A DNA stretch of 60,568 nucleotides from Armatimonadota bacterium (GCA_038207085.1 JBBRAE010000016.1:1-60568), one strand, 5' to 3'; positions 1 through 60,568 are shown, counted from the stretch's first letter. Translations and numbers: made by a program. The notes: generated by a model not told the origin, from the sequence alone.

Positions 1-948
1 TCATTTTGCCTCCCGCTTGCTATTCATCCATTCGATCATACGCCGCAGGCCGGTGTCGAAGTCGACGGACAAATCAAAGCCTAGAAGCTCTTTCGCACGC
101 GAAGAATCACCTTCCATGTGGCGAATATCCCCGGAGCGGGCCTCCTCGAATATGGGCTTGACCACCACTCCTACAGCGTTGCCGATCGCTGTAAGGATAT
201 CAAGCAGCGAGTATCTCTGACCGCTCGCGATGTTGATAATCTTGCCGGAGACGTGCGAGGGAGCAAAGCAGGCCCTGATGTTCGCGTCCACGTTGTTTGC
301 AACATAGGTAAAATCTCTTGACTGCAGACCGTCGCCATAGATCGTCGGGCGCTCGCCTGCCATTACAGCAGTAGCAAACCTAGGGATTACCGCTGAATAC
401 TGCGAATGAGGGTCCTGTCTGGGTCCAAACACGTTGAAATACCGCAGGCACACAGTCTCAAGGCCGTAGAGTTCGGTATACATCCGGCAGTAGTGCTCGC
501 CGACAAGCTTTGTCACCGCGTAAGGAGACACCGGGAACACCTCTGTAGTCTCACGCTTGGGAAGCTCGGGAAGCATGCCGTAAACGGAACAGGAGGAGGC
601 AAAGACCACCCGTTTGACGCGCGCGGTGCGCGCCGCCATAAGGACGTTTAGTGTTCCCTTTACGTTCACTTCACACGATGGCCCCGGGTCCTCGACCGAC
701 TCGTGAACAGAGTGAAGCGCGGCGTGGTGAAGCACGAAGTCTACTCCGTCAACCGACTTGCGCACCAAGTCGAAGTCGCAAAGATCGCCTCGAACAAGGT
801 CCAACTTCCCGATCAGATGGTTAATGTTCTCCATCTTGCCTGAACAGAAGTTGTCGAGCACACGGACGCTGTGTCCTTCATCCAGCAACCTCTCGACGAT
901 ATGCGACCCGATGAACCCTGCGCCACCTGTTACAAGAAACGATGACAT
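1..948 (-). CDS. NAD-dependent epimerase/dehydratase (extended SDR; UDP-GlcNAc/UDP-Glc 4-epimerase, WbpP/TviC-like)
   Basis: TGGAGFIG Rossmann motif, YAVTK catalytic YxxxK, YFNVFGPRQDP..SQYSAVIP segment typical of WbpP-like epimerases; stop codon at positions 1-3. Confidence 0.88.
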   Translation of the reverse strand: MSSFLVTGGAGFIGSHIVERLLDEGHSVRVLDNFCSGKMENINHLIGKLDLVRGDLCDFDLVRKSVDGVDFVLHHAALHSVHESVEDPGPSCEVNVKGTLNVLMAARTARVKRVVFASSCSVYGMLPELPKRETTEVFPVSPYAVTKLVGEHYCRMYTELYGLETVCLRYFNVFGPRQDPHSQYSAVIPRFATAVMAGERPTIYGDGLQSRDFTYVANNVDANIRACFAPSHVSGKIINIASGQRYSLLDILTAIGNAVGVVVKPIFEEARSGDIRHMEGDSSRAKELLGFDLSVDFDTGLRRMIEWMNSKREAK

Positions 949-986
949 GTAAAGTATCCTCCTGGAAAATGGATGACTATATTGGT

Positions 987-2132
987 TTATCCATTCCCTG
1001 CTACGTTCTGATATACACTTATTGTCTTTTCAGCTACAGAATCCCACGAAAGTTCGCCCTTTACGGCCCTCTGGTAGGCGTTTTCGCCCATTTCGTCGGC
1101 GAGTTTGTGGTCGCTCAGTACCTTGACGATCGCCACGGCGAGCGCCTTTTCATCAGCGGGGGGAACAACAAACCCCGTTACCCCGTCTTCGACGACTTCA
1201 GGGAGCGAGCCGACGTTCGTCACGATCACTGGCCTGCCGAGCGCGTAGGCGATGTTCAGTACGCCGCTTTGAGAGGCTTCTATGTATGGCAGCACGATCA
1301 CGGCGGCCTCCTGAAACAGCCTCGTGACCATGTCGTCAGTCACATCCTCGTTGTGGATCTCGAACATCGACGGGTCTTCGATCATCGCCTCGCATCGCGG
1401 CCAATCAGGGCCAGAGCCGGCGATAACGATTTTCGCATCAGGGACGCTCTCTCGGACGATTGGAGCTGACTTGATCAGATAATCAATGCCCTTATACTTC
1501 CTAATACGCCCAAATGTGAGGACCTTATTGCGGCTCTTCTTGATGTTATCCGAAAGCCATCTGCGATAGAGCGTGTAGACGCCGTGTGGGATTATGTTTA
1601 CTTTCTTCTCGGAGATATCAGGGGCGACCTGGTGCAGCCGCGACTTGATATCCTTGCCGTGCACGATGATCGCGTCTGCCATCAACCGAGCTTTGGGGCG
1701 CAGGAACTCGAACTTGTTGCCGCCATCTCCGGGGTGAAGCTCCGCGTCGTGCACGGTCATCACAAGCGGCCTTTTCCAGCATGCGAGCTTGAGGGCGCAG
1801 AAGATTCTATAGTCGGCGACGTCGTGGACGTGCACCACGTCGGGGTTGAACTTTCGAATCGCCCTAGCGTAAGCCGCAATACTTGCGAGGTTCGCTATAA
1901 CCGTCCCGGGGTTGGTATCCGCAGGCACTGAGATAAACTCGATATCGACATCCGGGTGCAGAATCTCACGGTAGTCGGCGTGGGGGTCACCGCTGCCGGT
2001 CCCAACAAAGCCGATCAGCTTGTCGTCGGTGGCGATTGCCACCTTGTGCCCCGCCCGAGTGAGCGCTGCTGACAGCTCAGCCGAGTAATACATATGCCCG
2101 AGGAGCAGAAACATTACCTTCAAGGTTGTCAC
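987..2132 (-). CDS. Glycosyltransferase family 4 (GT-B)
   Basis: FGRIRKYKG, LPYIEASQSGV, ALGRPVIVTNVGSLPE motifs. Confidence 0.9.
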   Translation of the reverse strand: MTTLKVMFLLLGHMYYSAELSAALTRAGHKVAIATDDKLIGFVGTGSGDPHADYREILHPDVDIEFISVPADTNPGTVIANLASIAAYARAIRKFNPDVVHVHDVADYRIFCALKLACWKRPLVMTVHDAELHPGDGGNKFEFLRPKARLMADAIIVHGKDIKSRLHQVAPDISEKKVNIIPHGVYTLYRRWLSDNIKKSRNKVLTFGRIRKYKGIDYLIKSAPIVRESVPDAKIVIAGSGPDWPRCEAMIEDPSMFEIHNEDVTDDMVTRLFQEAAVIVLPYIEASQSGVLNIAYALGRPVIVTNVGSLPEVVEDGVTGFVVPPADEKALAVAIVKVLSDHKLADEMGENAYQRAVKGELSWDSVAEKTISVYQNVAGNG

Positions 2133-2151
2133 CTATCTAAGCGGCCCTGGT

Positions 2152-3144
2152 TCAAGCCGCAAGTGTGCTTGGTCGGCTAGCAAGATCACGCAGCCGGGGC
2201 GCGTCCTTGCGCCGCCAATATTCTAGCATATCCGAGATGGTCTCCGAGATCGGGATCGACTGCCTCCAGCCGGTGTCGGCCTTGAGGCGGGTCGTGTCCC
2301 CCCAGATCACCTTTTCGTCGGTCGGGCGCATAAGCGCCGGGTCCTGGCAGACTTCGATGTCCTCGCGCAGGCTATTATCAAGAATGGTGTCGAGCACGTC
2401 GCGCATAAGATACGCCGTGTCGCCGCTCACGTTGTAAGCCTCGCCACTTTGGCCGCTCTCGGCAAGCGCCATCAGTGCGCGGTTGAGGTCGCGAACGTCT
2501 ACGATCGCCCTGCGGGTGTCGAGGTTGCCGACTTTAAGCGCACTCTGGGTCGGGTCGTTCTCAAGCTTTACTACGCGGCGCGTCCAGTCGGAGATCGCGT
2601 CCGAGGTCTTGCGGGTTCCTGTGCAGTTGAATATGCGCGCCCGGATCGTGTCCATCGCGTAGCTCTGATTATACTGGTATGCGAGCAGGTCCTGGCCGAC
2701 TTTGGAGACGCCGTAGGGATGGAGGGGTTTTAGCTCCCGGTCTTCCCTGACGGGCACCTCATCTTCACCGACGGCGCCATACTCGGCTGATGAGCACGCG
2801 ACGACGATTCTTGGGTAAAGGTCGAGCCTGCGCACAGCTTCAAAGACGTTGATCGTCCCGACGACGTTGATCATCATCGTTTCGGCGGGCCGGTCCCAGG
2901 ATACGGTGGGATAGCTCTGCGCCGCGAGGTGAAATATCTTGTCCGGGCGAAATCTTGCGAGTGAATCGTAGACACTGCACCAGTCGGTGACGTCCACCTG
3001 CTCGATCGCGTGACCATCGAGCTCACAGAGGTCCATTGTTGGGTTGAAGTAGGTCCCGAGCACGTCGTGACCTTCGGCTTCGAGCATCTCCATCAGATGC
3101 GAGCCCATCATCCCCGCTGTTCCTGTTATCCAGACCTTTGACAT
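2152..3144 (-). CDS. GDP-sugar 4,6-dehydratase/reductase family SDR (Gmd/Rmd/DmhA-like)
   Basis: ITGTAGMMG, HLAAQSYP, YGVSK and VGNLDTRR..DVRD..RP motifs of GDP-sugar SDRs; adjacent to heptose kinase. Confidence 0.8.
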   Translation of the reverse strand: MSKVWITGTAGMMGSHLMEMLEAEGHDVLGTYFNPTMDLCELDGHAIEQVDVTDWCSVYDSLARFRPDKIFHLAAQSYPTVSWDRPAETMMINVVGTINVFEAVRRLDLYPRIVVACSSAEYGAVGEDEVPVREDRELKPLHPYGVSKVGQDLLAYQYNQSYAMDTIRARIFNCTGTRKTSDAISDWTRRVVKLENDPTQSALKVGNLDTRRAIVDVRDLNRALMALAESGQSGEAYNVSGDTAYLMRDVLDTILDNSLREDIEVCQDPALMRPTDEKVIWGDTTRLKADTGWRQSIPISETISDMLEYWRRKDAPRLRDLASRPSTLAA

Positions 3145-3160
3145 CTTTTCCCTGTCTCCT

Positions 3161-4195
3161 TTAACTGCCTGCGTTCCAGGTCTGCAGCCCGTCGTAATCG
3201 AACCCGAACTGCACCACCTGACCGCCTACCTCCTCAAGCTTCTGAGCTATCGTATGCTTCTTGCGGAAGTCGCAGAAGACAAGCAGATAACCACCACCGC
3301 CCGCGCCGAGAATCTTTCCGCCGATGGCGCCGTTCTCTCTTGCGACTTGGTAGAGATTATCGATCTCAGAGGAGGTTATGCACGGATCGAGCTGTTTCTT
3401 GTGCTCCCAAGCGACGTGGAGCATGTAGCCAAAATCGTCAATTCTGCCCTGCAGCAGGGCGTTCTTCATATCAACCGCAATCTGCTTGGATTGATGCAAC
3501 GCCTCGACGACCGACGCCTTCTTGCCTTCGACCGAACCTATCTGACGGTCGAGAATATGCGCCGACAGTCGAGTCTTTCCTGTGTAGCAGAGCAGCATTC
3601 TATACTCAAGCTCATTCAAATACTCGGGTCGGATCCTGAGTGGGTTCACGACTACGGAGTTTTCGTAAAACTCTATATAGTTAAACCCGCCAAAAGTGGC
3701 CGCATACTGGTCCTGAAGCCCGCCCTTGATCGCAAGATCGAGCCTCTCGGCTTTGTAGGCGAGGTGGGCGATGTCGTAGTTCGTGAGCGGCATATTGAGA
3801 TAGCGCTGAAAAATGCCGATAAGCGCGACGACCATCGTCGAGGACGAACCAAGGCCGCTTCCTGGGGGCGCATCGCTATGGATGAAAAGGTCCATTCCGG
3901 TGCCATTCAGCTTTGGTTGCCCGGAGTACTCCCGCACGTTGTTCAAGACGGCTTTTACAAGATCGAGCTCACCGTCGTAGACCAGACGATCGTCCGTGAG
4001 ATACTTGGCTACGATATCGTAATCAAGCGAGCTGACCGTGATCGCGTGATCGTCTCTGGTGCTTAGAGTAGCGTAGGCGTATTTGTTGATAGTGGTGCTC
4101 AACACGGCCCCGCCGAACTCCTGGTAGTATGGTGAAACATCTGTCCCGCCACCAGCGAAACTTATTCTAAGCGGCGCTTTGCTTCTGATTATCAT
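3161..4195 (-). CDS. hddA: GHMP kinase, D-glycero-alpha-D-manno-heptose-7-phosphate kinase (HddA-like)
   Basis: APLRISFAGGGTD, PPGSGLGSSS, GGLQDQYAA, GKILGAGGGG; start moved to ATG 4195 (MIIRSK) behind GGGGAG SD. Confidence 0.8.
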   Translation of the reverse strand: MIIRSKAPLRISFAGGGTDVSPYYQEFGGAVLSTTINKYAYATLSTRDDHAITVSSLDYDIVAKYLTDDRLVYDGELDLVKAVLNNVREYSGQPKLNGTGMDLFIHSDAPPGSGLGSSSTMVVALIGIFQRYLNMPLTNYDIAHLAYKAERLDLAIKGGLQDQYAATFGGFNYIEFYENSVVVNPLRIRPEYLNELEYRMLLCYTGKTRLSAHILDRQIGSVEGKKASVVEALHQSKQIAVDMKNALLQGRIDDFGYMLHVAWEHKKQLDPCITSSEIDNLYQVARENGAIGGKILGAGGGGYLLVFCDFRKKHTIAQKLEEVGGQVVQFGFDYDGLQTWNAGS

Positions 4196-4205
4196 ATATT
4201 TTGAG

Positions 4206-4305
4206 CTCCCCAGTAAATGGCGGTTTTTGCCATTTACTCTTCCCATCGTAGTGAAGTCGGAGGCAGCGCGGGTTTTGCGCTGCGAGAGACTTCACTCACG
4301 ATCCC
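4206..4305 (-). repeat. Two-hairpin leader element, copy A
   Basis: Sense strand GTGAAGTC-TCTC-GCAGCGC..GCGCTGC..GACTTCAC then AGTAAATGGC-AAAAACC-GCCATTTACT-GGGGAG; homologous to 5390, 29105, 48861. Confidence 0.88.
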
Positions 4306-5375
4306 AATAATATCGATCCCGAGGCGACTATGGAGCCTGCGCCAAGCACTGCCCCGTCCCCCAGCCTACTGTCTTTATCTAAAATCGCTCCTACAAGCAT
4401 CGCGCCTGCCCCAACTACGACATTCTCAAGGAGCACGCTCCCCTCGATCTTCGCGCCGTCGCCGATCACGCAGCCTGCGCCTATGGAAGAAAAATCATCA
4501 ATCACCGCGCCCGCGCCGATTCGACAACCCAGGCCCAAGTGGCAGCGGGACGAAACTTTGGCCGAAGGGTCGATTTGCACCTCACCCATACTCCAAAATC
4601 CCGCAGGCTCGCGGTTTCCAATAATATCTACCTCGACCGCCCCTGACAATACATCCCTGTGCGCTCTCAGATAGGCCGCCGGTGTGCCTATATCGAGAAA
4701 ATATCCCGCAAGTGGATAGCCGAAGACCCTCAAGCCGTCTCTAACAAGCGACGGGAAGAACTCCCTCTCGATCGAGCAGTTAGCCCCATAAGCGATGCGC
4801 AGAAGCGCCTCTCGCTCAAGCACGTAGATGCCTGAGTTCACGGTCACAACGCCGTCGGGCTTGATCTGACCCGATGCAAGCGCCTTTTTGATCGCCTCGC
4901 TCGGCTCTTCAAACGCCGTCACTCTGCCAGCATCATCGGTTCGGACGATGCCGCAGGGGGTCGGCGACGGGACGGTCATCAGGCCGATAGTCGCATCGGC
5001 GCGGTTCTTTTTGTGAAACTCAACAAGCGCAGAAAGGTCGTAGTCTACGAGGTTATCGCCGTTTGTCACAACGACGGTGTCTTCGTTCATATGGGGTTCG
5101 GCAAAGCGCACGGCTCCGGCGGTGCCAAGCGGAGTTGTTTCGATGGAGAACTTGACCAGAAGCTCGGAGGTCGAATACTCCTTGAAGTAATCCTCCACAG
5201 CCTCGGCTCCGACACCCGCGCAGAAGACGACATCACGCGCGCCATGTCTTGCCATAAGCTCCACTTGGTATTCGACCAGTGGCTTGTTGGCAAGCGGCAT
5301 CATCGGTTTTGGCCTTGTATATGTGAATGGTCGAAGACGCGTCCCTGCTCCGCCCGCAATAATAGCTCCGGTCAT
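4296..5375 (-). CDS. NDP-sugar pyrophosphorylase (mannose-1-phosphate guanylyltransferase-like) with C-terminal hexapeptide beta-helix
   Basis: IIAGGAGTRLRP..PKP, PLGTAGA, NGD, DIGTP; IGxGxxI repeats at C-terminus; start likely ATG 5375. Confidence 0.85.
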   Translation of the reverse strand: MTGAIIAGGAGTRLRPFTYTRPKPMMPLANKPLVEYQVELMARHGARDVVFCAGVGAEAVEDYFKEYSTSELLVKFSIETTPLGTAGAVRFAEPHMNEDTVVVTNGDNLVDYDLSALVEFHKKNRADATIGLMTVPSPTPCGIVRTDDAGRVTAFEEPSEAIKKALASGQIKPDGVVTVNSGIYVLEREALLRIAYGANCSIEREFFPSLVRDGLRVFGYPLAGYFLDIGTPAAYLRAHRDVLSGAVEVDIIGNREPAGFWSMGEVQIDPSAKVSSRCHLGLGCRIGAGAVIDDFSSIGAGCVIGDGAKIEGSVLLENVVVGAGAMLVGAILDKDSRLGDGAVLGAGSIVASGSILLGS

Positions 5376-5389
5376 ACCGGTTCTTGTCA

Positions 5390-5482
5390 CTCCTTTGAAA
5401 ATGGCGGTTTGTGTCATTTTCATTCTCGTTGTGATGAAGACGGCAGCGGCGTTTGCGCTGTGAGAGTGTTCATCATGATTCC
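5390..5482 (-). repeat. Two-hairpin leader element, copy B
   Basis: Sense strand TGATGAACACTCTCACAGCGCAAACGCCGCTGCCGTCTTCATCACAACGAGAATGAAAATGACACAAACCGCCATTTTCAAAGGAG. Confidence 0.82.
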
Positions 5483-5716
5483 AATAGTAGAAGTTGGCGA
5501 CTGTCGCTTGCGCTGCCGTCCCTGGCAATTGAGGAGAATGATTGACGACTCCTCAATTGTAAAGCATAGCCGCGCGAACCGCAATACAGCCGTCAACTCA
5601 TATCATCGGCAGATTGGACAAAAATACATAGTAAAAATACTGGGTTGACTGGGTATTACAGTCGGGGTATCATCCATATAGACTACACAGACTACCAAAG
5701 ACGGGAAAAACGTCAC

Positions 5717-8700
5717 ATGCGCTTTATCATACCAACTCTTCTGTTTGTTGCCTTCGCATCCGCCTGCCAATCCGGCCCGCTGCAAGTTTCGGAAAAATCG
5801 ACCCGGGCGATTGTCGTCTCCAGGGATGAGACACGCCCCGGCGGGCTTGCTTTCAGGCGCACCGAAGTGACCGCGTCGGGAACGTCAAAGCTTTCAGCTG
5901 ACCCTTCGGTCGTCGCGGTGCTCCCAAACAGGCCCATCAAGGTGCCGCCGGTCCCCGGACCGCGCCAGAATATGTTCGAGGAGTCCCCCTGGGGGGTTTC
6001 ACTTCGCAGCGAGCCGGTTCGCCCGGCGATGTGGATGGCGACTCAGATCCACAATGCGCCTCAGGCCTGGGCCTCGGGCTACACTGGGAAAGGGGTCAAA
6101 ATCGCCGTCCTTGACGAGGGAATAGACTTCGGCCACCCCGATCTACAGGGGTGCCAGGCCCGAGTGACCGACCAAATCTCCCCCTACTACGGCTGGCCGG
6201 TCGCCTTCGACCCCGGCGCGATGGCGATCTACGCCTCAGAGGGATACACGACCGGCGGCTACATCGACACATACGAAACGATGACCCCGGGCGCACCCAC
6301 CTGGCGCGGGCGCAATTACAAACTTCCCGGCACGAGCATAAGTGGCGAATATCACGTCGGCGCGCATGGAAGCTACTGGCTGCCCTTTATCCTCGCCCCC
6401 TGGGGGTATCCCCCTGCGGTCCTCGTTGCCGATGAACAGTCCGCTGGCGTCTACGACACGGTCTATGTAGACCTGAACAAGAACCTCGACTTCACAGACG
6501 ATCACCCCTGCAGGCGGGGCGACGAGATATCTTCTTTTGACGCAGATCACGACGGCCTCGCCGACTATTCAGGCGGCATGCTCTACTTTATCGCCGATGG
6601 AAAGAACCCAGTACCGGCATCGGACTGGCTCTACGACCTCCCAGCCCCTGAAAACGGCTGCCTGGTCTGCTTTGCGGGAGCGTTCGGCAAGTATGAGTCA
6701 CACGGCACGCTCGTCACTTCGGCGATCTCGGCGCGAGGCAAGGTCGGAACTACTTACAAAATCCCACAAAAGCCCGACGGCTCCGGCGGAATAGTCCAGG
6801 GAGTCGCGCCGGGCGCGGAAATCATCTCAGTCGGCACCATCTACAACTCAGAGGCCGATCTATACGACGCCATCCAGTTCGCAATCAACGGCTACGACGG
6901 TATCCCCGGCACCGACGACGACGCGGATATCGTCAATATGAGCTTTGGCGTCTCAAGTGAGGACCTCGATGGCTGGGACTTCCTTTCCCGCTATATCACT
7001 TATTTGAACAAAACCACCGCGCCGAGCGTGACCTTTGTCGCATCAAGCGGAAACGGCGGGCCGGGCTATGGGACGGTCACAAGCCCCGGAGGCGCCAGTT
7101 CGGCGTTAACCGTCGGCGCATCGACCCTTTATGGCTCAACCGACGGGCTCGACCCTATCAAATCAGCCGATCAGATACTGTTCGGCGACATTCAGCAGTG
7201 GTCAAACAGAGGGCCAAACGCGCTCGGGCAGATCAAACCCGAAGTGGTCGCTACAGGCGCATGGGCGACCGGCGATGTGCCGATCTACGGCTACGGCGAA
7301 GGGTCATGGCTTGTCTGGGCGGGCACAAGCCTCTCTGCGCCGATCACCTCAGGCGTCACGAGCCTGGTCTATGAGGCATATAAAGCGCGCACGGGCCGGT
7401 TTCCAACTGCCGCCGAAGCAAAAGAGATAATGATGTCGAGCTGCAAGGACCTGTGCTACAACACGCTTGAGCAGGGAGCGGGGATGATCGACGCCGCCCG
7501 GGCCACGGAAATCGCCGCAGGGACGGGAGGCTTCAAGGTCGACCCGCCGGTATGGTCGGCTGCGCGGGGAAAGACTCCAGAGTCGTTCCCAAGCGTCCTT
7601 AAGCCGGGGGAGAAGGCGGCGAAGACGTTTACGATCGAGAACACCAGCCCGAAGCCGCTCAAGTTGATGGCGTATGGTCGCAGGCTCGTTCGATCCAGTT
7701 GGAGCCAGTTCGACCTCACGACGAAGCTCTCGGCTGAGAGCCCGGAGGCCGACATCTACAGGCCGGACTACCTCGTCGACCTCAGCCGATATGTGCCGAA
7801 AGGCACCGACCTGCTTCGCGTCCGGGTATCGTTCCCCTACCCAAGCTTCAGCCTGATTGCGCCCGCCTACGATGACCTGCGCCCGTCGAGCACTTGGATC
7901 GCCTCGCTCTACGATTGGAGCGACCTGAACGGCAACCGCCGTGTGTGGAAAGACTCGGACCACAACAGGGTCGTCAACGCCGACGAGTTTGAGATCGGCG
8001 AGGTGAACAGGTTTATGCTCGCCAACCCGACAAGCGACGTTATCGAGATCTCGGTAAGGGAACCAATGGACCGTATACATGATGGGCTCCTGCTCGGGCT
8101 CATACACGGCGCGCGCAGTGCGAGCATCCCGGCGACGACCCTCAAGATTGAAGTCGAGAGCTACAAAGAGGCGAACTGGGACTGGCTTTCCACTGTAAAC
8201 CAGGCGATTATTATCCCTGCCCGAGGCAGAGTGCAGATTCCAGCGAGCGTCAGCGTTCCATCATCAGCAACAGCGGGCATCTACACCGGTTCGCTTGTCT
8301 TGCGCACCTTTGCGGACAAGAACGCGCGCAAAGTGACTGTTCCGGTGTCGGTTTCAGTCGCGGCGAATGCTTCCAGAACAACTATTGCAGCCGGTTCCGA
8401 CGGCCTTGGCGACACCTACGACAACGGCAGGATGTTCGGCTCATTCGACTGGAGCTGGAGGGAAGAGTCAGGCGACTGGCGGCAGTATTTCATCGATGTC
8501 CCACCCGCAAAACCCGGCGCGGCCACTTATCTGCTCGCCAACGCCAACTGGCTGAATATGCCAAGCGATACCGACGTGCTGATCTACCGGCCCGAAAAGG
8601 ACGACTTCTTCTCCCAGACCATGCCGGAGGTATTTGGACCAAACAACCTCACACTCGCCGGAGGAAGCCGCAACGCGTGGCTTCACGACGGCGTTTGGAA

Positions 8701-9457
8701 GTTCCAGACCGCAACCGGGGACAAGCGCGAGTGGGTCGCGGGGCGCACCGAACCGGGGCTCCACCTGATCCAACTCCACAACACACTCGCGTCAGGCTAC
8801 GCGGGCTCAGAGCCGTTCACGCTTGCTGCGGGACAGGTGACGATCTCCCCGGCCAAGCTCGATCTCACCCCTGGGCAAACGTCGCTCGATGTGAAACTCT
8901 CAAGCACCCTCGGTCTTTCGGGAATCGAGACGCTCGCCTTCGGGCCAAACGCGCCGACGACTTTTACAGAGCAAACCATCGGCCAAGACTACCGTTACGA
9001 CCCAAGATACTCGTCTTGGACTCGGGATATTACCGTAGACAAGGCAGGTCTGATTGAGGTCACTGTGACTGTTCCGCGAGGGAACGATCTCGACGCCTAT
9101 CTGCTCTGGGACAGCAACACCGATGGCAAGTTCGACTGGGACAATGAGGTCGTCGCAAGCTCCGCGACCGACAGACCAAGCGAGCAGATCACGTATTATC
9201 TGCCGACCGACGGCCGCTACCGGATCGCCGTCCACGGGTACAGAGTCCCGGATCAGGCCACGTTCGACACCTCAGTCCTGGTGATTAACGGCAAGGGAAT
9301 CCAAGTACCTGCGCCAACTGGGCCGGTCATACCCGGCAGGGAACAGTTGATCAGGCTCGGAATTACCGGTGCAGAGGCCGGAATGCGGGGGATAGTATTT
9401 CTTGGCCCAGCAGGGGCACCCGGTGTGATTCGGCTGCCGGTGACGGTGGGGTTCTAA
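5717..9457 (+). CDS. Large secreted S8 (subtilisin/pyrolysin-like) serine peptidase with C-terminal PPC-like domain
   Basis: Catalytic triad AVLDEGID, SHGTLV, GTSLSAP; oxyanion SSGNGG; signal peptide from ATG 5717; DLDAYL..SEQI PPC-like tail. Confidence 0.9.
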   Translation: MRFIIPTLLFVAFASACQSGPLQVSEKSTRAIVVSRDETRPGGLAFRRTEVTASGTSKLSADPSVVAVLPNRPIKVPPVPGPRQNMFEESPWGVSLRSEPVRPAMWMATQIHNAPQAWASGYTGKGVKIAVLDEGIDFGHPDLQGCQARVTDQISPYYGWPVAFDPGAMAIYASEGYTTGGYIDTYETMTPGAPTWRGRNYKLPGTSISGEYHVGAHGSYWLPFILAPWGYPPAVLVADEQSAGVYDTVYVDLNKNLDFTDDHPCRRGDEISSFDADHDGLADYSGGMLYFIADGKNPVPASDWLYDLPAPENGCLVCFAGAFGKYESHGTLVTSAISARGKVGTTYKIPQKPDGSGGIVQGVAPGAEIISVGTIYNSEADLYDAIQFAINGYDGIPGTDDDADIVNMSFGVSSEDLDGWDFLSRYITYLNKTTAPSVTFVASSGNGGPGYGTVTSPGGASSALTVGASTLYGSTDGLDPIKSADQILFGDIQQWSNRGPNALGQIKPEVVATGAWATGDVPIYGYGEGSWLVWAGTSLSAPITSGVTSLVYEAYKARTGRFPTAAEAKEIMMSSCKDLCYNTLEQGAGMIDAARATEIAAGTGGFKVDPPVWSAARGKTPESFPSVLKPGEKAAKTFTIENTSPKPLKLMAYGRRLVRSSWSQFDLTTKLSAESPEADIYRPDYLVDLSRYVPKGTDLLRVRVSFPYPSFSLIAPAYDDLRPSSTWIASLYDWSDLNGNRRVWKDSDHNRVVNADEFEIGEVNRFMLANPTSDVIEISVREPMDRIHDGLLLGLIHGARSASIPATTLKIEVESYKEANWDWLSTVNQAIIIPARGRVQIPASVSVPSSATAGIYTGSLVLRTFADKNARKVTVPVSVSVAANASRTTIAAGSDGLGDTYDNGRMFGSFDWSWREESGDWRQYFIDVPPAKPGAATYLLANANWLNMPSDTDVLIYRPEKDDFFSQTMPEVFGPNNLTLAGGSRNAWLHDGVWKFQTATGDKREWVAGRTEPGLHLIQLHNTLASGYAGSEPFTLAAGQVTISPAKLDLTPGQTSLDVKLSSTLGLSGIETLAFGPNAPTTFTEQTIGQDYRYDPRYSSWTRDITVDKAGLIEVTVTVPRGNDLDAYLLWDSNTDGKFDWDNEVVASSATDRPSEQITYYLPTDGRYRIAVHGYRVPDQATFDTSVLVINGKGIQVPAPTGPVIPGREQLIRLGITGAEAGMRGIVFLGPAGAPGVIRLPVTVGF

Positions 9458-9631
9458 GGGCGTGTCTGAGAAGTGTAATGGCCGTCAACCGTGACGGCCA
9501 TCGGCTCCGAATGAGCCGGAAAACGGTGGAATTACGTGCTCTTGAGCATTGATACGAGTAGGGCAGCGCCTACGGCGCTGATGGCCGGCACGGCGACCGG
9601 CCACTACAATCGGGATTTCTCAGACACGCTC
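9458..9631. mobile_element. 174-bp MITE with IS5-family-like ends, carrying an inverted REP doublet
   Basis: IRs GGGCGTGTCTGAGAA / TTCTCAGACACGCTC (14/15 match); TAA on both flanks (9455-9457, 9632-9634); family assignment is inference. Confidence 0.8.
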
Positions 9632-9932
9632 TAAGGGGTTGGGGTTGGTGCTGGCGCACAGCGACGGGCAGTGCCTCTTGTCGGGAAATGGGTTTCGGGG
9701 ACGGGGTCCCCTCTCGTTCGTCCGGATATGTTATCCGGGACGTCTGGGCCGAATAGGCATCTGTGATGCCGGTAGATTGGATAGAGCCGAATAAGCGGAA
9801 TCACAGATCCCTTGTTTGCCAAGAAGGCCCGGATTGCAAATCCAGGCCAACATCGGGGCGCGATCCAGGCCAACTCAGTCCACCAATCTCCCAACCCTCG
9901 CCAGTCCCAATCTAGCAACTAGCAACTGACGA

Positions 9933-11012
9933 CTAGCGGCTCTTCTTCACGTTGGCCCGAACCGCGGCTATATACTCATCAGTAACAGCCTTCTCAAAAC
10001 TTCTAAACCCAGCGAGCTCGAAGCCATGCCTGTCGGCGATCTCGGATATGCCGTCGACCTGATCTACACTTACCTCTTTGCCGAGCGTAAAGCTTTCATA
10101 ACGTGCATCGAGTGCGAGCGCCATAGTCTCGGACATACAGGCGTAAGCGGTCTTGGGCGGGAAGCCGAAGCTGAAGTGGAAGTCAACGTCAGCGCCGGGA
10201 ACGGCAACGACTCCACCTTCGATCACGAGAACATCGTTTCGCTCTTTGGCGACTGCAACGGATACGTCCCGGGGACGGGCAACGTCGCAGACTACCGCGC
10301 CGCTCTTGATGAACGAGGGCTCGATGATCGCTTCGACGGCGCTTGAAACTGTGATGACGATGTCGGCGTCTTTGATCCCGCTTGCAACGTCGTTCGACAC
10401 GGTGAACTCAGCGTTGCTTTTGCCGCGAAGCTCGGAGGCCACAGCCTCAAGCGACTCGAGCTGGCGACCTACAAGAGAAATCCTCGGAGCTTGACGCGCC
10501 ATGATCTCGGCACAGGTGCGACCAATCGAACCGGCGGCCCCGACGACCGCGACCGACGCCTTGGTTGGGTCGATATCCATAAGCTCCGCGGCCTTGATCG
10601 CGCCGCGTATGGCTGTTGCGATGGTGTAGCTGTTCCCCGTCGTTACGGCGATTCCGACGTTTTCGGAGATCGTCTTGCCGCCGTCACCTACAACCGACGT
10701 AAAAGCGCCAAGACCGATGATCTTTGCGCCAAGGTCTTCAGCGATCTTCGCGGCGCCAATGATCTTGTTATACACGAACTCCTTGGGGAGCGTCAGCATC
10801 TGCTTGGGAGTAAGCGGGCACCCGACCAGCCAGCCCTCGGCCTCCGCGCCGGTCTTGGACTTAAGGCCCGTCACGTGCGAGACGAGCATCGGGCTTTTCT
10901 TGGTCAGCCCGTACTCGATCCAGCTCTCGGGCAGAAACTTCACGAACGGGTATTTGCGCGCGATGTCGCGCTTTGCTTCAAGCGGATGTATAATAAAACC
11001 GAATCGTTCCAA
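9933..11012 (-). CDS. Acyl-ACP reductase-like NAD(P)-dependent oxidoreductase (COG5322-type, often labelled shikimate dehydrogenase-like)
   Basis: FGFIIHP, GLGAFTS, TTGNSYT, VVGAAGSIG, YACMSE, RHGF follow the cyanobacterial AAR layout; TTG start 11012 just after the upstream stop. Confidence 0.72.
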   Translation of the reverse strand: MERFGFIIHPLEAKRDIARKYPFVKFLPESWIEYGLTKKSPMLVSHVTGLKSKTGAEAEGWLVGCPLTPKQMLTLPKEFVYNKIIGAAKIAEDLGAKIIGLGAFTSVVGDGGKTISENVGIAVTTGNSYTIATAIRGAIKAAELMDIDPTKASVAVVGAAGSIGRTCAEIMARQAPRISLVGRQLESLEAVASELRGKSNAEFTVSNDVASGIKDADIVITVSSAVEAIIEPSFIKSGAVVCDVARPRDVSVAVAKERNDVLVIEGGVVAVPGADVDFHFSFGFPPKTAYACMSETMALALDARYESFTLGKEVSVDQVDGISEIADRHGFELAGFRSFEKAVTDEYIAAVRANVKKSR

Positions 11013-11013
11013 G

Positions 11014-11931
11014 CTACTCTCCAAGCCTCCTGATGGTGGGCTCCCATTCAAGTTTGTTTAATATATCGAGGTAATCTTGTGCAGACATATCTTCCTGACG
11101 CTTGCCGGTGAGCGCTACACAGATACCCTCTACGACGTTTGTTCCGAAGGTGCGGCCATCAAACTCTTTGGTCGAGGTCACGATAGTATCAACGCCGCGC
11201 GCCTTCAGATCGTTGACATCCCCTTCGGTAAGGGTGTTAGTGATGACAGTCTTGCCGCTGAGCGCGCCAGACTCGGGCGGCGGCATGTAGCGCCCGATGA
11301 TCTTGTAGTCGCCAGCGATTATGTCCGCCCACCTGAAGTATTTCTCGTACTTCGGCGTTATGACGTCCTGTTTTTCGCCCGTGGGATAGATCCACTGGAA
11401 CGGCACGCGGCAGACGATCGGCAGCAGGAGCTTGCCAAGCAACTGCACAGTTGACCATCTCTTTATCGCAATAGGAATCCCCAAGTTGAACATCAAGTCG
11501 CCGTAGACGACCTCTCTGGAGACCCGAGCCATCACTTCAGCCATCCCAAAACGGTCGACCGCGCAGACCATCAGCACCTTTTTGTCGCTGAAATCGATCA
11601 GCTTCTCGCGGTGCAGCCACTCGATCGTCTCGCGCTCAAGCGTGTTTTTGATCCCGCTTCCGTCGACCACGGGAGTCTTGACGGCGAACTTCGCGAGCCG
11701 GTCGGCGTCTCGTATCGTATATTTCCTATCACCAGCGACGAGATAGCGGTCGATCCCGCCGAGGCAGATCGCGTCTACGTTGCCATCGATCTCCGAAATA
11801 AGCTCGGCATAACGCTTCATGTCGCCATTGGTGCCGATGCGAGATATCTCGAACTCCTCGCCAAGGAGCGTCGCGGTTACTTTCTTGTCACCCCTCGACG
11901 ACCCTAAGCTCACACTTACTACGCGCTTCAT
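11014..11931 (-). CDS. Conserved uncharacterised protein (family often labelled quinate 5-dehydrogenase)
   Basis: MKRVVSVSLGSS, LGGID, VVDGSGIK, GRTFGTNVVE; coupled to both neighbours. Confidence 0.65.
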   Translation of the reverse strand: MKRVVSVSLGSSRGDKKVTATLLGEEFEISRIGTNGDMKRYAELISEIDGNVDAICLGGIDRYLVAGDRKYTIRDADRLAKFAVKTPVVDGSGIKNTLERETIEWLHREKLIDFSDKKVLMVCAVDRFGMAEVMARVSREVVYGDLMFNLGIPIAIKRWSTVQLLGKLLLPIVCRVPFQWIYPTGEKQDVITPKYEKYFRWADIIAGDYKIIGRYMPPPESGALSGKTVITNTLTEGDVNDLKARGVDTIVTSTKEFDGRTFGTNVVEGICVALTGKRQEDMSAQDYLDILNKLEWEPTIRRLGE

Positions 11932-12922
11932 CCAATACCTGCTCAATCTCCTCAAGGCTCGACGCTTCCATGATTTTCGATCGAAGCGCCGCAGCCCCAG
12001 GATAACCTTTCAAATACCATGCAATATGCCCGCGCATCTCGCGGACAGCCCGGTCCTCGCCCTTGCAACCCGCAAGCTTATGCCCGTGCATACGGGCGCC
12101 TTCTATGCGGGTCAGGGGATCCGGTTCGGGCACAAGAACACCGGTTTCCAAATATGTGTGGACCCTGGAAAATATCCAGGGGTTGCCAAGCGCCGCGCGA
12201 CCGATCATCACCCCGTCGCAGCCGGTCTCGTCAAAGAGCCTTTTCGCGTCCTCAGGGGATCGAACATCGCCGTTGCCGATCACGGGAATACTTACGGACT
12301 CTTTAACGCGCCTGATGATATCCCAATCGGCCTGCCCCGTGTACATCTGAACCGCGGTGCGCCCGTGGACACAGATGGCCGCGCCGCCTGAGCCTTCTAC
12401 TATCCTGGCCACTTCAAGCGCCGTTTCAAGCGAGCTGTTCCAGCCCCGGCGGGTCTTGACAGTGACAGGAACCTTTACCGCGCCGACTGCGGCCTTGACG
12501 ATCTCTTCAAGCTTCGGCAAATCGTGGAGAAGCGCCGCGCCCGAGCCGCTTTTGGTTACTTTCGGCACTGGACAGCCGAAGTTGATGTCGATTATATCGG
12601 CCCCGGCCTCTTCGACGATCTTCGCGCCGTCGGCGACTGCGTCGGGGTGCGCTCCAAAAATCTGTACGCAGACCGGACGCTCGGAGGGTTTCCAGTCCAG
12701 CATCGTGCGGGTCCGCTTATGAGCCATCCGAAGTGCGTAGACGCTCACCATCTCGGTGGTGACAAGCCCAACGCCGCCCATCTCCCTGCACATCGTCCGG
12801 TGAGCACGGTTGGTGACCCCAGCCATCGGCGCAAGAACGATCGGAGGATCAATCTCGATATTTCCAATGAAAAACGGAGGGTAGGCGCGAACATTTTTGG
12901 ATATCTCGACATTAGCCGACAT
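11888..12922 (-). CDS. dusB: tRNA-dihydrouridine synthase B
   Basis: LAPMAG, DINFGCPVPKV, VHGRT, IGNGDV, MIGRAALGNPW. Confidence 0.93.
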   Translation of the reverse strand: MSANVEISKNVRAYPPFFIGNIEIDPPIVLAPMAGVTNRAHRTMCREMGGVGLVTTEMVSVYALRMAHKRTRTMLDWKPSERPVCVQIFGAHPDAVADGAKIVEEAGADIIDINFGCPVPKVTKSGSGAALLHDLPKLEEIVKAAVGAVKVPVTVKTRRGWNSSLETALEVARIVEGSGGAAICVHGRTAVQMYTGQADWDIIRRVKESVSIPVIGNGDVRSPEDAKRLFDETGCDGVMIGRAALGNPWIFSRVHTYLETGVLVPEPDPLTRIEGARMHGHKLAGCKGEDRAVREMRGHIAWYLKGYPGAAALRSKIMEASSLEEIEQVLDEARSKCELRVVEG

Positions 12923-13689
12923 CAGCGTTTCGCCCGTTCCCAGATCAGCCGAAGCCCCCGAAGCGTGAGCAGAGGGTCGACCACTTCTATCGTCTTGCTT
13001 TCCTCAGCTATCAGCCCCGCAAGCCCGCCTGTCGCGACGACTTTTGCCTCACCCATCTCTTCTTTGAAGCGGTGCACGATGCCGTCGGTCTGACCGGCAA
13101 ACCCGAATACAACACCGGCCTGAAGGCTCTCGACTGTGCTCGTACCGATTGCCGAAGGCGGCCTGACAAACTGCACGCGTCTCAGCTGCGCGGCTTTTGC
13201 GACAAGCGCCTCGACCGACGTTTCTATCCCCGGAGCGATCGCGCCGCCGAGGTATGCGCCGTCGGCTGCAACCGCGTCAAAGGTTGTGGCGGTCCCGAAG
13301 TCAACGACGATCACCGGACCACCATAAGTCTCGTGAGCTGCGACGGCGTTTGCGATGCGGTCGGCCCCGACATCGGTCACGGGGTTGTAGCGAATTTCGA
13401 TGCCGCCGTCGACGCCCTTGCCGAGTACAAGGGGATCATCCACACCGAGGTAGACCTTGGAGAACTTCACCAGTGGAAAAATCGTGGCGGGAACGACGCT
13501 TGAGATGGCGACGCCCTCAATCGTGTCGAACGAGAGCCCGTCACGGGAGAAGAGCCCGTACAAGAGGACGCCGTACTCATCTTCAGTGCGGCTGGTAACG
13601 GTCCCTATTCGCCAGTCGGCGGCAAGGCGTTCACCGTCAAAAACGGCGAACGTGGTATTGGTGTTTCCGGCGTCGATTGCAAGCAGCAT
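12922..13689 (-). CDS. coaX: Type III pantothenate kinase
   Basis: LLAIDAGNTN, VGADR, VDFGTATT, GGAIAPG, ATGG, LTLRGL. Confidence 0.95.
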   Translation of the reverse strand: MLLAIDAGNTNTTFAVFDGERLAADWRIGTVTSRTEDEYGVLLYGLFSRDGLSFDTIEGVAISSVVPATIFPLVKFSKVYLGVDDPLVLGKGVDGGIEIRYNPVTDVGADRIANAVAAHETYGGPVIVVDFGTATTFDAVAADGAYLGGAIAPGIETSVEALVAKAAQLRRVQFVRPPSAIGTSTVESLQAGVVFGFAGQTDGIVHRFKEEMGEAKVVATGGLAGLIAEESKTIEVVDPLLTLRGLRLIWERAKR

Positions 13690-13700
13690 AGGCGTTAATT

Positions 13701-13730
13701 AAAAAGGAGCAGCCTAAACGAGTCTGCTCC
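13701..13730 (-). terminator. Intrinsic terminator-like hairpin between the CAP gene and coaX
   Basis: GGAGCAGAC-TCGTTTA-GGCTGCTCC-TTTTT on minus strand. Confidence 0.65.
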
Positions 13731-13765
13731 CATCACGCCTAGTTTATCAGTTTTGCCTCATCGCG

Positions 13766-14437
13766 TCAATCGGTGGAGGCGAGGAACATCTGTGTAACCC
13801 AGTACTGCCCTTTGGCATCCGTGTAGGTGCCAACGCCGATGCGCTCGAACCTCGGGTTCAGGATATTCTCGCGGTGCGAAGGACTTGCCATAAGGCAGGA
13901 GTGGCCGCGGTTGATGTCTACTATAGAGCAGTAGAACAGGTTCTCTCCGACATAAGCCCAGTTGGGACGATGTCCGAGTGCCACCAGATAGCGATTGAGC
14001 GCAGTGCGCATTCCGGGTGTGGGAGAGACATGGTCGAAGTAATCGAGATCGCCCATCTCTTTGCTGTGCCCACGGGAAACTTCAACGAGTATCGGGTCCA
14101 CGCGAAGGTGTCGCAGTCCCTTTTCAGCACGCTCATAGTTGACCAGGTCTATAAAGCGTTGCTCGTCGTCTGTGACCTGCACCGACCCCACCGCCATCGT
14201 CGCAGCCGTTGTGGCAACCGAGGCGACCGCAGAGGCAGTCGGAGCGGATATAACCGGAGCCGAAGCGGCAACCGGAGACGCAGCAACAGGCACGACCGCA
14301 GGTGGCATCGGCACTGCAGTCGGTGTCGTAACAACGCCGGCAGTAACAACCATCTGAGGCGGCTTCGGAACCGCCGCAGTCGTAGAAACATTTGATCCTA
14401 GCATCAACAATGCCAGGTATACGCTAACACTGGTCAT
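13766..14437 (-). CDS. Secreted CAP (SCP/Tpx-1/Ag5) domain protein
   Basis: VNYER..GL, HSKEM..YFDH, GEN, SPSHRENIL; signal peptide and Ala/Pro/Thr-rich linker; ATG 14437 with GGGAGG SD. Confidence 0.88.
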   Translation of the reverse strand: MTSVSVYLALLMLGSNVSTTAAVPKPPQMVVTAGVVTTPTAVPMPPAVVPVAASPVAASAPVISAPTASAVASVATTAATMAVGSVQVTDDEQRFIDLVNYERAEKGLRHLRVDPILVEVSRGHSKEMGDLDYFDHVSPTPGMRTALNRYLVALGHRPNWAYVGENLFYCSIVDINRGHSCLMASPSHRENILNPRFERIGVGTYTDAKGQYWVTQMFLASTD

Positions 14438-14689
14438 ACGCGGAACCCTCCCTAGCAATCTATTGATTCCATAACTATGCCGCGTAGCTACTATACTTCC
14501 TGCGGTCCAGTTGTTTCGAGGATTATGCATCGAGGTTCACCTTATTGCGTGGCCAGATGAGCTTATTGTAAGTTATCAAGCTCTTCCTGTCAATTATGCT
14601 GAGAAAATAATCAGGTAATTTTACTGTAGACATTTCACTTAAGAAGTGCTCAAAGCGGGTAAAGACGTTGCCGACGGAGGTTGCCTGTT

Positions 14690-15817
14690 ATGAAAACAAC
14701 CCACACTTTTCGGATATTCTTAGTGCTGTTTCTACTCGTCGTAAGCTCATTCGCCTTCTCCGCTATCCCTAAAATCGGTCCCGAAGAGATCAAATGGGGA
14801 GACAAGGCCGCCCTGCAGGCGGAAAAGGACAACAAGGTACTCGACGACAAAGCACTCATCGCGCGCGTCAAGGCTATCGGTGAGCCGATCGCCGCCGCAG
14901 CGAACACAGCCGAAGTAGCCGCTAGCTACGGCACAAGCACAATCACGCAGTTCCCCTACAACTTCAAGATCATCGACAGCGACGACGTCAACGCCTTCTC
15001 TGTCACCGGAGGTCACATCTACGTCTATCGCGGGCTTATAAACGTGTGCCAGAGCGACCATGAACTCGCTGCGGTCATCGCTCATGAGATCGCTCACGCC
15101 TCGCACCATCACATGGTCCACATGATGCGCGAGCAGAGCAAGCTTGAGGGCAGGATGGCGCTCGTGATGCTTGCGGGGATACTCGGCGACGTGAACCCCC
15201 GCGACCTCTCCAACGTAATTACCGGAGCTCAGTTCTACAAGATCGCCAAACTAAGTGGTTACGGGCAACTTGCTGAGCAGGACGCCGACGCCACCGCTGT
15301 CAGTTACATGAAAAGCGCTGGCTACAACCCTGTCGGAGTGCTGACCTTCCTTGAGCGCATCGCTGAGCGTCCTGAAGTGATCGACTGGGGCATAATGCAG
15401 ACCCACCCCAGGTCCGAAGACAGGGTGAAGGCTGTAAAGACGCAGCTTGAGGCCTGCGGCATCCCCATCAACCGCCGGGCAGTGACGACGTGGTCGACGG
15501 CCAAAGTCGTCTGCGGAAGCTCCGAAAAGGTCGAGTATTACGACGTTATGATTTCCGACCGGACCGTGTGTCGTATGGCCGACAAGTCCCGCGCATACGA
15601 CGCTGCGGGCAAAATCAACGCATTGCTTGATCAGGGGCTGCAGATACATGAGATGAGAGTGGTCGGAAACACACTTCATGCACGCGGCGAACCGGTCTTG
15701 TCGATATGTGAGCTTGATCTGTCGGTATCCAAGCAAACGGCCTCATCCGCTGCGGCGCAGGCTGCTGCGGCAGTGCGAAGCGTCCTGCTGCGCGACATCG
15801 TCAATGATATCCGATGA
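14690..15817 (+). CDS. M48 family zinc metalloprotease, secreted
   Basis: VNAF..GG.IYV, ELAAVIAHEIAH, E.DAD, THP..EDR; signal peptide. Confidence 0.9.
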   Translation: MKTTHTFRIFLVLFLLVVSSFAFSAIPKIGPEEIKWGDKAALQAEKDNKVLDDKALIARVKAIGEPIAAAANTAEVAASYGTSTITQFPYNFKIIDSDDVNAFSVTGGHIYVYRGLINVCQSDHELAAVIAHEIAHASHHHMVHMMREQSKLEGRMALVMLAGILGDVNPRDLSNVITGAQFYKIAKLSGYGQLAEQDADATAVSYMKSAGYNPVGVLTFLERIAERPEVIDWGIMQTHPRSEDRVKAVKTQLEACGIPINRRAVTTWSTAKVVCGSSEKVEYYDVMISDRTVCRMADKSRAYDAAGKINALLDQGLQIHEMRVVGNTLHARGEPVLSICELDLSVSKQTASSAAAQAAAAVRSVLLRDIVNDIR

Positions 15818-15922
15818 TTTTCTGTTTCAGGCACGCTCGCTTTGGGAAATACACTATCAGAAGGTTGTCGCAGCGCTGGCATACGCAGTGCGAGTAGGCG
15901 GCCTGGTGTGAGGTCTATTACG

Positions 15923-16081
15923 ATGATGATAATACTGATCTTAGCTGCCGCTTTTGTTGTCGGGCTGACGCTTACGTCGGTCTATAGCGCGATGGTTCTG
16001 GCTCACAGGACTGATGAAATAGTCTCCGGTGTCTGCGACGAGAGCCCGTTTGGCTCCACACTGAGACCCGGGCACGCGTAA
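15923..16081 (+). CDS. Small single-pass membrane protein (52 aa)
   Basis: GAGG SD, ATG, one hydrophobic stretch; no family recognised. Confidence 0.45.
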   Translation: MMIILILAAAFVVGLTLTSVYSAMVLAHRTDEIVSGVCDESPFGSTLRPGHA

Positions 16082-16155
16082 CAAAGTTTGCATACAATGT
16101 CAGCGGGTTAACGCCTGCTGATCGAGACAGGGCGCTTACGCGATCCCTACCCCAC

Positions 16156-17661
16156 CTAGCGTGAGCGCCCTGTCGTCGTACTTACCCCGAAAAGAATCGC
16201 GAATAGGACAACTGCGGCGCAGAGGCAGACAAACCAGTCGCCCAGCCGCACAAAGGGCGTACGAGCCTGAGACATTGCGATTTTCCCCGTTATCACAGCA
16301 GACTTTCCGAGCCCTACAGTACTTTTGACTCGTCCATCAGGAGCAATCACGCTTGAAATCCCTGTGCTGGCCGCCCGAACGACCCACCTGCGAGTCTCCA
16401 CCGCCCGAAACACCGCGAACTGATGGTGCTGCGCGGGTGCCGCACTCTGTTTGAACCACGAGTCGTTCGTCATAATGACAAGCGCCCCTGCTCCATGGTT
16501 CACAAACTCCCTGCCGATTGCCGGAAAGGTAGACTCAAAACAGATCATAGTCCCAAGCGAGCCAAACCCCGCGCGAACCGTGTTGAACTCCCTGCCCGGT
16601 GAGCGATCGACTTCCTGAACCCGGTAGTTCTTGATGAAGGGAAGCCACTTTCTCGCAGGGACAAACTCACCGAACGGCACCAGGTGGACCTTATAATACT
16701 TGCCGGCGAGCTCTCCCTGAGGAGTGACGAGGTACGCGCCGTTATACTCCCGGTAACCTGCCGCAGCGTTGGGATCGGCCTCGGAATGGTATCCTCCAGC
16801 GAGGATATATGCGCCGGTCGACCTCGAAAGCCTCGCGATCTCAGCATAGAGAGCGGGGTTATTTAGCATATCGTCGGGAAGCGCGGACTCCGGCCAGACG
16901 ATCAAGTCGGCTTTGCCTCTCAGCGACTCAGTCAGCGGCCAGTAGACTTTGATCACCCGATCAGCGAGGTTGGGGTCGGCGTACGAGAGTTCCACCCCAC
17001 CCTGCACAATGCCGACTCGGGTTTCTGGGGTCGAAGAGTCGGCGACTCGGGTGTTGGCCCATCCACCAATGGCGTTTATTACGCATATCGCTGCGGTGAC
17101 AGCAAAGATCGACCCGGACTTCTTCGATCTGACCGTGAGATATGAAGCAAGAGCCACGTTGAACGCGACGATCAGAAACGTGACGCCCCAGGGGCCTACA
17201 AGGCTCGCTATCTGGATCGCTGAGGGCCAATCAGCCTGAGAGTAGGCAAGCCCTCCCCAAGGCACGGCGAACGCTCCAAGCGACTTCAGCCACTCAAGGA
17301 GCGTCCACGCGGCGGGAATCGAAAGAGCCCAAAGTCGCCTTCGCCGGAGCAGAACAGTGGCGAGCCCAAAGACTGCGATCTGCACAGCCTGAGCGATCGA
17401 GAGAAGCGCCCACGGCAAGTAGCCAAAAAGCGTCACCCAGAACATAAGGATACCGAAGAATACGATACCCGCGGCTAGACCGAGCACGAAGCCGTCCCTT
17501 GCCCTTGCGCCTCGAAGAGCGATCACGAGCGGCACAAGCGCGATCCACACAAGCGGAAAGAACCCCGGCCTCGGGAAGGCGAGCGCGAGCAGTGCGCCGG
17601 AGATTATCGCGAGCACGAGGTTGGAGCTCTTCAGTTTGTGATATAATCTCTTGTCTGCCAC
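16156..17661 (-). CDS. lnt: Apolipoprotein N-acyltransferase
   Basis: N-terminal TM bundle; VWPES, KVHLVPFGE, ICFES, TNDSWF, RAVETRR. Confidence 0.95.
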   Translation of the reverse strand: MADKRLYHKLKSSNLVLAIISGALLALAFPRPGFFPLVWIALVPLVIALRGARARDGFVLGLAAGIVFFGILMFWVTLFGYLPWALLSIAQAVQIAVFGLATVLLRRRRLWALSIPAAWTLLEWLKSLGAFAVPWGGLAYSQADWPSAIQIASLVGPWGVTFLIVAFNVALASYLTVRSKKSGSIFAVTAAICVINAIGGWANTRVADSSTPETRVGIVQGGVELSYADPNLADRVIKVYWPLTESLRGKADLIVWPESALPDDMLNNPALYAEIARLSRSTGAYILAGGYHSEADPNAAAGYREYNGAYLVTPQGELAGKYYKVHLVPFGEFVPARKWLPFIKNYRVQEVDRSPGREFNTVRAGFGSLGTMICFESTFPAIGREFVNHGAGALVIMTNDSWFKQSAAPAQHHQFAVFRAVETRRWVVRAASTGISSVIAPDGRVKSTVGLGKSAVITGKIAMSQARTPFVRLGDWFVCLCAAVVLFAILFGVSTTTGRSR

Positions 17662-17693
17662 GTCAAAATGCCATAGAACAGGAAGTGTATAGG

Positions 17694-18392
17694 TTGTTCA
17701 AGATTGTTCAATCAAACATATACAAAGCTTTACTTCCATCGGCAATCGCCCTTGGACTCATCACAGCGGGCTGCGCGAACTTCCCAGATAACGCCACCCC
17801 GACTACCGGCACACGCCTGATAATCACGATGACCGTCGCCGGAGACATCGACCCCAACTACCACTACTTTGTAGCGTTTGACACGTCGGGCCGGGTGTCC
17901 CCCGGGCCGCTTCCGGTCGTCGGGCCTCCGTGGGGCAACGGCTGGGGCACAGGGAGTATCACCAACTATGTGGTCTACGATGCCGCACAGTCTCAGGGAG
18001 GCTACGGGGTATATCGAATAACCTCCGGAACCAACCTGCTCGGAAATGTTTACATCGGCCCGCCGGTGAACTTCAATATCCCGCCGCTGGGCACCAACAG
18101 GCTGCAGTTTACCATAGATCTCGGTCAGTTGGCGACCCCTACGGTGCCGGACCCGTCACTCGGTCTGATCAACATCAATTTTATCACAACCGACGTTATA
18201 CCCATCGACCCGAACTACTCCGGCCCCAAGTTTTTCGACGGCCTCGGCCCAACGGGAAACAACTTCATAACGATCTCCACGAACACATCCCAGGTCTTCA
18301 GCAACTCGCAGACCAATATCGAGTCCGGCGGAGACGTGCCGGTGCCGAACTTGGATATCGTGGATTGGTCTATCGAAATACAGAAAACTTAG
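17694..18392 (+). CDS. Hypothetical lipoprotein
   Basis: Hydrophobic leader ending in lipobox ITAG-C; start uncertain (17685 GTG or 17694 TTG). Confidence 0.7.
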   Translation: MFKIVQSNIYKALLPSAIALGLITAGCANFPDNATPTTGTRLIITMTVAGDIDPNYHYFVAFDTSGRVSPGPLPVVGPPWGNGWGTGSITNYVVYDAAQSQGGYGVYRITSGTNLLGNVYIGPPVNFNIPPLGTNRLQFTIDLGQLATPTVPDPSLGLININFITTDVIPIDPNYSGPKFFDGLGPTGNNFITISTNTSQVFSNSQTNIESGGDVPVPNLDIVDWSIEIQKT

Positions 18393-18460
18393 GGGGAAGT
18401 TGCTAGTGGCTAGTGGCTAGGGGGACTGGCGATGGGCGTTAGATTGACATGAGACACAGT

Positions 18461-18494
18461 AAAGGGCGCAGGGAAGTAGAACTCCTGCGCCCTT
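18461..18494. terminator. Hairpin between convergent genes (probable terminator)
   Basis: AAGGGCGCAGG...CCTGCGCCCTT inverted repeat. Confidence 0.65.
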
Positions 18495-18520
18495 GGTATA
18501 TTTATGCTAGTAGCGACTAG

Positions 18521-19105
18521 CTACTGACGACTAGCGACTCCCTTGACTATCCCAGCAACAATGACGGCCTTCAGCGCATCTACGCCGATGAACGGGACCA
18601 GGCCAACTACCCAGGCCTGCACAGCGCAGTGCATCGCGGGCTGACCGGTGTGGGTGAACAGCCAGCAAGCAAGCCACGGAACTCCTACCACGTAGATCGC
18701 CGCAGCGCCCAAAAGCCCGGATATCATCGCAGCCTTTACGCCTCGCCGACCAAGCTTCTCCCAGGCAAGCCCCGAAAGATACGCGGCAAGGATGAAACCG
18801 GGAATGTAACCGAACGACGGAGAAAGCACAGCCGCCGGACCGCCAAACGGGGCACTGGCAAATATCGGCACGCCCGCGAGTCCGAGCAACAGATACTGAG
18901 CCTGCGAGATCGCCCCGAGCTTGCGCCCGAGCACCATCCCCGCAAGAATCGCCACCATCGTCTGCAGCGTCACAGGAACCGGCGTGAACGGCAGCGGAAT
19001 CCGGGTCTGGGCCGCCGCGATCGTAAGCGCCGTAAATCCGAACACGAGAAGAATGCTCCTCGGCTCAACGCGCGAGCGAATCGCGCTTGCGTCTATCGTC
19101 TTCAT
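18521..19105 (-). CDS. bioY: Biotin transporter S component
   Basis: PFTPVPVTLQT, YLLLGLAGVPIF, GYIPGF, PFIGVDALK. Confidence 0.93.
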   Translation of the reverse strand: MKTIDASAIRSRVEPRSILLVFGFTALTIAAAQTRIPLPFTPVPVTLQTMVAILAGMVLGRKLGAISQAQYLLLGLAGVPIFASAPFGGPAAVLSPSFGYIPGFILAAYLSGLAWEKLGRRGVKAAMISGLLGAAAIYVVGVPWLACWLFTHTGQPAMHCAVQAWVVGLVPFIGVDALKAVIVAGIVKGVASRQ

Positions 19106-19173
19106 TCAGATCCTCTTCTTTCCTCTTGTTTAGTTATGGTTAGCTTAGGGTGAGGTAATTTCCTTCTGACGTT

Positions 19174-19530
19174 TCACGAGCGGCCGCTGATATAGCCTAT
19201 CATTATCGAAATCGTAAGAATCGAAAGCACCCCAAGCGATATCAGTGCAAACTTGTAAGATCGTTCCAGCGTGAACGCGATACCGGCGGCGATGATCCTT
19301 ACCACAGGCGTAGAAAGCAGCACGAGCAGGCCGAGATTGATCGTAGCTGTCGAGTTCAGCTCAACCGCGCCTCTGAATATGCCAAGGACGGTCCTTGGAG
19401 CCTCAGCCGCGCCGGGGTTCAGCAAATAAAGCACTGCGCCCCAGATCAGAATAGCGAGGCTCAGCACCACGCCCGTTGCGAGTACAGCGCCGACCCATCG
19501 GTCAACGCCAGAGCCACTTCGACTCACCAC
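19174..19530 (-). CDS. DUF1634-like membrane protein
   Basis: GLLVLLSTPVVR motif, three TM segments, coupled to tauE. Confidence 0.8.
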   Translation of the reverse strand: MVSRSGSGVDRWVGAVLATGVVLSLAILIWGAVLYLLNPGAAEAPRTVLGIFRGAVELNSTATINLGLLVLLSTPVVRIIAAGIAFTLERSYKFALISLGVLSILTISIMIGYISGRS

Positions 19531-20375
19531 AGGCTCACCCCCATCATCGAGAGGCCCTTTAGCACCATCTGAACCGCCGTTATCGCGACAAAGATCACAA
19601 ACCCGTAGCGAAGTACCTTCGACCGGAGCTTCCCGGCGACTCTGGTGCCTAGCCTCGCGCCGATCAGCACACCGATAGCCGATGGTGCAGCGATTTCAGG
19701 CTTAATCATCCCATGCGACCAGTAGACCGCCGCAGCAGTCGCAGCCGTCACGCCTATTGTGAAGTTGCTCGTGGCGATCGCGGCTTTTAGCGGCACTCCC
19801 ATAACCGAGTTCATCACAGGAACCTTGATAATGCCGCCGCCAACGCCGAGCAACCCCGACATCAGCCCGGCAATGCTGCTCCCGAACATCCCCAAGGGCA
19901 GCTTTTTGACCTCGTAGATCACGTTTCGGCCGGTCGCTGGGTCTGTGTAAGAGCCGTTCAGCCCCGCGCGGTCGAGGTCGATCACAGTCTCATCTGAGAC
20001 CGTTCGACGCCCGCGAGCCATGCTGATTCCAGCATAGACCAGCACTGCGGAAAATATGAAATACAAAAACTGAGGCGCAATATAGACCGCCACAAGCGAA
20101 CCGACTAGCGCTCCCGTGGTCGTCGCGAGCTCCAGGGTCATCCCCAGCCGCACGTTTACGATCCTCTCAGCGACATAGGCCGATGCGGCGGCAGTCGAGG
20201 TCGCAATGACACTGATCGCACTCGCCGCGACGGCATCCTTGACGGGATAGCCGAGCAGAAGGGTTATCGCAGGGATCAGAATAATCCCGCCACCGAGGCC
20301 AAACAGCGCCCCGAAAAACCCGGCGCTTGCGGCGAGGGGCAAGATAATCAGAAACTGAACTAACTCCGGCTGCAT
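19524..20375 (-). CDS. TauE/SafE family sulfite exporter-like permease
   Basis: GLGGG..P and GLLGVGGG..KVP repeats, ATSNF.IGVTA. Confidence 0.88.
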   Translation of the reverse strand: MQPELVQFLIILPLAASAGFFGALFGLGGGIILIPAITLLLGYPVKDAVAASAISVIATSTAAASAYVAERIVNVRLGMTLELATTTGALVGSLVAVYIAPQFLYFIFSAVLVYAGISMARGRRTVSDETVIDLDRAGLNGSYTDPATGRNVIYEVKKLPLGMFGSSIAGLMSGLLGVGGGIIKVPVMNSVMGVPLKAAIATSNFTIGVTAATAAAVYWSHGMIKPEIAAPSAIGVLIGARLGTRVAGKLRSKVLRYGFVIFVAITAVQMVLKGLSMMGVSLW

Positions 20376-20404
20376 CTTCGTCCTTACAAGGCTTTGCTGC
20401 AGGA

Positions 20405-20413
20405 ATTATAGCA
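20405..20413 (-). promoter_or_regulatory. Extended -10 promoter element for the tauE operon
   Basis: TGCTATAAT about 30 nt upstream of the start codon. Confidence 0.55.
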
Positions 20414-20452
20414 CAGCTAGGGAGCGGACGTCACTTCTGGGGATGACAAATA

Positions 20453-20670
20453 CAGGGCTAACGCATCTTAACGGGCAACCGACGTAGTGGCCGTCCCGCC
20501 GCGGCGGCCATCGGCGCGGAACGCGCCGAACAAACAATGGAATTTCGTAGAGTTGCTCATTTGGAGCGCATTACACAGTTAGCGCAGCACCTTTGGTGCT
20601 GATGGCGGGCGCGGCGACCCACCACTACGGGCGTTCGGTGCTGCCCGACAGCTAAGATGCGTTCGCCCTG
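20453..20670. mobile_element. 218-bp MITE with IS4-like ends, carrying a GTAG-REP doublet
   Basis: IRs CAGGGCTAACGCATCTTA / TAAGATGCGTTCGCCCTG (17/18); perfect 10-bp direct repeat ATGACAAATA at 20443-20452 and 20671-20680. Confidence 0.88.
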
Positions 20671-20680
20671 ATGACAAATA

Positions 20681-20729
20681 CCCCTCACCCTAACCCTCTC
20701 CCTCAAGGGGAGAAGGTTGGGATGAGGGG
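20681..20729. repeat. Palindromic intergenic repeat (CCCCTCACCCTAACCCTCTCCC type)
   Basis: CCCCTCACCCTAACC-CTCTCCC..GGGAGAAGGTTGGGATGAGGGG imperfect hairpin. Confidence 0.6.
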
Positions 20730-20766
20730 CAATATCTGAAACTCAAAACTATCGCAATCGTCGGGT

Positions 20767-21159
20767 TCAGTCGCCTTCGTCTAAGTCGGCTTCCCTTTCG
20801 GCGGTAACTCTGTTCCAATAGTCGATGAACGGCTGAATGTCTTCCGTCTCTTCCGTGAACTCGGGCGCGTCCATCATCTCGGTCCGCCCGACAGGGAGCA
20901 CGAGCCTCTGGTTAGGCTCATCCATAAACATCACTTCAAGCGGAACTGCCGTGCATCTGTCCTCGAAGCAAACCGTAGCAAACGGCACTTCGCCGGTGTC
21001 GACATCGACCAGCATGTCGTTGAGCGTTCCGAACTCATTGCCTTCCTCATCAGAAACCGGCCAGCCTATCAGGTCCGGCTCAGAAGGGTCGTGCTCATAT
21101 TCCATCTGGCTGAGTCTCGCAAGTTCTCCCATTTTCTCTTCTTCGTCCTGTCTTTCCAT
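20767..21159 (-). CDS. PRC-barrel domain protein
   Basis: DLIGWPVSDEEGNEFGTLNDMLVD..TGEV; very acidic; ATG 21159 with GGAGGA SD. Confidence 0.82.
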   Translation of the reverse strand: MERQDEEEKMGELARLSQMEYEHDPSEPDLIGWPVSDEEGNEFGTLNDMLVDVDTGEVPFATVCFEDRCTAVPLEVMFMDEPNQRLVLPVGRTEMMDAPEFTEETEDIQPFIDYWNRVTAEREADLDEGD

Positions 21160-21250
21160 TTCAGTCCTCCACTGCCCACATATTTGGGCCAAAATGTCTG
21201 TTCACTGCTTACCCGACGGCAAGATGCCCAAAACTCCGGGAATGTGCGCA

Positions 21251-22915
21251 TCAACCGCCAATCGAGGTCAGCGCCTCTTGGGCTTTCGACGCGTAATCCG
21301 GGTCCTGGAGATCGACAACCATCTGGTAGCGCTTTTTAGCTGCGGCAGTATTCCCCTGAGACTTGAACACGTCGGCGTCCTCCATATAGAGCTGCGACAC
21401 CCGGCTTCGCGAGTAGAGAGCGAACTGATCGTTACCCCCCACATCAACCGCCGTCTTGAACTCCTTCTCAGCCTCGCCTCTCTGGTTCAGCCTCAAACTC
21501 ACGGTGCCGAGCCAGTAGTGAGCCGCAGAATACGACGCATCGGCATTGACTGCCTCCCCCGCGTATTTCACCGCGCCGACGTAGTCCGACGCGTTATACG
21601 CCCTCGACGCCAGCTCGGAATAAGCCGTCGAGAGCCTGCGTTTGGCTTTGGAAGCCGCCGGAGTCTTGCCTGCAAAGGTCACAGCAGATTTATATTGCTC
21701 GATCGACTCAACAATCTTCCCCGAGTTATAAAGACTGTCCCCCTGCGAGATATATTGATCCACCACCACGCCAGCGGTGCTGTCCGTATACTTCTCATAG
21801 GCCCTGGTCGTCACCCATATTGCGAACACGAGCATCCCCGCAAGGCCCATCACGACGAAAAGCGTGCCGAGAAATGCCTTTGTCTCAGGCGACATCAGCG
21901 GACTTCGCGGCACGGGCGGAGGCGCAGGAGGCGCAGGGGCGTGCGCAAACGGGTCCGGCACCGACTGAGCCTGCGGCAAATACGGCGGCGGGGCGTAGGT
22001 GGTCTGCGGCGCACCGTAGCTCTGAGACTGCTGCTGCGAAGGCCCACCGGGGCCGTAACCATAGGTCGGCCCGGGAGGCATAGCGAACGGATCGGCCCCG
22101 TATGGCGGTGACGGGTTTTTCAACTGGTCGACCATCGCCTCGACTGTCGAAAATCGCCCGTTGGGGTCTTTTGCCATCGCTCGGTTGATCGCGGACATAA
22201 TGTTCGGCAGCACGCCGGGAATAGCCTGCGGCTCGGAGTTCATGATGTTATAAGTGATCGTGACTACCGTGTCGCCGGTGAACGGTTTGTGCCCGGCAAG
22301 CATCTCGTAGAGCATCACGCCGACCGAAAACACGTCCGAGCGGCCATCGATCTGCTTGCCTGATACCTGCTCGGGCGACATATAGCTAGGCGTGCCGAAC
22401 ACCTGGCCGTTTGCGGTAATGGAGGGTTCGCTCATAATGCGCGCGATGCCAAAATCTGTAAGCTTCACGTGCCCGCCGGGAAGTATCTGGACGTTTTCGG
22501 GTTTCACGTCTCTGTGAACGACGTTGTGGGAGTGGGCATAGGCAAGCGCGCTGCAGAGCTGTGTGACGATGTCGAGCGCCTCCTGCACGGGAAGCGCCCC
22601 GCGCACCTGCATCGTATCCCGAAGCGTCTGGCCTTCCAGATACTCCATCGCGATGTAGAACCGCTCGCCTTCCTGCCCAACGTCAAAAACCGTAACGATG
22701 TTGGGATGCGATAGCTGCCCCGCCGCCTTCCCCTCGCGCAGAAACCGCTCGATGCGCTCCCGTTTCTGCGCGCCGTTCAGGTTCCCGGCCAGATACAGCT
22801 CCTTCAAGGCGACGCGACGACTCAGCGTCGGATCGATCGCCTCATAGACGACATCGTTGCTCCGAGCTATCTCGCGGACTATTTCATATTTTCCAAGCGT
22901 GTTAGTTGAAGACAT
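21251..22915 (-). CDS. Membrane Hanks-type Ser/Thr kinase with extracytoplasmic TPR-like domain
   Basis: VALK, HRDVKPEN, DFGIA, GTPSYMSPEQ; Pro/Gln linker, one TM helix, TPR-like helices. Confidence 0.95.
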   Translation of the reverse strand: MSSTNTLGKYEIVREIARSNDVVYEAIDPTLSRRVALKELYLAGNLNGAQKRERIERFLREGKAAGQLSHPNIVTVFDVGQEGERFYIAMEYLEGQTLRDTMQVRGALPVQEALDIVTQLCSALAYAHSHNVVHRDVKPENVQILPGGHVKLTDFGIARIMSEPSITANGQVFGTPSYMSPEQVSGKQIDGRSDVFSVGVMLYEMLAGHKPFTGDTVVTITYNIMNSEPQAIPGVLPNIMSAINRAMAKDPNGRFSTVEAMVDQLKNPSPPYGADPFAMPPGPTYGYGPGGPSQQQSQSYGAPQTTYAPPPYLPQAQSVPDPFAHAPAPPAPPPVPRSPLMSPETKAFLGTLFVVMGLAGMLVFAIWVTTRAYEKYTDSTAGVVVDQYISQGDSLYNSGKIVESIEQYKSAVTFAGKTPAASKAKRRLSTAYSELASRAYNASDYVGAVKYAGEAVNADASYSAAHYWLGTVSLRLNQRGEAEKEFKTAVDVGGNDQFALYSRSRVSQLYMEDADVFKSQGNTAAAKKRYQMVVDLQDPDYASKAQEALTSIGG

Positions 22916-22953
22916 AATCTTGGGGGCTAGGTATTAGGGGCTGGGGGCTGGGC

Positions 22954-23904
22954 TCATCCCCTCAAAAACCCAAATAGCCCCTTCTTCGGATTCTCGACCT
23001 TCGGTTCTTCAGCCGGCCTCTCACTCTCATCTTCGTAGACAACATCCTTCACCGAAACCACAAGTGCGGTAATGTTATCCGTCCCACCGCGCTCGTTTGC
23101 GGCGTCAACGAGATCCATTGCGGCCTGCGACGGGGACTTATCAGCGACTATTTCGAGAATGTCTTTTGTCGAGAGGTTCCCGGTTAGGCCGTCGGAGCAG
23201 AGGACGATCTTGTCACCGGGTTTCAGCGTTTCGGCGTAGATATCGGCCTCGACGTTTGGCAGGTTCCCGAGAGAACGGGTGATGACGTTGCGGAACGGGC
23301 TGTACTGCGCCTCGTCCTCGGTGAGAGCGCCGCGGCGGACCTGCTCGGCGACCCAGGAATGGTCCTCGGTCACCTGTCGTATCGCTCCATTGCGTATGAA
23401 ATACCCCCGGCTGTCGCCGACCTGGACGAAATATGCCTCATCAGCTCTAATCACAAGCCCAGTCATCGTCGTCCCCATCCCCGAACGCTCGACGATCATC
23501 TGCGCGGCGTCGTAGATCAGGCTGTTTGCCTCTCGGACGGCCCGACGCAGACTAGACTCAATCTCGCGTCTTGGGTCGGAATAGTAGGTCTTGATCGCGG
23601 TCTTTAAGGCAAGCTCGCTCGCGATCTGACCGGCGGCGTGGCCCCCCATCCCATCGCACACGGCGTAGAACGCGCCTTTGTTCGCGACGACGGCCTCGTC
23701 CTCAGGATCAAACCAGTCAAACTTGTCCTCGTTGTTCTCCCGAACGCGACCGAGGTCCGTGCGTGCGCCCATCTTGACCAACGAATGCACCGATTTTGCG
23801 CGCGCGGCGAGCTTTTCCCACTCAAGTTTAAGATCCGAGGGGTTAAGCTCCGCGGTTATTTCCTCTACTTCGCCGGGAAGCGATTGTCCGTTTAGCTCGT
23901 TCAT
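22954..23904 (-). CDS. PP2C/PPM family Ser/Thr phosphatase (Stp1/PrpC-like)
   Basis: GRVRENNED, CDGMGGH, MGTT, VGDSR, LCSDGL, GGTDNIT. Confidence 0.95.
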   Translation of the reverse strand: MNELNGQSLPGEVEEITAELNPSDLKLEWEKLAARAKSVHSLVKMGARTDLGRVRENNEDKFDWFDPEDEAVVANKGAFYAVCDGMGGHAAGQIASELALKTAIKTYYSDPRREIESSLRRAVREANSLIYDAAQMIVERSGMGTTMTGLVIRADEAYFVQVGDSRGYFIRNGAIRQVTEDHSWVAEQVRRGALTEDEAQYSPFRNVITRSLGNLPNVEADIYAETLKPGDKIVLCSDGLTGNLSTKDILEIVADKSPSQAAMDLVDAANERGGTDNITALVVSVKDVVYEDESERPAEEPKVENPKKGLFGFLRG

Positions 23905-24836
23905 CAGATCACAAACCTCAAACTCACCTGTGCGAACATCACCTCATCACCGTCGGAGAGCTCACGCGGTGCGTTCGGCTCAAGCTTATCGCCGTTCACG
24001 AACGTGCCGTTGGTGCTCCCGAGATCGGTCAGGGTGAAGACGCCTTCTTCTGAAGTAATAACGGCGTGGCTGCCTGATATATACGGGTCGGGGACCGCAA
24101 TCGCGTTTGACGGACGCCGCCCGACGGTGTTCTCGCCTGGATTGATGATATACTCCGTGCCGTCACCAGCGATAAACCTCGCCAGAGTTGGCTCATCCTC
24201 GTGAATCTCGACCGGTTCGACCGGCTCGGAAAGCGCCTGAGCGGGAGTCGTGTCGGTTGCTTCGTCGGGGTCAGTGGCGATCAGGATTTCGGCGACTACC
24301 GATTCAAGCGCAGCATCATCCTCGGCAGCTACAACTTCAGCCACAGCCTCAGGAAGTGCTCCGTCAAGCCTCATCATCACCGAACCGAAGATAATCTCGT
24401 CCCCTGGTCGGACCTGAACCGGTGACCCAGGCTCGACCTTGGCGTTTCCGACAAAAGTGCCGTTGGTGCTCCCCGTATCTTCAAGCAGGAAACTGCTGCC
24501 CGTGACGGTGAGCTTCGCGTGCGACCTGGAGACCGTCGGGTGCGCCACGAGGACGTCGGTGTCCTGTCGCCCGATGGTGTTCGCGCCGGGCTTCAGGTCA
24601 AACTCGCGCCCCGACGTGTCTACAAGCTTGCCGACAACCGACGAGACAACAGGCGCGACCTCGACCGGCTGCGAAGAGAGCAGAAAACCGCAGTCGGCGC
24701 AGTACATCTCCCCGCCGGGCGAAACTGTCTTACAAACCGGACAGGTGGTGCTAACCGCCATCTGGGTAACTTCACCCGAAGGCGAAACCATCTGAGTCCG
24801 ACCAAAATCCGCCATCTGAGTCTTATCCACGCTCAT
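23904..24836 (-). CDS. Zinc-ribbon plus two FHA domains
   Basis: CPVC..CADC; two GR..S..HA..D.GSTNGT FHA signatures; acidic linker; start likely ATG 24836. Confidence 0.9.
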   Translation of the reverse strand: MSVDKTQMADFGRTQMVSPSGEVTQMAVSTTCPVCKTVSPGGEMYCADCGFLLSSQPVEVAPVVSSVVGKLVDTSGREFDLKPGANTIGRQDTDVLVAHPTVSRSHAKLTVTGSSFLLEDTGSTNGTFVGNAKVEPGSPVQVRPGDEIIFGSVMMRLDGALPEAVAEVVAAEDDAALESVVAEILIATDPDEATDTTPAQALSEPVEPVEIHEDEPTLARFIAGDGTEYIINPGENTVGRRPSNAIAVPDPYISGSHAVITSEEGVFTLTDLGSTNGTFVNGDKLEPNAPRELSDGDEVMFAQVSLRFVI

Positions 24837-24925
24837 CGCCCCACCCCACAAATCTCTCGTTGTATCGGGGACCCCGTCCCCGATACCGACCTACCGGCAA
24901 GCCAGTATTCTGCACTTTGCATTTT

Positions 24926-26251
24926 TCACTTCCCCCGATCAAGGTTGTAAATCGTCCCCATCAGCGTCTTCTCGGGGGCCGCTCCGCCGTTGATGTCATC
25001 GATCGCCTGCTGGATGTCCCTCGCCTGGACGACTTTGCCCTGGCTGACGAGCATCGCCTTGGTCTTTTGAAGCTCTCCCACGGCGGCGGCGGGCGAAATC
25101 TGCTGGGTTCGCATCCCCATGACGGTGCGCTCGAGGTTCCGCGAGGCCATCGCGACTTCAATCTCGCGCTCGACCTGAGGGTTCACGTTCGCCGATACCA
25201 GCGATTCATCGGCTGTAAACTCGATCACAACGTCCTGCTCAAGCGTCTCAGTGCGACCGGTCGAGGAGTCCTCGTAGGTCAGCTCCACCTTGGAGACCCG
25301 ATATGTCCCCGACGGACGCCCGCCGAGTTCCACTTCAAGAAGCGCGCTTTCGGCGCTGCCTCGTTCGACATCGGGAAGGGTGATATCGGCTGACTTGTCC
25401 CCAAACGTCGGGAGCTTGCCATAGGCCTGCCGCACCTGCACCCAGCGCGAGAGGTTCACCCGAAGCCTGAGGTTCCGCGCAACCACCGTCATCAGGGTCT
25501 CAAGCTCTTTTCTAAAGACCTCTGGGATCAGTTCGGGCCGGGATATGTAATAGTAGTTCCCACCCGCGCGCTTGGCGATTCCGGCGAGAAGCTCTTCGTT
25601 ATACTCACCGCCGAAACCGAGCGAGGTAATGGTAACTCCCCTGCTCTTCTGCTCGGCGACGAGGCCGACAATCGAGCTAAAATCTTTGATACCCGCGGTC
25701 GGGTCGCCATCGGTAAAGAGCAGAGCGCGGTTGACGTAGCCGCCGCCTGGGATGCTCGCAATCTGGCTCGAACCCGCCGCGATACCGTCGTAGAGGTTGG
25801 TAGTGTTACCGCACTCAATTCGATTTATGTGCTCTTTGATAAGCTGTTTGTTTACGACCCTTCGCGCCGGCATCAGCACATCTACCCGCTCTTCAAAAGT
25901 AACAACGGAGAGAATATCGTTGGGTTCCAAGAGATCGACGACGTAACCGCAGGCGCGTTTGACGTATTCGAGCGGCTGGCCTTCCATCGACGCGCTTCTG
26001 TCGATGATGAGGCAGAGGTTAAGCGGCATCCGCGCCCCGCCCATCGCCCCCGAAGCCCGGATGCTTACAAGCACGTGCTCCCGCGACCCGCGAGTGGCGA
26101 CAGCATAGCGGTTCCCCGCCGTGCACTCCATCGAGATCGACTTCTGCCCCGGCGTCGCCATCTGCGTGCGGTTAGGGTCACCCCCAAACCCCGAAAGCTG
26201 AGTCCGCTCGTTGTCGAACGGCCCGTTGTTGAACATCTGAGTTTTATCCAT
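24926..26251 (-). CDS. von Willebrand factor A domain protein (YfbK/CLCA-like)
   Basis: MIDAS DRSAS, T, FTDG; LGFG..YNE.LL..IA..GGNYYYI. Confidence 0.9.
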   Translation of the reverse strand: MDKTQMFNNGPFDNERTQLSGFGGDPNRTQMATPGQKSISMECTAGNRYAVATRGSREHVLVSIRASGAMGGARMPLNLCLIIDRSASMEGQPLEYVKRACGYVVDLLEPNDILSVVTFEERVDVLMPARRVVNKQLIKEHINRIECGNTTNLYDGIAAGSSQIASIPGGGYVNRALLFTDGDPTAGIKDFSSIVGLVAEQKSRGVTITSLGFGGEYNEELLAGIAKRAGGNYYYISRPELIPEVFRKELETLMTVVARNLRLRVNLSRWVQVRQAYGKLPTFGDKSADITLPDVERGSAESALLEVELGGRPSGTYRVSKVELTYEDSSTGRTETLEQDVVIEFTADESLVSANVNPQVEREIEVAMASRNLERTVMGMRTQQISPAAAVGELQKTKAMLVSQGKVVQARDIQQAIDDINGGAAPEKTLMGTIYNLDRGK

Positions 26252-26361
26252 TATCAAAATCCCTCGGTCAATGAATGCGAGTTATGAACCTAACCTGACG
26301 CCCTCCTGAGCCCGGTCGAAGGATGAGCGCGGTACATTCTTTCAAATCATGTAACTGACAA

Positions 26362-27804
26362 CTACCCCTCAAACCGAAACTTCGTGCTTCCGATCTGAAC
26401 AATATCACCGTTCGTCAACATAAGCTCGGTAACTCGGCTGCCATTGACGTGTGTGCCGTTCGCGCTGCCCATGTCGTAGACTACGAACCCGCCGCCGACG
26501 TTTGCGACCCTCGCGTGCTGGCGGGAGACTGTGTTGTCGCTTGAAAGGGCGATTGTGCGGTCCGATTGGCGACCGATCGTCACTTCGCCTACAAGGTTGA
26601 ACGCCTGGCCAGCGTAGGGCCCCGATGTCGCGACGAGCTTCGGCTGACCGGTCGAAGCGCCGAAGACCGCCGTCGGCTGCTGGGTGATTGTCTCAAACGG
26701 ATTCCGAGAAGGCACGGATTGCAAATCCAGCCCAACGACCGTAGTCTGCGCAACACCCGGCGCTGATGCCCCAACGCTGCACGAGCAGTTGCCCTGAGCG
26801 TCCTTCACGCTTCCGCAGAACTGGCAGACGTGCGGCGAACTCGGGATCGCGGGGCCGCCGGTGTAGTTCACAGGCCGCGGAGTCGAACTGCGCGTCGCCT
26901 TGTCCTTGAACAAAAACTTGGTAAAGCCGATCTGGATGATGTCCCCGTCGCGCAGCACCTGGGTCTGCACCTTTTGGCCATTCACCGTAGTGCCGGAGTT
27001 CGTTCCACAGTCCTGCAGGGTGTGCTTTGACTCATCGGCTCGAATGATGAAGTGCCGGAGTTCGATGTCGGGGTCGCCGAAGACGGGAACGTCGATCAGT
27101 TCGTTTCGACCGACGACTGTCTCAGACTTGAATATCTCAAACTCTCGCCCCTCGTTTCGCCCTTTGAGATGCACGAGCCAGGCGCGTTTGGTGAGCTCCT
27201 CGATGAAGCCGATGAAAAGCCCGATCGCCGCGCCGGTCATCGTGAAACTGATCGCGCGGAGCATCACAAGCGGCACCATAAATATCGAAAGTATCTGGAA
27301 CGAAAAGCCACCGATCGCCCCGCCGACAAGCCCGCCGATCATCCCGTTCACCATCTTGCGAGTCGACTGCACCGCAAGCCCCGGCGAAAGGCCGATCAGC
27401 ATCCCCATCAGCGCCCAGCCGATGGAGCGACCAACAAGCTCGATCACAAACCCAAACGGGCTAGGTTTGGCGTGTGGAGTAGCCGCCGTAGCCTTCGCCA
27501 TCGCATGAAACGGCCCGTAGATGGTGTTCCCGAGCATAAACCCGAGCATACCACCCGCAGCACCGATCAGCACGCCGACGACGACGCTTTTCACAGCGTC
27601 CCTGGGCGATACCCCGGAAATAGCCGTCGCGATGGCAACACCCGCGCCGATGAAGAGCCCGATAATCGCCCCAAGCGCAACCTGCGCGCCGAGCGTAAGC
27701 GTCACATCGCCAATTGGAGTCAGCGACTCAAACGGCTCGACAATCGCCCAACCTATGAACCCGCCCAGTCCGGCGAGTATAAGATAACGAAGTATTCTTA
27801 TCAA
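26362..27804 (-). CDS. Polytopic Gly-rich membrane protein with two FHA domains and a Cys4 motif
   Basis: About six Gly-rich TM helices, FHA (GR..H..GTNSGT), CQFCG..CSC, FHA (GR..SRQHA..GSANGT). Confidence 0.88.
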   Translation of the reverse strand: MIRILRYLILAGLGGFIGWAIVEPFESLTPIGDVTLTLGAQVALGAIIGLFIGAGVAIATAISGVSPRDAVKSVVVGVLIGAAGGMLGFMLGNTIYGPFHAMAKATAATPHAKPSPFGFVIELVGRSIGWALMGMLIGLSPGLAVQSTRKMVNGMIGGLVGGAIGGFSFQILSIFMVPLVMLRAISFTMTGAAIGLFIGFIEELTKRAWLVHLKGRNEGREFEIFKSETVVGRNELIDVPVFGDPDIELRHFIIRADESKHTLQDCGTNSGTTVNGQKVQTQVLRDGDIIQIGFTKFLFKDKATRSSTPRPVNYTGGPAIPSSPHVCQFCGSVKDAQGNCSCSVGASAPGVAQTTVVGLDLQSVPSRNPFETITQQPTAVFGASTGQPKLVATSGPYAGQAFNLVGEVTIGRQSDRTIALSSDNTVSRQHARVANVGGGFVVYDMGSANGTHVNGSRVTELMLTNGDIVQIGSTKFRFEG

Positions 27805-27822
27805 TAGTTTAGCTATAGGTCC

Positions 27823-29094
27823 CTAAATCTCGAACTTGAACCGGGTGCTTCCAACCTGAATCTCGTCACCGGGGTTGATAGTCTGAGTGCCTGTGACTTT
27901 CGCGCCGTTTACGAAGGTGCCGTTCGAGCTTCCGAGGTCGGTTACGGTGAAGCCGTCACCCGCGCGGTCGATCTTGGCGTGTCGGCGCGAACTTGTGCCG
28001 TCGTCTGCGAGTGCGACATGGTTTGAGGCGTCGCGGCCAAGGGTCAGCTCAGCGTCAGAAAGCTCAAAAATGCGCCCGGCATACGGCCCGTGAAGCCCAA
28101 CGAGCCTCGGCGTGCCCGTCGCGGTCGCAGTTGAAGCGCCGACACTGCACGCGCAGTTGCCCTGGGCGTCCTTCTTCTGGCCGCAGAACTGGCAGACGCT
28201 CGGGTCAACCTGCTGGGTGGGAGTGGACTGAGGCGACGACTGCGCGTCCTCAACGCCGTCCTGCGGAAACTCCGCACCCATCTTGCGCAGGCTACCTTCG
28301 ACTGTCACACCCTTACTTTTCAGCACCACATAGCCGACGTAGGCAATCATCCCTATAAAGATAATTCCGGCGAGCGCGGATAGGAACCCACTGCGCCCCG
28401 GTCGCTCCTTGGGCTTGGCAGCAGGCGAAGCATCCTCGCTTGCCGAACTCTGCGCAGCGGCGACTTTGATAGTGCGAAGCTTCTCAGCCGATATGACGAT
28501 CTCATGGGTGAACACTGGCTCATCGCGGTCTGCCGGGACTTCCATCTCAACGGTCATCTTGCCGCCGTCATAGGCGACCTGCACGCTTTCAAGCCCTGCG
28601 GCGATGTTTCTAAACTCGGCGTTGCCTTCGCTTGTGGGGTCGACCATGGTTGTAAAGACGTCGGAGTTGGCGTCGGTCAGGGTGACTACAGCGGACTCAA
28701 CGCGCTCATCGGGCTTGCCGTTTGCTGGTCTGAGGACGATCTTAACCCGTCCGATGCGGTCGAAATCTGCGCCTTTCAGCTTGAGTTCTTTCTTGCCCAC
28801 CAGGTTTTCGAGTGACTTCTCGGCGATGTTGCCTGTTTTAGGGTCATAGACATGCAGCTTCCCCTTGCCGAGCTTACCGGCAGGCGACGCTGGAGCCAGG
28901 TCGATCTCTGCGTCATCACCCGCGACTCGCTTCGGGGCTGTGACGATGGGTTTTCCATCACTGCCCTTCGCGTCCAGCCAGTAGAGGTAAGCGCCCTTCT
29001 CGGGGAACGTTACCTTGACAGTAGGATCAGCGCACGCGACGACCGCAAGCATCATACCTACGAAGACCGCCCAAGTCACTTTGTTTGTGACCAT
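27823..29094 (-). CDS. Single-pass membrane protein: extracytoplasmic beta-rich domain, TM, Cys4 motif, FHA
   Basis: Signal peptide, TM at LSALAGIIFIGMIAYVGYVVL, CQFCG..CAC, GR..SRRHA..GSSNGT; ATG 29094 behind GGGAGG. Confidence 0.88.
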   Translation of the reverse strand: MVTNKVTWAVFVGMMLAVVACADPTVKVTFPEKGAYLYWLDAKGSDGKPIVTAPKRVAGDDAEIDLAPASPAGKLGKGKLHVYDPKTGNIAEKSLENLVGKKELKLKGADFDRIGRVKIVLRPANGKPDERVESAVVTLTDANSDVFTTMVDPTSEGNAEFRNIAAGLESVQVAYDGGKMTVEMEVPADRDEPVFTHEIVISAEKLRTIKVAAAQSSASEDASPAAKPKERPGRSGFLSALAGIIFIGMIAYVGYVVLKSKGVTVEGSLRKMGAEFPQDGVEDAQSSPQSTPTQQVDPSVCQFCGQKKDAQGNCACSVGASTATATGTPRLVGLHGPYAGRIFELSDAELTLGRDASNHVALADDGTSSRRHAKIDRAGDGFTVTDLGSSNGTFVNGAKVTGTQTINPGDEIQVGSTRFKFEI

Positions 29095-29104
29095 AACTAG
29101 GATT

Positions 29105-29204
29105 CCTCCCTTGTAAATGGCGCTTTCTGCCATTTACGTTCCCATTGTGATAAAGACGGCAGCAGCGCGGTATTTGCGCTGCGAGAGTCTTTATCACAAC
29201 TCCC
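29105..29204 (-). repeat. Two-hairpin leader element, copy C
   Basis: Sense strand GGGAGTTGTGATAAAGACTCTCGCAGCGCAAATACCGCGCTGCTGCCGTCTTTATCACAATGGGAACGTAAATGGCAGAAAGCGCCATTTACAAGGGAGG. Confidence 0.9.
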
Positions 29205-30738
29205 ATAACCGCTCTATTGCCCTTGGAAGAAGCGGGAGCAGGTCGGTTGCCGCAACTCCGGCATCGCCGAACTCCTCGGCGGCCAACTCACCCGCTTTTC
29301 CATGAATATATACGCCGCAGATCGCGGCATCAATTGCACTCAAACCCTGCGCGAGAAGCCCTACAATCGCGCCGGTCAGCACATCGCCCGTTCCCCCGGT
29401 TGCAAGCGCGGGGCTGCCGGTCGTGTTTACCCAAACCTCGCCATCAGGCGAGGCGATTACCGTCGCCGCGCCCTTTAAAACAACCACCGCACCGAACTTC
29501 TTCGCGGCCTGCCGGGCGGTTTCCAGTCTGTTTGACTGAATCTCCGCGGTCGATGTTCCAAGCAGGCGAGCCATCTCACCGGGATGCGGCGTCAACACGA
29601 CCGGAGACCTCACACTTGATAATACGCTAGTGTCTTCGGAAACGGCGTTCAGCCCGTCAGCGTCGATCACCATCGGGCAATCAATCGCGGGAAGCATCTC
29701 AAGGACGAACTTGACCGTCTCGGGGTCTTTGCCGACACCCGGCCCGATCGCAACGGAGTCACACCTGCCGACAAGCTCGAGCGCTTGTTTCATCGCGCCA
29801 AGCGAAAAACTCCGGGACTCAGTCTCAGCAAGCGGCACGGTCATGACCTCGGTGACTTTGGCCGCCAAAATGTCGTTCAAGCTCTCTGGGACGGCCAAAG
29901 TGACTAGCCCCGCCCCGATTCGCACCGCCGACATACTCGACATCGCCGCAGCCCCGGTCAGGCCGATTGACCCTGCGATAACAGCGACGTGCCCAAACGT
30001 GCCCTTGTGGGCATCAGGCGCTCTATCGGGCATCCTGTATAATATATCGTCTGATTCTGTTACAAAGCTTGATATTCCAGCCGTATCGAACGCCGAGGCG
30101 GGGATCCCTATCTCTGCGACGTACAGGTCGCCCGCGTAGTCGAGTCCGGGATAAGAAACAAGCCCAATCTTTGGCAGTGCAAAGGTGACGGTAGCGTCGG
30201 CGATGACACACCTGCCGCCGATCTCCCCCGTGTCGGCATCAAGGCCGGATGGAAGATCAACCGCAACCACAGTCTTGCCGCTCGCATTGATCGCGTCGAT
30301 CACCTCACCGGCAAACCCCGTGACTTCCCCCCTGATCCCGGTGCCAAGAAGGGCGTCGACGATGAGATCGCAGTGGGCAAGCTTCATCGGAAGGTCACCA
30401 AGCTCGGCAATCTCGTCGATCACGATGCCTGATTTCTTTGCGATACCGAGATTGACTCCCGCATCGCCCTTCACGTCCTCGATTCGGCCAACAAGCGCCA
30501 CTCGCACGTCCACACCGACCTCATGGAAGTGTCTCGCGACCACAAAACCGTCGCCACCGTTGTTCCCCTTGCCTGCGATAACAAGCACGCGGCTGCCGTC
30601 GATCTCCGAGAGCATATCGAGCGCGACGTCAAATGCTCGAACCCCGGCGTTTTCCATCAAAACTATGCTCGGGACGCCGAACTCCTCGGTTGCCCGACGG
30701 TCGAGCGTTCTCATCTGCTCTGCAGTTACGATTCTCAT
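29194..30738 (-). CDS. nnr: Bifunctional NAD(P)H-hydrate epimerase/dehydratase
   Basis: LMENAG, GKGNNGGDG, DALLGTG, HKGTFG, IDADGLN, LTPHPGE, GGTGDVLTG. Confidence 0.95.
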   Translation of the reverse strand: MRIVTAEQMRTLDRRATEEFGVPSIVLMENAGVRAFDVALDMLSEIDGSRVLVIAGKGNNGGDGFVVARHFHEVGVDVRVALVGRIEDVKGDAGVNLGIAKKSGIVIDEIAELGDLPMKLAHCDLIVDALLGTGIRGEVTGFAGEVIDAINASGKTVVAVDLPSGLDADTGEIGGRCVIADATVTFALPKIGLVSYPGLDYAGDLYVAEIGIPASAFDTAGISSFVTESDDILYRMPDRAPDAHKGTFGHVAVIAGSIGLTGAAAMSSMSAVRIGAGLVTLAVPESLNDILAAKVTEVMTVPLAETESRSFSLGAMKQALELVGRCDSVAIGPGVGKDPETVKFVLEMLPAIDCPMVIDADGLNAVSEDTSVLSSVRSPVVLTPHPGEMARLLGTSTAEIQSNRLETARQAAKKFGAVVVLKGAATVIASPDGEVWVNTTGSPALATGGTGDVLTGAIVGLLAQGLSAIDAAICGVYIHGKAGELAAEEFGDAGVAATDLLPLLPRAIERLWEL

Positions 30739-31097
30739 TGATCATCCCCTACTACGATCGCCGTAGCGGTGGCGTAGTATTTGGAGTGCGATATGCTAAT
30801 CATTACCCGACATCCCCGCGCAGCGGTCGCGGCCTCACCTGTCAGTTTTACCAGGGGACAGCGGCCTTCTTTGGCTATCTCCACTTCCTGCCAGGAAAAA
30901 GACCGTCCAAACGCCTTCGCGACGGCCTCTTTGGCCGCAAAACGGGCCGCGAGATGGGGGTAACAACTCCTCTTGTTGTTGCAGTAAGCAAGCTCGTCCC
31001 GAGTAAACACCCGCTCCGCAAAGCGAGAGTTCGCGAGAACAGCATCTTTTATGCGCTCTATTTCAATAATGTCGGTTCCAATGCCGATAATCTGCAT
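30735..31097 (-). CDS. acpS: Holo-[acyl-carrier-protein] synthase
   Basis: GIGTDIIEIERI, AARFAAKEAVAKA, ISISH. Confidence 0.95.
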   Translation of the reverse strand: MQIIGIGTDIIEIERIKDAVLANSRFAERVFTRDELAYCNNKRSCYPHLAARFAAKEAVAKAFGRSFSWQEVEIAKEGRCPLVKLTGEAATAARGCRVMISISHSKYYATATAIVVGDDQ

Positions 31098-31236
31098 GTT
31101 TTCCTCTCCGGTCAGTAAAACCTACGACATTTACCAGGGTTTTTCCTTTGTTGGCTATCAACTGTCTGCTTGGGGTGAGGAGGAAGTGGACTGATCTTTC
31201 AGTTCCTGTTAGCATGTACCCGGAGGTCTGACTAAC

Positions 31237-32484
31237 TTGGCTGATGTAAAGACGGAGCTTCTTGCTCCTGCAGGGAATCTTGAGCGGCTGAAATGGGCTG
31301 TGGAGTATGGCGCGGACGCGGTCTACTTTGGCGTGACCGAGTTTTCTCTTCGGAGCTATGCGGGGAATTTCTCACTAGACGAGGCGCGCGTTGGTCTCGA
31401 CTATCTTCACGAGAGGGGCCGCAAGGGGTATGTCACGCTCAATATCTATGCCTTCTCTGATGAGTATGACGAGCTGATCAAGACAGCCGTTACGCTCGAC
31501 GAGATGGGCGCGGACGCCTTTATCGTCGCGGACCTCGGGGTGATGCGTGAAATCGGCAAGCTCGGTCTTCGTACGCCGATCCATGTCAGCACTCAGGCGA
31601 ATACTACGAGCCTTCAGACCGTGCTCGCCTATCGCGATCTTGGAGCAAAGCGCGTCAACCTCGCCCGCGAGCTTTCACTTCAGCAGATCAAGACGATTCA
31701 GGCAGGTATCGTCGGCGAAGACGTTGAAACCGAAGTCTTTATACACGGCTCGGTCTGCTTCTCATACTCAGGCAGGTGCGCGATCAGCGACTATCTCACA
31801 GGTCGAATGGCAAACCGCGGCGAATGCACCCAGCCTTGCCGCTGGCAGTATGAGCTCGTCGAGGAGAAGCGGCCGGGGCAGCATTTTCCGGTATTTGAGG
31901 ACAAACGGGGGCTCTATCTCTTCAACAGCCGCGACCTTGCGCTCTTTCCATTTGTGCCGGAGCTTGTGAACTCCGGCGTCGCCTCGCTCAAGATCGAAGG
32001 CCGGATGAAGAACGTTCACTATACAGCGGCGGTGCTATCGATCTACCGGGCGATCCTCGATGGGCAACAGATCCCAAAAGACGAGGTCTGGAAGCAGCTC
32101 GGGCGCGTGAGCAACCGCGGTTACTCCTTCGGGTTTATGAAAGGCGAGATCACACCCGACGACTACGAAACCGGCACACACCGTTACAAGTCAACTTCGA
32201 CGATGGTCGCGACGACCACCGAGGAGACGCACGGGGTTATGCGAGTCCTCGACGTTAAAAACACGATCCAAGCTGGAGAAAAGCTTGAGCTAGTGACTTC
32301 AGATGGAGTCGAAGAATACCAACTGCCCAACAAACTTATGTCGATAGACGGCGAAGAACTCGATCACGCGAATAACCAAGATACCATACTAATAGATGCT
32401 CAGATACCAGCCTATTCAGTAATGCGCAGAGTCCAGGAAACCGGACCCCTCGTGGGCCCGGAGGATCACCTGCGAAGCCCGTAG
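31237..32484 (+). CDS. U32 family protein (TrhP/PrtC-like, probably tRNA hydroxylation)
   Basis: ELLAPAG, GADAVY, HVSTQAN, CFSYSGRC..NRGECTQPCR Fe-S motif, SLKIEGRMK. Confidence 0.88.
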   Translation: MADVKTELLAPAGNLERLKWAVEYGADAVYFGVTEFSLRSYAGNFSLDEARVGLDYLHERGRKGYVTLNIYAFSDEYDELIKTAVTLDEMGADAFIVADLGVMREIGKLGLRTPIHVSTQANTTSLQTVLAYRDLGAKRVNLARELSLQQIKTIQAGIVGEDVETEVFIHGSVCFSYSGRCAISDYLTGRMANRGECTQPCRWQYELVEEKRPGQHFPVFEDKRGLYLFNSRDLALFPFVPELVNSGVASLKIEGRMKNVHYTAAVLSIYRAILDGQQIPKDEVWKQLGRVSNRGYSFGFMKGEITPDDYETGTHRYKSTSTMVATTTEETHGVMRVLDVKNTIQAGEKLELVTSDGVEEYQLPNKLMSIDGEELDHANNQDTILIDAQIPAYSVMRRVQETGPLVGPEDHLRSP

Positions 32485-32535
32485 GCGCCGGCCCTCGTGG
32501 CGGCGAGGAATCTGCTTCCCCGCTGAGTCCGTTCG

Positions 32536-33726
<1,191 letters not shown>

Positions 33727-33729
33727 CAA

Positions 33730-34398
33730 ATGGAATATCTGGTAATCACCATCGACCAGATCAGGCGAGACAACGAGGTCAAGACGCTTATTGCAAAAGC
33801 AAACGAGCAGATGAACGCGCTTGGGTACACCGAGCACGGGTTCCGCCACGCTGGCAAGGTCTCGGATATGGCGAGGGGTATCCTCGAAAATCTTGAGTTT
33901 AATCCGAGGCTCGTAGAACTGGCCGCAATCGCTGGTTATATGCACGATATCGGCAACTCGATCAACCGCACCTCCCACGGTGAGACAGCAGGCGTTATGG
34001 CCTACACGATGCTTACTCGTATGGGGATGCCGTGTGAGGAGGTGGCGACGGTCATCGCGGCGATCGGAAACCACGAGGAAGAGCTGGGCGCTCCTGTCTC
34101 CCCTATCGCGGCAGCTCTGATCCTTGCCGACAAGGCCGACGTCCACCATTCGCGAGTGCAGAACCCGAACCCGCTCGCGTTCGACATCCACGACCGAGTC
34201 AACCACGCCGTGCAGCACTCGGCGCTCCGAGTCGACAAGGCAGCGAAGACGATCAACCTCGAACTCGAAACTGACGGCCAGGCCGCAAGCGTGATGGAGT
34301 ATTTTGAGATATTCCTCACAAGAATGCTGATGTGCCGCAGAGCCGCCGACTTCTTCGGCTACCGCTTCAGGCTGGTCATCAACGGAACGGACCTATAA
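33730..34398 (+). CDS. HD-domain phosphohydrolase
   Basis: GYTEHG..H, MHDIGN, IGNH, LADKADVH, FDIHDRVN. Confidence 0.88.
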   Translation: MEYLVITIDQIRRDNEVKTLIAKANEQMNALGYTEHGFRHAGKVSDMARGILENLEFNPRLVELAAIAGYMHDIGNSINRTSHGETAGVMAYTMLTRMGMPCEEVATVIAAIGNHEEELGAPVSPIAAALILADKADVHHSRVQNPNPLAFDIHDRVNHAVQHSALRVDKAAKTINLELETDGQAASVMEYFEIFLTRMLMCRRAADFFGYRFRLVINGTDL

Positions 34399-34465
34399 AG
34401 CGCGCCTGGCATTTACCGGCAGTTTGGGATTAGCTCCCAGGGATTGGCGGGTGTCGAGGGTTTGG

Positions 34466-34612
34466 GTGGAGCGCACGTTTCGAGAGCCTCAACGTGATTG
34501 GCTTTAGGTTGATCAAACTTGAGGGATTCTACGGCTAGCGGTACAATTGCTCACCCTGCCACCCAAACCAATAACCCCTCACCCTGAGGCTCTCGAAGGG
34601 TGCGCTCCACAA
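34466..34612. repeat. Inverted pair of TGAGGCTCTCGAA-type palindromic repeats
   Basis: GTGGAGCGCACGTTTCGAGAGCCTCAACGTG pairs with CACCCTGAGGCTCTCGAAGGGTGCGCTCCAC; related motif at about 26303-26330. Confidence 0.65.
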
Positions 34613-34664
34613 ATCAAAGGGCCTACTACAACCCCCGGCAGCTAATCACATACCCCACACTTGG

Positions 34665-34692
34665 TTTACATTCTCTCCGAATGCGGTACAAT
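34665..34692 (+). promoter_or_regulatory. Possible sigma70 promoter for sod
   Basis: TTTACA-16nt-TACAAT. Confidence 0.45.
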
Positions 34693-34750
34693 CTCATCAG
34701 CTTGCTTGCTACAACGGACATTATTTCAACCCACAGGAGGGAACATCAAA

Positions 34751-35347
34751 ATGGCACATGAACTGCCGCCGCTTCCGTATGCTTACGACGCTCTGGAACC
34801 GTATTACGATAAAGAAACGGTTACACTCCACCACGACAAGCACCACGCCGCCTATGTCACGGGGCTAAACGCCGCCGAGGACAAGGTCAAGGCGATGACT
34901 GCATCCGGCGACTTCGCAGGGGCCAAGGCTGCGGCCAAGGAGCAGGCGTTCCACGGCTCGGGACACATCCTGCACACCATTTTCTGGAACAATATGAAGC
35001 CCGGTGGCGGTGGACAGCCCTCCGGCGCGCTTGCGGACGCGATCAACTCCACATTCGGCAGTTACGACGCCTTCAAGGGCCTCTTTCTTGCCACTGCGAA
35101 CACGATAGAGGGCTCCGGCTGGGCAATCCTCGCCCACCGCCCGATGGACGGCGCAATCGTCATCCTCAGCGCTGAGAAGCACGAGAACCTGACCCAGTGG
35201 GGAGTCGTCCCGCTGCTCGTCCTCGATGTCTGGGAGCACGCCTACTACCTCAAATACCAGAACCGCCGCCCCGACTGGACCAAAGCGTTCATCGAGAACC
35301 TGGTCAACTGGGACGACGTTGCAGCGCGATTTGAGAATAGTCGCTAG
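34751..35347 (+). CDS. sod: Fe/Mn superoxide dismutase
   Basis: LPPLPYAYDALEP, HHDKHH, GHILH, GSGW, DVWEHAYY; ATG 34751 with AGGAGG. Confidence 0.96.
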   Translation: MAHELPPLPYAYDALEPYYDKETVTLHHDKHHAAYVTGLNAAEDKVKAMTASGDFAGAKAAAKEQAFHGSGHILHTIFWNNMKPGGGGQPSGALADAINSTFGSYDAFKGLFLATANTIEGSGWAILAHRPMDGAIVILSAEKHENLTQWGVVPLLVLDVWEHAYYLKYQNRRPDWTKAFIENLVNWDDVAARFENSR

Positions 35348-35376
35348 TAGCTAGTATTCAGTCGCTAGTTTGGATT

Positions 35377-35406
35377 GGGCGGTGCCTTTGTGGCGTCGCC
35401 CTTTCT
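35377..35406 (+). terminator. Probable terminator after sod
   Basis: GGGCGGTGCC-TTTGT-GGCGTCGCCC-TTTCT. Confidence 0.55.
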
Positions 35407-35416
35407 GCTGTACTAG

Positions 35417-35620
35417 GAGTGTGTCTGAGAAGTGTAGTGGCCGTCCCGCCGCGGCGGCCATCGGCGCGGAACGCGCCGAACAAACAATGGAATTTCGTAG
35501 AGTTGCTCATTTGGAGCGCATTACACAGTTGGCGCAGCACCTTTGGTGCTGATGGCGGGCGCGGCGACCCGCCACTACGGGCGTTCGGTGCTGCCCAACA
35601 GCTAAGATGCGTTCGCCCTG
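35417..35620. mobile_element. Chimeric MITE (left end of the 9458 type; core and right end of the 20453 type)
   Basis: Starts GAGTGTGTCTGAGAAGT; 35434-35620 matches 20484-20670 with 3 mismatches in 187 bp. Confidence 0.85.
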
Positions 35621-35677
35621 CACCGGCCCCCAACCCCTAGCCCCCAGCCCCCATCTTCTGCTACACTAAAGAAGATC

Positions 35678-36868
35678 ATGCAAGCAAACGACACAACTCC
35701 ATACTGGCGGCGGAATCTTCTTGTTCTATCGCTCACCGTCGGCCTCTCGTCGATCAGTTGGAGCCAGATAGTTCCGTTTCTTCCCCTGTTTCTAAAAGAC
35801 CTCGGAGTGCCAGCCAATCAGGTGTTCTGGTGGTCGGGGATGGTGTTTGCCTCGCAGAGCGTCGCGAGTATTGTTACGCTGCCCTTCTGGGGCAAGATGG
35901 GCGACAAGTATGGCCAAAAACCGATGACCATACGCGCGGGGTTCTTCCTGTCGGCGATTTACTTCGGCATGAGCGCGTGCCAGGCGCCGTGGCAGATGAT
36001 ACTCCTCAGGTTCCTTAACGGGGCGCTTACAGGGTTTATCCCCGGCTCGATGGCCTTGATCGCCACCAACACCCCAAGAGAAAACGCCCCCAAAGCCGTC
36101 GCGACGGTACAGACGACTGCGGCGATCGGACAGATCGCTGGCCCACCAATCGGAGGTCTGCTCGCGCATTTCACGGGCGGATACAGGTCGTCGATGTTTC
36201 TGTCGGGAACAGCAGTGCTCCTCTGCACGCTCACGGTGTGGATATTCGTAAGAGAGGTCGTCAAGCCGCAGCAGAAGGAGAAAACGAGCCTGATGCAGGA
36301 CTTCGCAGTCTCGCTTCGATCCCCTATTATCTCGTCGATGATGCTCGCCGTGCTCCTTGCTGTGCTCTTCGGTGGGTCGCTTAGCCCGATATTCGCGCTG
36401 CACGTGAAGTCGATCAGCCCCAACACCCCCGAGGTCTGGAACGGGATGATATATGCCATGCTCCCCGCTGCTATCGCACTTTCCGCGAGAAAATGGGCGG
36501 GTTTTGGCGAGCGACGAGGGCCGGAGCGGGCGATCTACATCGGCCTGATCGGCGGCGCGACGTGTTCGCTTTTGATAGGCTTGACCCACAGCATCTGGGC
36601 GTTTGCCGGGGCGCTTTTCGTCGCGGGACTCTTCCTTGCTTCGGCAAGCCCAAGCGCGGGGACGATCATCTGCACGCGGGTCGACCAGGGCTTTCAGGGC
36701 AGGGCATACGGTATGATGTGGTCCGCGCAGACCCTTGGAGCGCTGATTGCACCGCTTGCCGCAGCCCCTATCGGCGCGAATTACGGGACTGGAGCCGTGT
36801 TCATTTTCGTAGGCGCAGCGATGCTCCTTGGCATAATCCCATTGAGGAAGCTCATCAGGCGATGGTAA
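35678..36868 (+). CDS. MFS transporter (MdtG/DHA1-like)
   Basis: WRRNL, PFLPLFL, PFWGKMGDKYGQKPM, GPPIGG; about 12 TM. Confidence 0.88.
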   Translation: MQANDTTPYWRRNLLVLSLTVGLSSISWSQIVPFLPLFLKDLGVPANQVFWWSGMVFASQSVASIVTLPFWGKMGDKYGQKPMTIRAGFFLSAIYFGMSACQAPWQMILLRFLNGALTGFIPGSMALIATNTPRENAPKAVATVQTTAAIGQIAGPPIGGLLAHFTGGYRSSMFLSGTAVLLCTLTVWIFVREVVKPQQKEKTSLMQDFAVSLRSPIISSMMLAVLLAVLFGGSLSPIFALHVKSISPNTPEVWNGMIYAMLPAAIALSARKWAGFGERRGPERAIYIGLIGGATCSLLIGLTHSIWAFAGALFVAGLFLASASPSAGTIICTRVDQGFQGRAYGMMWSAQTLGALIAPLAAAPIGANYGTGAVFIFVGAAMLLGIIPLRKLIRRW

Positions 36869-36872
36869 TGCG

Positions 36873-37913
36873 CTACTCGCGCGTAGTCACCTTGCCGCCG
36901 TATTTGAAATCGCCAGCAATGACTCCCCTGCGGCTTGCTACGGCGTGCAGCAAAAGCTCCTGAGTCGTCGCAGCCGATATCGGGAAGAGCTCTTCATCAA
37001 ATGACGGAACCCGGAGCGCTACGGCGTTCGGCAGTCCGAAATCAAACTCCTGGTCGGTGATCGCGACGACGTGACTCCCCTTCTCAGCAATCTCAGTCGC
37101 CATTGAGCGAAGCAGCTCGAAAGTCCTCCCACCGGGGATAAATACCACCGCGTGGTGGCTCTTTCCAACCATCTCAAAAGGCCCGTGCCGAAACGCGCCG
37201 CCCGTGAACGCCGTCGCGTAGGTGTGGGTGCCCTCCATAAAGGTCAGCGTCGCCTGTCTCGCCGCCGCCATCGCGGGCCCGCGGGCTATGAAGTGGATGA
37301 CGGAGCCGTCGGCGAGCAGATCAGCCGCGGTGTCAATCTTGTGCTGGTTGTAGTCACCCATACGGTCGGCAAGCATCGCAAGCGCGCCGAGCGCGGCATG
37401 AGTGGCGCTGTCGCCTTTCAGAGACTGACACATCAGGTAGAGAATGGCGAGCTGGTTGACGTAGGTCTTGGTGGAGATCGCCCCTTCGATGCCTGCAATG
37501 ATCGGCAAATGAAGCGGCGTGGCGCGCGCAATCGAGCTTCCAGGGGTATTGGTGATCGCGGCCATCTCATCGGCTATGTCGTCACGCTCGACGATCTTGC
37601 GGGTTTCGACGCTTTCGCCCGATTGGCTGATCAAGACGAGCATGCCTTTGATCGGCCTTGGATAATGCAGAAGCTCGCCCGCGTCGATTGTCGTCGCGTC
37701 TACTCCGAGGCGGGTCATCTCAGCGGCAACCGACTCGGCGACGAACTCAGAGGTGCCCATTCCGGCAAACACCACTCGACCCGCCCCAACCGCAGCCGCA
37801 GCCCATTTCTCAAGGTCCATTATGCCGACGCTTGAGTAGTATGCCACAAGGTCACGAACCGAGTCCGGCTGCTCGGCGATCTCTCTTAGGAATGTGCTGG
37901 TATCCTCGTTCAT
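36873..37913 (-). CDS. Double SIS-domain phosphosugar isomerase/deaminase (GlmS-C/FrlB/AgaS-like)
   Basis: EIAEQP, GMGTS, ISQSGES.ET, STKTY, FRHGPFEM, KVTTRE. Confidence 0.85.
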   Translation of the reverse strand: MNEDTSTFLREIAEQPDSVRDLVAYYSSVGIMDLEKWAAAAVGAGRVVFAGMGTSEFVAESVAAEMTRLGVDATTIDAGELLHYPRPIKGMLVLISQSGESVETRKIVERDDIADEMAAITNTPGSSIARATPLHLPIIAGIEGAISTKTYVNQLAILYLMCQSLKGDSATHAALGALAMLADRMGDYNQHKIDTAADLLADGSVIHFIARGPAMAAARQATLTFMEGTHTYATAFTGGAFRHGPFEMVGKSHHAVVFIPGGRTFELLRSMATEIAEKGSHVVAITDQEFDFGLPNAVALRVPSFDEELFPISAATTQELLLHAVASRRGVIAGDFKYGGKVTTRE

Positions 37914-37976
37914 CCACTCTCCTCCAAAGGCTTTGCCCTTGAGTATTGTAGACGCAAAAACCTCGGTGTAAACAAT

Positions 37977-38014
37977 AAAAATAGCTCTGCCCGGACCAAA
38001 GCCCGGGCAGAAAC
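37977..38014 (-). terminator. Probable terminator after the GH151-like gene
   Basis: TCTGCCCGG..CCGGGCAGA followed by GCTATTTTT on minus strand. Confidence 0.55.
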
Positions 38015-38018
38015 GGTT

Positions 38019-39989
38019 CTATTCGACTACAACCATCTGGTGACACTCCACCACGGGAACAGTCGTCTTGATCACACCGTTTTCGAACGTATAGTCAAGG
38101 TCGACGTTCTGGGGCGCGAGGTAGACGCGCTTGGGAGCGGCACTTGCTCTAAGCTCGACCTTCACATCGTAGACCGGCGTCAGGTCTTCGAGCACATTGA
38201 TCTTGCCACGAAGCACCGGTGCGCCGTAGAGCAGATGAACGATGGTTCGTGCCTCTTTCTCCTGGCGCATCACAGACTGAACCCCCTGCGCAGGGAGACT
38301 CGTCACAAGCGTGGGCTCGGTGAGAAGTTCTCGAATGCCTCTGAGTATAATCTCCCGGAGCACGTTCTGGCCAAGATCGGCGTAACGGTCGAACGCGTTC
38401 ACCGCGAGATACACCGTGTTCGGTGTCTTCACCATCGCCGCGCCCGCATTCTCCATAGTGCTCGGCGCATGCTGATGGCTGCAAAAGTGCAGGTAGTCTC
38501 GGTTGAAGAACGGGTCCTGGCGCTCGGCCATGACTTCGCCCGTCGTCACCTCGATAACATTCATCTTGGAGTAGACGACAAAGCCCGTGTTGTCCCACTC
38601 CGAAAGATCGAACTTGGGGACGATATACTCGGGGTCAAACCCGCTCTCGCCAAGATACTTCACACCAAAGTCCAGTGCAAACTCGCCCGTTGGAGCGTCA
38701 AGGGCGCTTCTGCCGGTGGCAAACACCTTGCCGCCATTTGCCAGGTAGCTCTTAAGCTTTGTGGCGAAATCGCCAGCGACGGGAATCACGTCGGGCAGGA
38801 CGACTACTTTGTAGTTCGACAGGTCGCTTTCCCGGTCGAGTATATCAAAGGAGACTTTGCCCTCTTGAAGAACCCGCACCACCCCTGCATCGGACTGCCA
38901 CTTATTGGCAGTCTCACCAAGTTCAGCAGCAAACGCCTGGATAGAGAGCACACCTACGTCCGAGATGCTCTTTACGCCTTTACACCAGACCTCTTTGGCC
39001 TCGACCTCGACAAACGCTTCTCCGATCAGCCTGTAGGTCGCCTGATCCAGCTTGCCGAATGGGTGCATCTGGTCACCGACGCAGATCTTCGCGCCGTTTG
39101 TCAGCGCAAGCCCGGCCTCAAACCGAAGCGCGTTGGGGTGCTTGAACCCGCCGAACTCGCCCCAGCTCGTGTGGAACTTGCCTGTCATCCCGAGGAAGTC
39201 GATGCCTGTTGCGTGTACGTATCGAGCTGAGAGCGGAAAGTGATCGTACCCCCAACCGCCGGTCGGAAGCGACTCAAGCTCCTGATGGGTCGGAAGAGCC
39301 GCAAGCTCTCGGTCGCCTCCGGTCACGTGGCCCGAGTTGTGGTAAATGAGCGTGCCGGGCTTGATGGCGTTGATTGCGGCGTTGATCCTTCGGGCGTAGT
39401 TGAGGTAGGTTTCGCGTCCGAGTCGCTGTCGGGCATCAGCGTCGCGAGGATCCCACCCGCGTGCTCGCATCTCTGAGACGCAGTACCCGCAGGCACAGTC
39501 CCTTACCCCAACAATATCAAGCCAGATGCCGTCGCTGTTGTAGTTGGCGGCGACTTCTTCTGCCTGAGCGATCAGGTAGTCGAGGTAAGGCGAACGCATG
39601 CAAAACTCGTGATATCCCGCATCTGTCCACCCGGCCCAGGACGTTGTCCCATCCGTCCGCCTGAACAACCAGTCCGAGTGTCTGACTGCGAGCTTCTCGT
39701 CCAGCCCGGCTGATATGTAGGCGGGAATCTTGACATCAATTTCGTGGGCCGCCTCGATCATCTCGCCCAAGAGATCGACCTTCAAATTGGGGTGCATCTC
39801 GCTGTCCTGCACCTTGGTTGGGTAGTAGCACCACCCGTGATGGCACTTGGCAAACACGTTGATCGAGTTTACGTGCCCGAGCTTGAGCATATCCTGAAAA
39901 TGTTTCTTGTCCCAATCCTTGCCGATGCCCGGAATAGCCTCACTCGTGTGAAAGTCCAGATGGACCTGTCGAAATCTCAGTTCTTCCAT
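38019..39989 (-). CDS. Glycoside hydrolase, GH151 alpha-L-fucosidase-like (GHL6 plus trimerisation domain)
   Basis: RFRQVHLDFHTS, FAKCHHG, ELESLPTGGWGY, GMTGKFHTSWGEFGG, GDQMHP. Confidence 0.8.
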   Translation of the reverse strand: MEELRFRQVHLDFHTSEAIPGIGKDWDKKHFQDMLKLGHVNSINVFAKCHHGWCYYPTKVQDSEMHPNLKVDLLGEMIEAAHEIDVKIPAYISAGLDEKLAVRHSDWLFRRTDGTTSWAGWTDAGYHEFCMRSPYLDYLIAQAEEVAANYNSDGIWLDIVGVRDCACGYCVSEMRARGWDPRDADARQRLGRETYLNYARRINAAINAIKPGTLIYHNSGHVTGGDRELAALPTHQELESLPTGGWGYDHFPLSARYVHATGIDFLGMTGKFHTSWGEFGGFKHPNALRFEAGLALTNGAKICVGDQMHPFGKLDQATYRLIGEAFVEVEAKEVWCKGVKSISDVGVLSIQAFAAELGETANKWQSDAGVVRVLQEGKVSFDILDRESDLSNYKVVVLPDVIPVAGDFATKLKSYLANGGKVFATGRSALDAPTGEFALDFGVKYLGESGFDPEYIVPKFDLSEWDNTGFVVYSKMNVIEVTTGEVMAERQDPFFNRDYLHFCSHQHAPSTMENAGAAMVKTPNTVYLAVNAFDRYADLGQNVLREIILRGIRELLTEPTLVTSLPAQGVQSVMRQEKEARTIVHLLYGAPVLRGKINVLEDLTPVYDVKVELRASAAPKRVYLAPQNVDLDYTFENGVIKTTVPVVECHQMVVVE

Positions 39990-40044
39990 TCATAATCCCT
40001 TTCAGCATTAGAGCTTCAAAGGAAATGTTCGTCAAAGCATGGGG

Positions 40045-41277
40045 TTATTCCTTTGAAGACAACGTCTCTTTAGCAAGATCGGAGTATTCGCCCTCATCCA
40101 AAGCCACAGCAGCTTCCCATGCACCGCGAGCTTCGTCCTTACGGCCCTGAAGCTTCAAGAGCTCCCCGAGGTTGTAGAGGACTTCCGCACTCTTGTAAAG
40201 AGCAATGGACGTTTGAAGTGCCTGAACAGCGCCGTCAAGATCCCCCCGCGCCTCGCATATCTCAGCTATGCAGTTGTAGGCAATGGAGTCGCTGCTGTCG
40301 AGACGAATTGCTTCCCGGCATTCGGCCTCGGCCTCGTCCGACCTGTCTAGGTTGAATAATGTCAGCCCGAGTTCGGAATGGGCGTAGGCGAAACCCGGAT
40401 CGATCCTGAGAGCCTCACGATACTCGGCCTCCGACTCCTCATAGCGCTCAAGCGTTCCCAGAATCTCTGCCAGAGCCCGATGTCTTTCGGCAACGTGCGG
40501 TTCGAGACGCAGCGCCTCACGGTATTCGCCCTCGGCTTCTTCGCTCTGTTCGAGCTCTTCGAGAACTATTCCCAGGCCTGCGTGCGCTCCGGCGCAGTTC
40601 GGATCGATGCTGAGCGCTTTTCTGAATGCATCGACTGCTTCCTCGTAACGCTCCAGTTCATGTAGCGCTCCACCCAGTCCCCACCAGTTATCTACATCCT
40701 CCGGGTGAAGTCGAACGGCTTGCTCAAACTCCACGAGAGCTTCTTCAGAACGTCCCAAGTCAGTCAAAGTGACTCCAAGATCGTGATGGACAGTTTTGTC
40801 ACTTGGATCGATCGCTACCACCTTACCAAACGCTTCCAGCGCCTCATCAAGCCTGTTGAGCCCACGAAATATCAATGCAAGCTCAGCCCATTTGCTCACA
40901 TCATCAGGATCGAACACAATCGACTGACGCGCCGCTTCCAAAGCATCTTCGTATCTGTTGAGTTCAAATAGTGTGTGAGCCAAATGCCAGTAAGCGTCAG
41001 CGTACCCGGGGTCAATTTCGATAGCGCGACTATAGCAGTCTTCAGCGGTCTCATGCTCCCCGCGGCGAGCCACAGTCCAGCCAAGCAGACACCACGCCTC
41101 GGGGTCGTCCGGTGCAAGGTCCACAGCCTCCCCCACCAACTGCTCGGCCTCTTCGCAGCGTTCCGCACGACACAGAGCGTTTGCCAGATTCCCCAACGCC
41201 CCCACATCACCCGGATTCGCCTCAACAGCCCTACGCAATTCTTCTATATTCTTCTCAAACTCATTGATGCCTGACAC
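40045..41277 (-). CDS. Tetratricopeptide repeat protein
   Basis: About 11-12 34-residue repeats (LG..L..L.RYEEA..A..LDP); GTG 41277 with GGAGGA. Confidence 0.9.
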   Translation of the reverse strand: MSGINEFEKNIEELRRAVEANPGDVGALGNLANALCRAERCEEAEQLVGEAVDLAPDDPEAWCLLGWTVARRGEHETAEDCYSRAIEIDPGYADAYWHLAHTLFELNRYEDALEAARQSIVFDPDDVSKWAELALIFRGLNRLDEALEAFGKVVAIDPSDKTVHHDLGVTLTDLGRSEEALVEFEQAVRLHPEDVDNWWGLGGALHELERYEEAVDAFRKALSIDPNCAGAHAGLGIVLEELEQSEEAEGEYREALRLEPHVAERHRALAEILGTLERYEESEAEYREALRIDPGFAYAHSELGLTLFNLDRSDEAEAECREAIRLDSSDSIAYNCIAEICEARGDLDGAVQALQTSIALYKSAEVLYNLGELLKLQGRKDEARGAWEAAVALDEGEYSDLAKETLSSKE

Positions 41278-41365
41278 AGTGTTCCTCCGCGAGTAATCTG
41301 CGACCAGTATACCACAGTGCACCTTGAGAACCACAAACTACTACGACGTAATCATCTCAAATACT

Positions 41366-41395
41366 TTGACTAATACGAGGCAAAACTGGTAATAT
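41366..41395 (+). promoter_or_regulatory. Promoter of rnpB
   Basis: TTGACT-18nt-TAATAT with TG extension, about 6 nt before the RNA 5' end. Confidence 0.65.
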
Positions 41396-41400
41396 ATCAG

Positions 41401-41760
41401 TGAGCAAGCCAGGTGGTCGCTCCGGGTAACCGGAGAGGAAAGTCCGGGCTCCACAGGGCAGGATGCTGGATAACGTCCAGCGAGCGCAAGCTTAGGGAAA
41501 GTGCCACAGAAAAGAAAACGGCCCCGCCGACGGCGCTATATGCGCCATCTCAAGCGAGACCAAAGCTGAAACGGTGGTGTAAGAGACCACCAGCGGTGCG
41601 GTGACGCACTGGCTTGGTAAACCCCATCCGGAGCAAGGCCGAATAGGAGAGGGTTGAAGCTGCCCGCCGACCTCTCGGGTAAAGGCCGCACGAGAGCCGG
41701 AGCAATCCGGCTCCTAGAGAGATGATCACCCACGACAGAACCCGGCTTACGGCTTGCTCA
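41401..41760 (+). ncRNA. rnpB: RNase P RNA, bacterial type A
   Basis: GAGGAAAGTCCGGGCTCC, GGAAAGTGCCACAGAAA, GGTAAACCCC..GGAGCAAGGCC, ACAGAACCCGGCTTA; ends TGAGCAAGCC / GGCTTGCTCA pair as P1. Confidence 0.97.
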
Positions 41761-43183
41761 CTACACCCATAGACCGGACCCGCTTCTCCATCCGCCGCGT
41801 CTCATTAACGATTGCAACAAAGCTCCCAAACATAAGCCCCAGCAACAGACTTCCCAAGAGCACGAGTTTGGTTTTCGGCTTGATCGGCCCCTTTTCAGGC
41901 ACGGCGTAGTCGAGCACGGTAAAGGTGTGCGGGTCTTTGGCTTCGGTCACTTTGGCGTTGCTGAAATCGGCTAGTAGCGACATGTAGACAACTTCGAGCG
42001 CTTTCACGTCACGAAGCAGACGGACGTACTGGATCTGTGCTGCAGCCTTGTCGCTGATCCCACGCTCTACGCGGGTCATCGCGTCATTCATAGCCTGAAC
42101 CCGTGCCTCAAGCCCGCTTCGCTTTATCTCAAGCCCTGCGAGGTTCTGAATGACAACCTGGCGAACGGGGTTAAGCGCAAAAGTCTCATTTCCTGTCACA
42201 CGAGAGACTTCCTCGCGCATCTTCTCGCGGCTTTTCTCAATCTCCTGATCGATCGCGACAACATCGGGGTGCTTTTCCGTAAAGTTCTCAAGCAGCATTG
42301 CGCGTGTGACCTCGGCGTCAGTGATCTGTTGTTTCAAGTTGCTGACGATTGGGTTTTGCGTGACTACCCTTGAAACTGACTGCGTGACATGCTCACCGGC
42401 GGCGACATTTTTGGCCTCTTCGATGCTCTCTGTAGCTTCACGAAGCTCGGTCTCGGCCTGAAGCTCGAGCGTCCGCATGCCGATGATACTCTTCACTTGC
42501 TCGCTTGCCGCATCGGGAGGTGGGACAGTCGGATGTGCTGCGATGAACTTGCGAAGCCTCTCCTCGGTCTTAGTCAACTGCTCGCGGGTCGTATTGACCT
42601 CGCTTTCGAGGAAGACTCGACGGTTACGACCGCTGTTTAGCGCGTGCTCTCGATCATACTGCTCAAGGGCGTCTATATAGGTGTTGGTTATCTCAGCGGC
42701 AAGCCTTGCTGTGTGCCGCTTGGTGTCCTCGTTGGGGTATTTCGAGTCAAGCCAGGTAATCTTACCCGTCTTCACCCAGGACGAGAGGGCATAGCACGAG
42801 AGCTTCAGCGAGCCCTCATAACTTGCATCGACTTCCACCTGTTCCAGCAGTGTCTCAGCGTCGACCCCTGCGGCCTCAAGCCCAAGCTCACGCACAACGT
42901 CTGAGGCGAGCGTACGGCTTTTGAGGATCTGCGAATACATCCCCACACCCGACATACCGGAAAGCGATGCGGCACCGATTGCAGGACGCCCCGTGCGCTG
43001 CGACATCAATCCCGACGTCTGCTGCTGCTGGGGGAACAGAATCGTTGTCTTGCCCCGAAACGTTCGAGGAGTCACGAGGATGAACAACACGCCAAACACA
43101 ACGGCGATCATCGCTGCGGCAGCAACGATTCCTCGTCGACGCAGAAGCATATCTATATAATCTGAGAGCCCAATTTCTTCCAT
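41747..43183 (-). CDS. Polysaccharide co-polymerase / chain-length determinant (Wzz/GumC-like, no kinase domain)
   Basis: N- and C-terminal TM, ILKSR, coiled coil with FTEKHPDV, VLD.A.P..P.KP. Confidence 0.85.
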   Translation of the reverse strand: MEEIGLSDYIDMLLRRRGIVAAAAMIAVVFGVLFILVTPRTFRGKTTILFPQQQQTSGLMSQRTGRPAIGAASLSGMSGVGMYSQILKSRTLASDVVRELGLEAAGVDAETLLEQVEVDASYEGSLKLSCYALSSWVKTGKITWLDSKYPNEDTKRHTARLAAEITNTYIDALEQYDREHALNSGRNRRVFLESEVNTTREQLTKTEERLRKFIAAHPTVPPPDAASEQVKSIIGMRTLELQAETELREATESIEEAKNVAAGEHVTQSVSRVVTQNPIVSNLKQQITDAEVTRAMLLENFTEKHPDVVAIDQEIEKSREKMREEVSRVTGNETFALNPVRQVVIQNLAGLEIKRSGLEARVQAMNDAMTRVERGISDKAAAQIQYVRLLRDVKALEVVYMSLLADFSNAKVTEAKDPHTFTVLDYAVPEKGPIKPKTKLVLLGSLLLGLMFGSFVAIVNETRRMEKRVRSMGVVSKP

Positions 43184-43186
43184 ATC

Positions 43187-44866
43187 TTAGAACAACCACA
43201 ACATCCGAACGGTGGCAATGAGCTGCGACAGGTCGCGCCAGTCCGAAATGATGCCCTCCGGCACATAAATAATATCTCCGGGCTGCACGACCGGATTGTC
43301 CATTTTATCGCCCCTCATACCATTCGACAGCTTAACCTTGGTAATCTTGGGCTTGTCTGCATCTCCACGCACGAGGTAAGCAGTCTTCTTCCCCCGGCCT
43401 CCTGGGCCACCTGCGGCTGCGAGGTAGTCTATCAGACGCTGATCGGGCTCGTAAGGGAACCCTCCCGTTCGACCAACCTGGCCAAACACAAAGACCTTGT
43501 CCTGAAGCGCCGGCAGCACAACCGCGTCACCACTTTGGAGCGCCACGTCTGCAACTCTGTCCTTGTGAATCAGCAACCGTTCGAGGTCAACGGGGATCGA
43601 GACGATCTTGTCGCCGTTTCGCCGCTCGATCTTCGCGCGTTTGAGGTCAGCCTGCGGAGTCGTGCCACCGGTTCTTGTGATCACGTCGCAGATTGTCTCC
43701 CCTTGAGCAAGTTTGTAGACCCCGGACTTGTTCTGAAGCGTTCCGGCTGACCGTTGGTAGACCCCTTCGCCCTTGAACTCACCGACAAGCCTGATTGTGG
43801 GCTGGAAGTCTGCGACCGATGGGATAACAAACTTATCCCCGGGCAGAATCTCGGGGTTATCTTTCCCCGAAAGATCACAGTGGACGATTTTCACCTCGCC
43901 GTCCGCGCCGCTTCGCTCGATCAACACGCGAGTGCTCGCCGCAGTCGGCAGAACTCCCAGGCACAGGTCGAGCACCTCGCTTGCGCGGCACGGGCCGACC
44001 TCACACTTGCCCGGCGCGACGATCTCGTACTTACCCGGACGGCACACCTCACCGGTAACCGTCACCCAGCTCACCACCGGCGGAACAAACAGTTCGTCGC
44101 CTGCCTGAATGGTGAGATTCGACTCGATATCGCCGCGGGACACGATGCCGTAGACATCTACCAGGCGGGGTTTGCCGCCGCGCATAAGCCTTACAAGCCT
44201 CGTCGAGCCGGTCGGCTGGATTTCGGCTCGAAGTAGCGCCTCAAGCACGGTAGCGGTCGATGGCAGCGCAAGCGGGCCCGGGTTCTTCACCTGTCCGCTG
44301 ACCCAGATTTTGACCAATCCTGATCTAGCGACACTGAGATCGACAGTAAAACGCTTGTAGTAGACAGAAAGCTTCTCTGTTATGGTCGTTCTTAGTTCAT
44401 CGACGCTTCGACCGACGGCCGGAATCTGCCCGATCAAAGGCATGTGAATGCTTCCGTCGGGTTTGACTTCGTAGGTGTCGAGGTCAGCCACCAATGCGTT
44501 CTGGCTCGCGTCTGGTTTGGGGGTTGCGCTGCTTCCGTAGCGGAGGTTGACATCCCCGCGCACGCGAATCGTGAGCACGTCACCCGCGCCGATCCTGTAG
44601 TCACCAGAAACAGTGACCGCCGCTCTCGTGGCAGAATCAAGCGCCGCCGCCTGCATACCGACCTCAGAGCTCACACGGTCTCCGGGGTTTGCATCTTTCG
44701 CGTTCATCTGAAAGACGGGCGGTACAACGGCAGCCACGTTCTGATCCTGACAATAAAGTGGGGACGACAGAACGGACAAGGCAAGCATGGCAATTACAAA
44801 CGCGCTACGCAAGCTCAACTGCACCTCAATAATTGGTGGTCCACGCAAGTCTTCAACCGACCCCAC
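43187..44866 (-). CDS. Polysaccharide export protein (Wza/KpsD-like, multiple SLBB domains)
   Basis: YRIGAGDVL, DGSIHMPLIG, repeated V.G.V..PG and GD.I.VP SLBB motifs; start uncertain. Confidence 0.88.
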   Translation of the reverse strand: MGSVEDLRGPPIIEVQLSLRSAFVIAMLALSVLSSPLYCQDQNVAAVVPPVFQMNAKDANPGDRVSSEVGMQAAALDSATRAAVTVSGDYRIGAGDVLTIRVRGDVNLRYGSSATPKPDASQNALVADLDTYEVKPDGSIHMPLIGQIPAVGRSVDELRTTITEKLSVYYKRFTVDLSVARSGLVKIWVSGQVKNPGPLALPSTATVLEALLRAEIQPTGSTRLVRLMRGGKPRLVDVYGIVSRGDIESNLTIQAGDELFVPPVVSWVTVTGEVCRPGKYEIVAPGKCEVGPCRASEVLDLCLGVLPTAASTRVLIERSGADGEVKIVHCDLSGKDNPEILPGDKFVIPSVADFQPTIRLVGEFKGEGVYQRSAGTLQNKSGVYKLAQGETICDVITRTGGTTPQADLKRAKIERRNGDKIVSIPVDLERLLIHKDRVADVALQSGDAVVLPALQDKVFVFGQVGRTGGFPYEPDQRLIDYLAAAGGPGGRGKKTAYLVRGDADKPKITKVKLSNGMRGDKMDNPVVQPGDIIYVPEGIISDWRDLSQLIATVRMLWLF

Positions 44867-44914
44867 ATGGTGAACCTAGTATAACACCCAGGTAAGTGGC
44901 GGTCAAGCGCAACT

Positions 44915-46360
44915 CTACCTCGCAAGCTCAGTCACCAGCGGCTCGGCGTCCAGGTGTTCGTACCGAAGATAGTGTGCGAGTTCGTCGACAGTGTGACGGC
45001 GGCCCAGGCTCCAGAGTCCGGCGATGAACTTGCCCGCGTCCGGGTTCTTGAACCAAAGCAGTCCGAAGTTCTCTTCCAGATGACGTCGAAGCATCACTTC
45101 AAATATCCAGGCGCGGATGTAACCAGCAGCGTAGAGGCCGTCATCGACATCTGTGAGGTAGTTCACCGGGCTGATCTTGATATGAAGCGCCCGTGAGAGA
45201 GTCTCCGCGTAGGTGTCGCGCATCGACTCGATATCGCCTGAAGTGTGCAGCTTCGTTTCATACTCGAGTTTCCCGCTGTAGCGCCTGAGCATGTAGAGCT
45301 TGTGGAAGCGCGCGAGCCTGCAGTAGTCGGCGTGGTCGTGCTCGCCCATCACTTCGCTCATCCAGCGGCTGTTCTTGAGCAGGTTGTCGAAAAGAAACGC
45401 GTAGGACTCGGAGACCGAGATGTCCCCCAGCCTCTTTTCGGCAAACGAAAGAGTCGGGTCTGTCCAGGCGAAGTGCTCGGCGTGTCCGGCTTCGTGCATG
45501 ATCGATGCGTAGTCGTCCCGACCACCTCTGGGTGAGATGACCAAAAACACTTCGTCCGGAATCCTGACCGGCGCACAAAACGCCCTCGGGGACTTTAGCG
45601 GACGAGACTCGGTGTCGAGGATCACGTTTTTCTGGGAGTCGAGATCAACCCCGAGCCCTGCAAGGGTCGCCCGAAGCGTGGGGATCAGCTTCTCAGGTGG
45701 GAACAACCGGTCAAACTGAGGTGATCTGAAGAGAAACGCGATATCCCCGGAGGTCGCGTCCGCCGAGTCGACTCCGATCGTCCCGAGAAAGTGTTCAAGC
45801 TCGGAGACGTAGATTTCCTCGGTGCGCTCACGCAGGTCGATCATCCTGGCAAGGAGCCACTCAAGCCGAAACGACTTCAACTGCTCCGCCATATCGAGGT
45901 AACTTGCAAAACCTATGTCACGGACTTGGGAGTGAAGCGTCTGCCAGCGGATGAGTTCTTCGGGGTTGTGCTTTTCGGTCTCGGCCCGCGCCCTGGACTC
46001 AAGCTCGTGGCGCTTGGCCTGGTCGGGCTCGTTTGCGATGATCACCGATGCCCGCCGATAGGGAATATGCTCTCCCTGCCATTCGATGGTCGCCTGAGTC
46101 ATCTCGTTTGTGATCTTCTCGCTAAGCTCTTTGACACTTGCGTCGAGGTAACCGTCGACCACAAAGTCGGCTATTGCGCGCTCGGCGGGGGTGCTCCATA
46201 CGAGCGAAGAATCGACGGCACTGCGGTCAAACAACCAGCCAAATTGGTTATAGACCGCGACGATCTCAATCGTCTCTTTGATCCCCGCGCCGTTTTCGTA
46301 ATACTCCCGAATCACGCGCCTCAGAAACTCCTCGGCAGCCTGCTCATAGCTTGGTTCCAC
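44915..46360 (-). CDS. Gluzincin metallopeptidase (M3/M32-like)
   Basis: KSPRAFC, HEAGHAEH followed by VSESYAFLF third ligand. Confidence 0.72.
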   Translation of the reverse strand: MEPSYEQAAEEFLRRVIREYYENGAGIKETIEIVAVYNQFGWLFDRSAVDSSLVWSTPAERAIADFVVDGYLDASVKELSEKITNEMTQATIEWQGEHIPYRRASVIIANEPDQAKRHELESRARAETEKHNPEELIRWQTLHSQVRDIGFASYLDMAEQLKSFRLEWLLARMIDLRERTEEIYVSELEHFLGTIGVDSADATSGDIAFLFRSPQFDRLFPPEKLIPTLRATLAGLGVDLDSQKNVILDTESRPLKSPRAFCAPVRIPDEVFLVISPRGGRDDYASIMHEAGHAEHFAWTDPTLSFAEKRLGDISVSESYAFLFDNLLKNSRWMSEVMGEHDHADYCRLARFHKLYMLRRYSGKLEYETKLHTSGDIESMRDTYAETLSRALHIKISPVNYLTDVDDGLYAAGYIRAWIFEVMLRRHLEENFGLLWFKNPDAGKFIAGLWSLGRRHTVDELAHYLRYEHLDAEPLVTELAR

Positions 46361-46375
46361 TCGGCCTATCCCCCA

Positions 46376-46454
46376 TAGCCCGCTTTATTCGTGAAGCGAA
46401 TAAAGCTTTCGCTAACAGAGCATTATTCACACTACTCGTGAATAATGCGGGTTA
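46376..46454 (-). repeat. About 78-bp multi-hairpin repeat (family 2), single copy
   Basis: Reverse complement of the 54734 units with a few substitutions. Confidence 0.88.
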
Positions 46455-46595
46455 GTGCGTTCGATTCAACAATTGTTACCCTGCGAAAACGGGACAGAAA
46501 CGCCGATGGCGCTCGCGCCGCCGGGGTCGACAGTGGCGTTCGCGCCGCGATAGACCTTTAAGAGAAGGCGCGGATAGCGCCGTCGAGGGCAAGAA

Positions 46596-47273
46596 CTATC
46601 GTTTCTCAGCCGTATCAAGCAGCACGCAGAGCCCAAGCGCTATTCGACGATCCAGGCTTCGGGTGTGGTCCTGAGTGAGGTCGAGGACGTATTTGTCGAT
46701 GATGGTGAACTTGCGGTTGAACGTTCCCACCTGACGGCTTCCAAGGAATATATTGAAGTTCGTCCTGATCCATTCACCAAACGGCAGGTATCGCCGTATC
46801 AGTCCCAAAAGGACGGAGTCCTCCTCAGCTTTGCCTATCACGTCGCCGTTGGCATCGAGAACGTGCCACAACCGCTGAAAGAACATCCCCCTGATCCAGT
46901 CTTTTCTGAAGATTGCGAGCGGCTGACCGTCCGGGAGCACGAGGTGGAGCTTGTAGCCCATATCGAAGAACCCCTTCGGCTTGCTCATTATGCTCATAAC
47001 AGGGACGTTCTTGGATTCGTCGGTAAAGAAATGCAGCTTGGGCATTACCTTCCAAGCCTCGCGCTCGACGTATAGAAGCTTGTTTCCAAACTCATCAAAG
47101 ACGTGATACTTGTCCTTGAACGAGAGCACTTTCTGGTTGAGCAGGTATTTGTCGAACGCAAAAACTCCGGCGGCTGGCCCCTGTGATACGAGTTGCGGAC
47201 CAAGATCGGCGCCGCACCTGTAACACTCATTTCCCTGGCTTCCATTGTCGGTGTTGCACTGTGGACAGATCAT
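46596..47273 (-). CDS. Zinc-ribbon plus LURP-one/scramblase (Tubby-like) domain protein
   Basis: CPQC..CYRC; QKVLSFKDKY.V.DE.G, RKFTIIDKY.LD, LDRR; ATG 47273 with AAGGAG. Confidence 0.7.
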   Translation of the reverse strand: MICPQCNTDNGSQGNECYRCGADLGPQLVSQGPAAGVFAFDKYLLNQKVLSFKDKYHVFDEFGNKLLYVEREAWKVMPKLHFFTDESKNVPVMSIMSKPKGFFDMGYKLHLVLPDGQPLAIFRKDWIRGMFFQRLWHVLDANGDVIGKAEEDSVLLGLIRRYLPFGEWIRTNFNIFLGSRQVGTFNRKFTIIDKYVLDLTQDHTRSLDRRIALGLCVLLDTAEKR

Positions 47274-47360
47274 TTCAAGCGTCTCCTTGGGGACGAGCAA
47301 GTGGTACAAACATCGCCCGGCAATAAATACCCTGCAGCCAAGCGTTAAAGGAATTGTTGA

Positions 47361-48677
47361 TCAACCGATGGCGGGATGGCCGCGGTCTAGAAGCCCCTGC
47401 ACAAGCGGGTCTGCGATCGCCTCGCGGACCTCAGGCTCGTCGGGCGCCATCCTGTAGGCCCTGTCAAACCAGTCGGCGGCGGCGCGGTTGTTTTTCATCC
47501 TGAGGAACAACTCCCCTAGCTGCAGATGAGGATAATACCACTCCGGCGCAAGCCTCACGGACTCAAGCAGGTGGACTTCGGCTACCGCAAGCTCGTGGTT
47601 CATCTCGATAAGCGCCCAGCCGACTCCGGCATGCGCCGCTGCGTTGCAGGGGTTGAGGTGAACCGCCTTCTGATATGCCGGAAGCGCGCGTTCGGGAAGG
47701 TCTGCGGCGGCTTCAAGGTCGGCAAGCAGATACCAAATGTCGGGATTGCTCGGCTCCTGCTCAACGGCTTTTGCGAGCACTACACGGGCGTCGTCAAAGG
47801 CATCGATATGTTCGCAGGCGCAGACATAGCTGTAAAGCGCGTGGGAGGATGTCGGGTCGACGTCGAGCGCTTTCTTGCACGCGCCGATCGCATCGTCGTA
47901 GCGTTGCTGCGCGACCAGCACCTCGCCAAGACCTGCCCAGGCCTCGCTATCGGTTGGGTCATCGGTAACAACCATCCGATACTCCCACTCGGCCTCGTCG
48001 AGCTTGCCGAGCATAAGGCACGCGTGGGCGGCAAGGTATCTCGTGTCGACGTTTTCCGGGCAGACATCAAGCGCGCTTTCGTAGACCATAAGCGCCATAT
48101 CCCAAAGATCCATCGCCTCATAAACTTCACCCAGGGCAACAAGTGTCTGCACGTCTCTTGGGTCGACCTCTACAGCCTCCTCAAGCACACGTCTTGCCGC
48201 GCGGTAGTTGCGCTGTGCGACGAGCGCGCGACCGAGGTTGAACATGGTGATGGTGTCTTCGGGGTCGAGATCGAGAGCGAGACGATAGGACTGAAGTGCG
48301 CCTTCGATGTCACCCTTCATATGGAGCGAATAGCCGATGGCGGAGTGGAGGTCTGCTATGCAGTATCCGAGTTCTTCGGCCTTTCGAAGATCCCGAAGCG
48401 CACGATCGTGCTTGCCGAGTGCGCCCAGGGCGTGGCCGAGGATATAGTGGGCAAAACCTGATGACTTGTCGACGCTGATAAGCTGCTCGAAGACGTGAAC
48501 GGCCCTTTCCCATCGGTTCAGGGACGTGTAAGCCTGCCCGAGACCTTCGAGGGCGTCCTGGTTGTCGATGTCAAACTCCAGAGCGCGTATGTAGAAGTCT
48601 ACAGCCCTCTCATAGTCACCGGCCTGATAAAAGCAGTCACCTTGATCTACAAGTGTGTGGATTGTGTTTTGGTCCAT
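47361..48677 (-). CDS. Tetratricopeptide repeat protein
   Basis: About 12 TPR units across the whole ORF. Confidence 0.9.
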   Translation of the reverse strand: MDQNTIHTLVDQGDCFYQAGDYERAVDFYIRALEFDIDNQDALEGLGQAYTSLNRWERAVHVFEQLISVDKSSGFAHYILGHALGALGKHDRALRDLRKAEELGYCIADLHSAIGYSLHMKGDIEGALQSYRLALDLDPEDTITMFNLGRALVAQRNYRAARRVLEEAVEVDPRDVQTLVALGEVYEAMDLWDMALMVYESALDVCPENVDTRYLAAHACLMLGKLDEAEWEYRMVVTDDPTDSEAWAGLGEVLVAQQRYDDAIGACKKALDVDPTSSHALYSYVCACEHIDAFDDARVVLAKAVEQEPSNPDIWYLLADLEAAADLPERALPAYQKAVHLNPCNAAAHAGVGWALIEMNHELAVAEVHLLESVRLAPEWYYPHLQLGELFLRMKNNRAAADWFDRAYRMAPDEPEVREAIADPLVQGLLDRGHPAIG

Positions 48678-48860
48678 AGCAGTGTCTTTTCATCTCCACT
48701 ATCTGAAAGCAGGTTATCATGCAGAGCGCCCGGTGTCAACGGTACAAACACTATAATTCTGCGCATCAGCGGCGATATTATACCCAGCAGCCTTGTTAAT
48801 AGTCGTGCAGGACAAAAAGTATTTTTTGTACAAGTGGTAATAGCTCATTGAGTAAGTTCT

Positions 48861-48998
48861 GGGGGAGTTGTGATGAAGACTCTCGCAGCGCAAAGAGCAA
48901 CGCCGCTGCCGGCTTTCGCAGTATTACATACTGCTGTCGCCAAGGTCATCACCACAACGGGAATGTAAATGGCAAAAACCGCCATTTACAAAGGGAGG
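48861..48998 (+). repeat. Two-hairpin leader element, copy D (with an extra internal hairpin)
   Basis: GGGAGTTGTGATGAAGACTCTCGCAGCGCAAA..[GCAGTATTACATACTGC insert]..CACAACGGGAATGTAAATGGCAAAAACCGCCATTTACAAAGGGAGG. Confidence 0.88.
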
Positions 48999-49008
48999 AT
49001 ATATAATT

Positions 49009-49716
49009 ATGGCCCATGTCACGGTCCCAGAGGCCGATGCGATATTAGATCAGGAGTTTGGAGTTCTCGACCACGGTTTTGTGCGTCTGGTCGATTACCT
49101 CGGAGGCGACGACCGAATCGTTCAGTCCGCGCGCGTATCTTATGGGGCGGGCACAAAGACTGTCCGCGACGACGCTCGGCTCATCAGCTACCTGCTGAAG
49201 CACGGGCACACATCGCCCTTTGAGCAGGTGGTGCTCACTTTCCACGTCAAAATGCCGATCTTTGTCGCGAGGCAGTGGGTGCGGTATCGAACGGCGAGAA
49301 CCAACGAAATATCGGGCCGCTACAGTGTGCTCTCTGACGAGTTCTACATCCCCGAAGAGCTGCATCTTCAGGCGACCGACAACAAGCAGGGACGCTCTAG
49401 CGAGACTCTCCCCGAGGAAGCAACCCGCGAGCTTCTAACAGAGATGACCGATGGTCACCGCCGCCAGTATGAGCTTTACAACAAGCTGATAGAGTCCGGC
49501 GTCTCCCGAGAAGTCGCCCGCACGGTGCTGCCGCTATCGCTTTACACCGAGATGTACTGGCAGATAGACCTGCACAACCTCTTCAACTTCCTGAAGCAGC
49601 GACTCGACAGCCACGCGCAGTATGAGATCCGAGCCTACGCACAGGTGATGGCCGAGATCGTACAAAAAGTCGCCCCGATGGCGTGGGAGTCGTTTGAAGA
49701 GCACGTGCTGAAGTAA
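49009..49716 (+). CDS. thyX: FAD-dependent thymidylate synthase
   Basis: LDHGFVRLVD, ARVSY, HTSPFE, PIFVARQ, NEISGRY, REVAR..LP, HAQYEIR. Confidence 0.93.
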   Translation: MAHVTVPEADAILDQEFGVLDHGFVRLVDYLGGDDRIVQSARVSYGAGTKTVRDDARLISYLLKHGHTSPFEQVVLTFHVKMPIFVARQWVRYRTARTNEISGRYSVLSDEFYIPEELHLQATDNKQGRSSETLPEEATRELLTEMTDGHRRQYELYNKLIESGVSREVARTVLPLSLYTEMYWQIDLHNLFNFLKQRLDSHAQYEIRAYAQVMAEIVQKVAPMAWESFEEHVLK

Positions 49717-49735
49717 TTTTGCCTATGATCGTCCA

Positions 49736-50539
49736 CTATATCTCAACCCGCCCCATCGCTCTAATATCCTCCGATGTCACCGCGTGAAGCGCGTTGTAGA
49801 GTTCCACGTGGAATGTCCCCGGCCTCTGTCCCGACTCCTTGACTGCCAGCTGACCAGCAATCCCGAGCGTCACAAGCCCACTAACAGCAGCAGTGAACGG
49901 ATCTGAATCGACGGCGGCGAACGAGCCTATTATCACGTTTGATATGCAGCCGGTGCCGACGACTTTGCCGAGCATCGCGTCGCCGTTTGATATCTTTGCG
50001 GTGCGTACTCCGTCGCTTACTACGTCGACTGCGCCGGTGATCACGGCTATGCAGCCGTACTGGCGGGCGAAACGCTCTGCGATCTCCTCAACGGACGCTG
50101 AGGCCGATATCGATTCTACACCTCGGACTTCTGATGATATGCCGGTGAGCGTCGCGATCTCGCCTGCGTTGCCACGGACAATCGAGATTTTGACGTTCTC
50201 AAGGAGCCGCTTGCTTGACTCGGTACGGAGCCGGGTGGCCCCCGCGCCGACGGGGTCGAGGATCACCGGCACGCCGAGCTCGTTTGCGCGTCTGCCGGCA
50301 ATTTCCATCGCGTAGACCCAGTCCGTGCTGAGCGTGCCGATGTTCAGCACAAGCGCCCCGATGATGCCGACCATTTCCTCGACCTCTTCTTTTGCGTGCG
50401 ACATAATCGGCAGCGCGCCAAGGCAGAGAATGGCGTTCGCGGTCTCGTTCATTACGACCAGGTTGGTGATGCTGTGGACGAGCGGTTTCTTCGCCCGTAA
50501 CGCCTCAAGGCTTTCGGCGGTTTTGTTCAGTAGATCCAT
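49736..50539 (-). CDS. thiM: Hydroxyethylthiazole kinase
   Basis: PLVHSITN.V, NIGTL, LDPVGAGAT, RGNAGEI, VGTGC. Confidence 0.95.
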   Translation of the reverse strand: MDLLNKTAESLEALRAKKPLVHSITNLVVMNETANAILCLGALPIMSHAKEEVEEMVGIIGALVLNIGTLSTDWVYAMEIAGRRANELGVPVILDPVGAGATRLRTESSKRLLENVKISIVRGNAGEIATLTGISSEVRGVESISASASVEEIAERFARQYGCIAVITGAVDVVSDGVRTAKISNGDAMLGKVVGTGCISNVIIGSFAAVDSDPFTAAVSGLVTLGIAGQLAVKESGQRPGTFHVELYNALHAVTSEDIRAMGRVEI

Positions 50540-51941
50540 CGGTTCCTTCTTTCATAGGTGGGGGTTTCCATTCCAGCATAAGCGCCGACTCACACCCCGG
50601 CTCGATTTTGACTAGCTCCGAGACGACCAGCCCGGCGACCCAGACGATCTTCTCGTTATCGGCGATCACTGGCACGAGCCCTCGCTCGGTGCGGGAGACT
50701 TTCTTGTCGACAAATATATCCTGCAGCTTCTTGTGGCCCTGCATGCCTAGTGGGATGACTCGATCACCCTCGTTCCAGGTTCTAAGAACGAGCCTTCCAA
50801 CGACTTTGCTCGGGTCTATTATAGCCTGCTCGGGCGAGGTTGGTCGCACCTTCGGCGGGACGGGCCTAGCATCGATCACACCGTCAAGCTCTGGGATTTC
50901 AGTCGTTCCAGGCACGTTGATCGGGTAATGGATATCGAGAACTGCATATTTGGGCGCTCTAAAAACCCGTAGCTTTGTAGGTGTTATTCGCGCGTAGACC
51001 ATCCCCGACGGCAGAGTAAGCGTGATCGAATCGTGGGCATTGAGATGCTTGATGATTCGCTCGACCTGGTGGAACTCCACATCGCGCAGGTCACCCTTCA
51101 CCTGCTCGATTGCAGCTCGAATGACCCTGCGTTTGACGGCCAAACGGTCATCACGAAGACGGCTCGCATGGAACTCGACAGCACCCGTCCCATCCTCCCG
51201 AACAGAGCGCAGATACGCCTCGGCACCTGCCGTGCGAACAATCTCGTTTTCGCTTGCGACCAGCTTTGAGAGCGAGACAAGCGAATCCTTCACCCGCGGG
51301 TTGAACTCGCGCTCGATCAAAGGGATCAGCTCCAATCTAACCCTGTTGCGGCTGTACTCGGACTCAAGGTTTGAAGAATCGGTTCGCCACGACAAGCCAA
51401 CATCCAGAAGATACGACTCAACCTCAGCGCGAGAAAGCTCGATCAAGGGCCGGATGATCTTCCCTCGAACTGTAGGCATCCCGGCCAACCCTTCGGGGCC
51501 AGTGCCTCGGATGATATTTAGTAGCACCGTCTCGGCCTGATCGTCTGATGTGTGGGCGACGGCGATCCTTGCCGCGCCGACCTTCTCAGCCGTCCGCTCA
51601 AGAAACTCATAACGGGCGACGCGGGCCGCTTCTTCCATCCCAACGCCCATCTCCACACGAAGTTTTGGAACATCGGCCTTTTCGATGACGGAGTCTACCC
51701 CAAGCCGCAGGGCAAGCTCGCGAACAAACTCGGCGTCGGTCGCAGCTTCATCCCCGCGAATACCGTGATTGAGATGCGCCGCGACGAGCCCTACCCCAAG
51801 CTCACCGCGAAGCGACCAGAGCGCGTGAAGCAGCGCGACCGAATCGGCCCCACCCGATACGGCGACTATGACGATGTCCAAAGGGGTCGTCATCTCTCGA
51901 TCTCTGATTGTCCGTCCTACTGCGTTGAGAAATTGTTGCAT
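50505..51941 (-). CDS. tilS: tRNA(Ile)-lysidine synthetase
   Basis: AVSGGADS, HLNHGIRG, EEAAR..RY, AH..DDQAET, IIRPL, RNRVR, C-terminal KKLQDIF; start likely ATG 51941. Confidence 0.95.
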   Translation of the reverse strand: MQQFLNAVGRTIRDREMTTPLDIVIVAVSGGADSVALLHALWSLRGELGVGLVAAHLNHGIRGDEAATDAEFVRELALRLGVDSVIEKADVPKLRVEMGVGMEEAARVARYEFLERTAEKVGAARIAVAHTSDDQAETVLLNIIRGTGPEGLAGMPTVRGKIIRPLIELSRAEVESYLLDVGLSWRTDSSNLESEYSRNRVRLELIPLIEREFNPRVKDSLVSLSKLVASENEIVRTAGAEAYLRSVREDGTGAVEFHASRLRDDRLAVKRRVIRAAIEQVKGDLRDVEFHQVERIIKHLNAHDSITLTLPSGMVYARITPTKLRVFRAPKYAVLDIHYPINVPGTTEIPELDGVIDARPVPPKVRPTSPEQAIIDPSKVVGRLVLRTWNEGDRVIPLGMQGHKKLQDIFVDKKVSRTERGLVPVIADNEKIVWVAGLVVSELVKIEPGCESALMLEWKPPPMKEGTDGSTEQNRRKP

Positions 51942-52092
51942 GGTTTGATATAGTTTGGTTCTTGTTGGTCGGGGGAATCCGTCCCCCGACCCCGTTCCGC
52001 GGATTCTGTCCGCCAACATAATAACCGATTATGTCCAATAACATAAGATGGGGGACAGATTCCCCGGACGAACAGACGATCAGCATTACTCA

Positions 52093-53280
52093 CTAATCCC
52101 CGAGTAGCATATCCATCAGGCGATACCCTTCGTCGACGCGCAGTTTGGCGTCTTCGTCGGCTCGCTCGTCGAAAGGGATCTTGTTCCCCTTGTCGTGTCG
52201 GCTGTCGTAGAGCACGAACGGGACCGGGTTGGCGGTGTGGGCCTGGGTCGCGACCGGCGTTGGGTGATCGGGCAGCAGCAGGATTCTAAAATCGGGGTCG
52301 ACCTTCGACATGCCTTCGAGAATCGTGCCGAGAACCAGTTTGTCTTCGTTCTCGATCGCTTCGATCTTCGCTTCAAGCTTGCCCTCGTGCGACGCCTCGT
52401 CGGCTGCCTCGACGTGGACCCAGACAAAGTCGCTCTGCTGAAGCGCGCTGAGCGCATACTGGCCTTTCCCGAGGTAGTTTGTGTCGATATAGCCCGTCGC
52501 GCCGGGAACGTCTATGAGCTTCAAGCCAACCATCCGACCAATACCACGGATCAGGTCGACCGCCGCAACGACTGAGCCGGTCATCGCGCGCTCACTGAAA
52601 AACGACGGCATGTCCGGCTGCCTCCCCTGCCCCCAGAACCAGAGCATGTTCGCCGGTTCGTGGCCCTCATCGCGTCTGCGGCGGTTGATGGGGTGCTGGT
52701 CGAGTATCTCAAGCGAGTCATATATGAGCTGGCGGAGCTTGTTCTCGCCGTCGCCCTCTGGGAGATATTCACCAAAAGGCTTGCCGTGGATCTTGTATGG
52801 CGCCATCGTCTGAACGTCGTCCGAGCCGCCGCGCCAGACCATTATATGCCGATAACTCACCCCGGGGTAAAACTTAATGAACTGACTGCCGAGCTTTTGG
52901 TCGATCAGCGATATCAGCTCGCGCGCGTCCTGGGTCGAAACGTGCCCCGCGCTTGAGTCGACCATATTGGTCCCGTCTGTTGCGACAAGGTTCGCCCGAA
53001 ACGCCGCATCGCTCGTCTCAAGGGGAATCTGCAGGCTCGCAGCCTCAAGTGGGGCTCTGCCTTTGTAATACTTAACGGGGTCGTAGCCAAGAATCGACAT
53101 ATTGGTTGTGTCGCTTCCGGGGTACATTCCCTCAGGGACGGTGCGAACCATTCCAACAGTGCCACGGCGGGCGAGTTTGTCCATGTAGGGTCTGCGGGCG
53201 ACCTGCATGGGCGTTTTGCCGTCGAGATCGGACCGGGGCTCATCGGCCATCCCATCGAAGATGATCAAAATATATTTCAT
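52093..53280 (-). CDS. apgM: Cofactor-independent phosphoglycerate mutase (ApgM type)
   Basis: DGMADEP, PGSD, GRAPLEAA, GVSYRH, HVEAADEASH, PDHPTP..HT..PVPF. Confidence 0.9.
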   Translation of the reverse strand: MKYILIIFDGMADEPRSDLDGKTPMQVARRPYMDKLARRGTVGMVRTVPEGMYPGSDTTNMSILGYDPVKYYKGRAPLEAASLQIPLETSDAAFRANLVATDGTNMVDSSAGHVSTQDARELISLIDQKLGSQFIKFYPGVSYRHIMVWRGGSDDVQTMAPYKIHGKPFGEYLPEGDGENKLRQLIYDSLEILDQHPINRRRRDEGHEPANMLWFWGQGRQPDMPSFFSERAMTGSVVAAVDLIRGIGRMVGLKLIDVPGATGYIDTNYLGKGQYALSALQQSDFVWVHVEAADEASHEGKLEAKIEAIENEDKLVLGTILEGMSKVDPDFRILLLPDHPTPVATQAHTANPVPFVLYDSRHDKGNKIPFDERADEDAKLRVDEGYRLMDMLLGD

Positions 53281-53422
53281 GGAGATTCTCCTTCAAGCGA
53301 GCGTCGGTAGGCAGGCACTGAATTTGATGCCCACAAAGTAATACTTGGACACTGATGCGGAAAGTTACTCCATGAGATATAATAATGAGTCTGAATGCTA
53401 TGAAAAATCAAGGAGTTACACG

Positions 53423-53680
53423 ATGAGCAAGCGAATCGTCTGCGGAGTTCACATTGACAGCAGAGTAAAAGAAGTCCCCTGCGTCCAGGACGTCTTTACC
53501 AAATACGGATGCAACATCAAGACCAGAATCGGCCTCCACGAGGTTGCTGACAGCACCTGCTCCCCGAGCGGCCTGATTATCCTTGAAATGTTTGGCGACG
53601 AAAACGCCATCTCAGGGATGGAGCACGAGCTTTCGGCGCTTGGCGGCGTCACAGTCAAGCGGATGGAGTTCGGCGAATAA
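53423..53680 (+). CDS. Small ACT/NikR-C-like protein (TM1266-like)
   Basis: VQ..FTKYGC.IKTRIGLHE..GLIILE; ATG 53423 with AAGGAG. Confidence 0.65.
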   Translation: MSKRIVCGVHIDSRVKEVPCVQDVFTKYGCNIKTRIGLHEVADSTCSPSGLIILEMFGDENAISGMEHELSALGGVTVKRMEFGE

Positions 53681-53725
53681 TCGAGCGAGATTGGGGTCGG
53701 CGAATACTCAGCCGACCCCTTGGGA

Positions 53726-54583
53726 TCATCCCATAAACGCCGCCACATGGGCCTTGGCCCAGTCTTCGATCGAAGTCGGCGCGCGCCCGGTAATTCGAGC
53801 GACCCACGGGGTTGTGGGCAATTCGTAGCCTTCCCTCATGTATCCCATATACGCCGACATATCGCCGATGAGCCAGTCCGGGAAGCCCATCGACTTCATC
53901 CCCTCGCGAACGGCCTCATCGGGCACTTCCACGTAAGTAACCTCTCGCCCGAGCGCTTTAGACAGCGCCGACGCTATGTCATAGTAGGAGACAGGTTCCG
54001 GCCCGGTGATATCATACTCGCGGTTGAGGTGCCCCACATCCGTCAGCACCTTCATAGCGACTTCGGCTATATCAAGAACGGCGATAGAGCTCATCTTTCC
54101 CTTGCCTGCCGGTAGGTAGAACTTGTCTTCGGCTGCGATAGAGTCCGCGTGCAACAGCATGTTCTCGAAGAATGTCGGCGGACGAATGAAAGAGAACGGC
54201 AATCCGAGGCGCTCGATCATCTTCTCGGACTCCCAGTGCCACCTCCCAAGCCTCACCGGCGTAAACGGGCTCGCGCCAAGGACAGAAAGCTTCACCAGAT
54301 GTGAAACGCCCGCATTGGCCGCCGACTCAGCCACGTTGGTCTCGTTCGCGAGCTGGTCAGGGCCGCTGAGCGAGAGCAAAAACACATGGTCGGCGCCGTG
54401 CATTGCTCGGTCGATTGATGCGCGGTCGGTGAAATCTCCCTTCACTACCTCTACGTTTGCCCCCGCGATCGCCTGCGCCTTCTCCGGGCTCCTTGCCATC
54501 GCCCGCACTTCGTATCCCGCCGTGTCGAGCAGCTTCACAAGCTGGCTTCCGACTTTCCCAGTCGCGCCTGTTACAAGTATCAT
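53726..54583 (-). CDS. NmrA-like NAD(P)-binding SDR oxidoreductase
   Basis: ILVTGATGKVG, GDF.D, H..SE, RP..F.EN, DIAEVA, ITGPE. Confidence 0.88.
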   Translation of the reverse strand: MILVTGATGKVGSQLVKLLDTAGYEVRAMARSPEKAQAIAGANVEVVKGDFTDRASIDRAMHGADHVFLLSLSGPDQLANETNVAESAANAGVSHLVKLSVLGASPFTPVRLGRWHWESEKMIERLGLPFSFIRPPTFFENMLLHADSIAAEDKFYLPAGKGKMSSIAVLDIAEVAMKVLTDVGHLNREYDITGPEPVSYYDIASALSKALGREVTYVEVPDEAVREGMKSMGFPDWLIGDMSAYMGYMREGYELPTTPWVARITGRAPTSIEDWAKAHVAAFMG

Positions 54584-54733
54584 ATCAGGATCCTCCCTGT
54601 GTGGTTCTGTGTTGGTGATACCCCTCCGGCAGTCGAGCGAAGCGGCTCAACATAAGGCTATTGTCGAACTTTTCGCGTCAATGTAAGAGTGAAGCGGCGC
54701 TATCTGGGTAGAAACACACTCGGACGCAACGCC

Positions 54734-54889
54734 TAACCCGCATTATTCACGAGAAGCGTGAATGATGCTCTCTTAGCAAGAGCTTTATTCGCTTCACGAA
54801 TAAAGCGGGCCAACCCGCATTATTCACGAGAAGTGTGAATGATGCTCTCTTAGCAAGAGCTTTATTCGCTTCACGAATAAAGCGGGCTA
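54734..54889 (+). repeat. Tandem duplication of a 77-bp multi-hairpin repeat (family 2)
   Basis: AACCCGCATTATTCACGAGAAG(C/T)GTGAATGATGCTCTCTTAGCAAGAGCTTTATTCGCTTCACGAATAAAGCGGGC twice, one mismatch. Confidence 0.93.
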
Positions 54890-54908
54890 ACTGTTACCGG
54901 GGGACAAT

Positions 54909-55583
54909 GTGGAGGGTTTGATAGTCGTAGCTCACCCGGATGATGAAGTCATCTGGGCTGGTGGGCTTGTAATGAGACGCCGCGACTGGAACTGGCTCGT
55001 CTTCAGCCTCTGCCGTGGTGACGACCCGGAACGACGCCCGAGGTTCTTCCAGTCAGTCCAGGCGCTCGACGCTCGCGCCGTCATATCGGACCTCGACGAC
55101 TCGAGCCCCACCCTTGCGCCGATTTCGTCTGACCTCTCCGAGATCAAAAGCCGAATACGCGATCTCGTCCCACACTCGTTCGACGTGATCATCACCCACG
55201 GGCCACACGGCGAATACACCAACCATCCCCGTCATGAGCAGGTACACCGGGCTGTCTGGGATATGGTCGAGTCGGGCGAGCTGAAGGGAACTCTCCTGTG
55301 CTTCGCCTACGACGACTGCAGCGGCGACTGCGCTCCAAACCCCGCGACCGACGCCGACATCTATGTACGGCTGACCACCGATGAGTTTGCCCGCAAGAAA
55401 GAGATTGTGCGGGATATCTACGGGTTCGGCGTCGGCAGCTTTGAGCTCTCGGCGGCGGGCCCTCTGGAGTCGTTTTACTCGGTAGCAGGCGCACAATTTT
55501 TAGAGGATTTACAAGACCTGTCAGCAAATGACAATCAAGCAAGCGAAGGCGCACACAGCGTCGTCGTGGAGGATGACAATTGA
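54909..55583 (+). CDS. PIG-L/LmbE family N-deacetylase
   Basis: VVAHPDDEV and ITH..GEY..HPRH motifs. Confidence 0.85.
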   Translation: MEGLIVVAHPDDEVIWAGGLVMRRRDWNWLVFSLCRGDDPERRPRFFQSVQALDARAVISDLDDSSPTLAPISSDLSEIKSRIRDLVPHSFDVIITHGPHGEYTNHPRHEQVHRAVWDMVESGELKGTLLCFAYDDCSGDCAPNPATDADIYVRLTTDEFARKKEIVRDIYGFGVGSFELSAAGPLESFYSVAGAQFLEDLQDLSANDNQASEGAHSVVVEDDN

Positions 55584-56788
55584 AGATTCTGGCGCTCTAC
55601 GAATACCCACCGCCACCCGCGGGCCTCGCAACTCAGGGAGACCTGCTCTACCGCGGTTTTCGTGAGATAGAGGTCAACTGCATGCCCGCCCACTGGAGCG
55701 GCAACCTGATGAAGGAATGGATATATCGGTGGTACAAGCCCGATGTCGCGGTCGGCGTCGGCTACTGGGGGCAACTGCCGGAGCTTGTGATGCACCCTCG
55801 CAAGTATGGCATCACACCGGTGCCGTGGCTTGTCGCCGATGGCTGGGTCGCCAATTATCAGAAAGAGCTAAACTCGCTTCCCCTGATCCTCACCACCAGC
55901 GCCTGGGTGCGGGAGGCGTATATCCGAGACGGGGTCTCCCCTGAGCGAATGGTAGTACAGCCTATCGGCTGCGACACTGCATCGTTCAAGCCGCTTCCAA
56001 GGTCTCACCCCAAGGTTCAGGCTGTGCGAGAAGCGCTTGGGGTCGCCGACGACGAGAAGCTGATCCTCACCGTCGGCGGCGACGGAGCGAGCAAGGGCAG
56101 CCGCGAGATGATGATGGCGCTTGCGCGCATCGACAAAGAGTATCCAAAGTGGCGCTACGTCTGCAAGGTCTGGAGCCAGGCGCGGACCGAGAAACAGAAC
56201 AGGCTCGATATGAATCTCGCCGAAAAGCTCGGCATCAGGCACAAAGTAAGCTACGTCGACGGCGTCTGCCCCCGCGAGTTTATGCCCTATCTCTACAACG
56301 CCTGCGACATCTACGCCGGGCCGAGCCGCCAGGAGGGGTTCGGGATGCCCCACGTCGAGGCGCAGGCCTGCGGGAAACCCGTCCTTAGCGTCGACGCTAT
56401 GGGGATCAAAGAAACAGTCGTCCACGGCCAAACGGGCTACCTTGCAAGGGTTTCGCGCTGGATTTCGATCAATAAGGGCGTCGCGGGGCCGAGTGCGGGC
56501 TACCCTGAGACCCGGGTGTTTCGCTTCGACAAGCCCAAGGTGATCGCACTTCGGGCAAACGTGGCCGACGTATCGAGCTATGTGCTTGAACTTCTCTCCG
56601 ACGACGATCTCGCCCGAAATATGGGAACAGCCGCACGCGCGCACGTGATAAAGAACTTCGGCTACCGGGACGTCGCGCTTCGGGTCGCTGGGCTTATACG
56701 CGAACGGATACACGGAGAGACACCAGACGAAGAGGTAACAGACAAATGGCAAGAAACAGATCCGGAAACGGCAGAGATACTGACCTGA
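55580..56788 (+). CDS. Glycosyltransferase family 4
   Basis: ASKG, YNACDIYAGPSRQEGFGMPHVEAQACGKPV. Confidence 0.9.
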   Translation: MKILALYEYPPPPAGLATQGDLLYRGFREIEVNCMPAHWSGNLMKEWIYRWYKPDVAVGVGYWGQLPELVMHPRKYGITPVPWLVADGWVANYQKELNSLPLILTTSAWVREAYIRDGVSPERMVVQPIGCDTASFKPLPRSHPKVQAVREALGVADDEKLILTVGGDGASKGSREMMMALARIDKEYPKWRYVCKVWSQARTEKQNRLDMNLAEKLGIRHKVSYVDGVCPREFMPYLYNACDIYAGPSRQEGFGMPHVEAQACGKPVLSVDAMGIKETVVHGQTGYLARVSRWISINKGVAGPSAGYPETRVFRFDKPKVIALRANVADVSSYVLELLSDDDLARNMGTAARAHVIKNFGYRDVALRVAGLIRERIHGETPDEEVTDKWQETDPETAEILT

Positions 56789-57915
56789 TAACCCAGGAGG
56801 CGTTCGAGAGGGCGAAGCAGGTGCTCGACAAATGCTCGACACCGGCGGGGTTCTTCGCATCGCCGCAGGTGTATAACGCGGTCTACGCGCGGGATGCGCT
56901 GATCACATCGCTTGGGGCGCTAGTCTCGGGCGAGGAGCGGCTGATCAAGCAGTGGCATAAGAGCATGACGACGCTCGCGAACCATCAGTCGAACACGGGG
57001 CAGATTCCGAACTGCGTCGACATTTTTGTCCCGACTCGCCCGAGGCTGATCGCTTACGGCGCGGCGGATGCGTCGCTCTGGTTCGTGCTGACGCTTGCCT
57101 ATGCCGAGCAGCTTATCGGTCCGCGACAGGAGTTCCGTCAGGCGGCTGAGCGGGCGCTTGTTTGGCTCAAGTATCAGGACACCCACGAGGACGGCTTGAT
57201 CGAGCAGCAGGAGGCGACGGACTGGATGGACATCATCGCCAACCGCGGCCACGTGCTCTACTCGAACGTCCTCTACTTCGCCGCGCTCGGGCTCTTTGGC
57301 GACCAGAAGCAGGCAAGCCTCGTGCGTGAGGCAATCAACGGGTTTTTGTGGAGCGAGGAGCGGGGGTATTTCCTGCCCTGGGCCTGGAAACAGGACCACG
57401 GGGAGTGGTTCGACGCTCCCGGCAACTGTTTCGCGATCGCCTTCGGCCTCGCCGACCACGACCAGACGGCCTCGATCCTCGACTATATCGAGAAGAACGA
57501 GGTGGACCACCCGTTCCCGATCCGAACGATCCACCCGCCGATCCAGCCCACCGACCCCGACTGGCGCGAATACTACCGCACCGAGCACGAACTCAACTTG
57601 CCCGACCAGTATCACAACGGCGGCATCTGGCCCTGGGTCGGCGGCCTCTACGTCGCGGCTCTGGTTCGCGCACGACAGATGGACAAGGCTCGTGAGGCCC
57701 TCTCCCGCCTCGCCCGTGCCAACAAACAGGGCCGCCTCCACGAGTGGGAGTTCAACGAATGGCTCCACGGTATCTCCGGCGAGCCCCGAGGCTCAAGTGA
57801 CCAAGCCTGGTCCGCCGGAATGTACATCTACGCCTACACCTGCGTCCAAAACGGCTGCGAACCGGTGCTCTGCGACCTTGAGCCGCAGGAAGCGATAATC
57901 ACCGGCAGCGCATAA
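56746..57915 (+). CDS. (alpha/alpha)6-barrel glycoside hydrolase, GH100 invertase-like / amylo-alpha-1,6-glucosidase-like
   Basis: YNAVYARD, DASLWF, DWMD, YHNGGIWPW, EFNEW, QAWSAG. Confidence 0.75.
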   Translation: MARNRSGNGRDTDLITQEAFERAKQVLDKCSTPAGFFASPQVYNAVYARDALITSLGALVSGEERLIKQWHKSMTTLANHQSNTGQIPNCVDIFVPTRPRLIAYGAADASLWFVLTLAYAEQLIGPRQEFRQAAERALVWLKYQDTHEDGLIEQQEATDWMDIIANRGHVLYSNVLYFAALGLFGDQKQASLVREAINGFLWSEERGYFLPWAWKQDHGEWFDAPGNCFAIAFGLADHDQTASILDYIEKNEVDHPFPIRTIHPPIQPTDPDWREYYRTEHELNLPDQYHNGGIWPWVGGLYVAALVRARQMDKAREALSRLARANKQGRLHEWEFNEWLHGISGEPRGSSDQAWSAGMYIYAYTCVQNGCEPVLCDLEPQEAIITGSA

Positions 57916-57970
57916 ACGTCACGATCACCAATATCCCTGGGTAAACAGATATAGATAGAGGTGCTGAGAG

Positions 57971-58420
57971 ATGAAAAACGAGGAAGTAGTCGAGTTTTGA
58001 CGGGCCTACGAGTACCTCGTGATAAGCGATCACTCGGTTTCTATGGGTTTCATTCACGGGCTTTCTACCGACAGAGTGCGCGAGCAGCGTCGAATTATCC
58101 ATGAGCTGAACGGCAAGTGGGATGATTTTCGCCTGCTCCAGGGGATAGAAGTTAACATAAAAACCGACGGAACTCTCGATTATGATGACGATGTGCTCGC
58201 GGCCTTCGATGTCGTCACAGCGTCGATCCACAGCGGCCTCGCCCAACCAGCCGAGCAGATTACCGACCGGCTGCTTTCTGCCATTAGAAACCCGAACGTC
58301 GACATCATCGGCCACCCGACTGGCCGCCTGATCAACCGGCGCGCATGGGTCGAGAAAGACCGGGTGCTAAACGCTCTGGGCCTCAGCAAGCTTCTTCAGA
58401 GGTTAGGAGCTCGTGGGTAG
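57971..58420 (+). pseudogene. polX: Remnant of DNA polymerase X (PolX-PHP) with two internal deletions
   Basis: GAGGTG SD, MKNEEVVEF then in-frame TGA, then YEYLVISDHS..GIEVNI..DGTLDY..ASIHS..IIGHPTGRLINRR fused directly to AWVEKDRVLNA. Confidence 0.78.
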
Positions 58421-60568
58421 CGGCTCCCCCTCGACTTCCCCATGCACAAGCCGCCGCCCCGCCATCGAGAGAGTGAGCACGGGGCGGATGATGTTGCCGT
58501 CGCGCTCGATGTAACCCCACGCGAGCAGGTCACCTATGAGCTTTTCGACCCGATCGGTTGGGTGATGCGAAAGTGCCCCGAGGTGGGCCCACTCGTGAGG
58601 CTGGATAGGACACCGAGGAGCGCCGACCAGAGCTTTCACAAGTCCCCGAACCGCCATCCGAACGGGAAGTGAGTCGATGCCGCGCAGGATCAGTATGTGT
58701 TCGTCACCCATATTGTTGGGGGCGCTTGAGGCGGCGCAGTTGTCGCAGACGCCGCAGTTCTCGGCAATCGACTCGCCGAAGTGCCGCGAGATGAACCAAT
58801 GGCGGCAGCGCTTGGTCTTGGCATAGGCGGCGAGGCGGTCGATCTTCTCGGCGGAGGTCGCGAGGTGCGTCTCAAGCATCTCTGCAAGCGCCCGTTTTGC
58901 ACTATGTCCGGCATTCAGATACTCGATAAACATGGTCCGGCCCGAAGCGCGACAGGTGATCACACCCTCGTCGCGCCACTCCAAAAGCTTGCCCTCTATT
59001 TGATGCGGCAAGACTCCCGTCCTAGCCGACAGTTCCGCAAGCCCAAGCGCGATCTTCTGCCCGCGACGCAGTCTCGCACGCTCGACGAACTCGCCAAACT
59101 CCGGTGTCCAGCCGACATCGGGCGTTACGCGCAGGGTAAGAGTGGTCGGGACATCGAGCCCGCGGCGAATCAGGCCAACGCGCTCAAGCAGACTCACAGC
59201 AACCCGCACAATGCGCTCATCAAATCCCGACTCTCGGATGATGTCGTCCTCGTGCACCGCGCCGCCTTGTGGAATAACCCTCCGCAGGGTTTCATAGACG
59301 CTTCGAACGTTCTCTACCGAAAGTGCCTCGGCGTTCATCCACCCCGTTAGCCTCGCTTTGTCACTCGGTGAATAGAGGAGCACGCAGCGCGAGGGTTTGC
59401 CGTCTCTCCCCGCACGCCCGGCCTCCTGGTAGTAGTTCTCGACCGACTTCGGAAGCGCGAAATGGATCACAAAGCGCACATCGGGCTTGTCGACCCCCAT
59501 CCCAAACGCCACCGTCGCAGCCATCACCCTAAGTTTGCCGATCATAAACGACTCCTGGGCGCGCGTTCGCTCCGCCGACTGCATGCCTGCGTGATAGTAG
59601 CCAGCGTCGACACCCGATGTCTTCAAGTAAAAAGCAATGTCTTCAGCGTTTTGACGGGAGTTAACATAAATAATGCCACACCCAGATTCCTGACGGCAAA
59701 TTCGCTCGATCTCCCGGACCTTGTCCTGCTCCCGAGACGTGTTTTTCACCTGCAGGATAAGGTTCGGCCTGTAGGTGCCTGCGCTTGTCACTATGAGGTT
59801 CTTGCCGATGCGTTCTTTGATCTCACGGCGCATCTCCGGCCCGGCGGTCGCGGTCATGCCGAGAAACGGAGGGCTCCCGATCATCTCAAGCGCCTGCGCG
59901 ATAAAGAGATAATCAGGCCTGAAGTCATGCCCCCAGATGCTCACGCAGTGGACCTCATCGACCACGAACAGATCGATCTTTGCCCTGCGGAGCGCGTGCA
60001 GGAACGGAGCTTGCCGCAGTCGTTCGGGGGCAGCGTAGATGAGGTTGTAACGGCCTCGCGTGATGTCGTTCAACCTGCGTTCGAGCTCATCGCTTTCGAT
60101 GCTGCTGTTGACGAGCGTTGCACGAGAGGCAAGTTCAGAGGGAAGGCCATCAAGCTGATCTTTCATAAGCGCGATCAACGGAGAGATAACAACCACACGT
60201 TTCCCAAGAGCCGCAGGCAGTTGATAGCATAGCGATTTGCCTGACCCCGTAGGCATTATGACGAGCTGATCTTCTCCGGCCATCGCCCGGGACACCACCT
60301 CTTCTTGCTTAACTCTAAAGTTATCATAACAAAAGACACTCTTTAGATAAGACCGCACGTCTTCAGAAACGGGTTCTGCCGGTCGAGCTTCTGGCTCGGG
60401 GACATTCTCTTCTTCGACGCCCCGAGCCGCCCGGTGCTTCCTCGCCGGTGTCGCAACGGGCACAGCTTCGGCAAAAATGGCCTGAATGCTCACTTCATCC
60501 CGCTTTCGGGCATCTTCAAGCTGAGACTCAATGTCGTCTGCGAAGATATTGTCGCCCTTTAGCCGATA
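58403..60568 (-). CDS. RecQ family ATP-dependent DNA helicase (5' end outside the window)
   Basis: MPTGSGKSLCYQLP, SPLIALMKDQ, DEVHC..WGHDFRP, ATVAFGMGVDK, YYQEAGRAGRDG, CR..CGVCDNC; frame open to the window edge. Confidence 0.92.
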   Translation of the reverse strand, partial: YRLKGDNIFADDIESQLEDARKRDEVSIQAIFAEAVPVATPARKHRAARGVEEENVPEPEARPAEPVSEDVRSYLKSVFCYDNFRVKQEEVVSRAMAGEDQLVIMPTGSGKSLCYQLPAALGKRVVVISPLIALMKDQLDGLPSELASRATLVNSSIESDELERRLNDITRGRYNLIYAAPERLRQAPFLHALRRAKIDLFVVDEVHCVSIWGHDFRPDYLFIAQALEMIGSPPFLGMTATAGPEMRREIKERIGKNLIVTSAGTYRPNLILQVKNTSREQDKVREIERICRQESGCGIIYVNSRQNAEDIAFYLKTSGVDAGYYHAGMQSAERTRAQESFMIGKLRVMAATVAFGMGVDKPDVRFVIHFALPKSVENYYQEAGRAGRDGKPSRCVLLYSPSDKARLTGWMNAEALSVENVRSVYETLRRVIPQGGAVHEDDIIRESGFDERIVRVAVSLLERVGLIRRGLDVPTTLTLRVTPDVGWTPEFGEFVERARLRRGQKIALGLAELSARTGVLPHQIEGKLLEWRDEGVITCRASGRTMFIEYLNAGHSAKRALAEMLETHLATSAEKIDRLAAYAKTKRCRHWFISRHFGESIAENCGVCDNCAASSAPNNMGDEHILILRGIDSLPVRMAVRGLVKALVGAPRCPIQPHEWAHLGALSHHPTDRVEKLIGDLLAWGYIERDGNIIRPVLTLSMAGRRLVHGEVEGEPLPTSS

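What the first reader, a model, noticed from the sequence alone, without database searches (positions are those of the whole stretch)
4206..48998. Unrecognised covarying two-hairpin element fused to ribosome-binding sites (4 copies)
Seen: copies at 4206-4305(-), 5390-5482(-), 29105-29204(-) and 48861-48998(+) share GG(G)A..GTGAT(G/A)AAGACTCTCGCAGCGCAAA..GCGCTGC..GTCTT(C/T)ATCACAA-GGGAA-GTAAATGGC-N7-GCCATTTAC, followed by the SD. All four are in sense orientation, with hairpin 2 ending 0-2 nt before the SD of hddA, the NDP-sugar pyrophosphorylase, the FHA membrane protein and thyX. Differences between copies are compensatory: GTGAAGTC/GACTTCAC vs ATAAAGAC/GTCTTTAT, and GTAAATG/CATTTAC vs GAAAATG/CATTTTC. 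I see no terminal IRs, no target duplication and no U-tract, and I do not recognise it as a known riboswitch. Inference: a lineage-specific cis-regulatory RNA (protein-binding, processing or stabilising leader) or a portable translation-initiation cassette. The unrelated downstream genes favour a global regulator or a domesticated repeat over a metabolite riboswitch.
Basis: partly seen in the sequence, partly recalled or inferred. Interest (0 to 1): 0.82.

Follow-up and report, generated by a model that had tools for sequence, protein, structure and literature searches.

The report
Hairpin repeats inserted into ribosome-binding sites
The four look-alike leaders are copies of a small mobile hairpin repeat of some Armatimonadota that lands inside the ribosome-binding site of unrelated genes and rebuilds that site at its own end, so it is selfish DNA with an unusual landing place and probably not a regulatory RNA.

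Summary
All four copies lie at the stated places, in sense, with compensatory stem differences, and none matches Rfam. They belong to a dispersed family with 54 covariance-model hits in this 3.35 Mb genome. At 42 of 54 hits an SD-like word and a start codon of an ORF of 50 or more codons sit at the 3' edge, against 0 of 54 on the opposite strand and 5% of random places.

The family is patchy within one class of Armatimonadota (up to 98 hits per genome, often tandem). Its sites are not orthologous between genomes (2 of 27).

In same-family relatives that lack it, the same gene pairs overlap or nearly touch, with the SD inside the upstream gene. At coaBC-metK the insert sits exactly after GGGAG of the native GGGAGG and ends in a second GGGAG. 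Removing the element plus one repeat in silico restores a normal stop/start junction in 6 of 7 cases, against 2 of 14 frame-shifted controls.

The hairpins fold better on the strand complementary to the mRNA (84 of 92 copies). This argues against a sense-RNA leader.

Verdict: an SD-targeting, SD-regenerating non-autonomous repeat whose mobilising enzyme is unknown. The scan had met this family before, at metK in the same genome.

The parts
29098..29207 (-). Copy 3, short form, upstream of the FHA-domain membrane protein. 5' direct repeat GGGAG 29204-29200. Stem 1 is 29199-29187 with 29157-29145. Internal loop TCTC/TGCC. Inner hairpin is 29182-29176 with 29168-29162. Linker TGGGAAC 29144-29138. 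Hairpin 2 is 29137-29129 with 29121-29113. SD GGGAGG 29110-29105. ATG 29094-29092. The upstream 514-aa ORF ends at TGA 29196-29194, inside the element.
   Evidence: (121 bits)
4198..4308 (-). Copy 1, short form, between the NTP-transferase gene and the GHMP-kinase (hddA-like) gene. 5' GGGA 4305-4302. 3' GGGGAG 4211-4206. ATG 4195-4193. The upstream ORF stops inside the element's 5' arm.
   Evidence: (100 bits)
5382..5486 (-). Copy 2, short form with a shorter inner hairpin, in the divergent region upstream of the NTP-transferase gene. 5' GGAA 5482-5479. 3' GGAG 5393-5390. ATG 5375-5373.
   Evidence: (83 bits)
48860..49004 (+). Copy 4, long form, upstream of thyX. 5' GGGAG 48863-48867. SD GGGAGG 48993-48998. 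ATG 49009-49011.
   Evidence: (79 bits)
48911..48945 (+). Optional extra hairpin ('module B') nested in stem 1 of copy 4. The same module sits in 9 elements of this genome, once inverted, and its core also occurs in another repeat family.

Best explanation
The four elements are copies of a non-autonomous, insertional DNA repeat family found in one class of Armatimonadota.

Anatomy. Each unit is a hairpin preceded by GGGA(A/G). The common form joins two units: a long hairpin (13-bp stem, 4x4 internal loop, variable inner hairpin) and a short, sequence-conserved 9-bp hairpin.

Shown here:
- The family sits in one orientation with its 3' edge on the SD of the next gene.
- Relatives without it have the same genes overlapping or nearly touching, with the SD inside the upstream gene.
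- At coaBC-metK the insert lies exactly after GGGAG of the native GGGAGG and ends in a second GGGAG.
- Cutting out the element plus one repeat restores normal stop/start junctions.

The SD is therefore the landing site and is regenerated by the insertion, so the downstream gene keeps a ribosome-binding site although its former translational coupling is broken. The upstream gene is sometimes re-terminated at a TGA inside the element.

Inferred:
- Because each insertion recreates the target on both flanks, further units land beside it. This would give the same-orientation tandem and mosaic arrays.
- The stem covariation reflects what the element needs in order to move. It would move as folded single-stranded DNA of the strand complementary to the mRNA, using an enzyme that has not been found. 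The covariation would not reflect an RNA function.
- Effects on mRNA stability or translation are side effects that may have been co-opted locally.
For: Copies: 54 model hits in this genome, 98 in G031 and 17 in G026, many of them tandem with a period of about 92-97 nt.

Position: 42 of 54 hits have an SD-like word, a start codon and an ORF of 50 or more codons at the 3' edge. The figure is 0 of 54 on the opposite strand and 1054 of 20000 at random places. Two of the 42 are inner members of tandem arrays. The same layout is seen in G026 and G031.

Downstream genes are unrelated housekeeping genes; 24 were scanned and 20 have Pfam families.

Patchiness: 0 of 5 same-family genomes, 9 of 28 in family f2, 1 of 11 in f5 and 0 of 16 in other families. 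Across the phylum, 3 of 150 genomes have it, all in f2 or f5.

Sites are not orthologous: of 27 element-linked genes of other genomes with a G000 homologue, 2 carry the element in G000.

Empty sites in same-family relatives:
- metK: 5 of 5 with a -4 overlap and GGGAGG inside coaBC.
- dapF: 4 of 4 with a -4 overlap.
- pfkB: 3 of 3 with a gap of about 1 nt.
- FHA gene: -4 overlap in G004.
- G000 has 96-190 nt at these junctions.

Excision in silico restores the upstream stop within -9 to +4 nt of the start in 6 of 7 cases, against 2 of 14 frame-shifted controls.

Solo short-hairpin units flanked by GGGA...GGAG exist.

Structure: 89.6% of cells are paired and 22 of 29 pairs have double changes in 92 distinct copies.

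Strand: the antisense fold is more stable in 84 of 92 copies with RNA parameters and 85 of 92 with DNA parameters. MFE folds have 208 G-U pairs antisense against 75 sense, and the alignment has 144 A:C against 54 G:U.
Against: - No strain-level filled/empty pair was found, so insertion is inferred from relatives whose proteins are 45-83% identical.
- No enzyme was found. Y1 transposase (29 of 61 genomes, none in G031) and IS110 (21 of 61, none in G000, G008, G026, G031 or G039) do not track the family. No stem 1...gene...hairpin 2 composite exists in G000.
- The direct repeat cannot be told apart from conserved element ends plus a native SD.
- In other genomes the excision test worked in only 3 of 6 cases. 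The other 3 needed a cut shifted by 1-2 nt. In G000, pfkB failed.
- Copies are related, so the A:C excess counts few independent events. Part of it lies at pairs where the model alignment is poor.
- G031 loops read UUCG/UGCG on the sense strand. This is a classic stable RNA loop type (recalled knowledge), so sense-RNA folding is not excluded.
- Two of 27 shared sites, one of them FlpD, is above the roughly 0.4 expected by chance.
- Every copy is necessarily transcribed with its gene, so a co-opted RNA role remains open.
Confidence: 0.72

Rival explanations
1. One reading: a sense-strand cis-regulatory leader RNA recognised by a global regulator. One candidate is a CsrA-type protein binding the three GGA motifs. 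The regulator would coordinate translation of a large regulon.
For: There are three single-stranded GGA motifs, at the 5' end, in the linker and at the SD, placed between covarying hairpins. The orientation is fixed and the element abuts the SD. CsrA is encoded in G000. UNCG-type loops lie on the sense strand in G031.
Against: - Sites are not orthologous between genomes (2 of 27).
- Same-family relatives run the same genes without it.
- CsrA is in 51 of 61 genomes, element-free ones included, and was not found in G027, which has one copy.
- The hairpins are better on the antisense strand.
- SD accessibility in sense folds averages 0.45 and exceeds 0.5 in only 12 of 33 copies.
- Downstream genes share no function.
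- Tandem arrays of up to three near-identical units are unlike known leaders.
Confidence: 0.1
2. A co-opted intercistronic processing and stabilising cassette. The long hairpin would be cut by a double-strand RNase. The short hairpin would then sit at the new 5' end next to the SD and protect the downstream mRNA, uncoupling the expression of neighbouring genes. This resembles the phage T7 RNase III sites or the Correia elements.
For: Stem 1 plus the inner hairpin form about 20 stacked pairs with an internal loop. Hairpin 2 ends 2-4 nt before the SD in nearly all copies. Most copies lie between co-directional genes. Cleavage of transcribed Correia and ERIC repeats is cited in passages of PMC3049150.
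Against: No RNA data exist for this organism. The folding asymmetry favours the other strand. Solo short-hairpin units and B-type variants occupy the same position, so no single architecture is required. The position is explained by insertion alone.
Confidence: 0.1
3. A MIRU-like relay. The element would carry short reading frames that pick up ribosomes ending the upstream gene and hand them to the downstream start by translational coupling.
For: In at least 7 G000 copies the upstream ORF ends at a TGA in the element's 5' arm. SD-like words followed by ATG or GTG recur at the 5' end and in hairpin 2. The MIRU precedent comes from a passage of PMC12548453.
Against: - Element lengths between the repeats are 94, 95, 97, 101, 94 and 135 nt, and 188 nt for a pair, so mostly not multiples of three.
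- The ATGs are not conserved. Some G000 copies have CTG in stem 1, and many G026 and G031 copies have ATA in hairpin 2.
- Variation is compensatory in stems rather than codon-like.
- The extra hairpin module is about 35 nt.
Confidence: 0.05
4. An antisense RNA. The better-folding complementary strand would be transcribed and its three C-rich single-stranded words (CUCCC, UUCCC, CCUCC) would mask SD sequences.
For: The strand asymmetry of folding. The C-rich words lie between the hairpins on that strand, as read directly from the sequence.
Against: No promoter or terminator evidence was found. A scan of copy 2 found nothing specific. The copies sit inside sense operons. There are more than 50 near-identical antisense genes with no conserved flanks. 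The insertion evidence explains the positions without this reading.
Confidence: 0.03

Closest known systems
MIRUs (mycobacterial interspersed repetitive units)
   Same: Both are short repeats, often tandem, in one orientation between genes of operons. Both appear mobile and land at translation starts so that the downstream gene is still translated (passage of PMC12548453).
   Different: MIRUs are said to keep expression through an internal ORF coupled at -4 nt. Here no frame is conserved. The element instead carries or regenerates an SD and is built of covarying hairpins. It also occurs in a different phylum.
REP / BIME elements and REPINs with RAYT transposases
   Same: Both are units made of a conserved tetranucleotide plus an imperfect palindrome. 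Both combine into mosaic arrays, show structure conservation across diverged copies and have a patchy lineage distribution. Strand-specific ssDNA recognition is a recalled property of RAYT.
   Different: REPs carry GTAG, occur in both orientations and lie mostly 3' of genes (recalled). Here the tetranucleotide is GGGA, the orientation is strictly sense and the copies lie 5' of genes. No Y1/RAYT association was found.
IS200/IS605-derived non-autonomous elements (PATEs)
   Same: Both have hairpins near both ends and almost no terminal inverted repeats. Both insert in a fixed orientation next to a specific 4-5 nt word. The hairpins matter on one DNA strand. These family properties are recalled.
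   Different: No Y1 transposase tracks the family. There is no replication-strand bias (28 against 21). The first hairpin starts directly at the repeat, with no spacer or guide segment.
Correia, ERIC and BOX/RUP-type bacterial MITEs
   Same: All are small, structured, non-coding repeats co-transcribed with genes and able to alter expression (passages of PMC3049150).
   Different: Those have clear 20-30 bp terminal inverted repeats, TA-type duplications and both orientations, as given in PMC3049150 and recalled. Here the inverted ends are 4-6 bp, the flanking repeat is the SD core and there is only one orientation.
Integron attC sites (works-like comparison only)
   Same: Structure rather than sequence is conserved, the bottom strand folds and is the reactive one, and the orientation relative to genes is fixed. 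These properties are recalled.
   Different: attC sites lie in cassette arrays next to an integrase gene. These copies are scattered among housekeeping operons. Integrase linkage was not tested.

Membership tests
Known Rfam RNA family / riboswitch | Match to a curated covariance model | tested here: not met
   In the whole window only RNase P passes gathering. E-value scans over copies 3 and 4 give only chance miRNA/snoRNA hits at E of 3 or more.
Cis-regulatory leader RNA | Kept upstream of orthologous genes across species | tested here: not met
   2 of 27. It is missing from the same gene pairs in 5 same-family genomes.
Cis-regulatory leader RNA | Structure supported on the transcribed (sense) strand | tested here: not met
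   The antisense strand is more stable in 84 of 92 copies. MFE folds have 208 G-U pairs antisense against 75 sense. Caveat: the copies are related.
REP/REPIN-RAYT | Co-occurring RAYT (Y1 transposase) gene flanked by the repeats | tested here: not met
   PF01797 occurs in 29 of 61 genomes without relation to the family. None was found in G031 (98 copies, 73% complete), G021 or G030. The two Y1 genes of G000 lie more than 13 kb from any copy.
REP/REPIN-RAYT | Conserved tetranucleotide at the foot of an imperfect palindrome | tested here: inconclusive
   Each hairpin is preceded by GGGA(A/G), not by GTAG.
MITE (DDE-transposon derivative) | Terminal inverted repeats matching an IS of the host | tested here: inconclusive
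   Only 4-6 bp imperfect inverted ends, TTGT..ACAA or TCGT..ACGA. No partner IS was searched for systematically. IS110 was excluded.
MITE (DDE-transposon derivative) | Target-site duplication of fixed length | tested here: inconclusive
   Direct repeats GGGAG, GGGA, GGAG and AGGAA flank the copies. The metK empty site fits a 5-nt duplication. A duplication cannot be separated from a sequence-specific end.
MIRU-like coupled-ORF repeats | Internal ORF overlapping the stop and start of the flanking genes | tested here: not met
   Lengths are not multiples of 3, the ATGs are not conserved, and stops occur in only one of three frames.
MIRU-like coupled-ORF repeats | Tandem, one orientation, intercistronic | tested here: met
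IS200/IS605-type (PATE) | Orientation bias relative to the replication strand | tested here: not met
   The sense strand is G-rich at 28 sites and C-rich at 21, of 49. This is a weak test on short contigs.
Integron attC | Cassette array next to intI | not tested
   The copies are dispersed on more than 30 contigs in front of housekeeping genes. No intI search was run.

The most novel reading that the evidence does not exclude
The Shine-Dalgarno sequence itself is the attachment site of an undescribed class of site- and orientation-specific mobile hairpin elements. These would move as folded single-stranded DNA of the strand complementary to the mRNA, by a recombinase not yet identified. Tests here found no link to Y1/RAYT or IS110. 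Each insertion would regenerate its own target, which explains the same-orientation tandem pile-ups, and would replace translational coupling with a self-supplied SD. Similar RBS- or start-codon-parked repeats noted by this scan in Omnitrophota and CPR bacteria (unchecked notes) would then be instances of one general strategy.
Probability: 0.3. Interest if true: 0.75.

Novelty: new variant of a known kind. Interest (0 to 1): 0.55.

Why it matters
Small interspersed repeats are known, but one that uses the ribosome-binding site as its landing pad and rebuilds it is not among the families I could find described. Library searches returned nothing on such elements or on Armatimonadota repeats.

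It matters in three ways:
- It shows how a selfish element can colonise the tightest places in a genome, namely overlapping stop/start junctions of essential operons such as coaBC-metK, atp, his and dapF, at little cost.
- It is a caution for RNA-motif discovery. Strong covariation next to start codons can come from mobile DNA, and a strand-asymmetry test exposes this.
- It points to a site-specific DNA-moving activity with a 4-5 nt target whose enzyme is unknown.

Tried and rejected
- Rfam at gathering and E-value thresholds gave nothing.
- Public runs: three DNA holders, kept as Logan contigs only; no RNA holder listed.
- Laying the three runs on window 1-20000 showed contig breaks and cross-mapping of other copies at c1 and c2, but no contig that skips an element. 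This says nothing about polymorphism.
- The metagenome protein scan with the FHA protein gave only 4 distant loci, at most 46% identical.
- DNA search of two G026 loci against congeneric genomes: one found nothing and the other found only an ~80-nt conserved segment elsewhere.
- The genome contigs pattern scan gave 22 loci, of which 12 were confirmed by the model, all Armatimonadetes or unnamed MAGs. The other 10 were not matched by the model and look like chance matches.
- The viral contigs pattern scan gave one hit, not confirmed by model R2.
- CsrA distribution was uninformative (51 of 61).
- Y1 transposase and IS110 distributions showed no association.
- A search for a stem 1...gene...hairpin 2 composite, meaning an autonomous copy, in G000 found none.
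- GC-skew orientation showed no bias.
- SD accessibility in sense folds showed no consistent exposure or masking.
- A promoter/terminator scan around copy 2 found nothing specific to the element.
- A formal test for a target duplication by correlating 5' and 3' flanks was dropped, because the repeat core does not vary.


Full report
**1. The observation**

They align over about 105 nt, or 145 nt for copy 4, which carries an extra ~35-nt hairpin.

The layout, written for copy 3, is as follows:
- GGGAG.
- A 13-bp stem 1 enclosing a 4x4 internal loop (TCTC/TGCC) and a 7-bp inner hairpin.
- A linker TGGGAAC.
- A 9-bp hairpin 2.
- AA, then GGGAGG, then 10 nt, then ATG.

Rfam has nothing at these places. 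The window's only Rfam hit is RNase P RNA at 41401-41764.

**2. A dispersed family, not four leaders**

The window is contig C16 of a 3.35 Mb, 83-contig genome with 57% G+C. Earlier notes of this scan call it Armatimonadota-like, and the named MAGs that carry the family agree.

A profile of the four copies finds 35 long matches at E<1e-8 plus partial ones. I built a covariance model from 25 of the 35 long matches. The ten long, B-type and tandem forms were left out (A2, R1). It gives 54 hits at E<=0.01. One of these is a reverse-strand echo inside a tandem pair.

Forms are modular:
- The inner hairpin can be replaced or joined by a second hairpin, 'module B'. This occurs in 9 elements, once inverted.
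- Short-hairpin units occur alone, flanked by GGGA...GGAG.
- Four loci in G000 carry tandem copies that share one GGGA(G) at the junction.

**3. Position and orientation**

At 42 of 54 hits an SD-like word, a start codon and an ORF of 50 or more codons lie at the 3' edge. The same test gives 0 of 54 on the opposite strand and 1054 of 20000 at random places.

Of the 12 negatives:
- Two are upstream members of tandem arrays.
- One is the reverse-strand echo.
- Nine lack an abutting gene. In two of these the gene starts 25-45 nt further on with its own SD.

Two of the 42 positives are also inner array members, whose 'ORF' runs through the next copy.

Hairpin 2 ends 2-4 nt before the GGAG almost everywhere, while the distance from GGAG to the start varies from 3 to 14 nt.

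Most copies have a co-directional ORF whose stop lies within about 20 nt of the 5' end. In at least seven copies the upstream ORF runs into the element and stops at the TGA of GTGA.

The downstream genes are unrelated. They include an FHA protein, a GHMP kinase, an NTP transferase, ThyX, PfkB, MetK, HIT, AtpB, HisA/F-type, DapF, UDP-glucose dehydrogenase, an E1 dehydrogenase and a ferredoxin. Twenty of the 24 scanned have a Pfam family.

**4. Distribution**

Among 60 relatives the model hits the following:
- 0 of 5 genomes of the same family.
- 9 of 28 of family f2: G031, G026, G008, G023, G021, G035, G006, G027 and G030.
- 1 of 11 of family f5: G039.
- 0 of 16 in the other families.

A second model built from 96 copies of at least 10 genomes (A3, R2) hit 3 of 150 genomes drawn across the phylum. 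All three are in f2 or f5.

G031 (73% complete) has 98 hits, many in arrays of two or three with a period of about 92-97 nt. G026 has 17.

An exact-pattern scan of 185,579 species genomes returned 22 loci. Twelve were confirmed by the model, all from Armatimonadetes or unnamed MAGs. The other ten were not matched by the model and look like chance matches.

Copies in other genomes keep these features:
- The 5' AGGAATCG.
- The internal loop TCTC/TGYC.
- The linker GAAGGGAAC.
- The AAAAT...ATTTT base of hairpin 2.
- The final AGGAG followed by a start codon.

The inner hairpin and the top of hairpin 2 are swapped as cassettes.

**5. Structure**

On the 25-copy alignment, 84.2% of cells pair and 12 of 13 pairs of stem 1 show double changes.

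On 92 distinct copies, 89.6% pair, against 34-48% with slid partners. Twenty-two of 29 pairs show double changes, and 0 of 500 shuffles reach the observed covariation. That alignment was fitted to the model and the copies are kin, so these figures overstate independence. The helices are nevertheless real.

**6. Which strand folds?**

On the sense strand the paired columns hold 144 A:C against 54 G:U. Part of the A:C excess sits at pairs where the model aligns diverged subfamilies badly.

Alignment-free folding gives the same answer:
- The reverse complement is more stable in 84 of 92 copies with RNA parameters, by 5.7 kcal/mol on average.
- It is more stable in 85 of 92 copies with DNA parameters.
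- Its MFE structures hold 208 G-U pairs against 75.

Many G031 loops read TTCG, TGCG or TCC on the sense strand, which is CGAA, CGCA or GGA on the other. From recalled knowledge, C-GNA-G triloops are very stable in DNA hairpins and UNCG loops are very stable in RNA. The loops alone therefore do not decide.

Overall the asymmetry points to selection on the strand complementary to the mRNA.

**7. Insertion**

Sites are not shared between genomes. I read 36 element-linked downstream proteins from G026, G031 and others. Of these, 27 have a G000 homologue, and only 2 of those G000 genes carry the element: a FlpD-like gene and one weak case. About 0.4 would be expected by chance.

In the five same-family genomes, which lack the family, gene order is kept and the junctions are mostly short:
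- coaBC-metK: a 4-nt stop/start overlap with GGGAGG inside coaBC, in 5 of 5.
- dapF: a 4-nt overlap in 4 of 4.
- pfkB: a gap of about 1 nt in 3 of 3.
- FHA gene: an ATGA overlap in G004, short gaps in G001 and G002, and other repeats at the same spot in G003 and G005.
- hddA: gaps of 24 and 142 nt.
- UDP-glucose dehydrogenase: a gap of 18 nt in the one syntenic relative.

G000 has 96-190 nt at these junctions.

At metK the flanks align base for base. The relatives read ...CTTTGGGAGG + 7 nt + TTG. G000 reads ...CTTTGGGAG, then a 188-nt tandem pair ending in GGGAG, then G + 7 nt + TTG.

I then removed the element plus one copy of the repeat in silico. The upstream stop falls within -9 to +4 nt of the downstream start in 6 of 7 G000 cases where the upstream ORF enters the element. 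It does so in 2 of 14 frame-shifted controls. The failure is pfkB.

In other genomes, 6 arrays could be tested. Three were restored, and the other three only with the cut moved by 1-2 nt.

The removed lengths are 94, 95, 97, 101, 188, 94 and 135 nt.

**8. Mechanism**

Shown: the family is inserted DNA. Its landing place is the SD core. One repeat copy stays upstream and the other serves the downstream gene.

Inferred:
- Orientation and target specificity come from a site-specific reaction on a non-palindromic word, GGGAG or CTCCC.
- Regeneration of the target explains the tandem mosaics.
- Stem covariation reflects requirements of the moving form, probably folded single-stranded DNA of the bottom strand.

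The enzyme is unknown. The tests gave the following:
- Y1 transposase genes do not track the family.
- IS110 genes do not track it either.
- There is no replication-strand bias (28 against 21).
- No autonomous composite was seen in G000.

Selection alone, with only sense insertions that rebuild an SD surviving, could also produce the orientation. It would not produce the exact junctions.

**9. RNA-level rivals**

- A global-regulator leader, an RNase-processing cassette, a relay of small ORFs and an antisense RNA are each weighed in the Rival explanations section.
- None is needed to explain the positions.
- The first is contradicted.
- The relay is contradicted.
- A locally co-opted effect on mRNA cannot be excluded, because every copy is co-transcribed with its gene.

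**10. Comparison and novelty**

It works most like MIRUs, which are repeats that land at starts and keep the gene translated (passage read in PMC12548453). In build it is most like REP/BIME or IS200/IS605-derived hairpin elements. It fails defining tests of each; see the membership table.

Four library searches found no description of such an element or of Armatimonadota repeats. PMC3049150 was read in passages for the general properties of bacterial MITEs.

This scan had already met the family at coaBC-metK in this genome (note e1-1441302). Notes on other phyla describe comparable RBS-parked repeats, which I did not test.

**Verdict**

The feature is real and is a new variant of a known kind. 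The regulatory-RNA reading is downgraded.

Noticed in passing
window 41401-41764 (+): Bacterial RNase P RNA class A, 279 bits, full length.
   Followed up: no
window 9450-9850: Two other repeats of about 185 nt with long inverted ends. blastn listed 59 aligned pieces of the 500-nt stretch across the genome, its own place included, and depth reached 175 in run X1.
   Followed up: partly
G000 C5:54814 and C28:7303: A different repeat family shares the module-B core (TCGCA, hairpin, GCTGTCGCC) inside CT-rich/GA-rich flanks. The hairpin module may therefore be exchanged between families or recognised by the same factor.
   Followed up: no
L134, L135, L144, L151 (G031): Another repeat (GGTTTGGTTCAAAGCAGATTCC...) directly follows the last unit of several arrays in place of a gene start.
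   Followed up: no
L055, L056 (G003, G005), Nnr-like/FHA gene junction: These element-free relatives carry 294-345 nt of unrelated hairpin repeats at the very junction that holds copy 3 in G000. The spot attracts insertions in several lineages.
   Followed up: no
L068, L069, L075 (one alphaproteobacterial MAG): Three exact matches to the search pattern, all 59 nt long, were not recognised by the covariance model. They may belong to an unrelated repeat of that genome.
   Followed up: no
G000 C41:13817-14427 and L148 (G031): The FlpD-like (mvhD-type) gene carries the element, tandem in G000, in both G000 and G031. This is the only clear shared site, and could be either an old insertion or a hot spot.
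   Followed up: partly
window 29194-29204 and G000 C6:15353: The upstream proteins (Nnr-like, CoaBC) end in ...W-E-L-stop, encoded by GGGAG + TTGTGA of the element. The insertion has rewritten their last residues.
   Followed up: yes
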